Assembly: GCA_963760615.1 (NCBI GenBank)
Contig: CAVXDX010000008.1
Coordinates: forward strand, 32,001 to 96,000
Direction: 5' to 3'
Length of the DNA: 64,000 nucleotides
Source of the DNA: an uncultured Candidatus Micrarchaeota archaeon
GTDB lineage: Archaea; Micrarchaeota; Micrarchaeia; Burarchaeales; Fermentimicrarchaeaceae
The notes beneath the pieces were generated by a model. That model was not told the DNA's origin, did not search any database, and worked only from the letters and a program-made list of their open reading frames with translations. A program made the translations under genes and the position numbers. How positions within the stretch are numbered: the first letter of the stretch is position 1; each line of letters begins with the position of its first letter. Below are positions 1 to 64,000 of the stretch, in pieces.

Positions 1-1265
1 GTGGTGTAGCTCCACAGCGTTTGAAGAGTGCCCCCATGGCTCAGGTAAAACTTGTTCACTATCCTCACAGTGCCGTCGTAACCCCCTATTATTAACGAAT
101 CATTTGTAACTATGGGAGTGGCGTAGATCGCAGAGCCCATATCAACCTGGTCGCATGAAGGGGTTGACAGTGTGGTGTCAATAGCACATATCCCCTTCCT
201 GAAAGGCGCGTTCACATTGGCGCAGCCGATGTATATAATTCCATTGTCGAACACTGGGGATGAAGTGAACCTAAGGCCGAAACGTGTAACAGGCCACCCA
301 ACCAGCTCATATCCCGTCGTCGCATTTACTGCATCCACGCTTACCTCATTGGTGAAGTAGACGACCCCATTGGCGACTGCGGGCGATGGGTCAACAAAGA
401 GGTTCATGCTTGCGGAAGACAGACTGTAACTCCACAGCTGCATGCCAGTATCCTCGTCAAGCGCGTAGAGGTGACCCATGAAACCATCATTTGAGAACAC
501 AATTACCTCTCTGTTGTATATGACAGGCGTGGCGGTTATATTTTGGGTTGGCATACTAAAACTGACATTCCAGATGGAGTTTCCTGAGCTCAGGTCCACT
601 GCCGCTACGGAACCGTTGGTGACACCCAGGAACAATTTTCCGTTGTGGACTATTGGGGAGGATATGACATCACCCCCGAGTGTGGAATTCCAAACAATGT
701 TGCTAAGCTCATCATATGCATAGATGCTTTTGTTGAGGGTGCCAATGAATATGCGGCCGTTGTACAGCAGTGGAGTGGCGTCAGCCGGTATTGGCTGGTA
801 CCGGGGCAGTACAGCACCAGTATTCTCGTCAAAGACATGGGTGCCATTCTCGGATGCCATGACAATCTTACCATAGTAGACTATGGGAGTGGTGTGAACC
901 TGTGTTGTGATTCCTAGACCATGCGGGCCGATTTCTAGTTTCATCCAAGTGGAGTTGGACTGGGGGTATACTGACGCTACGGAAACATTGTGGTCGAATG
1001 TCCTCTCGAACATAGGCCACATTGCGAGGGAGTTATGTCGTATGTAGAGAAGGCTGTTGGTGTATGGATACTGCGGATTGCCCTGGACATCCCTGAGCCT
1101 GATGCTGCTCAAAGCAAGCAATGTGTCGCTTGCCACCTGTTGGGGCTGGTCGGTGTACACTCTTGGGTTATAGGTCAGAAGCATGAGAATTGAAAGTATT
1201 ATGGTTATAAGGTAGAAGGCAAGCACCGCATCTGCAGTGAAGATGAATGCTCTGCGGGCTTTCAT
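1..1265 (-). CDS. Secreted PQQ/BamB-like beta-propeller repeat protein, 3' end cut by window edge
   Basis: Not in the ORF track (no stop in window). Manual translation from ATG at 1265: MKARRAFIFTADAVLAFYLITIILSILMLL (basic, then hydrophobic), followed by repeated 'SSPIVHNGKLFLG...AVDLSSGNSIWN'-type blades. Confidence 0.8.
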   Translation of the reverse strand, partial: MKARRAFIFTADAVLAFYLITIILSILMLLTYNPRVYTDQPQQVASDTLLALSSIRLRDVQGNPQYPYTNSLLYIRHNSLAMWPMFERTFDHNVSVASVYPQSNSTWMKLEIGPHGLGITTQVHTTPIVYYGKIVMASENGTHVFDENTGAVLPRYQPIPADATPLLYNGRIFIGTLNKSIYAYDELSNIVWNSTLGGDVISSPIVHNGKLFLGVTNGSVAAVDLSSGNSIWNVSFSMPTQNITATPVIYNREVIVFSNDGFMGHLYALDEDTGMQLWSYSLSSASMNLFVDPSPAVANGVVYFTNEVSVDAVNATTGYELVGWPVTRFGLRFTSSPVFDNGIIYIGCANVNAPFRKGICAIDTTLSTPSCDQVDMGSAIYATPIVTNDSLIIGGYDGTVRIVNKFYLSHGGTLQTLWSYT

Positions 1266-1378
1266 GGTAATAGTATTAATTCAGGGGGTATAAAAATTTA
1301 TGTAGACGATAGAGAGGGCGCAAGGCAAGAAAGAAGCTTGAGTCTGAAGCCCCGAGTTGGTTTTGACTCATGCTTTAG

Positions 1379-2687
1379 CAGAAGCGAGTGAGAAACCCAC
1401 ACTCTTGAGAGGTGGGATGAAAGCGAATCTATAAGAGAGGATTCAGATGCCCTAATAACAACTTCACTGGAAAGTTACCCCTCCCAGAGGTTTATAAAGG
1501 GAAAAATAACTTAAAATAACACCTATGAGCGCCTATAAATTCAGGATATACCCATCGAAGAATCAGGAAGGGCAAATGCAGACGCATCTCTGGCTGGCAA
1601 AGAACCTCTGGAATGAGATGCTTGCATTCACCAAGGAGATTTACAACAACCATGGAAAATTCCCAACAAAGAGAACCTTAAGGGAAATGGTCAAACAATC
1701 CGGTCTATTCTCCCAAGTTGGCCAGGAGCTTGTAGACAGGTTGATTGATGCTCTTCATAGGAAAATAGAGATGAAGAAAAACGGGGAGAAAGGCGGCTTC
1801 CCGCGCTTCAAGTCTCTTGACAGGATGAAAAGCTTATGTTACCCGCAATCTGGTTTCTGGCTTGACAAGAAACTCAAAGTGACTCCTTTTGGCGAGATTG
1901 CAATAAAGAAGCACAGGAAGATAGCCGGAAAAATCAAGACTCTTACTCTGAAAAGAGAACCAACGGGAAAATGGTTTGCTGTTTTCTGTGCCGACACTCC
2001 TAAAGAAACTCCAAAAGAAAACAAGGGAGAGGCAGTTGGAATTGACTTGGGCTTGAAGACATTTGCAACCTTGTCAAATGGAATGAAAATAGAAAACCCA
2101 AGGCATTCCAAAAAATATGAGGAGAGACTTGCCTTTGTTCAAAGAAAGTTTTCAAAGAGGGAAAGAAGAAGCAACAACAGGAAGCGAGCAAAACAGAGAC
2201 TCGCAAAACTGCATGAAAAAATTTCAGATTGCAGGAGGAACTTCCTGCACAAGATTTCGACTGAATTAGTGAATTATTATGCCCTCCTTGTATTGGAGAA
2301 ACTTGCCTCACAGGAAATGGCTGAACAGAATTACGGAAAGCAGATAAGAGATGCGGGATGGAGTATGTTTGCAAACATGCTTGCATACAAGGCGGAAGGA
2401 GCTGGATGCAGGGTAGTGTTTGTAGACCCTGAAAATACTTCGAAGATGTGCAGCAGATGCGAAAACATCAGAAATGATTTGACTCTGCGGGACAGGGTGT
2501 ATACCTGTCCTGAATGTGGGTTATCAATAGACAGAGATTTAAATGCTGCACGCAATATACTCATAAGAGCTACCCCTGGGCAAGGGGGAAGTAACGCCTG
2601 CAATTCCTTGCAGAAGGAGAGAGATGTTGCATTGGCAACGTCTGTGAAGCAGGAAGTGCTCACCCTTTAGTGGTGGGAACATGTCAC
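1379..2687 (+). mobile_element. IS200/IS605-family (IS1341-like, tnpB-only) element
   Basis: Left-end hairpin CCCAC...GGTGGG at 1396-1416 after TTTAG (1374-1378); tnpB; right-end hairpin CTCACC...GGTGGG then ACATGTCAC ending 2687; no tnpA. Confidence 0.75.
1525..2670 (+). CDS. tnpB: RNA-guided endonuclease TnpB
   Basis: N-terminal YKFRIYP; RuvC-I GIDLGL, RuvC-II LVLEKL, zinc finger CSRC...CPEC, RuvC-III DRDLNAARNI; all three acidic residues present. Confidence 0.95.
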   Translation: MSAYKFRIYPSKNQEGQMQTHLWLAKNLWNEMLAFTKEIYNNHGKFPTKRTLREMVKQSGLFSQVGQELVDRLIDALHRKIEMKKNGEKGGFPRFKSLDRMKSLCYPQSGFWLDKKLKVTPFGEIAIKKHRKIAGKIKTLTLKREPTGKWFAVFCADTPKETPKENKGEAVGIDLGLKTFATLSNGMKIENPRHSKKYEERLAFVQRKFSKRERRSNNRKRAKQRLAKLHEKISDCRRNFLHKISTELVNYYALLVLEKLASQEMAEQNYGKQIRDAGWSMFANMLAYKAEGAGCRVVFVDPENTSKMCSRCENIRNDLTLRDRVYTCPECGLSIDRDLNAARNILIRATPGQGGSNACNSLQKERDVALATSVKQEVLTL

Positions 2688-2703
2688 TTAATAAATTCCC
2701 CGC
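2560..2703 (+). ncRNA. Putative omegaRNA (scaffold overlapping tnpB 3' end plus ~16-nt flanking guide); 5' boundary approximate
   Basis: Established TnpB architecture; right end ...GGTGGGAACATGTCAC at 2687 followed by candidate guide TTAATAAATTCCCCGC. Confidence 0.5.
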
Positions 2704-2791
2704 TCTTGGGTTTCCTTACTAACAAACTCTTACAATTGAATAATTTTATAAGCTATGCGCTTCAAAAGCAATATGAAGTGATGGTGATCTA

Positions 2792-2983
2792 ATGAAAGGA
2801 AAAGTAAAGATGTTTAACACCGCGCGTGGTTTTGGATTTATCACGGGCGAAGACGGCAAGGACGTGTACGTGAACGTCTCGGAGATTCAAGGCGGTGCCG
2901 TGCTCGCAGTCGGCGATGCTGTAGAGTACGATGTTGAATCAGGCGAACGCGGGCCGCGTGCAAAGAACGTAAAAAAAGTCTAA
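2792..2983 (+). CDS. Cold-shock domain protein
   Basis: MKGKVKMFNTARGFGFIT...DVYV...GPRAKNV; RNP1/RNP2-like motifs. Confidence 0.92.
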   Translation: MKGKVKMFNTARGFGFITGEDGKDVYVNVSEIQGGAVLAVGDAVEYDVESGERGPRAKNVKKV

Positions 2984-3203
2984 AAGCGTTTGCGAAACCG
3001 TAGAATGCCGCTTCTAGGATTCATCCTCCTAGCCTAGCGCAAAAACGTTAGAAAAATAGGATATGAGGGTGCAAGGCAAGGATGAAACTTAAGCATTGGT
3101 CCTTAGTGTTTTGGTTAAAAACTCTCATCCATAAAACAACTAGTAAGGATATACCTTTTCCAACTAAAGGGGTTAAAAACATTTCCATAGTAAATTCTAT
3201 CGG

Positions 3204-4138
3204 GTGTTGGATACTCTCTTGTATATCATTGTCGGTCTTGCAATCCTGGCGAAAGCGAGCGATTATGCTGTAAAATCCATTGTTAACATAGCAAGGCTCT
3301 CTCATTTCAGCGAGTTCGCGGCAAGTTTTGTAATTGTGGGCATAGCATCGGTAATGCCCGAATTCTTCGTTGCTGTGACCTCATCACTAAATAACGTTCC
3401 GCATTTCGGTCTTGGGTCCTGCTGGGCTCCAATGTCATTGACTTGACATTGGTAATCGCATTGGTGGTGCTCATTGCCGGCAGGATAAAGATAAACACAA
3501 AATTTTTGCACTGGGGGAACTGGTATGTGATAATAACTGCACTTCCAGTTTTGCTTTTGCTGGATGGCTCCCTCTCGCCTCTTGATGGGGTAATTTTGGT
3601 ATTCGTGTTTCTCTTTTATGTTACATTCATCCTCGCAAGAGGCAGGAGGATGCTTGGCGGCAGGAGTAAGGAGGATTTTGGGAAATTCCTAAAAGAATCC
3701 ATCGTAGCAGTAGTAAGTCTAGCCATCATTTTCTGGAGTGCAAACCTCGTAGTGACCAATTCAGTAGCACTCTCTGAAAAACTGTCTTTCCCCCTTGTCT
3801 TCACTGGGTTTTTTGTCGCCTTTGGAACGTGTTTCCCGGAGTTTGTATTCGCGCTAAAAGCCGCAAAAGAGAAGCACGGCGAGCTCGGCATCGGCGCGAT
3901 AATGGGCGATGTGATAGTTGACGCAACTTTTTCAATAGGTGTTGTTTCTCTGATAAGTCCCATAACTCCGCCGCTGATTATGACTGTACTGAGCGGTCTC
4001 TTCATGATAGTAGCCTCTCTGGTCGTACTGCACTTCATAAAAAATGATAAGGAGATAACGCGGAACGATGGGGTCCTCCTCCTCATCCTCTACCTTCTAT
4101 TCGGCACTGTGGAATTGTGGGTTAAGGCAGTTACTTGA
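3204..4138 (+). pseudogene. Na+/Ca2+ antiporter (CaCA family), split by a one-base frameshift near 3416
   Basis: ORFs 3204-3446 and 3443-4138 join if one G is added in CTTGGGTCC, restoring GLGVLLGSNVIDLTL; alpha-repeat motifs IASVMPE and FGTCFPE. Confidence 0.75.
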
Positions 4139-4163
4139 TATTACCCATCCAAAGCAATTAAGC

Positions 4164-4273
4164 TTGCTGCAGAATTGGACACTTTTGTTAGGGGATTGAC
4201 GAAGAAGGGGCAAGACTATAGAATGATACACTATGCAGGGGGTGCAAGGCAAGAATGATGCTTGAGTCTGAGG
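4164..4273. repeat. att-like junction (integrase-side arm + 11-bp tRNA-Leu core at 4234-4244 + far arm)
   Basis: 4164-4249 matches 17791-17876 at 73/86 nt ungapped; contains TGCAGGGGGTG; 4245-4273 matches 1321-1349 at 26/29. Confidence 0.8.
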
Positions 4274-4307
4274 TTAATATATATTTTTAACTGAGTATAG
4301 GCATATC

Positions 4308-5570
4308 ATGGCGAGAAAGCAGATAAAACTCAAGAGGACTCTCAACCTGCTCGATGCAGTGTCAATAGGACTAGGAGCGATTATTGGAGCAGGGATATAC
4401 GTTGTCGTGGGCATAGCCGCCGGGGCTGCAGGACCGGGAGTGATGCTCTCTGTCATTTTCGCTGGCATCATAGCTTTGTTCACTGCCCTTAGCTTCGCAG
4501 CGCTCAGCTCCAGAATAACGAAGGAGGGAGGGGCATACGAGTATGTGTACGAATTAATCTCACCTTCCTTGGGTTTTTTAACCGGCTGGTTTTGGGTTTT
4601 CGGGCAGATTGTTGCAGGAGCAGCCGTGAGCCTTGGGTTTGCGACATACATGGCGGTGTTAATTCCGCTGCCGGTGAAGTTTGTTGCAGCTGGTGGTTGC
4701 CTGCTTTTCATGCTTCTCAACCTGATTGGCGTGAAGCAGTCCAGCCTCGTGAATGATGCACTGGTTGCATCAAAGATACTTGTGCTATGCATCTTTGTGG
4801 CAGTTGGAGCTTCCTACATAAAATTCTCGAATTTCACTCCACTTATGCCTAATGGATTTTCAGGAGTGGTGAGCGGAGCTGCTCTGATATTCTTCGCCTT
4901 TCTCGGTTATGGTAGGATAACCACAATCTCTGAAGAGGTGAAAAACCCCGAAAAGGTGGTGCCGCTCTCAATCCTGCTCGCCCTTGGGATATCCAGCATT
5001 CTTTACCTTCTTGTGGGTTTCACTGCAGTTGGCATTGTTGGTTCCAATGCGCTTTCTTCCTCAGGCTCGCCCCTTGCCATTGCAATGGGGGCAACTGGAA
5101 ACGGACTGGCAGTGCTGGTTGTATCCATTGGTGGGATTCTGGCAACGGCGAGCGTGCTTCTCACAACAGTGCTCGGTGTTTCAAGGGTGTCATTCTCTAT
5201 GGCGAGGAATAAGCAGATTCCAGAATTCATAAATGCAATTCATCCAAAATTCATGACTCCTTACATCTCGATACTTCTTACGGGATTCCTGATGGCTGCG
5301 CTTGCCTTTTTTGGGGATTTGAAGCAGGTTGTCTCGCTTGCCAGCTTCGCCGTGATATCAACGCATGTGCTAGTCAACTATGCTGCATTTAAGGTGAGGG
5401 ACAGGTGCAGCTTCAAAATACCATTCTGCCCTGTTCCGCCTCTGCTCGGGATGGTAAGTTGCGCAGCCCTGACGCTCTCCTTACTGCCTGATGTGTGGGT
5501 GGTGGCACTGGTTGTGCTGCTTGCAGGAGTTGTCTTTTACTCAATATACAAACTCGCGGTTGTACGCTAG
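4308..5570 (+). CDS. APC-family amino acid permease
   Basis: GAIIGAGIYV TM1 motif, GYGRITTISEEVKNP, about 12 TM segments. Confidence 0.9.
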   Translation: MARKQIKLKRTLNLLDAVSIGLGAIIGAGIYVVVGIAAGAAGPGVMLSVIFAGIIALFTALSFAALSSRITKEGGAYEYVYELISPSLGFLTGWFWVFGQIVAGAAVSLGFATYMAVLIPLPVKFVAAGGCLLFMLLNLIGVKQSSLVNDALVASKILVLCIFVAVGASYIKFSNFTPLMPNGFSGVVSGAALIFFAFLGYGRITTISEEVKNPEKVVPLSILLALGISSILYLLVGFTAVGIVGSNALSSSGSPLAIAMGATGNGLAVLVVSIGGILATASVLLTTVLGVSRVSFSMARNKQIPEFINAIHPKFMTPYISILLTGFLMAALAFFGDLKQVVSLASFAVISTHVLVNYAAFKVRDRCSFKIPFCPVPPLLGMVSCAALTLSLLPDVWVVALVVLLAGVVFYSIYKLAVVR

Positions 5571-5675
5571 GGGGAGGGTGTTGGAGTTTGGGTTTATAAA
5601 TCGCTTTTATAAAATTGTGCACCGAGTATTCAAAATTGCTCTCCGCGGAATTTCCTTTACTAAATATATTTAAAC

Positions 5676-5691
5676 TTTAGGTTCACCTAAA
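5676..5691. promoter_or_regulatory. DtxR/MntR-type operator
   Basis: Perfect inverted repeat TTTAGGT-TC-ACCTAAA between the TATA box (TTTAAA ~5669-5674) and the start of the DtxR-family gene. Confidence 0.75.
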
Positions 5692-5696
5692 TCAGC

Positions 5697-6338
5697 ATGC
5701 AAAAAATCAGCCCAGAGATTGAGGAGTACCTTGAGACAATCTACAGAATAAAAGAGAAGGGCAAGGATGCGAAAACTACCGAGGTAGCCGAGGAGCTTGG
5801 AGTCTCCCCTCCAAGCGTTAGCGAGATGTTCAGGAAGATGGCGAAGGATGGACTAATAAGATACAACCGCTACAGGGGCGCATCGCTGACCAAAAAGGGG
5901 GAGGAGATTGGAGGAGGGATACTCCACAAGCACAGGCTTATTCAGAAATTTCTTATATTCCTAGGGGTGAAGAGGAAGGTTCATGACCAGGCGTGCGCTC
6001 TGGAACACGTGGTTTCGGATGAGGTTGAAAATGCGATGCAAGATACGTTACTGCACGGTCCCCATTTGAGGAAGGATGTTGTAAGGCTCAGCGAGATGAG
6101 AGAAGGAGAGGAGGGCAAGGTAGCCTTCGTAATGGGTGGGAGAAGTGCTTCGCAGAGGCTTGCGGACATGGGCTTGACTCCAGGAAGCGGGGTGAAGATG
6201 TTGCGTGCTTCCAGCTATGGCGGTCCTCTGAACCTGAGCATTTGCGGCTATAGCCTCGCTCTTGGAATAGGTGTAGCGTCCAAGGTTTTCGTCCATGTTC
6301 ACCATCAGGAACATCACAGAGTCAAGAGGTCTGAGTAA
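5697..6338 (+). CDS. DtxR/MntR-family metal-dependent repressor with C-terminal FeoA domain
   Basis: EEYLETIY...SPPSVSEM HTH, KHRLI, ACALEH; FeoA motif RLADMGLTPG; His-rich tail. Confidence 0.9.
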   Translation: MQKISPEIEEYLETIYRIKEKGKDAKTTEVAEELGVSPPSVSEMFRKMAKDGLIRYNRYRGASLTKKGEEIGGGILHKHRLIQKFLIFLGVKRKVHDQACALEHVVSDEVENAMQDTLLHGPHLRKDVVRLSEMREGEEGKVAFVMGGRSASQRLADMGLTPGSGVKMLRASSYGGPLNLSICGYSLALGIGVASKVFVHVHHQEHHRVKRSE

Positions 6339-8270
6339 ATGAAAAAGCTGAAAGTTGCACTAGCAGGTAACGCAAACGTAGGCAAATCGGTGATTTTCAA
6401 CGATCTCACAGGGCTTCACCAGCACATAGGGAACTGGCCAGGCAAGACAATTGAGAGGGCAGAGGGCACGCTGCGCTTCGGGAAATATGAGGTGGACGTG
6501 ATGGACCTGCCTGGAATATACTCGCTCTCAACCTTTTCCCAGGAGGAGGTGATATCGCGCGGGTACATAGCAAAGGAGAAACCCGATGTTGTTGTGAATG
6601 TGATTGATGCTTCCGTTCTTGAGAGAAACCTCTTTCTGACCCTCCAGCTGCTGGAGCTTGAAGCGCCTCTTGTGATAGCACTGAATATGGTAGACAGCGC
6701 TAAGAAAAAGGGCATAGTGGTAGATTCAAAGAAGCTTTCGAAGATTCTGGGCGTGCCAGTCGTGGAAACTATCGCACCAAGAGGAATTGGCATAAAAGAG
6801 CTGATGGAGGCTGTTGTGGATGTTGCAGAAAATCCCAGGAAGCAGTTCAAGCCATCCTACAGCAAGCCTATAGAAGATGCAATCCGGAAGATGATGGTGC
6901 CTATTGAAAAATGCGATGTGGTGTACCCCCCTCGGTGGATGGCGATGAAGCTTCTTGAGTGCGATGCGGAGGTGGAGGAGTTAACCAGAAGAAAGTGCCC
7001 CTCCGTGCTTCCGCTCGCCAAAAAACTCAGGCAGGAACTGGAAGGCTCGAAGAAGGAGATATGCTCAATGGCAATAACTTCCGAGAAATACCTCATTTCA
7101 AAACGCATAATAGATGAAACCCAGAGAATAAAGACCCCTGAAAAACCATCCCTTGAGAGCAGGCTGGACGGGGTGCTTCTGCACAGGATATGGGGTTATG
7201 TATTTCTTATAGCAGTTGGAGTCGTGGTATTCGGATTGGTTTTCAGCATGGGGGGCTTGCTCTCCTCAGCCCTCTCTGATGTGCTGGTAGGATTAAAACT
7301 GCCTGTCAGAGAAGCTTTTGGAGGAGGACTTCTTGCGGATATCGTATGGAACGGCATATTTGAAGGCGTTATCGCAGGGATTACGATAGCCATACCGTAT
7401 ATCCTGCCATTCTATATACTGCTCTCTATTCTTGAGAGCTCAGGCTACCTTGCAAGGATGGCTTTTCTCATGGACAATGTGATGCACCAGATTGGGCTTC
7501 ACGGGAAAGCATTCATCCCGCTTATACTCGGATACGGGTGCAATGTCCCAGCGTGCCTCGGCTGCAGGGTTATGGAGGACGAGAGGGAGAGGATTACGGC
7601 AGGGTTTGTCGTTACTTTGGTACCTTGTTCCGCGAGAACCGTTGTCATACTTGGGCTGGTTGGAACCTTTCTGGGTTTGAAATGGGCTCTGGCGATATAC
7701 GTGTTCAATCTCCTTGTCATATTCCTTCTTGGAAGGCTGGCATTCAAGATTCTGCCAGGCGAGCCAATGGGCCTGATAATGGAGATGCCGCCCTACAGGA
7801 TGCCCCAAATGGACTCTATCGCGAAGGAGAGTTGGGGGAGGATTAGCGATTTCGTTCTCATGGCATTCCCGGTGATAATCATCTCAACGTTCGCAATAGA
7901 GCTGTTCTATCTCGCCGGACTCGTGCAGGTGATTTCAAACCTGCTGAGCCCAATAACTGTTGGCTGGCTAGGGCTCCCCGCGGTTATTGGCATAACACTC
8001 ATATTCGGAATTCTCAGAAAGGAGCTAACACTCATAATGCTGGCGAGCGCATTTGGAACGCAGAATTTTGGAGCAGTTCTCAGCCCAGTTCAGATGGTCG
8101 TTTTCACATTGGTGACACTTTTCTACATTCCATGTGCCGCCACAATAAGTGCCCTTGTTAAAGAGTTTGGGTGGAGAAAAGCGCTTTACATAACAGTATT
8201 CGAAATAGGGTTCGCCTTGCTGCTGGGAGGGATAGCATTTAGGCTGCTGAGCATTTCTGGAGTTCTCTAA
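6339..8270 (+). CDS. feoB: Ferrous iron transporter B
   Basis: GNANVGKS, GNWPGKTIE, DLPGIYSL, NMVD GTPase motifs; gate motifs GYGCNVPA, VPCSAR, YIPC. Confidence 0.96.
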   Translation: MKKLKVALAGNANVGKSVIFNDLTGLHQHIGNWPGKTIERAEGTLRFGKYEVDVMDLPGIYSLSTFSQEEVISRGYIAKEKPDVVVNVIDASVLERNLFLTLQLLELEAPLVIALNMVDSAKKKGIVVDSKKLSKILGVPVVETIAPRGIGIKELMEAVVDVAENPRKQFKPSYSKPIEDAIRKMMVPIEKCDVVYPPRWMAMKLLECDAEVEELTRRKCPSVLPLAKKLRQELEGSKKEICSMAITSEKYLISKRIIDETQRIKTPEKPSLESRLDGVLLHRIWGYVFLIAVGVVVFGLVFSMGGLLSSALSDVLVGLKLPVREAFGGGLLADIVWNGIFEGVIAGITIAIPYILPFYILLSILESSGYLARMAFLMDNVMHQIGLHGKAFIPLILGYGCNVPACLGCRVMEDERERITAGFVVTLVPCSARTVVILGLVGTFLGLKWALAIYVFNLLVIFLLGRLAFKILPGEPMGLIMEMPPYRMPQMDSIAKESWGRISDFVLMAFPVIIISTFAIELFYLAGLVQVISNLLSPITVGWLGLPAVIGITLIFGILRKELTLIMLASAFGTQNFGAVLSPVQMVVFTLVTLFYIPCAATISALVKEFGWRKALYITVFEIGFALLLGGIAFRLLSISGVL

Positions 8271-8409
8271 ACTGCGAATCCTCTATTTGCTGAGAAGCTC
8301 CATCGACTTACCGTAGCATCCCAAGACTCCCCCGCCAACTTTTGTTATCAGTACTTCATTCCCCATCGCTGCATCCGTACCTCTCTCCAACTTTCTTAAC
8401 CCTCAGCAT

Positions 8410-8631
8410 TCAGTCATGCTCCTTGAAAGCTGCATCCTGAACAGGGTCGTTCTTCCTCAGCCATTCCATCAGCATCGCCGTATGCTCCTTCTCCTCATCC
8501 ATATTGTGCTGCAGAACTTTCTTCAGTTCAGGATCCGTTGCCGGCCCTATCCTCGACTGGTATTTGTTTATCGCGTCAAGCTCTTCAATCATCGACTGCC
8601 TCGCCATCCCCAAATCCTCCGGTTTTCCCAT
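8410..8631 (-). CDS. Small ferritin-like protein (encapsulated-ferritin/EncFtn-like)
   Basis: ARQSMIEELDAINKYQ...HNMDEEKEH diiron motifs; SD GGAGGTGA before ATG at 8631. Confidence 0.8.
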   Translation of the reverse strand: MGKPEDLGMARQSMIEELDAINKYQSRIGPATDPELKKVLQHNMDEEKEHTAMLMEWLRKNDPVQDAAFKEHD

Positions 8632-8635
8632 CCAA

Positions 8636-9499
8636 TCACCTCCAAACAATTCTCTCTATCTCCCCAACCATCTTTCTGAAAGCATACGCAGCTTTTCCCT
8701 TCCCAAGCACAGGAGGCACTCCATCCGCAAGCAGACGTGGCACCTCCTCGTCATATGGTATTCTTGCAACGAGCTTCCTCCCAAATTTCCTGAGAGCCTT
8801 CCTCTCGTTCCTCTTGGATATGCCCTCCTTGTTCATAACAACGCAGTATCGTATCCTGAAATGCCTCACGACCTGCAGAGCCCTCTCAAGGTTGGCTGCA
8901 CCCGCAGGTGTTGGCTCGAGAACTCCTACCGCATACTCGCATCCAGCAACAGCTGCTATCACCGGGCATCCTATCCCCGCAGGTGCATCTACAAGCACAA
9001 GCTCAGCACCCCTCCTCCCAGCTATCTCATCCCCAAGTCTCCTCGCCTCATGCACGATTCTCCCGCTCCCCGACTCCCCTGGGAGAAGCCTTCCGTAAAC
9101 CAGCAGGAAGCTTTCAGTCTCTCTCACAACCATCTCTCCGCTCAGCTTTGGAGCAAGCCTGATAGCACCGTTGGGGCATGCAAGAACACACGCGCCGCAT
9201 CCCTCACAGCGAAGCTCATCAACTTCAATCCTCTCTCCAGTCGCCAGTGCTCCGAACTGGCATGCTTTCAAGCACTCCCCGCACAGCTTGCATTTCTTCC
9301 TGTCAACAACCGCAATTTTTGATGCATATATCTCCTCCTTTCTGACATCCCTTCCGGGGAAAATAATATGCTGGTTCGGGCAGTCAGCATCCCCGTCGAC
9401 CAGCACCAGCTTCCTTCTCTTTGACAGCTCCACTGCTAGCGATGAGACTACACAGGACTTGCCAGTTCCGCCCTTTCCGCTCAGAACGACGATTCTCAT
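8636..9499 (-). CDS. MinD-superfamily P-loop ATPase with inserted 2x[4Fe-4S] ferredoxin domain
   Basis: SGKGGTGKS, DGDADCPN, CKLCGEC...C / CEGCGAC...CP, DAPAGIGCP. Confidence 0.88.
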   Translation of the reverse strand: MRIVVLSGKGGTGKSCVVSSLAVELSKRRKLVLVDGDADCPNQHIIFPGRDVRKEEIYASKIAVVDRKKCKLCGECLKACQFGALATGERIEVDELRCEGCGACVLACPNGAIRLAPKLSGEMVVRETESFLLVYGRLLPGESGSGRIVHEARRLGDEIAGRRGAELVLVDAPAGIGCPVIAAVAGCEYAVGVLEPTPAGAANLERALQVVRHFRIRYCVVMNKEGISKRNERKALRKFGRKLVARIPYDEEVPRLLADGVPPVLGKGKAAYAFRKMVGEIERIVWR

Positions 9500-10326
9500 C
9501 TCACCATCTTTTCTGCAAGCTTGAAGAAATCCTTGGAGATGGGATTCTCGGGGTATCTCTCAACGATGGGCACTCCATCCACGTAACATTCAATCATTTT
9601 TTTATCGTAAGGAATTTGCATCAATGCATGTTTTACTCTTCTTTTCGAAATAGTGCTCCTGTTAACAATCAGATCATATCCTATCTCGAGTTTTCTCAGA
9701 ACGGATTCAATGACTTCCAAGTCATGAATGCCAAACAAGGTGGGTTCAGTCACAGCTATTGCTCTGTCGCATCCATCAAGCGCGCGAACCACCTGGCAGT
9801 GTGCTCCTGCAGATGTGTCGATTATGAAAACCTCCCCTCTCCCTTCCCCCAACCCCCTGATTTTAATCGCGTCAACTATCTTCTCTGAAAGGGGCTCTGA
9901 TGGTTTGAGCTCACCGGAGAAGAGCTCCACTCCATATTTTTCAGTTTTATACGTCCATCCAACAGTTTTCTCTTCTTCCCGTATTGCATTATGAGTACAA
10001 GCCAAGACGCATGCTCTGCATCCGTTGCAGATTGGCTCGAGTAGGGTGGGGATCTTTCCCGGAAGCTGGTATAATGCATTCAGCTCACACACCTTCACGC
10101 ATTTCCCGCATTTTCTGCATTTCCCGCTGTTAAAATGAGGTATGAAGGAAGTCACCTCCCTCTTCATCCTTCTCCTGGCACCCATAACGATGTGCGCGCT
10201 GGGGCAGTCCGCATCACAATCAAGATAGGTAACTCTTCTCCCAGTTTTAGCAATAGCAACAGCTAGGTTTACAGCCACAACAGTCTTGCCCGTTCCCCCC
10301 TTTCCACCAGTAACCCCAATGATCAT
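9496..10326 (-). CDS. MinD-superfamily P-loop ATPase with inserted ferredoxin domain (paralog)
   Basis: GGKGGTGKT, DCDADCP, CRKCGKC / CNGCRAC, DTSAGAHC. Confidence 0.88.
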   Translation of the reverse strand: MIIGVTGGKGGTGKTVVAVNLAVAIAKTGRRVTYLDCDADCPSAHIVMGARRRMKREVTSFIPHFNSGKCRKCGKCVKVCELNALYQLPGKIPTLLEPICNGCRACVLACTHNAIREEEKTVGWTYKTEKYGVELFSGELKPSEPLSEKIVDAIKIRGLGEGRGEVFIIDTSAGAHCQVVRALDGCDRAIAVTEPTLFGIHDLEVIESVLRKLEIGYDLIVNRSTISKRRVKHALMQIPYDKKMIECYVDGVPIVERYPENPISKDFFKLAEKMVR

Positions 10327-10343
10327 AAGAGAAACACATCCAC

Positions 10344-10694
10344 TCAGTGCTTGCAGACGTTTTCATCTGCCTTTAACTCACCCTTGAGATATTTCTCAAC
10401 AGCATCCTTAATCCTGCCCTGGACCCCGAAGATGATTTTTATTCCCAGGGATTCGAACATCGCAAGTGCTCTGCTGCCCATCCCTCCGGTTATCATCAAA
10501 TCCACATGGAGGGAGGAGATGAACTTCGGAACTGCGCCTTGGACGTGGTTTTGGAAATAGGGGTTCTCCACTCTCTCCACCTTTATTATTTCCTCACCCT
10601 TGCTTTCCACGATGACGAACTCAGGACACCTGCCAAAATGTTCAGAAACCTCCCCATCAATTCCTCCTCCTGCTGATGATACGGCTATTCTCAT
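10344..10694 (-). CDS. NifB/NifX-family (FeMo-co biosynthesis-like) protein
   Basis: VSEHFGRCPEF, ITGGMG. Confidence 0.85.
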   Translation of the reverse strand: MRIAVSSAGGGIDGEVSEHFGRCPEFVIVESKGEEIIKVERVENPYFQNHVQGAVPKFISSLHVDLMITGGMGSRALAMFESLGIKIIFGVQGRIKDAVEKYLKGELKADENVCKH

Positions 10695-11095
10695 AGCATC
10701 CTCCTACCTCTCCTTCCGAAACCCATTCCAAAATGGCCGGACACATTCGGTGCTGTTACGCTGGGAAGTTTGCCCTCAAGAAGTTTTGTCACAGCATCCC
10801 CAACTTTTCCTGCGGAGGAATAGACACTTACGCCTGCTTGCATGAGCACAGCCATGGCATTGGGGCCGCAGTTGCCTGTTATAAGGCTATTTGCTCCGCT
10901 GTTAATAACTGCTTGCGCAGCAGCTATTCCCGCACCGCCGCCAGCCATCGCTCCGGGGTTGGGTATCACTTCTGTTTTTAGTATCCTCTTCTCCTTTTCG
11001 TCAACCTCAAGAAGAGTGAAAGTGGGGCATCTGCCAAACATCGGGCATATCAAATCGCCTACTCCGCCCTTGGACGTAGATATAAGTATTTTCAT
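10691..11095 (-). CDS. NifB/NifX-family protein with Gly/Arg tail
   Basis: PMFGRCPTF, GAGIAAAQ, ITGNCGPNA; start taken at MKILIS. Confidence 0.85.
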   Translation of the reverse strand: MKILISTSKGGVGDLICPMFGRCPTFTLLEVDEKEKRILKTEVIPNPGAMAGGGAGIAAAQAVINSGANSLITGNCGPNAMAVLMQAGVSVYSSAGKVGDAVTKLLEGKLPSVTAPNVSGHFGMGFGRRGRRML

Positions 11096-11105
11096 GCGCT
11101 CACTT

Positions 11106-11393
11106 TCACTGCTGAGGCTTCTCAAGCTCCGCTATTCTCTTCTTTATTTCCTCAAGCTCAATCCTCAGTTCCTCGGAGTAGGACTTAAGCTCTTGGAGCT
11201 CCTGTTCCTTGCTCGGTTGCGGAAGCGTGGTGCTCTGGGTGCTTGGAAAACCACTTGAATACGTCATTCTCCAGCTAAACCCACGGCCGAATCCCCTCCT
11301 CCCACCAGGGCCAAAATCTGAGCCGAAGCCTCTTCTCCAGCATCTCCAATTTCCTCCGCCCCACCAGGGACCTGTTCCATCTCCCCACGGCAT
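11106..11393 (-). CDS. DUF5320-like Gly/Arg-rich protein with coiled-coil tail
   Basis: MPWGDGTGP start; GRRGFGRGF; ELKSYSEELRIELEEIKKRIAELE. Confidence 0.8.
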   Translation of the reverse strand: MPWGDGTGPWWGGGNWRCWRRGFGSDFGPGGRRGFGRGFSWRMTYSSGFPSTQSTTLPQPSKEQELQELKSYSEELRIELEEIKKRIAELEKPQQ

Positions 11394-11479
11394 TCTAATC
11401 ACCTCTTTTTTTTATAAGTTCCAAATAACCTAAAAGACAATGTTGCATGGTAGCTTTTTCAGTACTTGTAATCTATCCT

Positions 11480-11590
11480 TCACCAGCCTCTTCCTTTGCC
11501 CGTTCTTTTGGTCTCAGAGCATCCGCCTCGCCCTCTGTTAGCACGTCTGCCCGTTCCCGAACCATCTCTCTTTGGTTTACCATACGGCAT
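11480..11590 (-). CDS. 36-aa Gly/Arg-rich peptide (DUF5320-like N-terminus), missed by ORF track
   Basis: MPYGKPKRDGSGTGRRANRGRGGCSETKRTGKGRGW; SD GAGGTG upstream; lies between DUF134 and DUF5320 genes. Confidence 0.55.
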   Translation of the reverse strand: MPYGKPKRDGSGTGRRANRGRGGCSETKRTGKGRGW

Positions 11591-11600
11591 CTATTCCACC

Positions 11601-11906
11601 TCATTTTTGCTTTTTTATCAGGGAGTAATTCCCCCCATGAATCTTGATTGCCTTGCCCTTTGTGAGCGCCTCGGCAACCTTTCTTCTCGCTGATTTGAGG
11701 AGCCTGTGCAGCGTCGGTTGCGATATCTTAATCCTTTTCGCCACTTGCACCTGCTCCAATCCCTCGTAATCTTTCAGCCTGAGCGCCTCAAACTCCTCGA
11801 CGCTCAGCTCCACCTCCTTCAGCTCAATGAGCGGTATTGCTCGGGGCTTGAAGTAGGTCACTCCGGGCTCGGCGTAAACCATTTTGCATTTCTTCGGTCT
11901 TACCAT
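11601..11906 (-). CDS. DUF134 family predicted DNA-binding protein
   Basis: MVRPKKCK...YFKP...EEFEALRLKDYEGLEQ...ISQPT...ARRKVAEAL..GKAIKIHGG. Confidence 0.9.
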   Translation of the reverse strand: MVRPKKCKMVYAEPGVTYFKPRAIPLIELKEVELSVEEFEALRLKDYEGLEQVQVAKRIKISQPTLHRLLKSARRKVAEALTKGKAIKIHGGNYSLIKKQK

Positions 11907-11981
11907 AATGAATATATATGCGTAACACATATTTATAAATCTTTCTGCATATATATTCATAACTGTCCTAGGTGGCTTGAC

Positions 11982-13076
11982 ATGAGAAAAGCATTATCCG
12001 CATTTTTGTTCTCATTTCTATTCTCAGGCATCTGCTTATCCTCGGGAATAAATGTAACCGTCTACTATGGAGCAGGCTGTCCTCACTGCGCTGCCACGAT
12101 AGCCCTCATAAGAAATTACGAGAATGTGTACAACCTCAGCATAGAGGAGAAAGAAGTTTACAGCAATACGAGCAACAACAATGAGCTTATGGAGCTCTAC
12201 TCAACTTTTGGGATAAACCCAGCGAGCGATGAAGCAGGAGTTCCAACTATTTTCATTCCTCCTAGAACTATGGTAATTGGTGAAATGTCGCTTGAGAGAT
12301 GGGGGGAGATCCTTTCCAATTGTAGTATGGGAACATGCCCCGAGGGAGCGTACAATTACAAAGGATTGATAAAAGGAGATTCAGCTCAGAAACTCACAAT
12401 CCCGGTACTCGTAGGGGCTGCATTGGTGGACTCCATAAACCCATGCACAATTGCGATTATGGTTATGCTTCTCGGTATGATAATGCTGTCCAAGGGAAAA
12501 CAAGAGGCGCTTCTGGCTGGCTTGACCTTCTCATTTACAATATATGTAATGTATCTCCTGATGGGTTTGGGGATATTTCATGTAATAGCATCGTCAGGCC
12601 TCACGAATCTTTTCTTCATCATAGTTACCATTGCCGCACTCCTGCTTTCTGCAATGGAGGTTAAGGCCTACTTCTCTTATAAGCCGGGCTTTGGCGCCAT
12701 TGAAATGCCAATGTTCCTCAGGCCATACGCAAAGAAAGCCACATCTAGCGCAACCTCAATCCCAGGAGTGGTAATCGCGGCAGTATTATGCTCTCTGTTC
12801 CTTCTCCCCTGCTCCTCGGGTCCGTATCTGATGGTGCTGGGGATGCTTGCCAAATCAGCGACCGCCGAAACTTTGAGCTATCTGTTGATCTACAACGTAA
12901 TTTTCATACTGCCAATGCTAATCATGACAGTTGCCCTCTACCTAGGAAAGACCACTGCTGAAGCGATGGGTGAGATGAAGGAGAGGTATATCAAAGAGAT
13001 CCATCTGATCTCAGGGATTATAATGTTCCTCCTCTTCCTTCTGATGTTGAGTGAGATATTCCATTCCTTATTGTAG
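11982..13076 (+). CDS. CcdA/DsbD-like membrane thiol-disulfide protein with N-terminal glutaredoxin-like domain
   Basis: Signal peptide, YGAGCPHC, DSINPC, LLPCSSGPY, multiple TMs. Confidence 0.8.
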   Translation: MRKALSAFLFSFLFSGICLSSGINVTVYYGAGCPHCAATIALIRNYENVYNLSIEEKEVYSNTSNNNELMELYSTFGINPASDEAGVPTIFIPPRTMVIGEMSLERWGEILSNCSMGTCPEGAYNYKGLIKGDSAQKLTIPVLVGAALVDSINPCTIAIMVMLLGMIMLSKGKQEALLAGLTFSFTIYVMYLLMGLGIFHVIASSGLTNLFFIIVTIAALLLSAMEVKAYFSYKPGFGAIEMPMFLRPYAKKATSSATSIPGVVIAAVLCSLFLLPCSSGPYLMVLGMLAKSATAETLSYLLIYNVIFILPMLIMTVALYLGKTTAEAMGEMKERYIKEIHLISGIIMFLLFLLMLSEIFHSLL

Positions 13077-13095
13077 AATTATCACGGGTGTAACT

Positions 13096-13899
13096 ATGGA
13101 TAATCAATCAGTTGATGAAGAACGAAAGGAGATAGACAGCAGGATGCAGCATATAAAGCATAAGCTTGCGGTGATGAGCGGAAAGGGTGGGGTTGGAAAG
13201 AGCATGGTGACTGCCCTTCTTGCTTCAACTTTGCGTAGGCGGGGGAATAAAGTTGGAGTGATTGATGCAGATATAACCGGGGCAAGCATTCCGAAGATAT
13301 TTGGGGTTAGCGAGAAGTTATATAGCTTGCCGGTTGGTACAATCCCGGCCAAAACCAAATCCGGGATCAAGATCATCTCAACCCATCTGCTACTCGAGAG
13401 GGAGGATCAGCCGATTATATGGAGAGGTCCGCTTATAGCCAGGATCATAAGGGAGTTTCTTGCAGGTGTTGAATGGGGCGCGCTCGATTATCTGCTGGTG
13501 GATCTGCCTCCTGGAACTAGTGACGCACCACTCACAGTTATCCAATCAATACCACTTGATGGAGTCGTGTTTGTAACATCACCTCAGAAGTTGTCTATGA
13601 TGGTGGTAAAAAAATCTATGAATATGGTAAAAAAGATGGGAGTTCCTCTTCTGGGCATGATAGAAAACATGAGCTATTACAAATGCCCTCACTGCGGGAA
13701 AATCTCATATATTTTTGGTAAAGGAACAACAGCTAAATCCGCAGATGAAAATGGAATCCCTTTTCTGGGAAAAATTTCTCTTGATCCTTCTCTCTCCTAT
13801 CTCTCTGATTCTGGTAGGATGGAGGAGTATGGGAGTGAACATGCGGATAGGATAGTGGATAAGTTGCTCAGAACTTTAGAACATAGTGGAAGAGGGTGA
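13096..13899 (+). CDS. mrp: Mrp/NBP35 Fe-S cluster carrier ATPase
   Basis: MSGKGGVGKS, DADITG, WRGP, DLPPGTSD, ENMS..CPHC. Confidence 0.93.
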   Translation: MDNQSVDEERKEIDSRMQHIKHKLAVMSGKGGVGKSMVTALLASTLRRRGNKVGVIDADITGASIPKIFGVSEKLYSLPVGTIPAKTKSGIKIISTHLLLEREDQPIIWRGPLIARIIREFLAGVEWGALDYLLVDLPPGTSDAPLTVIQSIPLDGVVFVTSPQKLSMMVVKKSMNMVKKMGVPLLGMIENMSYYKCPHCGKISYIFGKGTTAKSADENGIPFLGKISLDPSLSYLSDSGRMEEYGSEHADRIVDKLLRTLEHSGRG

Positions 13900-13905
13900 T
13901 GAGGT

Positions 13906-14460
13906 ATGGAAAATATGGTACCAAAAAAATTATTCTTGACTAAGGGTGTGGGAAAAGACGTGGATCCTTTATCTTCTTTTGAGCGCGCCTTGAAAGACGC
14001 GGGAATCGAGAAATGCAATCTGGTGAACGTCTCGAGCATTCTGCCTCCCAACTGCGAGATAATTCCAAGAGAGAAGGGAGTTGAAATGCTTAAGCCTGGG
14101 CAGATGACCTTCGTGGTGATGAGCAGGAATTCCTCAAATGAGCCGAGCAGACTAATAGCAGCATCAATAGGCGTGGCAATTCCTAGTGATAGGTCCATGT
14201 ACGGCTACCTCAGCGAGTATCATTCATTTGGGGAAACTGATGAGAAGGCAGAGGAGAAGGCGGAGGATTTGGCTGCGTGCATGCTTGCATCAACTCTTGG
14301 CATAGACTTTGATATGAACCAGAGCTGGGATGAGAAAGAGCAGCTCTTCAAGCTCAGCGGCAAGATAGTCAAAACAAGAAATGTTGCCCAGTCTGCAATT
14401 GTTGACAAGGATGGGATGTGGACAACTGTCCTTGCTGCCGCAGTCCTGCTTCTTGATTAG
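13906..14460 (+). CDS. pdaD: Pyruvoyl-dependent arginine decarboxylase
   Basis: [25 protein letters not shown] (SS cleavage site), YGYLSEYH. Confidence 0.92.
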
Positions 14461-14515
14461 ATTACTACACTTTCACCTTTTGATACGGACGGCCAACTGT
14501 GATCTTCCTCATGAG

Positions 14516-14760
14516 CTGCGCAGTGCTTTATAAACAATTTTGCGCAGCTTATTCTTTGATTTTATAAAGTTCTGATTGCTGAAACATACAATATTGCGCA
14601 GCTTATACCTCCAGTAGATTATTGATGAACTGCTCAATGCTTTATAAATGACTTTGAGCAGCCGATTCATTTATTTTCTATTGTTGTGCTTCTTACATCC
14701 AATATTTTTGAGCAGCTCAAGCCTCAGGTATATTTGTTGATGCAAAGCTGCTCAATCTGC
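14516..14760. repeat. Degenerate ~114-bp tandem repeat containing 32-bp inverted-repeat units around TTTATAAA
   Basis: 14516-14547 CTGCGCAG-TGCTTTATAAACAATT-TTGCGCAG and 14630-14661 CTGCTCAA-TGCTTTATAAATGACT-TTGAGCAG; more TTG(C/A)GCAG half-sites nearby. Confidence 0.7.
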
Positions 14761-15087
14761 GCTTAAAAACAGAGAATTATCTACCGAGAGTTATCATAAA
14801 AGAGAGGCTGAAGTGCAGGTACTCAAAATATGGAACGGTAGTTACCCGCGCCACTCTGAAGAAGACTTTGGAATCTATTTTCAGATAATCTCAGCACAAA
14901 TAGATAACATATATATTATATGGAGCGCTGTAGGAGGCAGTGAAACGGCTATTTTCCGATGATTTCCCGAATGAGCGCAAACTTTGCGCAAAGAGGAATT
15001 AGGGGCAAGAAAACTGGATTGGGAATGCTTGAAAGAGGCGAATTTTCCACTTAATTCTACGCTTAAATTTTTGCGCAGATTCAATTT

Positions 15088-15609
15088 TCAGGCCAATTCC
15101 CTGAATTTTTTCTTGTCCGCCTTGATTTGCGAACGCAAGGCAAATCTTCCATAAGGGGTCTGCTTTGTCTTGGCGCCAGCTATGTTTCCCCGGTGAAATA
15201 TTATCTCATTTCCGAAAAAGGAGAGGATCCTTGCGATTTTCCTTGCACGCCAAGTCCCCCTTGCAATGTTCTTCTCAGTGCGCCGTTTTAGGCTTATTTT
15301 TCTTGAGATTTTTGGATTTACTATGTGCACGCTGCCGGAAGGCTGCCAATTCAGGCCAAGCGCTTCCTCTGCTGTCCTGCAGCTGAAATAGAACTCATTG
15401 CTTTCCAGGAAAAGCGCGACAGCCTGGAACAGGACCTTGAGCGGCTTTTCGATGAAAGAGCCTTTCCTTTCCTCCTCCAGAGGGACGTAGTAAATTCCCT
15501 TAAAAGGTGTTGGAAAGAGCTTGAGGGACGAGCACAGCGCGAGAATCTCCTTCTTGCTCAGCCCTTCTGAGCGAAGCTGCGCAAAACTGACTGCCTGCTT
15601 AGGAAGCAT
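15088..15609 (-). CDS. Putative AbiEi-like antitoxin of type IV TA pair
   Basis: Overlaps toxin stop; 'FKGIYYVP' motif typical of AbiEi-like N-terminal domains; very basic. Confidence 0.55.
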   Translation of the reverse strand: MLPKQAVSFAQLRSEGLSKKEILALCSSLKLFPTPFKGIYYVPLEEERKGSFIEKPLKVLFQAVALFLESNEFYFSCRTAEEALGLNWQPSGSVHIVNPKISRKISLKRRTEKNIARGTWRARKIARILSFFGNEIIFHRGNIAGAKTKQTPYGRFALRSQIKADKKKFRELA

Positions 15610-16186
15610 CAGAAACCACCTCTTGGAAAGCTGCTGCATCCTCCTGGTTTAGCGCCATAGAATCTATATCCTCTATCCTTCTTGGAAGACCGCTTTTCAC
15701 GATCAGCTTTTTCACCATAGCAGAACTGCCTTTCCCTTTCAGAATACAGAATATGTCAAACAGGTCCCTTGCCTCCTTTCTGTCATTATAGGCAGAAAGC
15801 TTCATTTGGAGAATGTCGTCAAGCGAGGCAACCTTTATTTTCGCGCCGCCGAAAACATGCTCCTGAATCTTTCGGATTTTCCTGTCTGGTTCAAAAACTT
15901 CAACCTTTATGCTTGTGTCCTCGAACTGCACCACGAGCTGATTCTTGAAAGCGCCGGGCATGGTGCGGTAGCCCTTCTTGGAAAGGCAGCCTTTGAGCTC
16001 TTCCTTGAGCTTTGTCTCGTCTCCGGCAATTGGAACGAAGTCCAAATCCACGCTTACGCGGTGCTTCAGGTAGAAAAGGGCAAGCGCTGTCCCGCCAACA
16101 AGGATTAATTTTCCCTGTGCGCATTCGGCAACATCCGGGAGTATCTCCAGTACCTTCTTGTATTTCCTGTTGAATGACTCATTCAT
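15599..16186 (-). CDS. AbiEii-family nucleotidyltransferase toxin
   Basis: LVGGTAL...HRVSVDLDF, KLSAYNDR..ARDLFDI. Confidence 0.88.
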   Translation of the reverse strand: MNESFNRKYKKVLEILPDVAECAQGKLILVGGTALALFYLKHRVSVDLDFVPIAGDETKLKEELKGCLSKKGYRTMPGAFKNQLVVQFEDTSIKVEVFEPDRKIRKIQEHVFGGAKIKVASLDDILQMKLSAYNDRKEARDLFDIFCILKGKGSSAMVKKLIVKSGLPRRIEDIDSMALNQEDAAAFQEVVSDAS

Positions 16187-16227
16187 GGTTGTTTATTGAT
16201 GCCAAAACTATATAAACCTTGTTATTA

Positions 16228-16252
16228 CTAGATTAAATTAAGTTTAATCTAG
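16228..16252. promoter_or_regulatory. Palindromic operator upstream of TA operon promoter
   Basis: CTAGATTAAA-TTAAG-TTTAATCTAG perfect 10-bp arms, just upstream of the minus-strand TATA (TTTATATA, 16209-16216). Confidence 0.6.
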
Positions 16253-16552
16253 ATAAACTTTAGTCGACTGTAAGAAATTCTAGAGTTTTCCGCTCAAGCC
16301 TCCGGTATATTTGTTGATTTCGAGCTGCTCAGAGTGGTAACTGCTTTCTGCGCCTGTTTCTACGCTTAATTTTTTATAGACACTTTCATGCCGAATCAAG
16401 CACTTCTATCTTGAGTTTCTGCGCCTAAAATGCGCCTGTTTCGGAGTTCTGGCAATCAATTGCGCCTATTTTACAAATTTCAATTTCTACGAATATTATT
16501 CTTTAATTTGCATTCTTTTTGCACTTAAAAGTAGAGAATCGTTTTCAGAGAG

Positions 16553-17758
16553 TTATTTTATGCCATTCATCAGGTTTTTATCTAACCCCATAGCAACGAC
16601 TTTCTTGGCTAGGAATTCCTTAACCTCCGGGTCCTGGAACAGGGCATTCATCAGTTCGTTTGCCTGCCCGTTGTAATCAACCAAAAGCTTCCTTTCGTCT
16701 AATGGATTGCCACATCTGCCGCAAAAGGACTGGCCGGGGGAATTCCTCTCCTTGCAGCGATGACAAATCTTAATATCAAGCTTGGGCTCTTTTTCCACAG
16801 GTTGCTCCTTCAAGGAGTACATCTGCAGGAGCGTGGAATCAACGTCCCTGCCAGACAGGTGCACGTAGATTGCAGCCATGTCGCTGCACTGGGTCCAGCC
16901 AAAGTATTCCTTCATTTGAGCCTCTGTAAGCTTGCTAGCCAAGGCTGTTGCACGAGAATGACGGAAAAGATGCGGATAAATGCGCTTTTTGACCCCGCTT
17001 GCCTTCCGGGTTCGGCGTAACATGGCAAGAACTGAAGGGTAGGAAACAGGGATTGGTTCGTATCTGCCTAGCCTGGAAGGCCAGAGAGGGGCGTTCGGGT
17101 TGTCCTTGTCCGGGTGCTCCTGAAGCCACTGGCCCAAAACCTGAACGCTTGCAATAACTCTTACTCTCCGGCTGCCTGTTTTACCATTAACAAGCAAAAC
17201 CCCGCCGTAATTGTCAAACTGGACGTTTTTCAGCTTAAGGTAGAGCAATTCGCCAATTCTGCAGCCGGATTCGTATAGAACCAAAATCAGAGCCTTATCT
17301 CGTGGATTTGTGGTAGCGTTAGCAAGCTTTTCAACTTCCTCAACCGTTAGCAGTTCCTCAGGGAGTTTGTGCTTTTCATTCCTCAATTTAGGCTTGAGCC
17401 ACTTTATAACTTCTGGGAATTCTTCATCTCCTCCCTTGAGCCATTTGTAGAATGTTTTGAGGACAATCTTGAAATCGTACACTGTGTATTCTGAGTAATC
17501 TTTTGAATCCATAGAGGAAACGAGCTCAATCAGATCCTCCTTTGTCGCTTCAGAAAAATCCTTCCCGAGCCATTCGGCAAGGTAGCGGACGCACCACATA
17601 CATTTGACCACGCGGAGCTTGCTTGAACCCTTGGCTAGCCTGATATGGGCGAAGTCCTCAATCTGCTTTTTGGTTTTTTCCGGGAGGACAGAGGCTCGCA
17701 GTCGTTGGAGCTCCTTTTCAAAGTTAGTCTGGTGCTTGTATATTGTGAATTCGTTCAT
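16553..17758 (-). CDS. Tyrosine recombinase/integrase A with C-terminal zinc ribbon
   Basis: YESGCRIGE (R), GKTG (K), HLFRHSRAT (HxxR), MAAIYVHLS (Y), CHRC...CGRC. Confidence 0.95.
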   Translation of the reverse strand: MNEFTIYKHQTNFEKELQRLRASVLPEKTKKQIEDFAHIRLAKGSSKLRVVKCMWCVRYLAEWLGKDFSEATKEDLIELVSSMDSKDYSEYTVYDFKIVLKTFYKWLKGGDEEFPEVIKWLKPKLRNEKHKLPEELLTVEEVEKLANATTNPRDKALILVLYESGCRIGELLYLKLKNVQFDNYGGVLLVNGKTGSRRVRVIASVQVLGQWLQEHPDKDNPNAPLWPSRLGRYEPIPVSYPSVLAMLRRTRKASGVKKRIYPHLFRHSRATALASKLTEAQMKEYFGWTQCSDMAAIYVHLSGRDVDSTLLQMYSLKEQPVEKEPKLDIKICHRCKERNSPGQSFCGRCGNPLDERKLLVDYNGQANELMNALFQDPEVKEFLAKKVVAMGLDKNLMNGIK

Positions 17759-17790
17759 GCCTCTGTCCTACTCGAAGATCTATTTATAGA

Positions 17791-17876
17791 TTGCTGCAGA
17801 ATCAAGCACTTTTGTCAGGCTATTGACGAAGAAGGGGCAAGACTATAGTATTATGCAAGATGCAGGGGGTGTAAGG
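17791..17876. repeat. att junction between elements A and B (core 17861-17871)
   Basis: Exact TGCAGGGGGTG, identical to the tRNA-Leu 3' end; 85% identity to 4164-4249. Confidence 0.85.
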
Positions 17877-18046
17877 GGAGACCACGCCTCAGAGCAGAAC
17901 CCTCTTTGAAATGCCCTTCTACGCACTATACTGTAGCATTAGACGTTTATAAGCACTGCCCCGGTTTCTCCTCGGAGACGAGGGCGATTTCGTCCATTGC
18001 CTGACGTTAATAAACGAAAGAACAGAGGGCGTTTCCTAGGAAATGC

Positions 18047-18214
18047 TTATTTTTTCTGGGCAGGTTCTTCATAAATTAGATTATATTTTGTCAAAATTTC
18101 TCGTCCATTTTTTTCACTAATTTCTTTAAGGTCTTGCTTTATTGCATCATCAAGTACTATATCGCAGTAAGAGATTATTGTTCTTGGGATACCCTTGGTA
18201 ACTTCGTATAAAAA
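18047..18214 (-). pseudogene. C-terminal remnant of an AAA+ ATPase (lid region)
   Basis: FLYEVTKGIPRTIISYCDIVLDDAIKQDLKEIS...*, with an in-frame stop immediately upstream and no start. Confidence 0.4.
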
Positions 18215-18357
18215 TTAGTGCACAACTTGTTAACAAACATTGGGCTGATTGTATTTCAACTCCGTAGATATTACTAACATTGATATTATTTAAATCTATC
18301 CTCGATAAATAGTTATGGAGGTATATGACCAGGCGGGAGTTTGAGTAAGGTGGATAT

Positions 18358-19500
18358 ATGGATAGAAAAATAGACCAACCAGAAGTTAGGTTTATAATTA
18401 AGCTAGTTTTTATTACTGGGCTTATTGGTCTTTTTAGCATTGCCATACCCTTTGTTCTTCTCGCTAACTATGCAAATTTTTCTGCACTAGTCGACTCACT
18501 TCGTTTGAATGGTTTACTGGTAGAAGCCACTTCACTAGTTAATAATCAAAATTATGGAAGTATCGTGCTAGCCTTTTTCTTAGCAATAGCTACTGGTTAC
18601 GTATACGTCTTAGTTGACTCTTCAAGCAAAAATTACTACATAGTATCAGAACCTGATCAAGAAAGAGAGTTTGGGATAATACTCACAATCTTTCGTCTCC
18701 TTAACTATATACTACCTCTTATCATTGTGGTGTATGCCCTTCTATCAGTAAATCATTATCTAAGTGGGCATCTGATAATTCAATTATTATTGGGCGTAGT
18801 AACGTTTTTTGTGATTTTTTTAGGTTCATTTTATCGACCTATTTTGGAAATACTTGTTTCTCTTCTATCTTACTTACCATATATCGGCAGACTGATTAAG
18901 TTTATTTGGGACATGAAGATACCTTTCATATTCATTATCGGTCTTATTATTCTCTTATTGCCCATAATACCCGTTTTGTTGAAAGAAAGTGTCATGCTAT
19001 TTCTTCTATTTATCTTTGGTGCGATAGTTATAGATATTGTAAAAGATATCGATGCCATTACAAGATCTTATAAAAGTTCAGAATTTTTCCTTATAAAAGA
19101 AAATAAGATCAAACTTGAAGGCAAAGGAACACAGGACTTTTGGTGGGACTTTCTCGCTAGATCTACTCTAGTAATTGTCTACCAAAGGGGCTTAGTGATG
19201 AGTGGTCTTATCTTTCTAGCTGCTGCTATAATCATGTTTTCAAATTTTCAAGGGTTCACCGTAGTAACACCGATTTATACACTTCTTGGTCTGGTTATTT
19301 GGTGCACCATTCTTCAAATGATGGCTATGCTACCTAAAAAGAAGGCGAGAATATGTTTTGTGGATAAACAGCCGCCAATGGATGTAATTATTATAGAAGA
19401 GAATTACAAGAATGGGTACATGTATGTACTACAAGAAGATAACAAGAGGCAAAAATTGTTGTTGCAGAATATCTCAAAAATTGAAGAAATTAACGATTGA
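18358..19500 (+). CDS. Hypothetical polytopic membrane protein
   Basis: 380 aa, about 8 hydrophobic segments, small C-terminal beta-rich domain; AT-rich. Confidence 0.8.
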   Translation: MDRKIDQPEVRFIIKLVFITGLIGLFSIAIPFVLLANYANFSALVDSLRLNGLLVEATSLVNNQNYGSIVLAFFLAIATGYVYVLVDSSSKNYYIVSEPDQEREFGIILTIFRLLNYILPLIIVVYALLSVNHYLSGHLIIQLLLGVVTFFVIFLGSFYRPILEILVSLLSYLPYIGRLIKFIWDMKIPFIFIIGLIILLLPIIPVLLKESVMLFLLFIFGAIVIDIVKDIDAITRSYKSSEFFLIKENKIKLEGKGTQDFWWDFLARSTLVIVYQRGLVMSGLIFLAAAIIMFSNFQGFTVVTPIYTLLGLVIWCTILQMMAMLPKKKARICFVDKQPPMDVIIIEENYKNGYMYVLQEDNKRQKLLLQNISKIEEIND

Positions 19501-19518
19501 CCATTACAATGTCGACTA

Positions 19519-20808
19519 CTAAATCCGATAGTATCTGCTGGTTTTGTCCACAAGTCTTTTTATGATTCTTTCTTGTTTCAATGAGAGCCGTCTATCATTT
19601 TCTATATAATCAAACATTGTTTGATAGAATCTTTTTTCCCATTCGGTAAGCAGGTTATAATCGATTCTATAAAGTTGAGTTAACAAAACCTCCTGGGGAG
19701 TCTTCGAAAGCCCCTCACCTACGTAATGTGTTTTGATCTCTTCTACACAACGCTCTATGTTATTAAATATCTCGGAGCCCGTAAATCTGAGAACAACGAA
19801 ACCCATTTTTTGTAACTCCCTGTCTATGTTTTTATCTCTAAATGCCTGCTCTTTAGTAGTTTGGTGGTACATATGTCCATCGCAATAAATTGCAATTGCT
19901 TTAGTATCATTTCCGATAAGCATATCTGGTTTTGTGATTATTCGGTCGTTGCTTTTCGTCTCAGGGAAACTTGGGGTAACAGGATAGTGTTGGACGAATG
20001 GAATGCTCTCCTCTACAAGTTTTTTGCAAAGAGGAACTTCTATTGGACTATCACAGTTTTTTTCAATATCCGATAATATACTGGTCATGTATAGCATTTT
20101 TTGTGCAGGTCTTATATCTATAACGAATTGTTTTTTTTGGTCTTGTTCGTGTTCTTTTTTTAGCTCATCAAAGTCAGTTTTTTTGGATATTGTACCAATC
20201 CTAGAGTAGAACGAGGTATAACCTCGTGCATTAAGAAGGTCATTTATCATCCTACTGAGGTATATATTGAGTACCATCTGGAACTGTGCATCATTGTAAA
20301 TCGGATAATCAATATCTTTCAGGGCTTGCAAGACAAACTCTTTTTTGAAACCCATCATAATAATCTCCATCTCGTCTATTTTGCCTGTTTTTATATCAAC
20401 CAGAATGTTGGTCCTAAATCGGAACAGATCAGTAGTTGCCAACTCTCCATCAATTTCCGAAAATAACGATGAAAAAGACTTATCACTCATTTTTATATTT
20501 TGTCTTGAAAAATAGAGATTGTAGCTTCTAAATTTATATGGTCCATAGGTGGTACTAAATGCTTGAATTTCATCGCTAGGTTTAGGAACTATGTACGCAT
20601 AATCCGGTAATTTTTCGATTTTCTTGATTAAAAAGTTTCTTCTATCCCTCTTTTTTAGGATTTCTTTGTGTGACTTGCCTAAGCAACATTTTTTATATTT
20701 TTTTCCGCTTCCGCACGGACAGGGATCATTCCGTCTGATACTCCTCTTTTTAATCCATTCCTCAATAAAATCTGCCATTTGTCTGGACATTCCGTCTAAC
20801 TCTGCCAT
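19519..20808 (-). CDS. SEC-C motif + DUF559/Vsr-like endonuclease domain protein
   Basis: RNDPCPCGSGKKYKKCC; KPDMLI...IYCDGHMYH...RDKNIDRELQKMGFVVLRFTGSEI. Confidence 0.8.
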   Translation of the reverse strand: MAELDGMSRQMADFIEEWIKKRSIRRNDPCPCGSGKKYKKCCLGKSHKEILKKRDRRNFLIKKIEKLPDYAYIVPKPSDEIQAFSTTYGPYKFRSYNLYFSRQNIKMSDKSFSSLFSEIDGELATTDLFRFRTNILVDIKTGKIDEMEIIMMGFKKEFVLQALKDIDYPIYNDAQFQMVLNIYLSRMINDLLNARGYTSFYSRIGTISKKTDFDELKKEHEQDQKKQFVIDIRPAQKMLYMTSILSDIEKNCDSPIEVPLCKKLVEESIPFVQHYPVTPSFPETKSNDRIITKPDMLIGNDTKAIAIYCDGHMYHQTTKEQAFRDKNIDRELQKMGFVVLRFTGSEIFNNIERCVEEIKTHYVGEGLSKTPQEVLLTQLYRIDYNLLTEWEKRFYQTMFDYIENDRRLSLKQERIIKRLVDKTSRYYRI

Positions 20809-20845
20809 ATCCTTCCCTTCATATGATAAAACATTATATCCGCCT

Positions 20846-21154
20846 TCAAAATTCCTTTCTTAGGTGATCAAACTCTTCGAATGATCTAAAGAATATAACC
20901 AGCGCCCCAATAATCGAAGCACTCTCTAATTCTGAAGATTCCAATTCGAATAGTACTAACCCTAGAAATTTCAAAACTACATATAAAATGATTATAACTC
21001 CGATGAACATCCCAGTCATAATCCCAAGTAAAGTGAGTATTTTATTAATTTTGATAAATTTTTTATAATTTTTATGTTTGAAAAAAATTTGCCATCCAAC
21101 GTATAGGACCGTAAGTACGACTCCAACTAAAATTGGTAGTATAACGTTAACCAT
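20846..21154 (-). CDS. Small 3-TM membrane protein
   Basis: 102 aa, three hydrophobic stretches; start 1 nt after the glycine-zipper peptide stop. Confidence 0.7.
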   Translation of the reverse strand: MVNVILPILVGVVLTVLYVGWQIFFKHKNYKKFIKINKILTLLGIMTGMFIGVIIILYVVLKFLGLVLFELESSELESASIIGALVIFFRSFEEFDHLRKEF

Positions 21155-21155
21155 G

Positions 21156-21290
21156 TCAGCGCCTTTTACTACTAGCAGCGATTAATGCTCCAATTAGTGC
21201 GCCAACTAGTGTACCCTCAGGACCTGCTTGCGAGCCGATTATACCGCCAAGAATTAAACCAGCAAATACCTCATCATCTTTGCTACTCAT
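21156..21290 (-). CDS. 44-aa glycine-zipper peptide, missed by ORF track
   Basis: MSSKDDEVFAGLILGGIIGSQAGPEGTLVGALIGALIAASSKRR; GxxxG repeats; coupled to downstream gene. Confidence 0.65.
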   Translation of the reverse strand: MSSKDDEVFAGLILGGIIGSQAGPEGTLVGALIGALIAASSKRR

Positions 21291-21397
21291 GTATACCAAC
21301 TACTAGTTAGTATGTTTAAGTATATAAATTTGTATAATGTATTACATTGTAAAGTCAAAGCAAGCTTAATATATCTCGCAATATTAAAATTGAGTCA

Positions 21398-22846
21398 ATG
21401 GTTTCTTTAACATTCTTCGGCGGGGTTAATGAGGTAGGGGGAAACAAGATACTCCTCAAGGACAGGAAAACCAAGCTATGGCTTGATTTCGGGATGAGCT
21501 TCTCCGGCTCGGCTGAGTTCTACTCTGATTTTCTCGGTCCCAAGAAGTGCAACGGTGTGGGGGATTACATCGAACTGGGGCTCGTCCCTGACATCAAAGG
21601 GCTTTACAGAGAGGATTACCTGAAGAAGATGGGAAGGAAGAAGGAGGAAAAGGAGTTTGACGGAATCCTGCTGTCCCATGCCCATATCGACCACATGGGG
21701 CATATTGATTTGGTGAGGCCCGATATCCCAGTATATTGTTCCCAGGGCTCAAAATGCATCATGGAAATGCTTGACACAACAAGCGGGGGGGAGTTCCTGA
21801 GGGAGAAGGTAAGCTTCTGCTTCGTCCCGAAGAAGAAGGGGGAGGGTTTGAAGCGCCTGGACAGTAGGGAGTCTGAGGGAATTGCCGAAAGAGCCATAAA
21901 AGTGGTTGAAAAGCCGTTTAAAGTCGGGGATTTGGAAGTCACGCCGATGTCTGTAGACCATTCTCTGCCGGGCGCATTGGCATTCGCAATAGAGACCAGT
22001 GAAGGTACGGTTGTTTACTCCGGGGATTTTAGGTTTCACGGACTTAATGAGAAGAAGACAAGGGAATTCGTTGAAAAGGCTGCCAAGTTTGAGCCGGTTG
22101 CATTTATCTGTGAGGGCACCAGGATTGACAGCAACAAGACAGAGACTGAGAGGGATGTGTACAACACAGTGACGAAGTTCTGCAAAGACTGTGAAGCTCT
22201 TATAATTGCAAACTACCCCCTTCGTGATACTGACAGGATGTCGACTTTCCTCAAGGCAGCTGAGGACCATGACAGGAAACTCGTTGTAAACCTTAAGCAG
22301 GCTTTCCTGCTTGATGCGTTTGAAAAGGCAGGGCAGGAGGCACCGAAGCTTGAGGATGTTTCTGTTTACATACCGCGCAAGTCCTGGGGCCTAGTAACTG
22401 AGGACGTGCATCCAGATTTGGTATACGGTGATTATGAAGCATGGGAGTGCCAGTTTGTTGATGCTGACAACTCCGTAACATGCGGGGAGCTCAGGGAAAA
22501 GCAGGATAGATACCTCTGGCACTGCGGTTTTTACGAGCTGAAGGAGCTTACTGATGTCAGACCTAAGAAGACAAGCAAGTACGTCTGGAGCGTCACCGAG
22601 CCGTTTGACGTGAAGATGGAGATGGACGAGAAGATAGTGATGAACTGGCTGGGGCACTACAACATAACTGAAATAGCCAGGTCGCATGTTTCCGGGCATG
22701 CAAACGGGCAGGATTTGAAGGAAACTGTTGATTTGATAAAGCCCCGGAAGCTGTTTGCGGTGCATACCGAGCATCCTGAGATGTTCAAGCTGGTGCATAG
22801 GGGAAGTGTAGAACTGGAGAGAGGAAAGGAATACGAGCTAGGGTGA
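21398..22846 (+). CDS. MBL-fold beta-CASP hydrolase (RNase J-like)
   Basis: GGVNEVGGN, SHAHIDH, VDHS, SGDFRFHG, HVSGHA, VHTEH. Confidence 0.88.
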   Translation: MVSLTFFGGVNEVGGNKILLKDRKTKLWLDFGMSFSGSAEFYSDFLGPKKCNGVGDYIELGLVPDIKGLYREDYLKKMGRKKEEKEFDGILLSHAHIDHMGHIDLVRPDIPVYCSQGSKCIMEMLDTTSGGEFLREKVSFCFVPKKKGEGLKRLDSRESEGIAERAIKVVEKPFKVGDLEVTPMSVDHSLPGALAFAIETSEGTVVYSGDFRFHGLNEKKTREFVEKAAKFEPVAFICEGTRIDSNKTETERDVYNTVTKFCKDCEALIIANYPLRDTDRMSTFLKAAEDHDRKLVVNLKQAFLLDAFEKAGQEAPKLEDVSVYIPRKSWGLVTEDVHPDLVYGDYEAWECQFVDADNSVTCGELREKQDRYLWHCGFYELKELTDVRPKKTSKYVWSVTEPFDVKMEMDEKIVMNWLGHYNITEIARSHVSGHANGQDLKETVDLIKPRKLFAVHTEHPEMFKLVHRGSVELERGKEYELG

Positions 22847-22913
22847 TGGAAAGAGAAGCGGGAGAGAAACTTAGTTAAATCTGAGGATGTAAGGGAATAT
22901 GCGCCGTATGTGA

Positions 22914-23807
22914 GTGTGTGAGGTGAACGTTCTGAAGAATAAATTAGTTTTTGGCGATGCTCAGAATATGAGCGAACTAGAGGACAAAAGCATTCACTTA
23001 GTTGTCACTTCACCACCTTATTTCAACGCCCCATTTGACTACCCTGATTTATTCGAGAGCTATGAAGCTTTTCTGAAGTTGATTAGTGCGGTGGCAAAAA
23101 ATCTGAAAAGAGTTCTAGATGACGGACGCATAGCGGCATTTGTTGTTGATGATACGCTTATTGATAGTCAAAAATACCCCGTTGTTGCGGACATAACAAA
23201 AATTTTCAAGGAGGAAGGATTCAAGTACCGTGAGAGAATTGTTTGGGTGAAGCCTGTGGGGTACATACGGATAAGCAGGAGAAGCGGAGTTTTACTTCAG
23301 CATCCTTATCCTATGTATTACTACCCGGATAACCTGCAAGAATCTATTCTGATATTTCAAAATGGTGATTTTGACTACAAAAAAATCCCCAAGGGGTTCA
23401 AGGAAGAATCCAAGATTGACCTTAAAGAGTATCAGAAAGAGAAATGGTATCTGAATGTGTGGAATATCACAAATGTATTGCCAGTAAATAACCGGTTAGA
23501 GAAGGGCATAGCTGCATTTCCGGATGAGATAGCGTATAGGCTGATAAAGCTCTTTTCTTTCAAAAGTGAAACTGTTCTAGACCCTTTCATGGGTTCTGGG
23601 ACTACTCTAAAGGTTGCTCTTGAACTTGGAAGACAGGCAGTAGGTTATGAGATTGACATTGAGCTTTTAGATACAGTAAAAGAGAAGCTAGGGCTTAAAC
23701 AGGCCAAGCTTCAGAATAATTTAGATTTTGAAGTAGTAGTCAGGGGCGATGTGAAGCATCTGAGAACCAAGTTACAAGGTAAAGTACCGAAAGGGAGAGG
23801 TAAGTAA
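22914..23807 (+). CDS. Beta-class N4-C/N6-A DNA methyltransferase
   Basis: VTSPPY (motif IV) before LDPFMGSGTT (motif I); start may be at 22965 (MSELED). Confidence 0.92.
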   Translation: MCEVNVLKNKLVFGDAQNMSELEDKSIHLVVTSPPYFNAPFDYPDLFESYEAFLKLISAVAKNLKRVLDDGRIAAFVVDDTLIDSQKYPVVADITKIFKEEGFKYRERIVWVKPVGYIRISRRSGVLLQHPYPMYYYPDNLQESILIFQNGDFDYKKIPKGFKEESKIDLKEYQKEKWYLNVWNITNVLPVNNRLEKGIAAFPDEIAYRLIKLFSFKSETVLDPFMGSGTTLKVALELGRQAVGYEIDIELLDTVKEKLGLKQAKLQNNLDFEVVVRGDVKHLRTKLQGKVPKGRGK

Positions 23808-24890
23808 ATGGAGATTTTTGCTGAGATAAAAAAGATGAAGTATACACCGTTATTATGTTCAAAGCTGGATACCTATGATTTTGGGCAGCTTGAAACCGCA
23901 TTAGAAAAAAGCACTAGTTTTATTTTGAGAATTGACGATAACAACAAACTTGCAGTAAGTCGATGGGTTTCTGCGAAAAGAACTAGGTCGTATCCTTATG
24001 AACGCGTCTATAATACTCTAGGTTTTACCGGTAAAAGAATTACAATAATTCCAGTAATTAAAGATGAAGGAAGAGGAGACAGGGACTTTTTACAGTGGGA
24101 TACCATCTCGCTGATGAGTCTTTTGGGAATTTATGTAATTATTGGCTATTATGTTGACGCTTCAGTTAATCCAAGAAAAGGGAATAAGATAACGGACCAA
24201 AGGTTTGACGTTGATTATATCAAAAGCGAGATACGCAGACTTCTTTCTTATTCTGATGCTTTTCACTGGAATATGGAACAGACAGAAAAGTTTCCTGAGC
24301 TTGCTAAAAAAGCATTGGCAGCTTATGAGAGGATAGGTAGTAAGCTAGGGATTAGAATGCACGCTGATGAGTCAAAAAGGATTTCTGAATTTATTGAAGC
24401 TAAAAATAATTTTATGATGAAGTCAAGAAAACGGGCTGAAGAAGCACAGAAAAGAGAGAGTGTGACAACTCAGCCTAAAGAGCATCTGGATGGGACAAAG
24501 GCTAGCATTACAATAAATAATTATCTAGGTGGTTACTACTTCTTCACCAGTGATGAAACTGAACTTACTCAAAATGAAGTTTATCTAATTGAGGGGAAAC
24601 ATACTAAAAATGGGTTGTTGCCATCCAAATTAGATATAAAAGACGGTTTGCTGAAGATGTTCTTATTCACCAATCTTGAAAATGTGAGAATAAACGGGCG
24701 TAATTATAAGCCCATTCCTGTTTTGAAACTTACTTCTAATAAATTTGATGAGTCTTTGCTGAAAGGAGAGGAGAAGCATATGTTTGAAACCCTGAAGAAA
24801 GAAGCGAAAATTAATGGATTTGAGTTGAGAATTAATAATGGGGAAGGCGGAAGTAAATCTGTTTCGGATTTAAGAAAATGGTTTAAGTGA
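23808..24890 (+). CDS. Putative type II restriction endonuclease
   Basis: Starts 1 nt after the MTase stop; PD-(D/E)xK-like TSDET...LIEGKH; family not named. Confidence 0.65.
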   Translation: MEIFAEIKKMKYTPLLCSKLDTYDFGQLETALEKSTSFILRIDDNNKLAVSRWVSAKRTRSYPYERVYNTLGFTGKRITIIPVIKDEGRGDRDFLQWDTISLMSLLGIYVIIGYYVDASVNPRKGNKITDQRFDVDYIKSEIRRLLSYSDAFHWNMEQTEKFPELAKKALAAYERIGSKLGIRMHADESKRISEFIEAKNNFMMKSRKRAEEAQKRESVTTQPKEHLDGTKASITINNYLGGYYFFTSDETELTQNEVYLIEGKHTKNGLLPSKLDIKDGLLKMFLFTNLENVRINGRNYKPIPVLKLTSNKFDESLLKGEEKHMFETLKKEAKINGFELRINNGEGGSKSVSDLRKWFK

Positions 24891-25813
24891 AGCAAATGGA
24901 AGAATTTAAGGTGCTTAAGGCATTATTGCCGGAAAATGGTAAAGATTTTCCAATTGGCAAAGGAGTCAATTGTATTTGCGGTAAGACTTTTGCTAGAACG
25001 GGTATTTGGTGGAAGGCAATTCTGCTTGTAAAGACAAAGTTTGGTAATGTAGAAAAATACCAGCTAAGACTTTATGGCTGGAGGAAGAATAAGGAAGGAG
25101 TCTATAAGAATAGGCAAAAATTTAATTTATCTGCTTCTAGGTATGTTAGTGATTTAATTGCAAGTTTACATACATTTATAGCAGAGTCAGGCAGAGAAGA
25201 TATTCTAGAAGAAATTGATGAACATATCAACTCACGTTTTGACCAAATAGAAAGAGAACAAAGACGCTTACAGAGACAGAGGGGCAAAGTTCCTGAGCTA
25301 GAAAAAAGTTTGAAAGAATTTGAAAAATTATTGAAAAAAGATAAAGTTACAGAGCCAGAGGTACATAAGTTCTTAAAAAAGAATACGTGGATGTTTGGTA
25401 CTAACTATAGCAAGATGTTCAAAAGTGAAAAAGTAATAACAATATGCAGCAGAAATGACTTTTTATTGAAGAGATTTGATGGATATTTTGATATTCTAGA
25501 GTTGAAGTCACCGAGATTTGAATTATTTGTAAGTGTAGGCAAAAAGAAAGCCCTTAGCAAAGAGTTAAAGGATTCTATATCACAGGTTATGGTTTATCTT
25601 GCAGAGGCTAGAACACATTATTTACCTATAAAAGACAAAGCAGAAGTAGATGTATTCCTTCCTGAAGGAATAATTGTTATTGGGCGCAGAAATGATGAGG
25701 ATAGAATTTTATTAAAAATCCATAACGAGTTTCTTAATAAAATCAAAATTTGGACTTATGACGATTTGCTGGATACTGCTAAAAAGACAATTGAGACTTA
25801 TAGAGGCAAATAG
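24887..25813 (+). CDS. sduA: Shedu (DUF4263) anti-phage nuclease
   Basis: EPEVHKFLKKNTWMFG, NDFLL...DILELKSP, ISQVMVYL, GIIVIGR, IKIWTYDDLL. Confidence 0.85.
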   Translation: MKQMEEFKVLKALLPENGKDFPIGKGVNCICGKTFARTGIWWKAILLVKTKFGNVEKYQLRLYGWRKNKEGVYKNRQKFNLSASRYVSDLIASLHTFIAESGREDILEEIDEHINSRFDQIEREQRRLQRQRGKVPELEKSLKEFEKLLKKDKVTEPEVHKFLKKNTWMFGTNYSKMFKSEKVITICSRNDFLLKRFDGYFDILELKSPRFELFVSVGKKKALSKELKDSISQVMVYLAEARTHYLPIKDKAEVDVFLPEGIIVIGRRNDEDRILLKIHNEFLNKIKIWTYDDLLDTAKKTIETYRGK

Positions 25814-26070
25814 GGTATAATATATCATTCTGAAAACGCTGTAAACGCTTCTCCTTCCGGCGTAGCCAGTCTGCTCCTGCAATTCTGAGAAAAAAAGCAG
25901 GAAAATGCAGGTTCTGAACCGGTTTAGCCCGGCTTCTCAGGAGTGCTGAGGCACTTCTGCCTGAGCAGAAGAGCCGGATTAAGCGTTTACCTCGGAGGAA
26001 TTTCAAAGTGAAAACGCTTCCCGCATGCTTCCGTCGTGCTGCTCTGGAAAAAGCCGAGCTTTTTCACTGA

Positions 26071-26142
26071 TTAGTTTACAAATTATACGAACTTAATCGT
26101 GAAGAAATTGAACTTGTTGAAAACTTTGGAAAAAGCATATGA
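26071..26142 (+). pseudogene. C-terminal remnant of a type IIG/Eco57I-like restriction-modification protein
   Basis: LVYKLYELNREEIELVENFGKSI*, preceded by in-frame TGA; matches the typical LVY-LY-L--EEI tail. Confidence 0.55.
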
Positions 26143-26237
26143 TGTCAGAGCTCACACAGTTCATTTCCGCAGAAATTAGCAGTTTCTGACCGTTAATCTT
26201 ATAATTGCTTGTTGTTATATTATTCGTGGTGAGTTGA

Positions 26238-27365
26238 GTGGGAGGCCTGTTTGATCGCGGTCGTTCGGCAAGCGAGTCGAGCATCATTACAAGGGAGGAA
26301 GTGTTAATGCCGGAGTACTTTCCCTCCGAGCTGCTGCACCGCGAGGCTGAAATGCAGGAAATCGCAGAAGCGGTAAAGCCCTTGATTGAAGGGCGGCACG
26401 CGGACAACTTGTTCGTTCACGGCGACAGCGGAACCGGAAAGACGACTTGCGTGAAGCACGTTTTGAATGAATTGGAGGAACACACTTCCAGGGTAAAGAC
26501 TGTTTACGCCAACTGCTGGGAGTACTCGACAAGAATGGCGGTTTATTCTCTAATCGTGCACGCATTAAAGGAAATACTGCCTCGCAGGGGTTTGGCAACG
26601 GACGAAGTTTTTGACCGGATTCAGGAGGTAATGCAGAAAGGCGGAGTACGCATCCTCATAGTCTTGGACGAGTTGGACGGCTTGTTTTTCCACAACGAGG
26701 AAAAGCTGCTTTACGAGTTATCGAGGGCGGGCGGAGGAAAGCCTTTCTTTGGGATTATTGGAATTTCCAACAACCCTTACTTGCTGGTCAACAAGGACGT
26801 GCGAATCAAAAGCTCGCTCCACCTTACCGAACTCGAATTCAAGCACTACAACCGCGAGCAAATGGTCTCAATCGTGGCAGAGCGCGCCAAAGCGGGCCTT
26901 TTGCCCGGCTCGTGGGGTAAAGAAGTGATTGAAGCTTGTGCCGTAAAGGCCGTTGCGCGAAAGAGCAACGTTCGCGTCGGTCTGGAACTCCTATGGAAAG
27001 CCGCAAAGCGTGCCGACAAGCAGGATAGGAAAGCCATTTCGGTTGAAGATGTGGAGACGGTGGACGGAAAGAGCCCATACGAATCGAAAGCCAAGCCAGT
27101 GGAAGAGTGCAGTTTCGAAATCCGCTCAAAAAGCCTGAGCGAGGAGGAAAAGCTGATTCTCGAGATCCTGAAAGGCGGGGAAAAACAGTCTTCCGAGCTT
27201 TACCTGGCGTTCTGCAAGAAGCTGACCCGCACCAAGAGGCAGATCAGGAACTACCTCAAGGCTCTGGAAGCCAAGAAACTGATAATTATCGAGGAAGTGG
27301 AGGGAAGCAATCCGATGCTCAAAACGAAGAAGATTCGGTTGAGTTGGGAAGGGGTGAAAAAATGA
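26238..27365 (+). CDS. cdc6: Orc1/Cdc6-family replication initiator
   Basis: LLHREAEM, GDSGTGKT, VYANCW, VLDELD, sensor-2 SNVRVGL, C-terminal winged helix. Confidence 0.9.
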   Translation: MGGLFDRGRSASESSIITREEVLMPEYFPSELLHREAEMQEIAEAVKPLIEGRHADNLFVHGDSGTGKTTCVKHVLNELEEHTSRVKTVYANCWEYSTRMAVYSLIVHALKEILPRRGLATDEVFDRIQEVMQKGGVRILIVLDELDGLFFHNEEKLLYELSRAGGGKPFFGIIGISNNPYLLVNKDVRIKSSLHLTELEFKHYNREQMVSIVAERAKAGLLPGSWGKEVIEACAVKAVARKSNVRVGLELLWKAAKRADKQDRKAISVEDVETVDGKSPYESKAKPVEECSFEIRSKSLSEEEKLILEILKGGEKQSSELYLAFCKKLTRTKRQIRNYLKALEAKKLIIIEEVEGSNPMLKTKKIRLSWEGVKK

Positions 27366-27541
27366 AAGGTGAAAAGATGCTATCAAGAAACAGCGTACGC
27401 GTGTTCCTCAAGCAGAACGGCAAGAGGATCGCAAGCGACACTTTTGCGCAGCTCGACCAGGAAGTCAAAGAAATGTTGCTGAAAGCCGTTAAAAGATCCG
27501 GGGCAAACCACCGCTCTACAGTGATGCCGCAGGACCTGTGA
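27362..27541 (+). CDS. 59-aa histone-fold protein with truncated alpha3
   Basis: MKGEKMLSRNSVRVFLKQNGKRIASDTFAQLDQEVKEMLLKAVKRSGANHRSTVMPQDL; RxTVxxxD motif; ATGA overlap with cdc6. Confidence 0.75.
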   Translation: MKGEKMLSRNSVRVFLKQNGKRIASDTFAQLDQEVKEMLLKAVKRSGANHRSTVMPQDL

Positions 27542-27687
27542 GCCAATTCCAATTGTTTTCTAACTGTGGGCAACCAGAACGCCGATTTTTGCTTTTCTGC
27601 CTTGTTTTTTGACAATTGCGATTCCCAATTGTTTCAATGTTCCAGGTCTCAGAACCCTGTTTTTCGCTAGAATAACTCCACAATTAA

Positions 27688-30105
27688 TTATGTGAACAAC
27701 TCTCTTACTTTCTCTCTTATCTGAGAGCGAATTATTACCTTGCCGTATTTCTCGAACTCCTTTTTTACGTCCCGCTTGGTTACCAGGATGTAGTAGTCAT
27801 CGTATTCCTGGGAGATCTTCTCGTACTTCAACTTGGTGGCTTTCTGATTGGTTTCGTCCATTGAGCCAGTTTCAACTTCAAAACAAATCTTTTTGTCGTC
27901 TTTGATTATTACGATGTCCGGTTTTACCGTGGTGTAGAGGAAAACATGCTCGGTGTATTTGTGTATCTCAGTTTCCAGTATCCTGCAGAAAAAGAAGTGA
28001 ACAGGACTTTCGTTGAATCTGGGTTTGACGTAATAAGTGAAGCCTTTTCCTGCTCCAAACGGGTTCGTGTTTATTTCCGTGTATTCTTCATTTTCCAGTA
28101 ATTTGCATTGATCCGGAGTTAGCGAGCTTTTTAGGTAGAAACCCTCGTAAATGTCGAATATTTTCTGTTCCTTCTTTTCCTTTGGCTTCTTGTCTTCGGC
28201 TTTCTTCAGCTCAATCACTTCCTCTGGATCGGTCGTGATCATTTCGTGTATTTTCGGCGATGGCTTGGCAAAGAACTTGCAGCGGTCTTCTTCTGTTATC
28301 AGCAAACCGTGTCCTTTGCCGCATTTTATGAGGAAATCCTTCTCGTTTTGGTTGAGTTTCAGGACCTTGCTTATCAAGTCGATGTTGGAAGTATTCTGCT
28401 TCATGAGTATTTTTACCGAGGCTTGGTTGAGGATTAACCGGCCGCCATCGCTGTTCAACAAGTCCTCTATTTCCTGGGTTATGAAGCCTACCGAGGTCCC
28501 GAACTTTCTTGAGGTTTTAATGAAGTTCAAGAGGTATTCTTCTGCCTCCTTGCTGCGGAGTAGCGTCCAGCCTTCATCAATAAGAAGGACCTTGGAGGAT
28601 GTGTCTTTTTCGATCTCTCGTTTTATGAAGTCCAGCACTATGAACATCATCAGCGGCTTTACCGCTGCCGGGAGCTTACTTAAGTCGAAGTTCAGGAATT
28701 TGTTTCGCAAGTCTATTTCTGTCGCCCTGTCCATGAAGCCGAAGAAGCCGTTTCTGCAATACATTCCAATGCGGTTGAGCAGCACCTGCAGGCTCTTCGT
28801 GTCCGGGGAAACGCGGCGTCTGTCTCGTTTTTCGCACTCCTTGAGCTCAAGCTCGAGAACCTTGTATAAATCCGAAAATACGGGCGGTTCCTTGCCCCAG
28901 GTTTGCGGCTCGTTCTTGAATATTCCTTTTTGCTCGTAAACCAATTGCAGAACCCGGTTTAGAACTCCTTTCTGGCTTTCTGTAAGCCCCCCAACAATGA
29001 TATCAAAGGTTGGAATTAAAATCAGCATTTTGCTGCCGAAGTCCGTTCCGGTCAAGTCAAATACGTTAATCATTGACTTTGAAGTTCTGGAGAGCTCTAT
29101 GTTTTCCCCGCCGAACCTTTCGCAGATCTGCTTGTACTCTGCATTGGGGTCTAGAATGAATACTTGCGAGGCTTCGGCAAACAGTATTTGCAGCATCAAA
29201 TACTTTGCAGTATAGCTCTTTCCGGAGCCGGAAATTCCCAGGATAAAGAAGTGCTTATTCGACATCTTCGAGAAGTTGATGAAAATCGGATTGCTGGTTT
29301 CCTCCTCATGGGCAAACAGGATTCCTTTCTTGTCGGAGCTTGAAGAAGAAATAAAGGGAAAAGTCGCAGCTAGTGAATTGGTTGGAAATTCTTGCTGGGC
29401 GGATAACTCGTCCAGGCCTAGCGGCAAGCAGGACCGCACTCCCTCGTAAAACCTGAAGTTCGTTGTTTTTGGAATGATTAGGAGCGCGTTGAGATTCGAC
29501 TTGCATTTCTCGGTTAGCATATCAAGTTTCTCGAGCGTTGCTTCCTTGTTGTCTATGTAAAGAGAGACCCTGAATAGTTTTTCTTCCCCTTTGTAGAGCG
29601 AATCGTAAATTCGCCTGGTGTCTGCGAGTTTTATCTCTAGGGATGGATTTGGCGTCCCTTTTGCGGTGCTTGAAATCAGGTCGGTGGTTTGCTTGATTAT
29701 TTGGTTGTGGAGAAAGGCGAGCGTCTCTTCGATTGGAGAGGGTTGGATGTGGATGGAGACGTCATAATCCTCGTTTTTATCCAGGAACGCCTGAAGCCAG
29801 CCGTCATCAACCTTCCTGGGATAGCCTACTGCTTGAACGACTCGATGGTAGGTTTCGTTTATCCTGGCGTAGCCCGGCTTTATTTCCAGGTAAGATGGGG
29901 TGATTAGATAGGAGAACATTTCTTCGGGAGGTATGACCCTCGGTCTTTTCTTTGGCCAGAATTGAGGAAACAACCGCCAGGTTTTTCTTGGTTTGTCCTT
30001 GTTGAGCTTCTGCGCTACCAGGTGTTCTACTTCTTCTGGGGTAAGCAGCCGGGGCTGTTTATGCTCTATTATCGTTTCTTCTTCTATTTCAGGCATTTTT
30101 ACCAC
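27688..30105 (-). CDS. virB4: VirB4-like conjugation ATPase with C-terminal PD-(D/E)xK-like domain
   Basis: HFFILGISGSGKS, ILDPNAEY, LIDEGW, SRKFG..ITQEIED; C-terminal KPDIVI...FEVETGS. Confidence 0.88.
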   Translation of the reverse strand: MVKMPEIEEETIIEHKQPRLLTPEEVEHLVAQKLNKDKPRKTWRLFPQFWPKKRPRVIPPEEMFSYLITPSYLEIKPGYARINETYHRVVQAVGYPRKVDDGWLQAFLDKNEDYDVSIHIQPSPIEETLAFLHNQIIKQTTDLISSTAKGTPNPSLEIKLADTRRIYDSLYKGEEKLFRVSLYIDNKEATLEKLDMLTEKCKSNLNALLIIPKTTNFRFYEGVRSCLPLGLDELSAQQEFPTNSLAATFPFISSSSSDKKGILFAHEEETSNPIFINFSKMSNKHFFILGISGSGKSYTAKYLMLQILFAEASQVFILDPNAEYKQICERFGGENIELSRTSKSMINVFDLTGTDFGSKMLILIPTFDIIVGGLTESQKGVLNRVLQLVYEQKGIFKNEPQTWGKEPPVFSDLYKVLELELKECEKRDRRRVSPDTKSLQVLLNRIGMYCRNGFFGFMDRATEIDLRNKFLNFDLSKLPAAVKPLMMFIVLDFIKREIEKDTSSKVLLIDEGWTLLRSKEAEEYLLNFIKTSRKFGTSVGFITQEIEDLLNSDGGRLILNQASVKILMKQNTSNIDLISKVLKLNQNEKDFLIKCGKGHGLLITEEDRCKFFAKPSPKIHEMITTDPEEVIELKKAEDKKPKEKKEQKIFDIYEGFYLKSSLTPDQCKLLENEEYTEINTNPFGAGKGFTYYVKPRFNESPVHFFFCRILETEIHKYTEHVFLYTTVKPDIVIIKDDKKICFEVETGSMDETNQKATKLKYEKISQEYDDYYILVTKRDVKKEFEKYGKVIIRSQIREKVRELFT

Positions 30106-30970
30106 GCTCCTTGAAGAAAGACTGGCACACGCTAACGCGCCAGAGGTAATCCTCGTTTACTTCGACGTAGCCCTCAAAGTAGGACATCACCAACGAAACG
30201 AGCTGGTTGGTGTTCAAGCGGTAACTAGTCAGGCCGCAGTTGCCGAGCTTTGCCTGGACTATCCCGACCCGCTCTTCGAGTTTTTTGAGCTGCCTTTCCT
30301 TGTGGGTTATTCTTGCGCTTAGGGTATTGTTTTCAAAGGGGCTTAGCGGGACTACAACATAGTAGAGCCGTTCTTTTACGAAGTGCTCTTTCAGGAACTT
30401 TTCCTCGTATATCCTGAAGTCGTTGTAGAGACTGATCAGGTTCTCGTCCTTGGTTTCCAGTATCTTGACCTCGTGATCGCTGAAATAATCCGCCAAGCTG
30501 ACGTTAACGGTTCTGACGACTATCTGTACGGGCTGCGAGAGCTGGTTAAGGAAATCCCGGTAATTCAGGATTATTGATTTCTGCCTGCCTTCATCAAGTA
30601 GTTCAAAGTTAACCGGTTTTACGAGGAGTACCGCCCTCAGTTCGCCGTTTTCTAAATAGATCGTGTCGTTTTCTATTCTCTTTACGCCAACAAAAGCTCG
30701 GACTTTCCTGTCCAGGGCGCCGCCAATCCTGACGTTGCGCAAGTAGGAAAACCGCTCTAGGGCAATTCGTTCAAAACCGAGGAAAACAAACCCGAGTCCC
30801 AATAGAATGGCAAAGGTCGGCAGGATTAGTTTTTCTTCGTTTCGGAGCGGCAGGTTGTACGAAAGCCCGGCCAGCAAAGCGAACGCTATGAAGTAACCCA
30901 GTTGCCTCATGTCCAGATTTAGGAAGATTTTTTCCCGGTATCTGACTTTGTCCGGAATTTCGTAGCCCAT
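30089..30970 (-). CDS. PrgI/VirB3-like membrane protein
   Basis: True start MGYEIPDKVRYREKIFLNLDMRQL (TAATG overlap with upstream gene), two TMs, then V.PVNFELL...YRDFLNQL..PVQI; the ORF-track extension to 31681 is spurious. Confidence 0.75.
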   Translation of the reverse strand: MGYEIPDKVRYREKIFLNLDMRQLGYFIAFALLAGLSYNLPLRNEEKLILPTFAILLGLGFVFLGFERIALERFSYLRNVRIGGALDRKVRAFVGVKRIENDTIYLENGELRAVLLVKPVNFELLDEGRQKSIILNYRDFLNQLSQPVQIVVRTVNVSLADYFSDHEVKILETKDENLISLYNDFRIYEEKFLKEHFVKERLYYVVVPLSPFENNTLSARITHKERQLKKLEERVGIVQAKLGNCGLTSYRLNTNQLVSLVMSYFEGYVEVNEDYLWRVSVCQSFFKERGKNA

Positions 30971-31920
30971 TAGAGAATCGCCTTCCCGATAATGCCAGCA
31001 ATAAGGTACCTTACGGGCCCAAGCGACTTGGTAGCCGCGCCAATGAGCGAGAACAAGGAAGATAGGAAGAGGAAGAAGTTTAGTATTCCAATCAGCGAAA
31101 AGCCGAGTATGATGGCCGTCGCCCTGATGAAACCGCTCGCGAGATTCGGATCTGGAGTGCTGAACAGAAGCGAGAGGGCCATTATCAGCAATGCGTCGAA
31201 TGCAGTCATGAAAACTACTGAGACGATGAGTTTCAGGAAGGTCAACCCCCACTCCTTGGTAAACGGAATAAAGTAGAGAAAAATGGAGATTGGAAATAGC
31301 AGGAGCAGGAACGGAATCAGCAAATATCGGGCTAGCAGCGTCAGGAAAGCCAGCAACAGCACGAAAGTGGCGGTTGACAGAATAATAAAGGCAAAGGCGA
31401 GGGAAGCGAATGCGGTTGCGGGGTTGAAAACGTCCCGGGTTGCATATGAGAGGAAGGAGGTAGTCAAGTAGGAGTTGACCGAGACCATTACCTCGAATAT
31501 TTGGAAGGAGAAGGATAGCGCCAGAATCATTAGGAAGATGTTTTTCAGCCATTCCTTGGCGGCAAGTCGGCCTTCCACATCGGTTGACCGGAATATGTAG
31601 AATAATCCCAAGCCCATGAACGCCAAAGTGTAAAGCGATTCTATTATTGACATCACGTTGTTGTACGGAGTGCAGAACCAATGCAAGTCCGGAGTGGCGG
31701 CTATAAAATTGAAAGACGCGGAAAGAAACTGGTCTATTGCATAAGCAAAGCCTGAAGTGAACGTTCCTATGAACGATTCGGTAATGCAGCCGGGCAGATT
31801 CGTCAAAGTTGCCAAGAGGTCGTTGCTTCCGGTGCAGCTGCTGTTTCCGATAGTGAAGTTAGACGCGTAAGAAAAGCCACTAAACAAAACAAACAAAAAG
31901 AGCAGTGTTGCGGCCCTCAT
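30970..31920 (-). CDS. VirB6/TrbL-like polytopic membrane protein
   Basis: About 6-7 TMs, position between pilins and virB4, LLLFPISIFLYFIPFTKEWG..FLK pattern. Confidence 0.65.
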   Translation of the reverse strand: MRAATLLFLFVLFSGFSYASNFTIGNSSCTGSNDLLATLTNLPGCITESFIGTFTSGFAYAIDQFLSASFNFIAATPDLHWFCTPYNNVMSIIESLYTLAFMGLGLFYIFRSTDVEGRLAAKEWLKNIFLMILALSFSFQIFEVMVSVNSYLTTSFLSYATRDVFNPATAFASLAFAFIILSTATFVLLLAFLTLLARYLLIPFLLLLFPISIFLYFIPFTKEWGLTFLKLIVSVVFMTAFDALLIMALSLLFSTPDPNLASGFIRATAIILGFSLIGILNFFLFLSSLFSLIGAATKSLGPVRYLIAGIIGKAIL

Positions 31921-33530
31921 TTGAAAGCACCCCTAACCCATTTATAAAACAGAAAGGCCGAAATGAGCAAGCCGACAATAAAGAGGATCAAATCCAGACC
32001 TACGCTGAAAAACGGCGGGAGATACGCTTCTGCATGGGTGCTTTTTGTTTCGAAATCGGTGAAGAAATCTGCCTTGACTAAGTTGGCGTCGGTACGATTG
32101 AAAGAAGCGACCGCGATTCCATGAAGGTCTGTCTCCATGGTTCTGCTTTCGTTGCCATATGTAAATTGGATTTTCTTTCCAGCCAGAGCCGAGCCAGAAA
32201 TTTTATCATAGAAAACGGCTTTTATCGTGAAGCTTGTTTGTGAATAGTTTTCTATTGTCAGGTTGATTGTTGGCTTTTGATTGGGGTTTTTGCATAAATT
32301 CGAGTACCTCTTGGTTTCAAAGTGGGAATATATCTCAAGGGTGCAGCTAGTTGAATTGGTAGGGGCGGTAAAGTGGATTTTGTTGTACTTGAATTGAATG
32401 GGGAGTATACTAACGTTTATTCCAAGGATATCATGGAGAATGTAGTAAAGCACGGGTTCGGAGCGTTTTAGGTAGTCTTCGAAATCTTGCCCACTCAGCA
32501 AGCCATTCTGGTTTTCGAGGATCCCAATGTTTCGAGTGTAAAACTTGTACGGTTTTACTGACGTTTCAACTGCAAGCGAGTTGTAAGGCGCATTCTCTAC
32601 CTTGAATTGGTACTGTCGGCTTTGCAGTTTTAGTTCGGAGTTGCCGATTACGAAGCGTATGTTGTTGTAATCCTCGTTCGAAGCTACGAAGAGCCAGCCG
32701 ACAACGTAATCGCTCGTGTTCTCGTCTATCATCCCGTTTGGAAAGTCGATAAAGCCGTATTGGTAGGTTTGTTTTGCGTCCTGTATTTCCAGAGTTGATT
32801 GTTTATCGTCCGTTTTGTAGTAATCGCAACTGTACCAACAGCCAAACTCGTCGCAATGTTCTATCAGCTGATAGTGATGGATCAGGTACTGAGAGTTTAC
32901 TCTAAGCTTTGCGGTGAATAATTGGGAGGAATTGTAGCCCCCCGATGCTGAGAAGTTGCTTTTCTTAGAATTGCTGAGTAGCTGGCCATTGAGATAGTTT
33001 CCCATTGAGTAATCGTAGCCGCACACCTCATAAACCGTATTGCAGTCTCCGGGAAACATTTCCTTTGGCACTACAAAAGAAAACCCGAATTGAGTGTAGA
33101 CTTCTCCTTGGTCATCAATCCACAGTTGACCGGAAGAATTGTCTAGTACGCTTGGATTAATTGAGATGAGTTTTACCCAAGCGTCGCGGATTGATTCGGT
33201 GCCATGAACGCTAGTATTATCGGGCCGGTATTTTGTAAACGCTATTTTGTCATTCCAGTTGTTGGCCGTATCGTATTCTGGGAAGCCGTTGTTTATGATC
33301 ATGGCGTCGCTTATGAGCTGCTTTTTTTCGCTTTCGCTTAGACCTGAAACATTGCAGACGCTTCGGTCGGTCAGGTTAAGCGAACTGCATTGTTGCAGGA
33401 AAGTGTCGGGCGGTCTTTGCGGCGGCTTATAATTGTAATCCCAAGTAAAATCGTGATATGGATAGCTAGAGCAACTTATTGCAGCTGCGGGTAGAGTTAG
33501 CAGCAAGAGTGCGAGTAGTGGTTTAAACAC
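31917..33530 (-). CDS. Secreted/surface protein of the transfer cluster
   Basis: Signal peptide, Cys pairs, Ig-like C-terminal region, C-terminal TM anchor with basic tail. Confidence 0.7.
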   Translation of the reverse strand: MFKPLLALLLLTLPAAAISCSSYPYHDFTWDYNYKPPQRPPDTFLQQCSSLNLTDRSVCNVSGLSESEKKQLISDAMIINNGFPEYDTANNWNDKIAFTKYRPDNTSVHGTESIRDAWVKLISINPSVLDNSSGQLWIDDQGEVYTQFGFSFVVPKEMFPGDCNTVYEVCGYDYSMGNYLNGQLLSNSKKSNFSASGGYNSSQLFTAKLRVNSQYLIHHYQLIEHCDEFGCWYSCDYYKTDDKQSTLEIQDAKQTYQYGFIDFPNGMIDENTSDYVVGWLFVASNEDYNNIRFVIGNSELKLQSRQYQFKVENAPYNSLAVETSVKPYKFYTRNIGILENQNGLLSGQDFEDYLKRSEPVLYYILHDILGINVSILPIQFKYNKIHFTAPTNSTSCTLEIYSHFETKRYSNLCKNPNQKPTINLTIENYSQTSFTIKAVFYDKISGSALAGKKIQFTYGNESRTMETDLHGIAVASFNRTDANLVKADFFTDFETKSTHAEAYLPPFFSVGLDLILFIVGLLISAFLFYKWVRGAFK

Positions 33531-33759
33531 AGTAGCTCCCTCCGCTTAGTGCTTGAGCGATTATTGGCGCGAGAAATAGCAGCGATAGGCCAATGAACAC
33601 GCCAAAGAGTATCTCTTTCCATTCGTTGCGCGTGTTTGGATTTTGAGAGGTCATTAGCACGAAGCCGCCGTAGGAAATTATTAGGACTGAAGAAACTACT
33701 GCAAGGCTCTTGAGGAATACGGCGATTTGCGATAGGTCGAGCAACTTCACCACCCGCAA
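33523..33759 (-). CDS. TrbC/VirB2-like pilin
   Basis: Two hydrophobic helices: IISYGGFVLMTS...RNEWKEILFGVFIGL..LFLAPII. Confidence 0.75.
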   Translation of the reverse strand: MRVVKLLDLSQIAVFLKSLAVVSSVLIISYGGFVLMTSQNPNTRNEWKEILFGVFIGLSLLFLAPIIAQALSGGSYCV

Positions 33760-34055
33760 ATGTCGCCCGCGCCAACCAGGTTTTTCACAACAAGCGGAGC
33801 TATCCAGATTATTATCAAGCCCAGGATCACCCCGGTTAACAGCATCTTGCTCTGGTTTCTCTCGTTGATTTCATTACTGCTGGTCAGAATGAAGCCAGCG
33901 TAAGCCGCTATCAATACGCCCGCTACTGTTCCAAAGACCCTTATCATTCCATAAAGCCGGCATACGGGCTGATCCGTAGGAATGCTCAGGTCGGCCGCCG
34001 CAACGCCGACTAGGCTCAGCAAAGCCAAGCTCGCTAAAATCAACTGTTTTCTCAT
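33747..34055 (-). CDS. TrbC/VirB2-like pilin with leader peptide
   Basis: Signal ...VAAA, then IAAYAGFILTSS...RNQSKMLLTGVILGLIIIWIAP; paralog of the next pilin. Confidence 0.78.
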   Translation of the reverse strand: MRKQLILASLALLSLVGVAAADLSIPTDQPVCRLYGMIRVFGTVAGVLIAAYAGFILTSSNEINERNQSKMLLTGVILGLIIIWIAPLVVKNLVGAGDICGW

Positions 34056-34056
34056 G

Positions 34057-34890
34057 TTATCTACCTCCTTGAAAGACTATTTTCAATTCGTGTGGGGCAA
34101 TGTTGGACTTCCTCTTGATGAGCGGCAGGTAGTCGGGGTTGAGCTCGTAGCCTATGGACCTCCGGTTCAAGCTCGCCGCTACCTTTGTCGTTGTGCCGCT
34201 TCCCAGGAAGGGATCCAACACCGTTTCCCCCTCGAACGAATACAAGCGAATCAACGCCTCCGGCAATTCTTCGGGAAACATGGCCGGATGCGATGCGTCC
34301 GAGTACTGATTCTTGGTTTCCGGGCACATTTCCCAAATGTCGCTGTTCCAGCGGTTTTTCGCCAGTTCGATGTCCACAGCGGAACGGAGTTTTTCCTCAA
34401 ATCCTACTTTCTTGTAGTCGAACTTTCCCTTGCGAAAGACGAGTATGTGTTCGAAAATGTTGTTCGGAAAATAGTACATCGGGTAAGGCCGTTGCAGGAA
34501 CAGGCCGAATCGCTTGGCCGCCCCGCTGGAGCCCTTGGCTCCCACGCCGGACGGTTTCCTCCAGATGATGTCTTCGCGGTATTGGAAGCCGGATCTCTTG
34601 AGCATTAGCACGTAGTGCGCTGGAATGGGGTACTTCTCCTCGCCGCTGATTATGTCGCAGATGTTGACGCAACAATAGCGGCCTTTCTCCAAAACGCGGT
34701 AGCACTCGTCGAAAACCAACTGCATTTCCTGTAAGTATTCGTGAAAGTCGTTTATCGAGCCGATATTGTTCTGGCCATAGTCCTTGACGTTGAAGTACGG
34801 CGGACTTGTCACGACCAGTTGAACGGACTCATCGGCAACTTCCGCCATTTTTCGAGAATCGCCGATTACAACCAGCTGTTTGGTTTCCAT
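34057..34890 (-). CDS. Orphan beta-class DNA methyltransferase
   Basis: VTSPPY, HPAMFPEEL, LDPFLGSGTT; no adjacent nuclease. Confidence 0.92.
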   Translation of the reverse strand: METKQLVVIGDSRKMAEVADESVQLVVTSPPYFNVKDYGQNNIGSINDFHEYLQEMQLVFDECYRVLEKGRYCCVNICDIISGEEKYPIPAHYVLMLKRSGFQYREDIIWRKPSGVGAKGSSGAAKRFGLFLQRPYPMYYFPNNIFEHILVFRKGKFDYKKVGFEEKLRSAVDIELAKNRWNSDIWEMCPETKNQYSDASHPAMFPEELPEALIRLYSFEGETVLDPFLGSGTTTKVAASLNRRSIGYELNPDYLPLIKRKSNIAPHELKIVFQGGR

Positions 34891-34998
34891 GCAAAGCTTT
34901 GTAGCTTGGGGGTCTCATTTCCTTTCATGGAGAATTCGGCATTTTCATGCACAATTCCGGCGTTCGGCAAGCTGAAAAGTAGGTAAAAACGAGTCCGC

Positions 34999-35196
34999 TT
35001 AGCGCCTAGGCTTGAACAAGACAACCTTTCCCTTCAAGGGAATAGTGTCCAGAAACAGCGTAATCGATTGCGTCTTTGGGTTGTAGAAAGCGGTTCCGAC
35101 TTCCCGCCAGCGATTGTTTCCTGTAGGCATTTTGGCTATGAAGTCCGGTCCTTTCCGTCTTCCTTCTATTAGCAGCAGGTTAGAGTATTGCGTCAT
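34999..35196 (-). CDS. Small protein, possibly DUF736-like ssDNA-binding
   Basis: WREVGTAFYN...ITLFLDTIPLKGKVVLFKPR pattern. Confidence 0.5.
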   Translation of the reverse strand: MTQYSNLLLIEGRRKGPDFIAKMPTGNNRWREVGTAFYNPKTQSITLFLDTIPLKGKVVLFKPRR

Positions 35197-35393
35197 TTTT
35201 CCCGCCTCACGAGTACGCGCAGGCCGACTTGTTCCTTGCGTATTTTCTTCCAGTCTTGAATCGTGATGATCAAGTCTAGGTATTTCTTTATTGTGCGGTG
35301 GTCCAACCCGGTCTTGCAGGTCAGCTGGTGCACGCTAACGCTTTCCTCTGGAATCAATTCCAACAGTTTGAGCATGAGATCGTTAGCAACCAT
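35193..35393 (-). CDS. Small winged-helix/HTH regulator
   Basis: SVHQLTCKTGLDHRTIKKYLDLI...GLRVLVRR. Confidence 0.75.
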   Translation of the reverse strand: MVANDLMLKLLELIPEESVSVHQLTCKTGLDHRTIKKYLDLIITIQDWKKIRKEQVGLRVLVRREK

Positions 35394-35458
35394 GCGAACA
35401 CCGCACTGGCTATAATCTTACCCGAACTAGAATATGGGCTTAGCCGCAGACTGCCAAC

Positions 35459-35510
35459 TTCCTAGGAAATTTTTCTCGACTGAATTGTTTCCTAGGAATT
35501 TCTTAGGAAA
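35459..35510. promoter_or_regulatory. Cluster of TTCCTAGGAA palindromes upstream of the HTH/transfer operon
   Basis: 35459-35468 and 35490-35499 exact, 35501-35510 one mismatch; same palindrome at 18032-18043. Confidence 0.6.
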
Positions 35511-35605
35511 AAACGTGGAAGGAAAGCCCAGAAGGAACTTTCTCGGTTGTCCTTGGGAAGCAAGGTTAATATATTTCACAATACTAACTACTCCTTAGTG
35601 CGGTT

Positions 35606-35986
35606 ATGGAAAAGAAAACTTCTGAAAAAGAACAAACGAACTCTGGTGCACCCATTGTTATTCTCTTATTGTTATTGGTTTTTCTTTTACAATTTACCGG
35701 AGTAGTCAGGGAGGAAGCAGTAGCCTTCTTATTAGTAATTAGTATCTTTGTATTATGGAAAACCATTCATGAAAGAAGGCTAGCTGGTCTGCTAAAATAT
35801 TTAATCGTAGCTGCGTATTGCTTTTATTATGAGTTTTTAACGCTTTCACTATCAAGAGAAACATTTGATATCGAGAAAGTAATATACATAGGTCTTGGTA
35901 TTTTTGTCTTCTGGTACTTTTTATATCACCTTGCAGACATGGTGCAATTCTTTTCCAGTAAGAAAAATAAATCAAAGCAAGTTTAA
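35606..35986 (+). CDS. Hypothetical 4-TM membrane protein
   Basis: 126 aa, four hydrophobic segments. Confidence 0.7.
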   Translation: MEKKTSEKEQTNSGAPIVILLLLLVFLLQFTGVVREEAVAFLLVISIFVLWKTIHERRLAGLLKYLIVAAYCFYYEFLTLSLSRETFDIEKVIYIGLGIFVFWYFLYHLADMVQFFSSKKNKSKQV

Positions 35987-37186
35987 TCTATCCCTAAAGA
36001 TAAATCCATAGATTCCCGTAAATAGCAAAAAAATCCCAAACCAAGCGATAAAGATTATGAAATAGCTAACAATTAAACTGTTGAACTCGGGTTTTGCATA
36101 TGAGTCTACACTTGGGCTAAAAGTGACACCCGGCCATGACCTAACGAAATGTGTTTCATTGATGGGTATATACTCTGGCTCTGTTTTCAAAATTTCATCC
36201 AAATGTATATTGGATTCGAATATCCATTGGTAAATAAAATCTTTATCAAATTTATAAGGAGTACATCTTGTCTTTCCATAAGGGATCAAAAATTCCGTCT
36301 GATTGTTGTTAAAGTTTATAGTAACATTCACCTCTTTATCAATAAATCCACTTTTATAAACCATTTTTGTATCATTATCCACAAAACATATGTCGTACCA
36401 TCTTAAACTAAAAGGTATCTGCAAAGCATCTTTTAACAAGTTTCTAAAAGTTGGTTCTGAAAATGACTGGTCTGATACTCGTACTTTTACGACAATTGTT
36501 CCATTATTAAGTGTTTGTTCTTCTCGGGATAACTCAAGTCTTTCAGAAGGCGGGAATAAGTAAAATGAAAACAAAAATGGTGGTATAAATAAAATAAATA
36601 AACATATTAAAATCCAGGGTATGCCCTTCACCTTATTTTTTTTATTTTTGTTCGTAGAAATCCTCTCATTTGAAACTTTCTGAGGGGGCATCTTAGCCGC
36701 AACCTTCTTATTTTTCTCTCCTTTCATCATCATTTCAATTTCATCTCTGATTATGGTGAACTTATCTATAAAATGTTTTTTAGCATCTTCAAATTGCAAC
36801 GTGTATGATACGTCAAGAAGAAATAACATTGCATTCATAAGTACTCCAACTGTAAAAAAATATGCTAGATATACAATGTTCCCAGTCTCTTCATGCTTTA
36901 TAAGCAATTGGACCATGACTACCAAGAGACCCACTAAAATACCAACCGCAAGTCCACTGGTAGTTGCATTAAAGTAAGACACACGGTTTTCAAAATCCAT
37001 CTTTGGAATCGTTAATTCAAGTTCGAGTAGTTTTAACTTATCTGCTTTGCTCAAATCTTCATCAGAGGTGATGGAACCCAGCCGCTCTGAAACATTATAT
37101 TCCAGTTGGTGAATCCCAAAAAGTACTTTTTTCATGTATTCTAAGAATCTTATACATCGTCTGAATAGCCCTTCCAGGAACTTCAT
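35972..37186 (-). CDS. Hypothetical membrane protein
   Basis: Two N-terminal TMs, basic linker, TM-soluble-TM C-terminal half; start possibly 37138. Confidence 0.7.
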   Translation of the reverse strand: MKFLEGLFRRCIRFLEYMKKVLFGIHQLEYNVSERLGSITSDEDLSKADKLKLLELELTIPKMDFENRVSYFNATTSGLAVGILVGLLVVMVQLLIKHEETGNIVYLAYFFTVGVLMNAMLFLLDVSYTLQFEDAKKHFIDKFTIIRDEIEMMMKGEKNKKVAAKMPPQKVSNERISTNKNKKNKVKGIPWILICLFILFIPPFLFSFYLFPPSERLELSREEQTLNNGTIVVKVRVSDQSFSEPTFRNLLKDALQIPFSLRWYDICFVDNDTKMVYKSGFIDKEVNVTINFNNNQTEFLIPYGKTRCTPYKFDKDFIYQWIFESNIHLDEILKTEPEYIPINETHFVRSWPGVTFSPSVDSYAKPEFNSLIVSYFIIFIAWFGIFLLFTGIYGFIFRDRLNLL

Positions 37187-37299
37187 AGAGTAAGTATTAT
37201 GTATTCAAATTTTTAATCTCTCCCCTTCTCCGTAGCTTGCTCCTCAAGCCAAAGCAATCTTAATATATCTTTAAAGACTAACTATTGCTGAGGTTAGCA

Positions 37300-38871
37300 A
37301 TGCGCAAGAAACATAATGCAAGAAGGACTGAATGCGCCTACTATGACTGCCATGAGACTAGGGGTCTTCGCAAGTGCTGGTACTGTAGGAAGTATTACTG
37401 TCAAAAACATATCCAGGCGAAACCAACAAGTGCCCCTCCATGGATAGACAAGCAACCGCTTTGGAGAATCAAGGATGCGCACCCCTGTCCTGAATTCATT
37501 CCCAGACCTCCCGAGCCAATAGTTATTCCTCCCATGAAACCTCGTCAATACCCATCTAGACCACCCGAAAGACCAGTACTTTACCCAGGACGCTCCACAT
37601 TTTCACGACAATCTAGAGAATGGTCGCCATCATATTCGCCACCAAAAGAGCAGAGTTGGATCAGCAGACATGTGAGATTCATTCTACTCTTAATCGTAAT
37701 CGGACTGCTTTACTATATCTACCAGAATCAGGGTTATTTGCAAAGCGGAAATAACGCATTGCAGAATATCGTTAACAACACTAAACTACCAACCTCTTAC
37801 GCATCAAACAACAGCACTGAAACGCCCCCAAAAAACGAATCGTTAAACCTAAGTGCATTAGGTACCGATGTTTTTAGCAACATAAACGATGAGAGATTGA
37901 AACAGAGTGCAGGACAGCTCACATGGAACGATACGATTGCGGCAGTTGCTATGATATACAGTAATAATACGCTACTTTATGGCGGAACAACATACATTAA
38001 TGATACCCTTGATTACTCCATAGAAGATGTGGTCACATACACTCTTTACATCTATGGGAGCTGCTCCTTCAACTCCACGGGTTCGCTGCAGTACTGCACT
38101 CTTCTTAAGCAAAATGACACTTTATCCCAGATTGATAAGGAATGGTTCAATAAAACAAGCACTCAACAGGTTTTGACATTCCAGAATTTTACTGATGCCG
38201 GAGTCGGAGTTGTTGTCAATGGGAGTTATGCTTACATTACTGTAATTCTAACAGATTACCAATCTTGGCTCAAAGAGGAACAGGGAAGAAAAGCAGAGAT
38301 AGCTGAACAAGAAAGATTAAGTGAAATTGCCAACCTTACGCACCAAAAAATAAATTACGAGCGTACTTCCAGAGGATTAAATGCACTCAATTGGAGCGAA
38401 ACACTTGCAGGAATTGCAATAATGCATGACCAAGACATGATTAACTATAACTTCTTTGAGCATGAGGGACCGAATAATGAATCGTTTGAAGCGAGGTTTG
38501 AGAGGGTAGGGTTTTATTCCGGAATAGGTGAGAATATCTTTGAGGTGGGTCCTTACTATGGCGAAGATGATCGACTCGCAGAAAAAGCAGTTGATGGGTG
38601 GATGAACAGTCCGGGACATAGGGCTAATATACTAAAAGCAGACTATACCTATGAAGGTATAGGTGTTGTAGAAAGCAATAATGACTATTACTTCACTGAA
38701 GATTTCAGTACATCTTCTCCCTGTGGATTCCTCAATGAACGTTGCTGCCAATACGGGGACTATGCATACGGCTGGGCTCCGGGATCTTACAATTGGTGCC
38801 AGTCCCCATACCAGTGCAAGTTCGGTAGTTACTGCGCAATTAATCAAGTAAGCAATAATAGCTCAACATAA
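37300..38871 (+). CDS. AN1-like zinc finger / TM / tandem CAP (SCP) domain protein
   Basis: C..C...CWYCRKYYCQKH; Pro-rich linker; TM; LNWSETLAGIAIMHDQDM..FFEH, GENI, WMNSPGHRANIL; Cys-rich tail. Confidence 0.85.
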   Translation: MRKKHNARRTECAYYDCHETRGLRKCWYCRKYYCQKHIQAKPTSAPPWIDKQPLWRIKDAHPCPEFIPRPPEPIVIPPMKPRQYPSRPPERPVLYPGRSTFSRQSREWSPSYSPPKEQSWISRHVRFILLLIVIGLLYYIYQNQGYLQSGNNALQNIVNNTKLPTSYASNNSTETPPKNESLNLSALGTDVFSNINDERLKQSAGQLTWNDTIAAVAMIYSNNTLLYGGTTYINDTLDYSIEDVVTYTLYIYGSCSFNSTGSLQYCTLLKQNDTLSQIDKEWFNKTSTQQVLTFQNFTDAGVGVVVNGSYAYITVILTDYQSWLKEEQGRKAEIAEQERLSEIANLTHQKINYERTSRGLNALNWSETLAGIAIMHDQDMINYNFFEHEGPNNESFEARFERVGFYSGIGENIFEVGPYYGEDDRLAEKAVDGWMNSPGHRANILKADYTYEGIGVVESNNDYYFTEDFSTSSPCGFLNERCCQYGDYAYGWAPGSYNWCQSPYQCKFGSYCAINQVSNNSST

Positions 38872-38937
38872 TGTAATAGTATCGGTAGCAGGAAAAGAAA
38901 AAGAAGCCAAAGCAAGGTTAATATACATTAATAATAT

Positions 38938-39546
38938 ATGAAAAGTGTGGAAGTGAGTTATTTGGTTGATATCAGCAAAATTCTAATGAATAAATATCTG
39001 ATTATTAGTGTCATTGGTCCTCATGCTGGCGAAGAAATAAACCAAATATTTAATAGAAAAAAGAAAGAGATAGCCGATTCGGGGAAATCGTTTTGGCTAA
39101 TTAGATCCCATAAAGCTACATCTGATAAGATTCAAAAAATTTGTAAAGAAGGAGGGATATACTGCATCTTTATTGAACCCTCTCGAAAAAGTGGATCTCA
39201 AGATACGAAAAATGCATCGGAGGCAAATCAGTATTCTGAGGATAAGATAAAGTGGTCGGGTATACGAGATAAGATTAAAGTAACTGGAAAAATTGATACT
39301 AATGCCACAGCGCTTGTTTTTAGTAGTTTAGAGCGGAGTGATGGTTCAATAAATTTATGGGATTACTCGGATTTTAACAAGCTTGGTGAACCTATTAAGA
39401 TTATGCAAGGTGCATCGACGCTTTGCTGCGTTAAACAACCTTGTTCAAAAGAGCATGAGATCAAGCGGATGAAATCAAAGAATAGGAAGATAGCTGGTTT
39501 TGGCAGGTTGATTGAACCTTTCGGAGTTTGGTTGAGGAAAATCTGA
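38938..39546 (+). CDS. Hypothetical soluble protein
   Basis: 202-aa ORF with own promoter motif; no family recognised. Confidence 0.7.
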   Translation: MKSVEVSYLVDISKILMNKYLIISVIGPHAGEEINQIFNRKKKEIADSGKSFWLIRSHKATSDKIQKICKEGGIYCIFIEPSRKSGSQDTKNASEANQYSEDKIKWSGIRDKIKVTGKIDTNATALVFSSLERSDGSINLWDYSDFNKLGEPIKIMQGASTLCCVKQPCSKEHEIKRMKSKNRKIAGFGRLIEPFGVWLRKI

Positions 39547-39602
39547 ATTGGAAACAGAATCGGTGTCTTGGGGGTTTAAATAACATATAACATAAATTTA
39601 TT

Positions 39603-40292
39603 ATGGCAATTTCCGATGTGGTAATTAGTTCAATAGCTACGGGAATTGTAGGATTCAGCTTAGGTATAGTTCTACATGAGAATTTAAAGAATTGGTTCTA
39701 TTATAAATTTGTAAGGTCACCTCTAGAAATCTCATCCAATCATTTCGATACTTCCGGTCGTATAGGTGGTATGTGGACTTGGAATACCGCATTTATGGAT
39801 ACATTAACTATAACCAATGTATCAGATACGCCTATAAGGGTCAGAAGAATTGGAATAGATAAAAAAATTCTAAAAAATACTGGTTCAAGAGTTGTGCTTG
39901 CCAGTTTTTTGTTCAGGGATTATAACAAATTGATAAAATCAATGGGACTAAATACGACCGGCCTAAAGGAATGGATGAAAGAGACTAGTGTCCAAGATGA
40001 GCTTGTTAATCCTTATACAGCAAAGTTAGGTGAAATTAGTACGTATAAACAATTTGGGCCACATATCGCAGGAGCTGATACGGGATCAATAACAATAAAT
40101 CCGAATGAGCAAGCTAACTTGTATCTCGGTGTTTTATGTCTTACGGATTTGGACAAGTTTATAATTCCTGTGGATGTAACTGTTTATCCCGTATCTGATT
40201 ATAAAAATCCGAAAATTCCGTATAAGATTACTTTTTATAAAGGAATGACTTTTGAACCACGAAATGGACATTTGTACTTAATATCAGATTGA
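39603..40292 (+). CDS. Hypothetical protein with N-terminal membrane anchor
   Basis: 229 aa, single N-terminal TM, beta-rich remainder. Confidence 0.7.
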   Translation: MAISDVVISSIATGIVGFSLGIVLHENLKNWFYYKFVRSPLEISSNHFDTSGRIGGMWTWNTAFMDTLTITNVSDTPIRVRRIGIDKKILKNTGSRVVLASFLFRDYNKLIKSMGLNTTGLKEWMKETSVQDELVNPYTAKLGEISTYKQFGPHIAGADTGSITINPNEQANLYLGVLCLTDLDKFIIPVDVTVYPVSDYKNPKIPYKITFYKGMTFEPRNGHLYLISD

Positions 40293-40345
40293 TGTAGTGA
40301 AGACAGATAATTCCACCACCCAACCTACCATTAGATTTTACATCA

Positions 40346-40903
40346 CTAAACATAATTCAGCAATGCAATCCTTATCGGTAATGGTGGATGACTTATACCA
40401 TGTCGTGAACTTTCGTAACCTAATGCCGTATAATGCTTTTGAAGAGCAGTGAAAAAGACTGTTTTGTTGGAGTTTTTGACAGCATAGAGGTCACAACGTA
40501 ATTCTAAAAGCCACCTACAGATTATGTAAACTAGAAAGAACACTATAGCAGAAAAGAAGAATTCAGATAATGAATTGATTCTTAGAGCAAGTAGAATTGT
40601 GGGTAATAAAGGATATAAGTATCGCGTGCTAAAGAGGATATGCCCTTTTTCATGCAGCAAAACGGATTTTAATTCCTCCTTACTGAATAGTTGACTACTA
40701 TCTTCAGTTAAAACTATGTTCCTCCATCTTGTTTCTACTAGGTATTTTCTTGGTGATTTTATTATTAAGTACTCTATCTCATTCTTTGAATCAATTATTA
40801 CCTTTTCTTTCCGGATCACATCCTCCTTTGAAAAACCTTTGAATTTCAGGTCTATAAATTTTTTTAGTTTTTCTATGAGAGTATTGTCTTTCAACATAAG
40901 CAA
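40346..40903 (-). CDS. M48/M56-like zinc metallopeptidase
   Basis: VLLHEKGH (HExxH), two TMs, ELRCDLYA, SHPP. Confidence 0.75.
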   Translation of the reverse strand: MLMLKDNTLIEKLKKFIDLKFKGFSKEDVIRKEKVIIDSKNEIEYLIIKSPRKYLVETRWRNIVLTEDSSQLFSKEELKSVLLHEKGHILFSTRYLYPLLPTILLALRINSLSEFFFSAIVFFLVYIICRWLLELRCDLYAVKNSNKTVFFTALQKHYTALGYESSRHGISHPPLPIRIALLNYV

Positions 40904-40958
40904 CCTAACCTACCTAACGTATATTAACCTTAAACTAATTAATTATTCGGTGGTTTTC

Positions 40959-41024
40959 ATGGCCGTGTTGCCGCTTGCAAGGGTTGAGAAGCTCATAAGG
41001 AAGGCGGGGGGTCGTGGACACTAA
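40959..41024 (+). pseudogene. Truncated canonical archaeal histone (N-terminal 18 residues)
   Basis: MAVLPLARVEKLIRKAGG-RGH*; matches the LP.A...RLI.KAG alpha1 signature, then stops. Confidence 0.65.
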
Positions 41025-41077
41025 GATGCCGAATTCTGCACGAACCAATAAGATAACCGCTAGCTCCAGAGTCTAGC

Positions 41078-41200
41078 ATGGAAGACGAGAAACTGTCGTT
41101 AGACGAACTTAAGCCGTTATTGCCGTCGTGGCTTTGGGAATTGAAAAAGAAGGTAAAGGAAGAGCGCGAACGGAATTCAGAGTCGTTTTTCAAAGCCTAG
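41078..41200 (+). CDS. 40-aa hypothetical peptide convergent with integrase B
   Basis: MEDEKLSLDELKPLLPSWLWELKKKVKEERERNSESFFKA; could be spurious. Confidence 0.3.
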   Translation: MEDEKLSLDELKPLLPSWLWELKKKVKEERERNSESFFKA

Positions 41201-42382
41201 TTGGACGGCTTTCTTGTAGAGGAATTCCTTGAACTCCGCGTCTTTCATCAACGCGTTCATCAACTCGTCGCCATTCTTGCGCTCGTCCTCAACTTGAGCC
41301 ATTACTTGCGCATCCATTGGAGTACCGCAACGCAGGCAGAACTTGGCTATCGGCGAGTTCTTTTCCTTGCACCGATGGCATAAGCGCACCTTCAATTGTT
41401 CTTCATTCTTGTCTTCAGGTTTTGCCAAGCCTTGCAACGCCAACAATGCGTTGTCGACGTCTCGGCCGCTCAAGTGAACGTATACCGACGCCATTTCCGA
41501 GGATTGAACCCAGCCGAAGTATTCCTTCATTTGAGCTTCAGTCAATTTATCGGCTAGGAACGTGGCACGGGAGTGACGGAACAAGTGGGCGTAAACGCGT
41601 TTCTTGACTCCCGCTTTTTCCGCCAAGCGTTTTATCATAAAGTCAATGGAACGGTGTTCAGCGGGCTGGTTTTTGTTCTGGTAGTTGGTTGCCAAAGGCG
41701 GCCACAAAGGAGCTTCCGGGTCTCCCGCGTGGGCGTACACTTCAATCCAAGACGTCAGCGTGGGTGCCGAGCTGATGATCCGTACTCTTCTGTCGCCAGT
41801 CTTTCCCGTTACTCGCAAGATTGCGCCGTACTGATCGAAGATCACGTTCTTCATTCGCAGGCTGAGCATTTCGCCAATTCGGCAGCCGGATTCGTATAAG
41901 ACAAGAATCAGGGCCTTGTCACGGGGGTTGTTCGCTGCTTCCGCCAGTTTGAAGATCTCTTGCTCGCTTAAGAGCTCTTCGGGCAGCTTGTGCGCGTGAT
42001 TGTTGAGCCTAGGCTTCAACCAGCTGATTTCCGGCGGGAAAGTCTCGTCGTTTCCCTTCAGCCACTTGTAGAATATCTTCAGAATGACTTTGAAGTCGTA
42101 CTTCGAGTTCTCGGCGTACTTTTGGTTCTCGATTTCGCCGACTAGCTCGATCAAATCGTTTTTTGAGGCTTGCTCGAAAGGCATTTTCAGCCAATGCGAG
42201 AGAAAACGCAGGCCGTACATGCACTTGACGACCCTTAGGCGGCTAGATCCTTTCGCCAGGCGCACTTTCGAGAACGACAGAATCAGCTTCTTGTTCTCTG
42301 GACAGACCAGCGCGTCTTTTTCCACCCGAGCGCACGACTGCTCGAAATTCTTCATGCTCTTGTGCACTTCAAACCCGTTCAT
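41177..42382 (-). CDS. Tyrosine recombinase/integrase B with C-terminal zinc ribbon
   Basis: YESGCRIGE, GKTG, HLFRHSRAT, MASVYVHLS, CHRC...CLRC; clearly homologous to integrase A. Confidence 0.95.
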   Translation of the reverse strand: MNGFEVHKSMKNFEQSCARVEKDALVCPENKKLILSFSKVRLAKGSSRLRVVKCMYGLRFLSHWLKMPFEQASKNDLIELVGEIENQKYAENSKYDFKVILKIFYKWLKGNDETFPPEISWLKPRLNNHAHKLPEELLSEQEIFKLAEAANNPRDKALILVLYESGCRIGEMLSLRMKNVIFDQYGAILRVTGKTGDRRVRIISSAPTLTSWIEVYAHAGDPEAPLWPPLATNYQNKNQPAEHRSIDFMIKRLAEKAGVKKRVYAHLFRHSRATFLADKLTEAQMKEYFGWVQSSEMASVYVHLSGRDVDNALLALQGLAKPEDKNEEQLKVRLCHRCKEKNSPIAKFCLRCGTPMDAQVMAQVEDERKNGDELMNALMKDAEFKEFLYKKAVQLGFEKRL

Positions 42383-42476
42383 GCCTATCTTCCTCCGCGG
42401 AAGGGTCTTATCGGGTTTCGCGCCAAATTCGGCACGAACGTGCCAAACTGGCTAGTGCTTTGAAACGTGGTAGCAG

Positions 42477-42562
42477 TGCAGGGGGTGGGATTTGAACCCA
42501 CGAACCCGCTAAGGGACGAGGTCCTGAGCCTCGCACATTTGACCATGCTTTGCTACCCCTGC
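42477..42562 (-). tRNA. tRNA-Leu(CAG)
   Basis: GCAGGGG/CCCCTGC acceptor stem, CGAGG-CTCAGGA-CCTCG anticodon arm, long variable arm, GTGGG-TTCAAAT-CCCAC. Confidence 0.95.
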
Positions 42563-42661
42563 AGCGGTTGTATAGATACGAGTTTACTATATAAAAACAA
42601 TAGCGTAGCTTGGCGGATAAGGTTAAAAATACACAAGAATAAAAACGAATTCAGGTGAACG

Positions 42662-43840
42662 ATGGAAAAGAAACCTCTCTTAGGAGTTGGCAGAAACATA
42701 GTTGCACTAGGGGTAGTGAGCTTCTTCACAGACGTCTCCAGCGAGATGATTTTCCCCATCCTGCCTATTTTCCTTACATCGATTCTTGGGGCTGGCAAGG
42801 AGATAGTCGGTCTGGTTGAGGGGGTTGCCGACAGCATGTCAAGCATCTTTGATATACTCGTGGGATATTTCTCAGACAAATTCAGAAGGAGGAAGGATTT
42901 CGTCACTGCGGGCTACGGATTATCCTCCATTGTGAAGATAGGGTTTGCACTCTCAACAACGTGGTGGCATGTGCTTATTATGCGAGGCTTGGAGAGGGTT
43001 GGGAAAGGGTTGAGGACAGCCCCGAGGGATTCCATAATAGCTGCATCAGTAAATGAAAAAACAAGGGGCAGGGCATTCGGCCTGCACAGGGCAATGGACA
43101 CTGCAGGGGCGATTGTAGGCCCCATAATTGCGTATGGAATTCTCAGGTGGTTAGGCGAAGTCAAATCCACTTACTACTCTATTTTCTATGCTGCACTGAT
43201 TCCCGCATTAATTGCTGTTGCAGTGCTCATACTCTTCGTGAGAGAGCCAAAGAAGCCTGCTGAGATTAAGAGGAAGCATCCTTTCTGGGATTCCCTGAGA
43301 AAGACATCAGGCAGATATAAGAAATTCCTTGCAGTTTCTGTTTTCTTCTCCATTGCCTACTTCAGCTTCGCCTTTTTCATTGTGAGGGCTGCGGACATAG
43401 GGGTGAAGCCGGAGGATGTGCTGCTGATGTATATATTGTATAATATTATGTACATGCTTTTCTCAGTTCCAGCTGGAGTTCTCTCGGACAGAGTAGGGAG
43501 GAAGCCTGTCATTGCAGGCGCATTTGCACTCTACGGGCTCGTGTGCGCTGGCTTTGCCTTCGCAAGCAGCTGGTGGCACGCCGCACTGCTCTTTGCGGTC
43601 TATGGGGTTTTCGTTGCGACAGATGATTCCGTGAACAAGGCGTACATATCTGATTTGGAACCTGATGAGATAAGGGGCATGGCTATTGGGGCGTACAACA
43701 CTGCAACGGCTGCTGCATATCTTCCCGCGAGCATCCTAGTGGGAGTTCTATGGAGCACACAAGGACCTGTTGTAGGCTTCGGAGTTGCTGCAGTAATAGC
43801 AATGATATCTGCAGTTGCCCTTATGGTATACGGCAGATGA
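42662..43840 (+). CDS. MFS transporter
   Basis: GYFSDKFRRRK, RTAPRDSII, GVLSDRVGRK; 12 TMs. Confidence 0.93.
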   Translation: MEKKPLLGVGRNIVALGVVSFFTDVSSEMIFPILPIFLTSILGAGKEIVGLVEGVADSMSSIFDILVGYFSDKFRRRKDFVTAGYGLSSIVKIGFALSTTWWHVLIMRGLERVGKGLRTAPRDSIIAASVNEKTRGRAFGLHRAMDTAGAIVGPIIAYGILRWLGEVKSTYYSIFYAALIPALIAVAVLILFVREPKKPAEIKRKHPFWDSLRKTSGRYKKFLAVSVFFSIAYFSFAFFIVRAADIGVKPEDVLLMYILYNIMYMLFSVPAGVLSDRVGRKPVIAGAFALYGLVCAGFAFASSWWHAALLFAVYGVFVATDDSVNKAYISDLEPDEIRGMAIGAYNTATAAAYLPASILVGVLWSTQGPVVGFGVAAVIAMISAVALMVYGR

Positions 43841-43860
43841 CCTATCTTTCAGAAAATGAG

Positions 43861-44970
43861 TGGGGCTGCTGAGAATTTACTTTTCAGTTCAATTCTCCCA
43901 CATGCCTCAAGCTTGATTCGGCTTTGAGAACTGCTACTTTACTCAGCTCAATTCCCATAATGAGTTTCCAAACTCCCCACTACAATTCTCGTTAGATTAG
44001 TATCCAACTCTGTGTACTTTATATATATTTTTCCAAAGTACTGAGTTCCTGCGTTTGTATTCTTGGGTAGGCTTCCACCTGCATCGGTGCATATAACGAC
44101 ATGGGAAGAGCCTGATTCCGATATGTTTTCCATGGAGCCAGAAGTCATCATTATGGGATTGGATTCATAGTTTCTTATACTAGTCATGGATGCATAGTTG
44201 CTAGAACTGTTCTGGGTGCATGTAACGCCAGTTATGTCTATTGTTTTGCCAGTTCCTTGACCGATACGAAGGTCTAGTTCGCCTGTGTTCGCATGAAGTT
44301 TATATCCTATACATTCTATTCCTGGGTTGAATTTACAACTTTCATATTTTGGGGCAGGCTCCATCCCTAGGTAGACTATAAATAAATAGAGGAGGATGAC
44401 GGCAAATGCAGCAATAGGTAGCGCATGTTTTTGTTTGGTTATGGAACCACCCACAGCTCCCAATACTGCACCAAAAAACATTGCCTGAACAGTTCCAAAG
44501 ATGAATATGAATAGGTAGATGGCACTGAAAGTTGCGAGGTCGGTTCCTGTAACGGGTCCTGCACTGGTCGGTTCCGTTGCAACCCCAACTATGAGGGCGG
44601 CTATTGTTATTACCGCACCTATCACAGAATATATGAATGCCGCGAATGCACCTGTGAGAAATGCATCAGTCAGACTAAGTTTATAGTTCTTCACTGCAGA
44701 GTAGCCCGCATATAGGAAAAGAGGCAGGCTGACTATTGGGGTTACAAGCATCCATAACGCCATAACGCTCATCGGGTTAAGAAAAAGACTGACAAGTGCA
44801 ACTGCTAACATTATAATAAAAATAATTGCCGGAGTTCGCAATACTTTGACTATTTTCTTCCACTCCATTTTACCACCGAGAAGTATTAGTATTCCATCGT
44901 ATATTAACCTACTGTCTTGAAAACTGAACTCATTTTCACGTCGTAAAATAAACCCATGGGGCTGCTGAGA
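43861..44970. mobile_element. 1.1-kb integrase-less mini-island at tRNA-Pro
   Basis: Exact 14-bp direct repeat TGGGGCTGCTGAGA at 43861-43874 and 44957-44970 (tRNA 3' end). Confidence 0.7.
43948..44868 (-). CDS. Membrane protein (about 5 TMs) with C-terminal pilin-head-like domain
   Basis: Hydrophobic N-terminal half; CKFNPGIEC...LRIGQGTG...IYIKYTELDTNLTRI. Confidence 0.75.
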   Translation of the reverse strand: MEWKKIVKVLRTPAIIFIIMLAVALVSLFLNPMSVMALWMLVTPIVSLPLFLYAGYSAVKNYKLSLTDAFLTGAFAAFIYSVIGAVITIAALIVGVATEPTSAGPVTGTDLATFSAIYLFIFIFGTVQAMFFGAVLGAVGGSITKQKHALPIAAFAVILLYLFIVYLGMEPAPKYESCKFNPGIECIGYKLHANTGELDLRIGQGTGKTIDITGVTCTQNSSSNYASMTSIRNYESNPIMMTSGSMENISESGSSHVVICTDAGGSLPKNTNAGTQYFGKIYIKYTELDTNLTRIVVGSLETHYGN

Positions 44971-45029
44971 TTTGAACTCAGGTCACGGAGTCCCGAACCC
45001 CGGAGCATACCAGACTAGCCCACAGCCCC
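44957..45029 (-). tRNA. tRNA-Pro(CGG)
   Basis: GGGGCTG/CAGCCCC acceptor stem, anticodon loop TT-CGG-GA, CTGAG-TTCAAAT-CTCAG T arm. Confidence 0.93.
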
Positions 45030-45063
45030 ATACTTTAAATATAGGCAGCGGAATAATTAAAGC

Positions 45064-46938
45064 TTGCAGGTGAATTGCTTGAAGGACCCTTTTGCTAAAG
45101 CGAGAGAAAACGTAATTCAGCTTATCTGCGGAAGCTGCCGCAAGCTGAAACTTCAGGTTACAGGGGAGGAGGTTGAGAAGAGCCTGGAATACCCCAAGGA
45201 GCAGTTTGGTGATTTGGCCAGCGCCATATGCTTCGAGCTTGCAAAGAGGGAGAAAAAATCCCCAAGGAGCATTGCAGAGAGCATAAAGGAAAGCATCAAG
45301 CCCAGTGGCGTCGTTGAGAAAGCGGAGGTTGCAGGAGGGGGCTACCTAAACTTCTATTTCAATTTCGGCAAATTCGCAGAACTCACGGTAAAGGCAGTTG
45401 AGGAGAGCAAAAATTACGGGGAGGTTGATATCGGCAAGGGAAAGAAAGCTCTGGTTGAATTCCCATCCGTCAACCCAAACAAGCCATGGCATATCGGCCA
45501 CTTGAGGAATGCCCTGCTCGGCGATTCTGTTTCAAGGATTCTTGAGTTTGCAGGCTACAAGATTGAGAGGGAGAACTATATAGATGATTTGGGCTTGCAG
45601 GTTGCGCAGAGCGTATGGGGATACATGAAGATGAGCAACAGAATTGAGGGCAAAGTGGACCACTGGCTCGGCAAGCAGTACGTTGAGGTTGCAAGAAGGA
45701 CTTCTGAAAAAGAGGTTGAGGAGGAAGTCAGAGTGATAATGAAGAAGCTCGAGGAAGGCGATAATGAAGTTTCCAAATTAGGGAGGGAGCTTGCTGAGAA
45801 GTGCGTCAAAGCCCAATATGAGACTGCTTTCAAATTGAACATTTACCAAGATGTGCTGATTTGGGAGGACAACATTGTGCAGACAAAGATGCTGGAGGGA
45901 GCAATTGATATGCTTCTGAAGAAAGGCGCAGCAATCAAGGAAGCTGAGGGAGCCAACGCAGGCTGCATTGTTGCAAAGCTGGAAGGGATGAAGGAGTTTG
46001 CAGACATGGAGAGCCCTGACAAGATTCTGGTGAGGTCTGACGGTACTGCTACTTATACAGGGAAGGATATTGCATTCCAGCTCTGGAAGTTCGGCATACT
46101 TCCGAATAGATTCATGTTCAGCGTTTTCATGAAACAGCCGAACGGGAAGCAGCTCTATACGACAAACAGGAGAGGGAAGAGAATGAAGTTCGGCAATGCG
46201 GACTTGGTTGTGAATGTGATAGGGGTGGAGCAGAAATACCCGCAGAAGGTGCTGCTGAGCCTATTGAAGAGCATGGGATATGGGAAGGAGTCGGGCGATT
46301 CAGTTCACCTCTCCTATGAGCACGCTTGGCTGCCTGATGAGAAGTTCTCAGGCAGAGAAGGGACATGGATTGGCTTTACAGCTGATGAGCTTATTGAGAA
46401 GGCAGTGGAGTATGCAAAGGGGGAGATAAAGAACAGATTCCGCGAGATGAAAGACGAGGAGAAGGAAAAGATTGCCCATGCTGTTGGAGTTGGAGGAATC
46501 AGGTTTGACTTCCTGAAAACGACTCCTGAGAAGAAGATAATATTCCGCTGGGAGGATGCCCTGAATTTCGAGGGCGACAGCGCTCCCTATATACAGTATT
46601 CCCATGCAAGAGCTGCAAGGATTATTGAGAAGTCGCCTGGAAAGAGCAAGGGAGTGGACTGCTCATTGCTGGATTCGCCAGATGAGAGGAGATTGGTGAA
46701 ACTCATTGCCAAGTTTCCATCAGTTGTGAGGAATTCCGCGAAAGACTGCAGGCCGCACTACATTGCGGATTATTTGATTGATTTGGCCACTGCCTTCAGC
46801 AAATTCTACACGACATCTCCTGTCCTAACTGCGCCTGAGAAGGAGAAGAAGGCGAGGCTGGCACTTGTTAGATGCACCAAGAAAGTTTTGAAGAATGGGC
46901 TGGAGCTGCTTGGCATAGAGGCGCCGGAGAGGATGTAG
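45064..46938 (+). CDS. argS: Arginyl-tRNA synthetase
   Basis: FGDLAS, EFPSVNPNKPWHIGHLRN, GDSAPYIQYSHARA, LGIEAPERM; exact start uncertain. Confidence 0.96.
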   Translation: MQVNCLKDPFAKARENVIQLICGSCRKLKLQVTGEEVEKSLEYPKEQFGDLASAICFELAKREKKSPRSIAESIKESIKPSGVVEKAEVAGGGYLNFYFNFGKFAELTVKAVEESKNYGEVDIGKGKKALVEFPSVNPNKPWHIGHLRNALLGDSVSRILEFAGYKIERENYIDDLGLQVAQSVWGYMKMSNRIEGKVDHWLGKQYVEVARRTSEKEVEEEVRVIMKKLEEGDNEVSKLGRELAEKCVKAQYETAFKLNIYQDVLIWEDNIVQTKMLEGAIDMLLKKGAAIKEAEGANAGCIVAKLEGMKEFADMESPDKILVRSDGTATYTGKDIAFQLWKFGILPNRFMFSVFMKQPNGKQLYTTNRRGKRMKFGNADLVVNVIGVEQKYPQKVLLSLLKSMGYGKESGDSVHLSYEHAWLPDEKFSGREGTWIGFTADELIEKAVEYAKGEIKNRFREMKDEEKEKIAHAVGVGGIRFDFLKTTPEKKIIFRWEDALNFEGDSAPYIQYSHARAARIIEKSPGKSKGVDCSLLDSPDERRLVKLIAKFPSVVRNSAKDCRPHYIADYLIDLATAFSKFYTTSPVLTAPEKEKKARLALVRCTKKVLKNGLELLGIEAPERM

Positions 46939-46960
46939 CTCTGGTTGGGGCGAAGAAGCT

Positions 46961-47968
46961 TCAGACACGGAGCTTGTCTATTTCCTCCCTGCTTACAGGC
47001 TTCACAATTATCTTTCTTGAGAGCTTTGCAGGGCCGTATTTCACCAAGACATTTTTCTGCTTTGCATCTGAGTAGGCTGCAGTGAGCTGCGCTGCAAGCT
47101 TTACCGCTGCATCTGTTTTTTTGTCCTGAAGGATTGTTATGGGACTCCCGACATTGGGGACGTCAAATGCATAATCAGATTTGTCCTTTAGGCTGATTAG
47201 CATCTTATTCTCTCTTTCATTCCTGCCGACAATTATCTTGTTCTCCCCGAAACGGAAATGTCTGCCCACCTTCAGGAGCTGCATGTCTTTCATGGTCACT
47301 TTCTCCCTATGCTTGAGCAAATCTCTGACCTTGCTTGCAAATTCCTTGTAGGTCAGCAGGCATCCGCCGCCAGACGAGGGATAGTCTGTTATGCCAAATT
47401 TCTTGGCAAGGGCAATCTGCGGTTTTCTTGTCCTCCCCTCTATGGCAAGCAGTTTACCTCTGTCAACCCACCCCCTTTTCTCAGCCTCAGTCATTGGCAA
47501 TAGCTTCGCAGAGAGCGGCCTGAGCAGTTTCCCCTCCAAGCCTGCCTCCTTTTCTATAAGCTTCAACGCCCTCATGTGCTGGCTCATGGGCCTCTGGTTC
47601 AATACTTCTCCTGTGAGGATGAATTTCGCCCCGATTTTTTCGGAGTATGCCTTTGCCTTCTTCAATGTATATATCCTGCAGTCTATGCACGGATTCATCC
47701 CTGAGCCGTAGCCGAATTTGGGTTTTCTCACAACCATGATGTATTCATTCCCTTTCGCCATCACCTTCAGGGGGATTTTGAATTTCTTGGAGACTTCGAC
47801 TGCATAGCATCGGCCTTTCTGGTCGCACATGCAAAAAGGAGAGGTGAACTTCAATGCCTCTACATCTATTCCCTGGTCCAGCATGAGTTTCACTGCCAGC
47901 GTTGAATCCAGCCCGCCTGAAAGCAGCGCAACTGCCTTGATTCTCTTTGCTCTCTGTTTCTTTGCCAT
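46961..47968 (-). CDS. PP-loop tRNA thiolation-like enzyme (ThiI/MnmA-like with DUF814-like C-terminus)
   Basis: SGGLDS, PCIDCR, TGEVLNQRPMSQ, GGGCLLT, VGRHFR; start taken at MAKKQR. Confidence 0.75.
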   Translation of the reverse strand: MAKKQRAKRIKAVALLSGGLDSTLAVKLMLDQGIDVEALKFTSPFCMCDQKGRCYAVEVSKKFKIPLKVMAKGNEYIMVVRKPKFGYGSGMNPCIDCRIYTLKKAKAYSEKIGAKFILTGEVLNQRPMSQHMRALKLIEKEAGLEGKLLRPLSAKLLPMTEAEKRGWVDRGKLLAIEGRTRKPQIALAKKFGITDYPSSGGGCLLTYKEFASKVRDLLKHREKVTMKDMQLLKVGRHFRFGENKIIVGRNERENKMLISLKDKSDYAFDVPNVGSPITILQDKKTDAAVKLAAQLTAAYSDAKQKNVLVKYGPAKLSRKIIVKPVSREEIDKLRV

Positions 47969-47991
47969 GATGAGCTCACCAGTTAACAACA

Positions 47992-48119
47992 CGAGCGGGA
48001 AATCCCACACCTTTCAAAAGTGGGATGAAAGCGAACCATAAGAGAAAATTCACCTCTTCCAGTATATATAGCTTTTCACTGGAAAATACCCCTCCCAGAG
48101 GGTTATAAAGAGAAAAAAC
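47992..48119 (+). mobile_element. Orphan left end of the TnpB-type element
   Basis: CGAG.G.GAAA.CCCAC...GTGGGATGAAAGCGAA...CACTGGAAA.TACCCCTCCCAGAGG.TTATAAAG homologous to 1385-1507. Confidence 0.75.
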
Positions 48120-49064
48120 TCAGTAATGCTTGACATCCTGGAATGGAGGCAACTCCTTTTTCTCAAGAAACTCAACCACTTCCTTATGCCTGCTCAGCCT
48201 CTCAAGCTCGTTCACAAAATCCTGCGCTTTTGGAGTATAATACTGGCTATTCCCGTATACCATCGCTACAGCGACCCCAGTTTCCCTCCCTCCAAGCTCT
48301 TTCAGCAAGCTCTTTTGGTCCACTGGTTTTATTATAACTCCAACTCCCTTATCCTCAGTTGCATAGAATGAGAATTTATCCTTCTGGTCGACTCTCCCAA
48401 ACTCGAGAATATTTCCATTCGCGTCAAGCCTTACAAAAATTTTTGGGGTTTCTTTCTTAGAGTAGCCAACCCCCTCAAGAGTGCTCTCCCTGTAGGTTTC
48501 ACCAGCTCTCATTTCTTCCTTGAGTCTCTGAGCCTCTTGGTGGATAGTTCCCGCATCCTTATAGCCAACCTTTATCTCGTTTCCAAGCTCGCCCCCAAGG
48601 TTCTCAATGAGCTCCCTAGATGCTATCTTAATATATGGTTTGCTGAGTCTGCCAAGCTCACCATTATTGGTTAGTATAACATTTGGGCTCTCAAGCAATC
48701 TGTAATCAATATTATCGCCCTTCACATCAACGAGCAGTTTCCCTCTGCGAGGTTTTTCAGATGTGAGCCGTATACCCATTGCATCATCGGTTTTGAACAT
48801 GCCGAATGAGGACTGCGTCTTAAAACCATCCTTCAAAAGTGCAGGCCCTTCAAGATGTCTGCTTCCATCAGCAGAGAATACTGCCTTGAAAAAAGAGGTT
48901 TTTACAGCGACTCCCTTGTGGGTTATGGAGATTGGGTCTATGGTCTCCGTACTCCCATCAGGCCTTTCTATCTTTTTTATGTTAATCTCCTCTCCGAAAA
49001 GAGTTGAGCCATAGAGACTAGGTCTAGCCTGTGCAACTGTTCCGGGCATAAGGTTCACCTCCAT
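48120..49064 (-). CDS. Hypothetical protein
   Basis: About 310-aa soluble ORF; SD GGAGGTGA suggests start at 49049 (MPGTVAQ); no family recognised. Confidence 0.7.
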   Translation of the reverse strand: MEVNLMPGTVAQARPSLYGSTLFGEEINIKKIERPDGSTETIDPISITHKGVAVKTSFFKAVFSADGSRHLEGPALLKDGFKTQSSFGMFKTDDAMGIRLTSEKPRRGKLLVDVKGDNIDYRLLESPNVILTNNGELGRLSKPYIKIASRELIENLGGELGNEIKVGYKDAGTIHQEAQRLKEEMRAGETYRESTLEGVGYSKKETPKIFVRLDANGNILEFGRVDQKDKFSFYATEDKGVGVIIKPVDQKSLLKELGGRETGVAVAMVYGNSQYYTPKAQDFVNELERLSRHKEVVEFLEKKELPPFQDVKHY

Positions 49065-49183
49065 TGAATTATGAATTTTTCAGCATCTTCCTGTATAGTC
49101 CTTTCGTATATCATTTTTGCTCATTCTATATTTAAAAATATATGTGTAATATGGGTAATCAGAAATAATTCATCTCAATTTAG

Positions 49184-49231
49184 CAGAAGCGAGCGAGAAA
49201 CCCACATTCTTCAGAGGTGGGAGCATGTCAC
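49184..49231 (+). mobile_element. 48-nt PATE-like mini-derivative of the TnpB element
   Basis: TTTAG|CAGAAGCGAGCGAGAAACCCACATTCTTCAGAGGTGGGA (left-end match to 1374-1417) fused to GCATGTCAC (right-end terminus). Confidence 0.7.
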
Positions 49232-49445
49232 AATCACTGTACCCTTACTCTCCCTCTTTTCTAAGTTCAGTATGTCAAATTTCCGGTTTTCCGCCACAGC
49301 AATTTTGGGCAGCAGCATTACCGCTTAAATTGTTCATCTTGATACTTAAGGCAATGCTCGAAATTCGAAAAACACATTAATAAATATTGCTTGCATAAAG
49401 ATAGTGCGCTAGGAGGTAGCGTATTAAAGTGCAATATCTACGAGA

Positions 49446-49537
49446 GGGCCCGTGGCGCAGCCTGGATAGCGCGGCAAGATAATTGTCCCGCAAGCCTTCT
49501 AAGCTGAAGGTCGTGGGTTCAAATCCCACCGGGCCCG
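49446..49537 (+). tRNA. tRNA-Arg(TCT) with 17-nt intron at position 29/30
   Basis: Removing 49477-49493 gives a 75-nt cloverleaf with anticodon loop CT-TCT-AA; bulge-helix-bulge motif present. Confidence 0.92.
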
Positions 49538-49566
49538 CTTGATATTTTAAAAAAGAGGGTGGCAAA

Positions 49567-49875
49567 ATGGGTTTGAAAGAGTTCCTGATGCCAGACTGGA
49601 GAAAGATTAGGGTATTTGTAATTTTATCTATTTTATCGTTTTTTTATGTATACAACTGTTATCCTCAATATTCATCTGGTATATGTGAAGCACACGGTTT
49701 ACCTCTTGCTTATTGGTCTTATTCTACAAGATCAAAAATGCCCCCAGTAATGGACACCAACTTTTCATACTTCGGATTAATTGGAGATTTGATTATTTGG
49801 TATCTCCTTTCATGCCTTATAATTTGGGCTTATGGTAAGTTGAAGAGAAAATCGAAGGGGAAAAAGAGGAAGTGA
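49567..49875 (+). CDS. Small membrane protein
   Basis: 102 aa, two TMs, HGLPL..Y motif, basic tail. Confidence 0.65.
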   Translation: MGLKEFLMPDWRKIRVFVILSILSFFYVYNCYPQYSSGICEAHGLPLAYWSYSTRSKMPPVMDTNFSYFGLIGDLIIWYLLSCLIIWAYGKLKRKSKGKKRK

Positions 49876-49879
49876 TGAT

Positions 49880-50134
49880 ATGGCAAAGACAAAGATGGAG
49901 CAGATTATCTCCTTGATGGAAGAGGTGATGAACGACACTTCCATACCGAAGAACGTGAGGAAGGCGGTGAGCGACGCCAAGGAAAAGCTGCAGAACGGCG
50001 AAGGGGAATTGAGGACACGTGCGAGTTCAGCGATATACCTCCTTGATGAGGTGAGCAACGACATAAACATGCCCATGCACGCCCGCACGCAGATTTGGAC
50101 GCTGATGAGCGCCCTGGAAACCGTGAAAAGCTGA
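49880..50134 (+). CDS. UPF0147 family protein
   Basis: DTSIPKNVRKA...LDEVSNDINMPMHARTQIW. Confidence 0.92.
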   Translation: MAKTKMEQIISLMEEVMNDTSIPKNVRKAVSDAKEKLQNGEGELRTRASSAIYLLDEVSNDINMPMHARTQIWTLMSALETVKS

Positions 50135-50139
50135 GCAGA

Positions 50140-51639
50140 ATGAATGACGAGGAAATTGTGAAATTCTTCGAGAAGGAGGAAGTCCTGCTTAGCCCTGACG
50201 CTGTTGAATTCCTCAAGGAGAAGAATGACGAGTCGCTTCTCAGGAAAATCATTGAGAAGAGGGGAGAGGAGGTTTTCATAAGCAGAGAATTTATCGAGCA
50301 GCTCATTGATGAGGAGAAGAAGATTCCTCTTCCCGTGGTTGAGGTGAAGCGAGCAAGTGATTTCAAGCCAATTTCAAAGGAGTATTCACCAGAGCTCAAA
50401 TTCCTCAAGGAGTATGATGTGAGCGGGAAATGCAACTGCGGAGGGAGCGTTGACGATTTTGTGAATTTATTCAGGGACAGGCTGAAGAAGACAAGGAAGA
50501 TGCTGGAAATGAGGGTTGGGGCAACAGGCATAACAGAGATAGGCGCAACAGGAGGGTTCACAAAAGGCAGGGAAGTGAGAGTTATTGGCATTGTGAACAA
50601 CAAAATGATTACAAAGAACGGGCATGTCATGATTGAGCTTGAAAGTGAAGAAGGGGTTGCCAAGGTGCTTGCATTGAAGTCAAGCCGAGAGCCTGACAGG
50701 AGCTGCTTTGAGAAGGCAAACACACTCCTGCTGGACGAGGTTGTCGCTATAGACGGAAGGGTCTCTGACCCGTTCATAATTGCCAGCGATGTGATCTGGC
50801 CGGACTTGCCAATAAGGACTCAACGGGTCATCGACAGGGACTTGTGCATTGCTTTCATGTCTGATTTGCATGTGGGAAGCAGGAATTTCATGCAGGAGCA
50901 ATTCCAGAAGCTGCTGGGCTGGCTCAATGGGGAGATTGGCGAGGGGAACGGCATGGAGCTGGTTGGGAGGATAAAGTACATCATAATTGCAGGGGATTTG
51001 GTTGATGGAATCGGAGTTTACCCGGAGCAGGAGAAGGAGCTTGTCATCAAAGATATATATGAACAGTATGATCTTTTCCTGAAGTTCATAAGCTCAATTC
51101 CTGAGTACATTGAAGTGATTATAGCGCCGGGCAACCACGATGCGGTGAGAAGGGCAGAGCCACAGCCTGAGATTGCGAAGGATTTGCTGAAGGCAGGCAA
51201 CGGGAGGATGCATGTTGTGGGCAATCCCTCACTTGTAGATATAGAGGGGTTCAGGACCCTCATCTACCACGGAACTTCCCTTGATTCAATCATTGCAGGC
51301 ATACACGGCATGAGCTACCAATACCCCGAGAAACCCATGGTGGAGCTTCTGAAGAGAAGAAACCTCAGCCCAATCTACGGGGAGAACCCGGTTGTGCCTG
51401 AGAGCAAGGATTACATGCTCATTGAGGAGGTGCCAGACATCGTTCACATGGGGCACGTGCACAAGAACGGCTATGACAATTACAAAGGAACGGTAGTTGT
51501 AAACTCCGGGACTTGGCAGAGCCAGACAGACTTCCAGCTGAAGCAGGGCCACACTCCCAGCCCCTGCATTCTGCCTGTCCTTGATTTGAGGAGCGGAAGG
51601 ATGAACGTAATAAACTTCATTAAGAGGGAAGTTGGATGA
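50140..51639 (+). CDS. polB: DNA polymerase D small (proofreading) subunit DP1
   Basis: OB fold, SDLHVGS, GDLVDGIGVYP, PGNHDA, GHVH, NSGTWQ. Confidence 0.95.
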   Translation: MNDEEIVKFFEKEEVLLSPDAVEFLKEKNDESLLRKIIEKRGEEVFISREFIEQLIDEEKKIPLPVVEVKRASDFKPISKEYSPELKFLKEYDVSGKCNCGGSVDDFVNLFRDRLKKTRKMLEMRVGATGITEIGATGGFTKGREVRVIGIVNNKMITKNGHVMIELESEEGVAKVLALKSSREPDRSCFEKANTLLLDEVVAIDGRVSDPFIIASDVIWPDLPIRTQRVIDRDLCIAFMSDLHVGSRNFMQEQFQKLLGWLNGEIGEGNGMELVGRIKYIIIAGDLVDGIGVYPEQEKELVIKDIYEQYDLFLKFISSIPEYIEVIIAPGNHDAVRRAEPQPEIAKDLLKAGNGRMHVVGNPSLVDIEGFRTLIYHGTSLDSIIAGIHGMSYQYPEKPMVELLKRRNLSPIYGENPVVPESKDYMLIEEVPDIVHMGHVHKNGYDNYKGTVVVNSGTWQSQTDFQLKQGHTPSPCILPVLDLRSGRMNVINFIKREVG

Positions 51640-54600
51640 AGGAGTATTTTGAAAGTCTGCAGAATGGCTTTGCGGATGCTTACTCAGTTGCAGAGAAAGC
51701 CAGGGCAAAGAACTTCGACCCTGACAGCAGGCCAGAGATACTGCCTGCTGAGGACATTGCTGCCAGGGTGGAAGGCATTGTCGGCCCTCCCGGTATTGCA
51801 GCCAGGATAAGGGAAATCGGAATGGACAAAAAGAGGGAAACTCTTGCTTTTGACATTCTGAAGGAAATAATTGAAAGCAACAAGGGTGACAGGGAGAAGG
51901 TGATTGAGCAGGCTGTGAGGACCGGAGTTGCCATCCTCACTGAAGGGGTGCTGGTTGCCCCAACAGAGGGTATTTCCTCCATTAGGATAAGGGAGAACCC
52001 TGACGGCAGCAATTACCTTGCCATGTATTTCTCAGGCCCCATAAGGAGTGCCGGCGGGACTGTTGCAGCTCTGAGCGTTGCGCTTGCAGACTTTGCCAGG
52101 AGAAAATACAACATTGCTGATTACCGTCCGACGGACACTGAAGTGGAGAGATATGTTGAGGAGATTGCCCTCTACGATGTGCGCGCAGCGAGGCTGCAGT
52201 ACAGACCAACAGACGATGAGATAAGGGTGATTGTCAAGAACTGCCCAGTGTGCATTGACGGCGAGCCTACTGAGGATTTCGAGGTTTCTGTTCACAAGGG
52301 GTTACCAAGGATTGAGACTGACAGGGTGAGGGGAGGGATGTGCCTTGTCATTGGGGAAGGCATTGCCCAGAAGGCGAGCAAGGTGCTGAGGTACACAAAA
52401 TCGATTGGGCTGAACTGGAGCTGGCTTGAGGCATGCGTGAAAGTCCCCAAGAGGGAGGGAGGGGCGGAGATAAAACCAAACAGCCTTTACCTTGACGATA
52501 TCGTTGCGGGAAGGCCAATCTTCAGCTATCCCTCCGAGAAAGGGGGCTTCAGGCTGAGGTACGGCAGGACAAGGATGAGCGGCATAGCCGCGAAGGCAAT
52601 TCACCCGGCAACGATGGTTCTGCTTGACGGGTTCCTGACGGTTGGGACGCAGATGAAAGTGGAGAGGCCTGGCAAGGGTTGCATAGTCACTCCCTGCAGC
52701 ACAATTGAAGGACCTTTTGTGAAGCTTAAGGACGGGAGCGTGCTGCAGGTTAGGAGCACAGAGGAAGCAGAGAAGGTGAAGGGTGACGTTGAGGTGATTC
52801 TCTCTCTTGGCGACATACTGATTTCCTACGGGGATTTTTACAAGTCTAACCATCCTCTTATTCCGAGCGGCTACTGCGAGGAGTTCTGGCGCAGGGAGCT
52901 GGAGAAAGCCGCAAGGGAGAAGGGAGCTGACCCCAAGAGTGCTGCACCGCAGGAGCTGAGCGGTGAGGATGCATTCAAAGTTTCGGAGAAGCTGGGGGTA
53001 CCGCTCCACCCCAATTATACATATCTCTGGCATGACATCTCTGCAGATGAGCTTAGAGAGCTTGCGGACTGGCTTTCAAACGGGAGGCTTGTATACGAGT
53101 GGTTCAAGCTGAAGGAGCTTAGGGTGGGGAAGGGGAACGGCAAGGCGGTGCTGGAGAAGCTGTGCGTGCCTCACAGGGTTGAAGGAGATGAAATTGTGGT
53201 GAGGGAGCATGCTTTCACGCTTCTCATGAGCCTCGGCATGCTGCAGAACAGGAAGGTAACCCCAGAGAAGTTCAATTCTGTATTTTCAAAGGAGAAGAGG
53301 GCAATGGACACGGTGCGTGAGCTCGCAGGTGTGCAGCTGAGGGAGAAGGCGCCTGTCTACATAGGGGCAAGGATGGGACGGCCTGAGAAGGCGAGGGAGA
53401 GGAAGATGAAGCCCGCGCCCAATGTGCTTTTTCCAATAGGAAACTGGGGAGGCGCCACAAGGGATGTGGTGAAAGCATACAGGAAGGCGAAGGACAGCGA
53501 AAGGTTCGAGGGGAAAGGAGTCGTCGTGGAGGTTGCGAGGATGACATGCCCCTCGTGCAAGAGAGTCATGACAAGCAACAAGTGCCCCATGTGCGATGTG
53601 AGAACAGTCACCGCAAAGGTATGCCTTAAATGCGGGAAAGAAATTTACGGCGAGTTCTGCGAGAAATGCAAGAGCCGGGCATCTGAATCGGACTCAAGAG
53701 GGGTTAACCTTGTTGACTTGGTTGATGCTGCAGTGAAAAAGTGCGGAAGTCTGCCGGAAGAGATTAAGGGAGTTAAGGGGATGACCAGCAGGAGCAAGAT
53801 TCCTGAACCTCTGGAGAAGGGCATACTTAGAGCGAAGCACGGAGTCTTCGTGTTCAAGGACGGGACTGCGAGGTTTGATGCGACAAATGTGCTGCTCACA
53901 CACTTCAAGCCAAGCGAGATTGGATTAAGCATTGAGAAGCTGAAGGAGCTCGGCTACACCAAGGATCACGAGGGGAAGGAGCTGAAGGATGCCGGTCAGC
54001 TTGTCGAGATGAAGCCACAGGACATCATAGTTGCGGACAGGGGAGGGGAATACATGGTAAAGGTTGCGAATTTCATTGACGATTCCCTGATATACCTCTA
54101 CGGGCTTCCCCCTTACTACAATGTGAAAAGTAGGGAGGACATCATTGGAAAGCTTGTGGTGACACTCTCTCCGCATACATCGTGCGGAGTTCTGGGTAGG
54201 ATAATAGGCTTCACAAAATCACACATTGGCTATGCACATCCTTATATGATTTCAGCGAGGAGGCGTAATTGTGACGGGGATGAGGATTCAATGATGCTGC
54301 TGCTTGACGCATTGATAAACTTCTCCAAGAAATTCCTGCCTGACAGCAGAGGAGGCACCATGGATGCTTCTCTTGTCCTCACCACGGTGGTTAACCCCAA
54401 GGAGGTTGATGATGAAGTGCATGCCATGGAGATTTGCAGCGAGTATCCGCTTGAGCTCTATGAGGCAAGCCTGAGGTTCGATAACGCGGGAGAGGTGAAG
54501 ATAGAGAAGGTTTCTGAGAGGCTTGGCAAGCCTGAGCAGTACTACGGTTTGAGCTTCACCCATGAGACAGGCTCGTTGGAGGGAATACCGCTCATGACGA

Positions 54601-55016
54601 AGTATGTTGAGTTGAAAAGCATGAAGGAGAAGATAGACGCGCAGTTCAGCCTTTACGAAAAGATAAGAGCCGTGAAGGTGAAGGATGCAACTGAAAGGCT
54701 GATATTGAGCCACTTCCTGCCGGATTTGTATGGTAATCTCAGGTCATTCTCAAAGCAGATTTTCCGGTGCGTGAGCTGCAACAGCAAGTACAGGAGAGTC
54801 CCTCTCTCAGGCAAGTGCAGGAGGTGCGGGGGAAAACTGGTTCTCACCATATCGAAAGGCGGTATTGAGAAGTACCTGAAAATCTCACAGGAGCTTGCAG
54901 AGAGGTACCAGCTTCCAGCATACCTGAAGCAGAGGCTGGTGCTGCTTGAGAGCGATATTTCCTCAGTTTTCGGGGATGAGGACAAAAAGCAGTTCAGCCT
55001 GGCGGAGTTCATGTGA
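51636..55016 (+). CDS. polC: DNA polymerase D large subunit DP2
   Basis: GPIRSAGGT, GGFRLRYGR, RRNCDGDEDS catalytic motif, zinc fingers; no intein evident. Confidence 0.97.
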   Translation: MKEYFESLQNGFADAYSVAEKARAKNFDPDSRPEILPAEDIAARVEGIVGPPGIAARIREIGMDKKRETLAFDILKEIIESNKGDREKVIEQAVRTGVAILTEGVLVAPTEGISSIRIRENPDGSNYLAMYFSGPIRSAGGTVAALSVALADFARRKYNIADYRPTDTEVERYVEEIALYDVRAARLQYRPTDDEIRVIVKNCPVCIDGEPTEDFEVSVHKGLPRIETDRVRGGMCLVIGEGIAQKASKVLRYTKSIGLNWSWLEACVKVPKREGGAEIKPNSLYLDDIVAGRPIFSYPSEKGGFRLRYGRTRMSGIAAKAIHPATMVLLDGFLTVGTQMKVERPGKGCIVTPCSTIEGPFVKLKDGSVLQVRSTEEAEKVKGDVEVILSLGDILISYGDFYKSNHPLIPSGYCEEFWRRELEKAAREKGADPKSAAPQELSGEDAFKVSEKLGVPLHPNYTYLWHDISADELRELADWLSNGRLVYEWFKLKELRVGKGNGKAVLEKLCVPHRVEGDEIVVREHAFTLLMSLGMLQNRKVTPEKFNSVFSKEKRAMDTVRELAGVQLREKAPVYIGARMGRPEKARERKMKPAPNVLFPIGNWGGATRDVVKAYRKAKDSERFEGKGVVVEVARMTCPSCKRVMTSNKCPMCDVRTVTAKVCLKCGKEIYGEFCEKCKSRASESDSRGVNLVDLVDAAVKKCGSLPEEIKGVKGMTSRSKIPEPLEKGILRAKHGVFVFKDGTARFDATNVLLTHFKPSEIGLSIEKLKELGYTKDHEGKELKDAGQLVEMKPQDIIVADRGGEYMVKVANFIDDSLIYLYGLPPYYNVKSREDIIGKLVVTLSPHTSCGVLGRIIGFTKSHIGYAHPYMISARRRNCDGDEDSMMLLLDALINFSKKFLPDSRGGTMDASLVLTTVVNPKEVDDEVHAMEICSEYPLELYEASLRFDNAGEVKIEKVSERLGKPEQYYGLSFTHETGSLEGIPLMTKYVELKSMKEKIDAQFSLYEKIRAVKVKDATERLILSHFLPDLYGNLRSFSKQIFRCVSCNSKYRRVPLSGKCRRCGGKLVLTISKGGIEKYLKISQELAERYQLPAYLKQRLVLLESDISSVFGDEDKKQFSLAEFM

Positions 55017-55080
55017 AACTTCCTTACAATAAAGAAAGTATTAAATTAGATATTTGCTCTAATTCTTGCGGTGGTCATCT

Positions 55081-57786
55081 ATGAGAAAAATAGCTCTTCT
55101 TGCTGTGCTCATGCTTGTTTCCGGCTGCATCTTCTTCCCTCCTCCGCCCGAGGATAAATACTCCCTCTTTTCATACCTGCCGTCAGATGGCGCCACCGGG
55201 GCTTTTTTAGTAGATGTTAAGGAGCCCGCATTCAGCGAGATCACCTCTCTGCTGGGAAAACTACTAAGCGGCAAGGTTGGTTACGTGAAGGGGATGCAGA
55301 TCGCAGTACTCAGCTATGATGACGGAAGCAGCGCCGGCATTATTCAGATGAGGACAAACCTCAGCATTGGAGAGGTGCTTGAGGGAATTCCGACATATTC
55401 CTTGGGTATTGGGTCCTCAAGCCCTGAATTCGTGAATGAGACCAAGAGGATTGGTAACAGGGATGTTACGCTTCTATACTCGAAGGACGACACAAGTAAG
55501 AAGAATCCGCTATGCACGTGGAGGGAGGGGGACTGGCTGAAGGTGCTTTACTACCAGAAAGGTTATTCAAGCTCTTACCCACAATGCACATTCCCAGCAG
55601 GCTTCTCCTGCGTGTCATATGATATTAACGGGAACAACGAGCTGTACATTAAGCTGGGGCAGGGCACGGGTCATTCAATAAAAGTAAACTCCATACTCTG
55701 CACTTCGAGTACTGATTATAAGGAGTATATGAATGTTAATACTCCGCTCTTGAATCCGGTCAGCATAGATTCCGGCAGCGCTGCGGATATAGCTGGAGGT
55801 AGCAGTGGTAACACCATAACATGCAACGGCATTAGCGGGGGGAAATTCTCTGGGAGGATTTACATAAACTATACTGAAACAGACACCGGACTCAGCAGAA
55901 TTGCAGCAGGCACACTCTATGTATCTCTCGCTGGCAATGCAACAAAGGAAAAACGCTGTGACACTATTCTGGAGAGTACCTATGATACCACGAACGCTAA
56001 AGAACTGCTTGCAGAAAGTGCCAGTATTGGGGGCAGTCTCACAGCCTCTGGCACTATGTTTGGGGAGGGAATGGCGAGCTTTAATAACCAGAGCGTGTAC
56101 ATGGCAGCGTTTGGGGATGATGATGGGGATTACGGAGTCGGAATTATTGAGGGGAGCAGCCAGGGCAGTAACATGTGCTACAGCGGGATGGGGAGTTCAG
56201 GCAACAGCGCAGAGATTGTTAAGCGTGGCAGTATGGAAGCCTGCATTATGGGTTACAGCGGAGGCGGAGTATCTGATGTTTACTCCTTGCTGGGGGCTGG
56301 GAAACAGTTCTTAACCATGCAGCGAAAAGTCGGGAATTACTCCATAATGCTCATAGCCTATGTGAAGGGCGACAAGGAGAAGGTTAAGAGCAATGCAGAG
56401 GACATCGTCTTTGGAATCAACCTCCCTGGTGAGGAGGTGAGCTGGACTGACAGGATGAACCTCCATGTGAAGGTTTATGAGACATTTGAAGGAAGTTTTG
56501 ACCGGCAGCCTGTCGCCGATGCGAAGGTGGAGCTTTACAATGAAAGCTACGCGTATCCTGTATACGACTCATACGGAGCAGGAAAGCAAGAGCCAATAAA
56601 AACCGCATACACGGACGACAACGGGATTGTTGATTTTGTTAACATTGATATTGGGGATTATAACATTGTGACCAGCAAGCCGGGTTATTCAAAAGATACG
56701 GAGTATGTATACCCTGGCGGAAGCAGTAACATCAGCATTATGCTGCAAAAGCTTGAGCCGCTGAGGGTCAACGTCCGGGAGGGGAGCTACTCAAGCAGCG
56801 TCCCGGTTGCAGAGGCGAAGGTTGTTCTGTACAACGGGAGTTCGATATTTGCTGATGGAGGCGCAGGAGGCTACACCCAGAATTATGAAGTGATTGATAC
56901 GAAATACACGAATGCAAGCGGCGTTGCGGATTTTGGAAAGAGGAGTATTGAAAACGGTAAGATTGTTGTGAGCAAGGAGAGCTATGAAGATTATAATACG
57001 TATTTATCGACATATTCCAGAAATATAACTGTCTACCTCACAAAGAAGTATAATTACTATAATTACAGTGGGGAACCATTTACTGTAACTGTGCGGAGCT
57101 ATGACACTTCAGGGTTGACTTTAAACAATATTGAAGGAGCGAAGGTCAGTATTTACAACAAGACCTCGGTAGGTAGTTACACACTTGCCATGACGAATTA
57201 CACAGATTCAAATGGAGTGGCAAAGTTAAACGGTGGGAATATTGTGACTGGGAAAGTTACTGTAGAAAAGGAGGGGTACGGGGCGTATAGTGAGTACTTT
57301 TACTATTATAACACCAGGAATATTATGGTGTATCTCAGCCTAGCAAACCTAAACCAGACTTATGGATATAACAAACCTTCTGCTCCTGCTGAGAACTGCA
57401 GCGGGAATTACACGCTGAGAGTTTGGCCTTCTGATGCTGCAACTGCAACATGCACGGACAGTAACGGCGCGGTTATCCCTTCAACAGGAGAGAATGCTGC
57501 GGACTGGTTCAACTATGGTGGGTGCGGAGGGTGGAAGACGTATAATGTAACACCGGGCTCTCAAGTGATGATACAGGGGTATAGCGACAGTTGCGCAGGA
57601 TGCAGTCTTTGGCATATAAATTACTATTTGCATGATTACTACAACTCCACCTGGCATAATGTAGGGTATGTAGATGGGCCTGATGAGCTTGGCGCAACCT
57701 ATGATTTCTGTTATACTCCAAAAGGAAACAGGATAAATATAGAAGCTGAAACTGGTTTCTATGTAAAAGTATTCAAAAAAGGTTAG
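55081..57786 (+). CDS. Large surface lipoprotein with pilin-head-like domain and repeated carboxypeptidase-regulatory-like beta domains
   Basis: Lipobox LVSGC; about 3-4 repeats of V.DAKV.LYN...TD.NG...K.GY; CTFPAGFSC...GQGTG insert. Confidence 0.75.
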   Translation: MRKIALLAVLMLVSGCIFFPPPPEDKYSLFSYLPSDGATGAFLVDVKEPAFSEITSLLGKLLSGKVGYVKGMQIAVLSYDDGSSAGIIQMRTNLSIGEVLEGIPTYSLGIGSSSPEFVNETKRIGNRDVTLLYSKDDTSKKNPLCTWREGDWLKVLYYQKGYSSSYPQCTFPAGFSCVSYDINGNNELYIKLGQGTGHSIKVNSILCTSSTDYKEYMNVNTPLLNPVSIDSGSAADIAGGSSGNTITCNGISGGKFSGRIYINYTETDTGLSRIAAGTLYVSLAGNATKEKRCDTILESTYDTTNAKELLAESASIGGSLTASGTMFGEGMASFNNQSVYMAAFGDDDGDYGVGIIEGSSQGSNMCYSGMGSSGNSAEIVKRGSMEACIMGYSGGGVSDVYSLLGAGKQFLTMQRKVGNYSIMLIAYVKGDKEKVKSNAEDIVFGINLPGEEVSWTDRMNLHVKVYETFEGSFDRQPVADAKVELYNESYAYPVYDSYGAGKQEPIKTAYTDDNGIVDFVNIDIGDYNIVTSKPGYSKDTEYVYPGGSSNISIMLQKLEPLRVNVREGSYSSSVPVAEAKVVLYNGSSIFADGGAGGYTQNYEVIDTKYTNASGVADFGKRSIENGKIVVSKESYEDYNTYLSTYSRNITVYLTKKYNYYNYSGEPFTVTVRSYDTSGLTLNNIEGAKVSIYNKTSVGSYTLAMTNYTDSNGVAKLNGGNIVTGKVTVEKEGYGAYSEYFYYYNTRNIMVYLSLANLNQTYGYNKPSAPAENCSGNYTLRVWPSDAATATCTDSNGAVIPSTGENAADWFNYGGCGGWKTYNVTPGSQVMIQGYSDSCAGCSLWHINYYLHDYYNSTWHNVGYVDGPDELGATYDFCYTPKGNRINIEAETGFYVKVFKKG

Positions 57787-58636
57787 GGGATTTATTTCTT
57801 CCGTACCAGTAAACATACTGCTGGGCATAGCCAGCATAGCCGTCCCAGTAATCTCTTGCAAAGCTCTGAATCTCCGCATCGCTCAATTTCTTGTTTTTGA
57901 AATAAACTTTTTTCATGCTCCTCCTCACCCATACATCCACCGGGAAGGATTCCAGCTTGCCATAGGAGAAAAGCATTACGCAGTCTGCTATCTTTTCACC
58001 CACTCCCTTTATCCTCATGAGTTCCATCCTGCTCTCAGGGTAGCTCATCCCTGCTATCCCGCTTAGGTCAATTCTTCCCGAGCATGCTTTTGCCGCATTC
58101 TTCAGGTACTCCGCCCTGAAGCCTAGCTTGCACTGCTTCAGGGATTTGGAATCAGCTTCAGAGAGGCTGCGGGCATCTGGGAAGCGGTAGAAGCATTCCC
58201 CTTCAACCTTGACTTTTTCACCAAATTTACGCGAGATGTTGCCAACGATGCACTTTATATTCCTGAGGTTGTTGTTGGCAGAGCATATGAAGCACGCCAG
58301 AGTCTCCCAAGGGTCTGAGAGTGTCAACCTCAGACCGTAGAGCTCCCTCACTGCCTCCAGCATGAATTCATCTTTTATAAGCTTCTTGTAGATGAGCTTC
58401 ATGTCATCCTTCAGCCTGAACCTGTCCTCCACCACCTCTCTGATTTCGCGCTCGCTACCCTCTCCCTTCCATTCAACCCTCAACGCATCCTGGGTCTGCT
58501 GCATTGAAACGAGAGCTCGGTTGACAAGAAATTGCGCACGGCCATTCCGGTAATCCATCAGGAAAAACGGAGGCTGCCCGCTGAGCAGGGTGTGCTCAAG
58601 GCTGAAGCATCTTACCGGGATTTCTATGGCAGGCAT
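57773..58636 (-). CDS. 8-oxoguanine DNA glycosylase (OGG1-like, HhH-GPD)
   Basis: DPWETLACFICSANNN, LGFRAEY, IKGVGEKIADC, FPVDVWV, YAGYAQQY. Confidence 0.92.
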   Translation of the reverse strand: MPAIEIPVRCFSLEHTLLSGQPPFFLMDYRNGRAQFLVNRALVSMQQTQDALRVEWKGEGSEREIREVVEDRFRLKDDMKLIYKKLIKDEFMLEAVRELYGLRLTLSDPWETLACFICSANNNLRNIKCIVGNISRKFGEKVKVEGECFYRFPDARSLSEADSKSLKQCKLGFRAEYLKNAAKACSGRIDLSGIAGMSYPESRMELMRIKGVGEKIADCVMLFSYGKLESFPVDVWVRRSMKKVYFKNKKLSDAEIQSFARDYWDGYAGYAQQYVYWYGRNKSPNLF

Positions 58637-60123
58637 AGCACATTACCTTCTATCAATGAGCGCAGTTTTTCCGGCAGGTTCTGGGATGCCTCCCTAGTCT
58701 GCTTACCATCGTTTCTGAAGCGTATTGTGGCAGTTCCGTCTTTCAAAGTCTGATAGTCAACTGTTATGCAGTATGGAACGCCTATCTCATCAGCCCTCGC
58801 ATACCTTTTCCCTATGCTTCCTGTTTCATCATACAGGATGTCAAACCCCTTAGCTCTTAGCAGATCTGCAACAGCGGATGCCTTCTCTGCAAGCCCATCC
58901 TTTTTCATGAGGGGCAGCACAGCGGCATCAAATGGAGAGATGAAGGCAGGAAAATCAAACCACTCCCAGTCCCTCTTCTCCGCTCCTCCTCCCTTCCTGT
59001 AGCAGTGCTCCAAGATGCAGAGTATTGTTCTGTCAACCCCGAAACTCGGCTCGACCACGTGAGGAATGACTCTGCTTCCATCCTCAAGAGTGACAGACAA
59101 ATCCTTTCCGCTTGCTTGCGAGTGGCTCTTCAAATCGTAATCAGTCCTGTAGGCATTGCCTATAACCTCAACCCAGCCCATTGAGGTTTTCACCTCCAAG
59201 TCTATATTGCCACCAGAGTAGTGAGGCGTCTCCTCAGGAAGCATATGCCTGAACCTCAGCGCATCATGGGGTATGCCGAGCTTCAGGTAGAACTGCATCT
59301 CCCTTGCCATGAAGTATCCCATCGCCTCATTCGGCACAATTTTTTTCTCAACCGCCTCCTTTGCCGTGAGCTCAATGCACTTATCACTGCCATTTTTCTG
59401 CTCCTCTCTTGTGTATATTCTGAGCTTCTCATTCTCAACCTGTTTGAACTTTGGGTGTGCCGGTGAGGATAGGTTGAAGAAATACTCCAGCTCCATCTGA
59501 CTGAACTCCCTCAATCTAATAAGCCCCTGCCTCGGGGATATCTCATTCCTGAAGGACTTTCCAATCTGCGCTATGCCCATAGGCAGCTTTGACCCATGGC
59601 TCCTGAAAATCCTCTGGAAGTCCAGGAAGATTCCTTGAGCGGTTTCAGGCCGTATGTAGCCTGTCGCACCTTCCATCGGGCCTATGTTTGTCTTGAACAT
59701 GAGGTTGAACCAGCCCACTTCCCCTAGAGGACCGCCACATTCCGGGCAGACTATTTTTTTCTCTTTCATCTCCTTTGTAAGCTGCTCGGGTTTCATCCCC
59801 TCGCATCTGAACTTTCCCTTCTCCTCCAGCAGGTGGTCTGCTCTGAATTTCTTCTTGCATTTCAGGCATTCTACAACAGGGTCCCCGAAGCATGAGAGGT
59901 GGCCCGAGGCCTTTAGGACAGCCTCTGGGAGTATGTAAACAGTCTCTATCTCAAAATATCCGTCTCTTCTGAGGAAGAAGTTTCTCCAGTAGTCCTCAAG
60001 TTTCCTCTTTAGAGCTTTACCCACAGGCCCGTAGTCATAGAACCCTCCAACAGGTGAGTAGAGCTCGTTTGATGGGATTATTATCGAGCGCTTCAGCGCT
60101 ATCTCCATTACGTCCTGCATCAT
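58624..60123 (-). CDS. glyS: Glycyl-tRNA synthetase (alpha2 type)
   Basis: YDYGPVG, RPETAQG, FRNEISPRQGLIRLREF, EPSFGVDR, SIGKRYARADEIG. Confidence 0.97.
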   Translation of the reverse strand: MMQDVMEIALKRSIIIPSNELYSPVGGFYDYGPVGKALKRKLEDYWRNFFLRRDGYFEIETVYILPEAVLKASGHLSCFGDPVVECLKCKKKFRADHLLEEKGKFRCEGMKPEQLTKEMKEKKIVCPECGGPLGEVGWFNLMFKTNIGPMEGATGYIRPETAQGIFLDFQRIFRSHGSKLPMGIAQIGKSFRNEISPRQGLIRLREFSQMELEYFFNLSSPAHPKFKQVENEKLRIYTREEQKNGSDKCIELTAKEAVEKKIVPNEAMGYFMAREMQFYLKLGIPHDALRFRHMLPEETPHYSGGNIDLEVKTSMGWVEVIGNAYRTDYDLKSHSQASGKDLSVTLEDGSRVIPHVVEPSFGVDRTILCILEHCYRKGGGAEKRDWEWFDFPAFISPFDAAVLPLMKKDGLAEKASAVADLLRAKGFDILYDETGSIGKRYARADEIGVPYCITVDYQTLKDGTATIRFRNDGKQTREASQNLPEKLRSLIEGNVLCLP

Positions 60124-60195
60124 ACAATCATCTGAGTTGATTAGAGATGAGAAGATAAATAAATGTTGACTTTTTAAATACTACTCGGTGATTGA

Positions 60196-60969
60196 ATGGG
60201 ACGGGAAGAACTTCTTGAGAAAGCTAGGGCAGGAGTCAAGGAAGCCTATCTGGAGAAGGACAGGCCGCTCATACAGTGCGTCAATGCCATAAATGAGTTG
60301 GACAAGACGAGCAACCTTCTTTTCGAGAGGGTGCAGGAGTGGTATGGGATATATTTCCCTGAGCTCAGGATAAGGGAGCCTGAGAAGTACTGCGAGCTTG
60401 TTACAAAGGTTGACCGGAGCAACATAAAAGTGGATGAGATTTCCTCCATAGTCGGAGAGGAGAAGGCAAGAGAGATTCAGGAGAGGGCTCAGAGAAGCAT
60501 GGGGGTGGACTTGGGGGAGAAGGATTTAGAGAAGGTGAGGGAGCTTGCGAAGGAAGTTCTCAACCTCAGAATGCTGAGCAACTCCATAGAGAAGTATGAA
60601 ACCGAGCTTACAAAGGAGCTCTGCCCCAACCTCACCTATCTGATTGACGCCCCGCTTGCTGCAAAGCTCATAGCGCATGCGGGAAGCCTGAAGAGACTCG
60701 CAACCATGCCCGCTAGCACAATTCAAGTTCTAGGAGCAGAGAAGGCACTTTTCAAGCACCTCAGGCAGCACACAAAATCTCCAAAGCATGGGATTCTTTT
60801 CCAGCATCCATGGGTGAATTCAGCTCCAAAGAAGGAGAGGGGGAAGATAGCAAGACTGCTCTCAACGAAGATAGCCATTGCTCTGAAAGCTGATTTCTAC
60901 ACAAAGCGCTTCATTGCAGAGAAGCTGAAGCAGGATTTGGACAGGAGGATGAAGGAGATAAAGGGATAG
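60196..60969 (+). CDS. nop5: Nop5/Nop56 C/D-box RNP protein
   Basis: EWYGIYFPEL, CPNLT, PASTIQVLGAEKALF, PKHGILFQ. Confidence 0.93.
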   Translation: MGREELLEKARAGVKEAYLEKDRPLIQCVNAINELDKTSNLLFERVQEWYGIYFPELRIREPEKYCELVTKVDRSNIKVDEISSIVGEEKAREIQERAQRSMGVDLGEKDLEKVRELAKEVLNLRMLSNSIEKYETELTKELCPNLTYLIDAPLAAKLIAHAGSLKRLATMPASTIQVLGAEKALFKHLRQHTKSPKHGILFQHPWVNSAPKKERGKIARLLSTKIAIALKADFYTKRFIAEKLKQDLDRRMKEIKG

Positions 60970-60970
60970 C

Positions 60971-61618
60971 ATGAGGGTGCTCGCTCTTTCTGATCTGCAT
61001 GCTGAAGAGGCAGTTCTTGATTGGTTAGGCAGCTTGCTGAAGAAAGAGAGGTTTGATTTAATTCTCATCTTGGGGGATATAACACAGAGAGGACCGCTCT
61101 CCTACGCAGAGGATTTGCTTGATGCTCTCAATGGTGAGAATGTCCTCGCAATTCACGGGAACATGGATACGCAACACGTTGTTGAGTTACTTGAGAAGAG
61201 GGGCATCTTCTTCCACCTGAAGAAAGTTGAGATGGGGGGGTGGAATTTCATTGGCTTTGGCGGGAGCAACCCAACTCCATTTGGAACTCCGATTGAATAC
61301 TCGGAGGAGCAGATTTACAGCGAGCTCAGCAGGATGAGTATGAATTCGAAAACAATTCTTGTCACTCATTCCCCTCCATACGACTCAGGAGTTGACAGAA
61401 CATCAAAAGGTGTTAGCGCAGGCAGCAGGGCGATAAGGAGGATAATTGAGGAGGAGAAGCCTTTCATGGACATATGCGGACACATCCATGAAGCTGAAGG
61501 GGAGGCAATGATTGGGAGCACAAGAGTCATTAAAGTTCCACCTGCAATGAACGGAAATGCGCTGGAGGTTGAGCTTGGGGATTCTTCTGTAAAGAAGATT
61601 AATCTGAAGGGGATTTAA
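60971..61618 (+). CDS. Calcineurin-like metallophosphoesterase
   Basis: SDLH, GDIT, GNMD, THSPP, CGHIHEA. Confidence 0.92.
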   Translation: MRVLALSDLHAEEAVLDWLGSLLKKERFDLILILGDITQRGPLSYAEDLLDALNGENVLAIHGNMDTQHVVELLEKRGIFFHLKKVEMGGWNFIGFGGSNPTPFGTPIEYSEEQIYSELSRMSMNSKTILVTHSPPYDSGVDRTSKGVSAGSRAIRRIIEEEKPFMDICGHIHEAEGEAMIGSTRVIKVPPAMNGNALEVELGDSSVKKINLKGI

Positions 61619-61661
61619 AAAAGCATCCTGAGAAGAGTTAATGAGTTGCTGGGGTGGTTGG

Positions 61662-62429
61662 ATGGCGGAGTTTGCTGAAAGGACAAAAACCGGCATGGCT
61701 GGGCTGGATGAGCTGCTGAATGGCGGCATACCAAAGAATGCAGTTGTCCTCATCTCAGGAGGAGCGGGCTCTGGGAAGACAGTGATGGGTCTGCAGTTCC
61801 TTGCGAAAGGCGCTACGGATTACGGCGAGAAGGGCATATATGTAACCTTTGAGGAAAGCCGGGAGGATATAATCAGCCAGGCAGCTCAGTTTGGGTGGGA
61901 TTTGGCAAAGCTGGAGGATGACGGCAAGCTCAAGATAGTTACATTCACTCCTTCAAAACACCACCTATCCTTCGTAAACTTTCAGCTTGATGAGATGATA
62001 AGCACCTTCAAGCCAAGCAGGCTCGTCTACGACTCGATATCAACAATTGGCGTATACGCAGAGATTCTTGCAGATGTTGAGACACTGACAAGCCTGGGCT
62101 TGAAGAAGGAGGACATGGCGATAGAGCTGCGTCCAGACACTGTCACGCGCAGGGCAGTCATGGATATAATGTCCAGGCTCAAATCCTACGAGCTCACCTC
62201 GCTTGTGATATCAGAGTTACCCAAGCAGTCCAACTTCCTCAGCAGGGATACTGTGAGTGAGTTCGTGGCTGATGGCATAATAGTTTTGCATTGCCTTGAG
62301 AGAAAGGAGAAGAAGATAAGGGCTATTGAGGTTCTGAAGATGAGGAGGACAAAACACTCAATGGATCTGATACCGATGCTCATGGGGGATAATGGAATAG
62401 AAGTCCTCACAGAAGAGAAGGTCTACTGA
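61662..62429 (+). CDS. Single-domain KaiC/RecA-superfamily ATPase
   Basis: TGMAGLDELLNGGIP, GGAGSGKT, VTFEE, DSIS, LKMRRT. Confidence 0.92.
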   Translation: MAEFAERTKTGMAGLDELLNGGIPKNAVVLISGGAGSGKTVMGLQFLAKGATDYGEKGIYVTFEESREDIISQAAQFGWDLAKLEDDGKLKIVTFTPSKHHLSFVNFQLDEMISTFKPSRLVYDSISTIGVYAEILADVETLTSLGLKKEDMAIELRPDTVTRRAVMDIMSRLKSYELTSLVISELPKQSNFLSRDTVSEFVADGIIVLHCLERKEKKIRAIEVLKMRRTKHSMDLIPMLMGDNGIEVLTEEKVY

Positions 62430-63638
62430 TCACTTCAGTATGCCGAAGCCGCAGAGCCTCCATCTCTGGCCTATTTTTCTGCTTATAGCTATTTTGGTTT
62501 TGCTCTCGGCGCAGACTGGCCTTCTAAGAGTGACGCTCATGACATTCTTCTTAATTTTTTGCACAAAACCTATGGAGGTGGATGTGCCAATGCCGAGCAC
62601 AAGGGGCTCATTCATCTTGAATGGCGGGTTCTCCATATCCGGCCTCTTGAGTAGATTGAACTCCATCTCAAAAACATCAGTAGTCTCAGGGAGCATCCCC
62701 GTCTTCCCAAGCATGTTGCCGACAAGGGTATCGGCCTTTGTGAGGGAGGGATCCAGGCTTGTCCCGACTGCTATGAGGCCTCCGGGAACTGCGCTCTCCA
62801 GCCTCTCCTTCCCCGCGCTGAGGGCCACAATCTTCGTGGTTATTGAGTGGTACTTCTCCTTCCCTTTCTCACCCCTCAGTGTCCCGGGCCTCATCTCTAT
62901 TTCATCACCCACCTTAAGCTCTCCCTGGATTAGCGAGCCGCCAACGACTCCTCCAACGAGCTTCTCAATATGCGTGCCTGGCTTGTTCACATCGAAAGAG
63001 CGCGCCACATACATTCTAGGTGATGCGCTCAAATTTCTCTCAGGAGTGGGAATGTGTCCCTGTATCTCTGCAATGAGAACATCCAGGTTGAGGCAGTAGT
63101 TGGCAACAAAGGGAATAATGGGGGCCTTCTCTGCCATAGTTCCTTTGACGAAGTTCTTTATCTGCTCGTAATTGGCTTTTGCTTTTGCCTTGTCGACCAA
63201 ATCCACCTTGTTCTGCACTATGACAATGTTCTTCACTCCAAGGATGTCAAGAATCATGAGGTGCTCCAGCGTCTGGGGCTGGGGGCACTGCTCGTTCGCA
63301 GCTATGACGAGTATGGCTCCGTCTATTATGCTTGACGCTGCAATTGCGGTTGCCATGAGCGTTTCATGGCCCGGCGCATCAAGAAAGGACACTCTTCTGA
63401 TGATATCACTTGCAGCACCACATTTAGGACATTTCTCCTCAACTGTGAACGCCTCAGGCTCAGGGCATCTGGGGCATTTCCTGAAAACAGCATCGGCATA
63501 GCCCAGCTTTATAGTGATGCCCCTCTTCTTCTCCTCGCTGTGGACAAGTGTCCAAACGCCAGTAAGGCATTTAACAACGGATGTCTTGCCATGCTCCACA
63601 TGACCGAGAAGACCTATGTTGACCTCAGCCTGACCCAA
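62430..63638 (-). CDS. eif2g: Translation initiation factor 2 gamma subunit
   Basis: QAEVNIG, RGITIKLGYAD, zinc knuckle, DAPGHE, QPQT.EHL, NKVD, RSFDVNKPG, WRLCGFG. Confidence 0.97.
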   Translation of the reverse strand: MGQAEVNIGLLGHVEHGKTSVVKCLTGVWTLVHSEEKKRGITIKLGYADAVFRKCPRCPEPEAFTVEEKCPKCGAASDIIRRVSFLDAPGHETLMATAIAASSIIDGAILVIAANEQCPQPQTLEHLMILDILGVKNIVIVQNKVDLVDKAKAKANYEQIKNFVKGTMAEKAPIIPFVANYCLNLDVLIAEIQGHIPTPERNLSASPRMYVARSFDVNKPGTHIEKLVGGVVGGSLIQGELKVGDEIEMRPGTLRGEKGKEKYHSITTKIVALSAGKERLESAVPGGLIAVGTSLDPSLTKADTLVGNMLGKTGMLPETTDVFEMEFNLLKRPDMENPPFKMNEPLVLGIGTSTSIGFVQKIKKNVMSVTLRRPVCAESKTKIAISRKIGQRWRLCGFGILK

Positions 63639-63649
63639 TCAACCACCGC

Positions 63650-64000
63650 TCACTTCTTCTCTTCCTTTGGCTTCGGGGGGAATAGCTCCTCAAGTTTCTT
63701 CTCGCCAGCTTCTGTCACCTTGGTGTTAATTTGAACCGTCTCGTCTGTGATGAGGTTTCCCCTCAAGCTCTTCTTCCTTCTTTCCCCTTTTCTCTTCGCC
63801 CTGAAGCCCACTCCGCCAGAAAGAAGCAGCCTAGCCTTCCTTCCTCCCCTCAAATCCTTCCTCATTGGAAAGCCATCCTTGTCACTACCTCCGGTTATCT
63901 GGAGCTTGTAGCCGCCTGCGCCGACAGCACCGCCGTCAAGAGCATCTCCAAGCTTCAAGCCCACAAGAGCAGCCTCCTTATCCTTGGCTATATCTGTCTG
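63650..64000 (-). CDS. rps6e: 30S ribosomal protein S6e, 5' end cut by window edge
   Basis: GLKLGD, YKLQITGGSDKDGFPMRKD, GERRKKSLRGN, VQIN. Confidence 0.95.
   Translation of the reverse strand, partial: QTDIAKDKEAALVGLKLGDALDGGAVGAGGYKLQITGGSDKDGFPMRKDLRGGRKARLLLSGGVGFRAKRKGERRKKSLRGNLITDETVQINTKVTEAGEKKLEELFPPKPKEEKK

Follow-up and report, generated by a model that had tools for sequence, protein, structure and literature searches.

A tandem array of probable site-specific integrations at the tRNA-Leu(CAG) gene of a Micrarchaeota archaeon

Tandem islands at tRNA and tmRNA genes, and arrays built by archaeal tyrosine recombinases, are already known (PMC4383910; PMC6563490; PMC8371274). Islands of the Islander type have an intact tDNA at one end, displaced 3' repeats, a tyrosine integrase in each complete island and several islands on one tDNA; the locus described here shares these traits, and differs from known tDNA islands in its DPANN host (Micrarchaeota), in an identity segment of 11 bp and in an integrase family that is related to XerA and carries a zinc ribbon. 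In the available text of a review of archaeal recombinases the word 'zinc' is absent, and no discussion of a zinc-ribbon XerA-related family was found there. Integrase-less, att-bounded units that stand beside complete elements, as they do in our array, are also encountered in streptococcal ICE accretion (CIMEs) and in the ssrA islands of Dehalococcoides, and such remnants have been proposed to be co-mobilised or fixed (PMC3146451; PMC5704250); integration at ssrA in Dehalococcoides relies on serine recombinases, whereas here the integrases are of the tyrosine type and the cores of the remnants are eroded. A further likeness is offered by the tycheposons of Prochlorococcus, cargo-carrying tyrosine-recombinase elements at tRNA genes where newcomers displace older ones, which leave fragmented integrases and partial tRNAs and have a cargo that includes nutrient-uptake and iron genes (10.1101/2020.12.28.424599). 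Unlike these bacterial elements, the present locus was seen to have no tycheposon-type helicase/primase module, and one of its units is a conjugative-type plasmid. The array also resembles archaeal gene capture, in which plasmids and viruses integrated at tRNA genes decay and their genes become trapped in the chromosome (She et al. 2001, as cited in PMC8371274).

The host is represented by a MAG of 1.14 Mb in 16 contigs, and the stretch under analysis (the window, 64,000 nt, whose numbering is used throughout) holds a tRNA-Leu(CAG) gene (42476-42562, minus strand), the integration target, that ends in the 11-nt core TGCAGGGGGTG (42477-42487). As the first-pass annotation had reported, exact, same-orientation copies of this 11-mer recur at 4234 and 17861, and the genome-wide scan that it had called for, run over all 16 contigs, found zero copies outside these three array sites. 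A whole tRNA thus lies at one end, with a same-orientation 3' fragment at the other end of each island, and we consider it highly probable, judging from the sequence, that positions 1310-42487 constitute a tandem array that arose when elements integrated site-specifically, on at least four separate occasions, at the 3' end of this gene. The short core (11 bp) and the estimated contamination of the MAG (2.6%) could be taken to favor a different origin, namely that the repeats arose by chance or represent a regulatory motif, or that misassembly at these repeats produced a chimeric contig. We regard this as extremely improbable, given that three copies were observed against 0.01 expected by chance, that all of them lie beside family-specific arms and integrases (profiles of both arm types, searched with nhmmer, match no other place in the genome), that homologous arrays were met both in a congener whose genome is complete and in metagenomes, that the junction between the two complete units recurs in a second assembly, and that the arms are too short and too divergent to mislead an assembler.

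The array is bounded on its left by a chromosomal gene for a PQQ/beta-propeller (pilin-like) protein (3-1265, minus strand; Pfam PQQ_2), and the region upstream of this gene (about 1266-1309) forms its conserved outer flank. A core-like word at 1280-1290 (9/11 bases) was rejected as a junction, as it is part of this outer flank in two relatives (G002 and G004). Junction 1 (1310-1347, plus strand; repeat family D4) consists of an eroded core (1310-1320, 7/11 bases) and a 26-nt distal (P') arm of IntA type, R1 (nhmmer E 1.6e-5), and its G002 and G004 orthologues retain the core exactly. Junction 2 (3061-3098, plus strand) is formed by an eroded core (3061-3071, 6/11 bases), which also follows the csp gene in G002 and G003, and by the distal arm R2 (nhmmer E 1.8e-3). 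Junction 3 (4160-4271, plus strand) comprises arm W (4160-4233), an exact core (4234-4244) and distal arm R3 (4245-4271), the last of which recurs over 26 nt behind the eroded cores of junctions 1 and 2. Junction 4 (17759-17871, plus strand) is made up of the IntA-proximal arm X, which carries the TATA-like box of IntA, and an exact core (17861-17871). The resemblance between junctions 3 and 4 that had been pointed out earlier holds, at 83% over 94 nt ungapped (4161-4254 versus 17788-17881; 87% over 70 nt by BLAST), and arm W is of the integrase-proximal type without an integrase to the left of 4234; by its sequence junction 3 looks like an attP of IntA type. The identity segment is only 11 bp long, and recombination at it is predicted from sequence. 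A core search allowing two mismatches gave no convincing further junction inside the two complete units.

Both complete units encode an intact tyrosine integrase (PF00589) on the minus strand: IntA (16553-17758), which has a C-terminal zinc ribbon, and IntB (41177-42382), of the same family and 55% identical to it. Their closeness to the cores, in the same orientation, was noted in the first-pass annotation and is borne out, with starts 94 nt (IntB) and 102 nt (IntA) away. The closest solved structure to IntA is that of P. abyssi XerA, to which the catalytic R, HxxR and Y of both integrases align; the XerA equivalog model is also the best-scoring one, at 102 bits versus a cut-off of 220, and on this score identity with the XerA chromosome-dimer resolvase was rejected. 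Each genome has three members of the family, all of them situated at the end of a mobile element. Among 60 Micrarchaeota loci, 9 or more have an integrase of this family directly adjacent to a tRNA-Leu isoacceptor gene, a lower bound inasmuch as at least one locus appears, by our reading of the alignment, to have an intron-containing tRNA-Leu that ARAGORN did not detect. In metagenome contigs IntA is encountered at 95-98% amino-acid identity, both beside the tRNA and at internal junctions. An exact look-up of IntA recovered one Logan contig (a second assembly, as a gene list only), which has the same gene order at the junction of units A and B, and that of IntB in public assemblies gave no match.

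On these grounds we propose that an incoming circle would carry an attP in which the 11-nt tRNA end is framed by an integrase-proximal arm and a short distal arm, and that a XerA-related tyrosine integrase would recombine this attP with the 11-mer of the tRNA; integration would rebuild the tRNA and leave the displaced 11-mer at the far end, as is standard for tDNA islands. Two complete units would now remain (B, 24.6 kb, and A, 13.6 kb), and two distal units would have lost their integrase by deletion while their cores eroded, the csp unit being later struck by an IS605 element. Further units may have been lost or inserted at the internal junctions, which are themselves attP-like, and the net outcome would be gene capture, in which accessory genes of mobile elements become fixed beside the tRNA.

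The tRNA-proximal unit B (17872-42476) is a conjugative-plasmid-like element by its Pfam and NCBIfam matches (the NCBIfam scan covered a few of its ORFs, VirB4 among them). It encodes a VirB4-like ATPase (27688-30105; CD1110 family at 289 bits, cut-off 325, plus the Pfam TraG P-loop), a PrgI/TrsD-like protein (30089-31681), a pilin-like protein (33747-34055) and a Cdc6/Orc1 protein (26238-27365), together with two MTases, an REase-like protein, Shedu, a beta-CASP hydrolase and a CAP-domain protein. The PrgI/TrsD-like and pilin-like matches are weak, and we take the transfer ATPase and channel of an ICE to be present; a relaxase and a coupling protein had no Pfam match among the approximately 22 scanned ORFs, several of which belong to no family. 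The composition of unit B falls in the 1.3% tail of the genome, marking it as foreign and the most so among the units, and it is absent from five congeners (members of the genus of Ca. Fermentimicrarchaeum) except for one gene. The pattern of its left junction had no match in metagenome contigs, in which no circular junction was seen.

Unit A (4245-17860) joins IntA and an AbiE toxin pair to a 10-kb cargo for iron/Fe-S metabolism and transport (4308-14460; Pfam), which comprises DtxR/FeoA, FeoB, two MinD-type Fe-S ATPases, two NifX-like proteins, an amino-acid permease, DUF5320, a thioredoxin-like membrane protein, an Mrp/NUBPL ATPase and a pyruvoyl arginine decarboxylase (a second copy, the native one being at C8:178432). 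Behind the cargo lies a non-coding stretch of two 114-bp tandem copies (14511-14734; repeat family D2) that belongs to the backbone of IntA elements (an 84% match lies directly downstream of IntA in G004). It is followed by the AbiEii toxin gene and an upstream partner ORF (15088-16186, minus strand; Pfam AbiEii), the latter a putative antitoxin that matches no family; the pair is bracketed by 40-bp direct repeats (14715-14754 and 16292-16331; repeat family D10) and recurs beside integrases or arms in G003, G006 and L119. A VirB4-like remnant was looked for in 14400-15150, and none was found.

The cargo of unit A is accessory, and since its composition is host-like we can only infer that it arrived inside an IntA element. 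Loss of a junction between two older units might have joined it to IntA. It could instead be older captured or relocated chromosomal DNA (the block at 4.3-14.5 kb) that came to be bracketed when a small IntA element (at ~14.5-17.9 kb) inserted next to it and the junction between them was deleted, as would suit not only the composition but also the size of the IntA elements of relatives (as small as ~4 kb, with the 114-bp repeats directly after the integrase) and the iron module of G006, a member of another genus, which is syntenic and 59-82% identical at the amino-acid level, similar to the divergence of core genes. We hold this origin to be unlikely: the arm profiles (nhmmer) detected no arm or core remnant between 4272 and 17776, the block starts exactly at an intact core and distal arm, FeoB was not found in the five congeners, and the module of G006 occupies a different site, the flanks of which are adjacent to each other here, on contig C1. 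Integration of the cargo as part of unit A is accordingly the reading that we retain.

Distal to unit A lie two integrase-less units, which are remnants and not islands. The outermost (unit 1, 1310-1378 plus 2688-3060) carries a cold-shock protein gene (csp, 2792-2983, plus strand; NCBIfam Csp families) and is interrupted by an IS200/IS605-family insertion (1379-2687, plus strand; OrfB_IS605 and Cas12f1-like TNB domain in Pfam) with a TnpB ORF at 1525-2670; G002 and G003 are collinear across 1378/2688 without the insertion, other copies of which are on contigs C7, C13 and C8. Unit 2 holds a Na+/Ca2+ antiporter gene split over two frames (3204-4138, plus strand), with ORF 3204-3446 matching positions 1-72 of the NCBIfam calcium/sodium antiporter model and ORF 3443-4138 matching Pfam Na_Ca_ex, and a DNA search did not find this antiporter in the five congeners. 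An integrase remnant was looked for in 4139-4160, with none found. Of the cores that bound these units only that at 4234 is exact, the others retaining 7/11 and 6/11 bases, and because of this erosion a present-day mobilisation of the remnants is doubtful. The families detected and the missing integrases support the earlier characterization of B as conjugative, of A as an island with an integrase and iron cargo, and of the older units as devoid of an integrase.

The same locus varies among relatives. The PQQ gene and its flank adjoin the outermost core in G002, G003, G004 and G006, and together with the tRNA they enclose different contents in each; G002, G004 and G006 have the flanks and lack the cargo of unit A and unit B. 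In G002 the PQQ gene is followed by a core, then by a Fic unit and by the csp unit; next come the 5' remnant of an integrase with its arm, another core, and an 11.7-kb element with an integrase 96.5% identical to IntA (amino acids) that adjoins the same tRNA. The flanks of G004 lie no more than about 4 kb apart, and G006 has AbiE and an arm without integrase. No empty tRNA-Leu site was met, every relative examined being occupied, and homologous arrays were recovered both from the complete genome of a congener and from independent metagenome contigs. In classical archaeal gene capture, SSV-type integrases split their own gene on integration, whereas in our array they remain intact upon integration and disappear through subsequent deletion, as follows from one congener that keeps the first ~20 codons of an integrase beside an arm. 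This variation between shared flanks, along with the integrase deletions, supports the claim of tandem site-specific integrations at tRNA-Leu in a DPANN archaeon; the accompanying claim that the units are ordered by age fares less well. Core erosion, integrase loss, the IS insertion and the split gene at the tRNA-distal end, which is overall the more degraded one, as well as the most foreign composition in B, agree with it, and against it stand the extra Fic unit of G002, distal to the common csp unit, and the integrase-less arms that some metagenome contigs have between IntA and the tRNA. Units have therefore been gained or lost at internal junctions too, which makes a strict age order no more than plausible.

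The extra unit of G002 would also fit a working cassette system, in which, as with integrons or cis-mobilizable elements, resident integrases excise integrase-less units (csp, antiporter and their like in relatives) and insert them again in trans, and the order reflects shuffling and not history. The internal junctions do have the full attP-like arm-core-arm layout, and the csp unit matches that of G002 at 95% identity and that of G003 at 94%, compared with 77-82% in the flanking core genes, and sits at a different depth in the array of each of the three species (a scan of genome contigs with its end matched G002 and G003 only). However, constraint or homologous recombination could also explain this conservation, the csp and antiporter units are flanked by eroded cores, the integrases are not of IntI type, the junctions lack attC-like folding and no circular cassette was found, and on balance we judge such a system to be improbable. 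There is a correspondingly low probability that the integrase-less units are still exchangeable cassettes and the tRNA-Leu locus a tDNA-anchored functional analogue of an integron; if they were, integrases of the IntA and IntB types would excise units of a single gene and insert them at any internal junction that resembles an attP, and stress, defence and transport genes would be shuttled between species of Micrarchaeota.

The likeness to integrons lies in a row of units separated by recombination sites beside a tyrosine recombinase, and the 'integron-like' label of the first-pass annotation does not stand. Scores against integron-integrase models were 48 and 41 bits (cut-off 265), an IntI-type integrase, an attI/Pc arrangement and attC hairpins are all lacking, and on neither strand do the junctions (4160-4275 and 17786-17900) fold better than shuffled sequence (z -0.71 to +0.46). 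Moreover, in place of a single resident integrase there are two; each lies within its own intact unit and points away from the junction. By our reading of the sequence, the permease and the integrases are preceded by AT-rich segments that resemble a TATA box. Taken together, the array represents the known process of tDNA-island accretion and not a new integron-like system, and the locus reveals no new kind of recombination system. What it offers is one concrete route of gene gain in DPANN archaea, whose genomes are tiny and whose gain of genes is little understood: a widespread Micrarchaeota integrase family that targets tRNA-Leu imports plasmids of conjugative type as well as cargo islands (the cargo here being an entire module for ferrous-iron uptake and Fe-S functions, not found in the five sampled congeners), and as the elements decay their cargo becomes fixed in the chromosome. 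Furthermore, the well-defined attP/attB sequences and the two intact integrases may be useful in a phylum without genetic tools.

The tRNA-Leu(CAG) gene at 42476-42562 (minus strand; ARAGORN and Rfam agree) ends in 11 nt that read TGCAGGGGGTG on the plus strand, and an exact search of the genome (1.14 Mb, 16 contigs) recovered this core only at 4234, 17861 and 42477, all within the window (chance expectation 0.01). The first-pass annotation had reported the copies at 17861 and 4234, and had named a wide occurrence of the 11-mer elsewhere in the genome as counter-evidence; its observations on cores, arms and integrase positions hold. Two homologous 401-aa tyrosine integrases (PF00589, C-terminal zinc ribbon; 55% identical), IntA (16553-17758) and IntB (41177-42382), each start ~100 nt from a core copy and, as had been noted, share one orientation (minus strand), reading away from the core. 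Arm profiles (built from copies in the window, relatives and metagenomes, and searched against the whole genome) matched the integrase-proximal arm (W, or X at the 17861 core) only at 4160-4244 and 17777-17871, and the core plus distal arm R (26 conserved nt, CAAGGCAAG-N7-CTWGAGTCTG) only at 4234, 1316 and 3067. The DNA left of the 4234 core is 83-87% identical to the IntA-proximal arm and is devoid of an integrase, in agreement with the earlier description of this junction. Read from the left, the array comprises the outer flank (PQQ/pilin-like gene), an eroded core (7/11 bases) with R1 (1310-1347), a unit carrying a cold-shock protein gene (csp), a second eroded core (6/11 bases) with R2 (3061-3098), a Na/Ca antiporter gene split over two frames, W with exact core and R3 (4160-4271), the 13.6-kb unit A (4245-17860), arm X with the exact core at 17861, the 24.6-kb unit B (17872-42476), and the IntB arm with the core inside the tRNA. 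Since the full attP layout is present at internal junctions, insertion or excision would be expected there as well. Further right, a tRNA called by ARAGORN with a four-base anticodon (49446-49538; Rfam match, 43 bits) probably represents an archaeal tRNA with an intron.

Relatives keep the PQQ flank as well as the tRNA and the genes to its right, but the content in between varies. The nearest complete genome, Candidatus Fermentimicrarchaeum limneticum Sv326 (G002), places the host in the Micrarchaeota (DPANN). In G002 the outer flank is followed by an exact core plus R, a unit with a Fic protein, an eroded core plus R, the csp unit, and an eroded core leading into the start of an R arm. Beyond a deletion junction come an IntA-type integrase cut down to its first ~20 codons, together with its W arm, then a W-core-R junction, an 11.7-kb element (restriction-modification genes, IntA at 96.5% aa) and finally W, core and tRNA. 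The integrase remnant directly shows that integrases are lost from older units by deletion. Among the other congeners, G003 retains one unit reduced to an R arm fused with a partial W arm, and G004 has just ~4 kb from flank to tRNA, IntA (95% aa) included; in another genus (G006), an AbiE pair and a W arm adjoin the tRNA and the integrase is absent. Furthermore, six metagenome contigs carry IntA (95-98% aa), which either adjoins the tRNA or occupies an internal junction of the W-core-R or W-core-other-element type, and in congeners the same arms are stacked at a second target, tRNA-Leu(CAA). An unoccupied tRNA-Leu site, which the earlier reading had proposed to look for, was found in none of the relatives examined. 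The locus is, as proposed, a real and well-delimited tandem stack of integrated elements and remnants at tRNA-Leu(CAG).

The claim that this array is chronologically ordered survives in part. Core erosion, integrase loss, insertion of an IS605-type TnpB element (exactly 1379-2687, a point across which G002 and G003 are collinear and uninterrupted) and the split gene are all restricted to tRNA-distal units; the csp unit is common to three species, and the iron cargo of A and unit B were found in the present genome alone. Both patterns fit a model in which newcomers would enter at the core copy of the tRNA and displace older units outward. On the other hand, the Fic unit of G002 lies distal to the shared csp unit, the distance of the latter from the outer flank is 0, 1 and ~4 kb in the present genome, G002 and G003 respectively (G004 lacks it), and in two metagenome contigs an additional arm separates IntA from the tRNA; the order of units is not strictly chronological. 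The csp unit is 94-95% identical across species (neighbouring genes 77-82%) and IntA 89% at the DNA level, identities that point to recent exchange of both pieces, although constraint on csp may contribute to the conservation of its unit.

Unit A encodes an amino-acid permease, DtxR/FeoA, FeoB, two MinD-type Fe-S ATPases, two NifX-like proteins, DUF5320, a thioredoxin-like membrane protein, an Mrp ATPase, a pyruvoyl arginine decarboxylase (13906-14460), an AbiEii toxin with a partner ORF, and IntA. The first-pass annotation held that synteny of 4.3-14.5 kb in relatives without the integrases would speak against insertion. By DNA search, 3100-15000 is absent from five congeners, except for the permease (matched in G001 alone, with the core as the precise start of the match) and the arginine decarboxylase gene, and a protein search found no FeoB in these five genomes. 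G006 has the whole iron/Fe-S module in synteny (59-82% aa), at another locus without tRNA, arms or integrase; the genes on either side of it there are separated by 326 bp on contig C1 of the present genome. The native arginine decarboxylase, syntenic with congeners, is at C8:178432, making the gene in unit A a second copy. Several results (congener absence, a different position in G006 and the duplicate decarboxylase) thus show the cargo to be accessory; its composition is host-typical. The two decarboxylases (the native one at C8:178432-178953) are 88% identical in aa, and the island gene has 82-85% DNA identity to the native genes of congeners; the alignment with G002 over the 5-kb native block that includes the C8 gene averages only ~70%. 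In the IntA backbone, a 630-bp non-coding stretch contains two 114-bp tandem repeats (14511-14734), conserved beside IntA in G004, which could be an origin or accessory binding region. FeoB homologues also lie within 4-7 kb of VirB4/PrgI-like genes or an integrase fragment in Altiarchaeota (L137) and Bathyarchaeia (L132), a hint that archaeal mobile elements repeatedly carry genes for ferrous-iron uptake.

Unit B encodes a VirB4-like ATPase, PrgI/TrsD-like and pilin-like proteins, Cdc6/Orc1, two DNA methylases, an REase-like protein, Shedu, a beta-CASP hydrolase, a CAP-domain protein and IntB. Its composition falls in the 1.3% tail of the genome, it is absent from congeners (one beta-CASP gene excepted), and a second public assembly has identical gene order over the A-B junction. 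The beta-CASP/RNase J-like gene (21355-22785) matches a chromosomal gene in G002 (C1:455150) and G004 at 84% DNA identity, and its sole other copy in the present genome is a 36% aa paralogue in an element on contig C14; the gene was either captured from the host or is shared with another element. The VirB4-like protein has an extra C-terminal domain (aa 651-804; ~150 aa, 27688-28150) with counterparts 28-34% identical (L017:7561-8433(-), L022:47-904(+), L120:5086-5532). Those of G002 and G003 form the C-terminal part of separate 285-290-aa ORFs (no Pfam family) beside integrases or an AbiE module, and in a metagenome contig the matching stretch adjoins an integrase; the domain may work with the integrase or transfer system in processing DNA. 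A 36-nt AT-rich motif (AAGCAAG-N-TTAATATAT), present five times within the unit (21352-21387, 35552-35587, 35969-36004, 37246-37281 and 38904-38939), is probably its own promoter type.

The closest solved relatives of both integrases are archaeal XerA proteins, with which the catalytic Arg, HxxR and Tyr align, and neither reaches the cut-off of the XerA or the integron-integrase models. Relatives of IntA were found at 149 places in genome_contigs; nearly all of these belong to Micrarchaeota, a single genome often containing several. Where ARAGORN detected a tRNA directly upstream of the integrase it was always tRNA-Leu (CAG, TAA, TAG or GAG), in at least 9 of 60 loci, a lower bound because one seemingly intron-containing tRNA-Leu escaped detection. 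Another Micrarchaeota genome harbors a tandem integrase pair (L039/L040, JAPLWX010000050.1; 8.3 kb apart, same orientation, 77-78% aa to IntA) with nearly identical upstream arms and no detected tRNA. The third family member of the present genome terminates a second VirB4/Cdc6 element of ~20 kb that is integrated at tRNA-Glu(CTC) (C14:55248-75711), with a direct repeat (55312-55410/75612-75711; an exact 27-bp run and further exact blocks over ~100 bp); this integrase is 66% identical to IntB and sits at the tRNA-distal end, a mirrored layout also seen in G003 and L093.

Integration by tyrosine integrases is known to give rise to tandem arrays at tDNAs, which are resolved by Islander (PMC4383910) and noted for archaeal elements (PMC6563490; PMC8371274). 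For tycheposons, it has been put forward that newcomers push older elements outward, leaving fragmented integrases and partial tRNAs (10.1101/2020.12.28.424599), and stacked islands together with possible cis-mobilizable remnants have been described at the Dehalococcoides ssrA locus (PMC3146451). The earlier term 'integron-like' has to be abandoned, as the locus differs in each defining feature tested: its integrases are not IntI-type, its junctions show no attC-like folding, and a single integrase paired with a common promoter is absent. In our literature search we found no description of the IntA/IntB family or of Micrarchaeota tRNA-Leu arrays. The process is known already, and what is added is an example from an under-studied phylum: the stack documents one way in which a DPANN genome gains genes, and supplies testable att sites and integrases.
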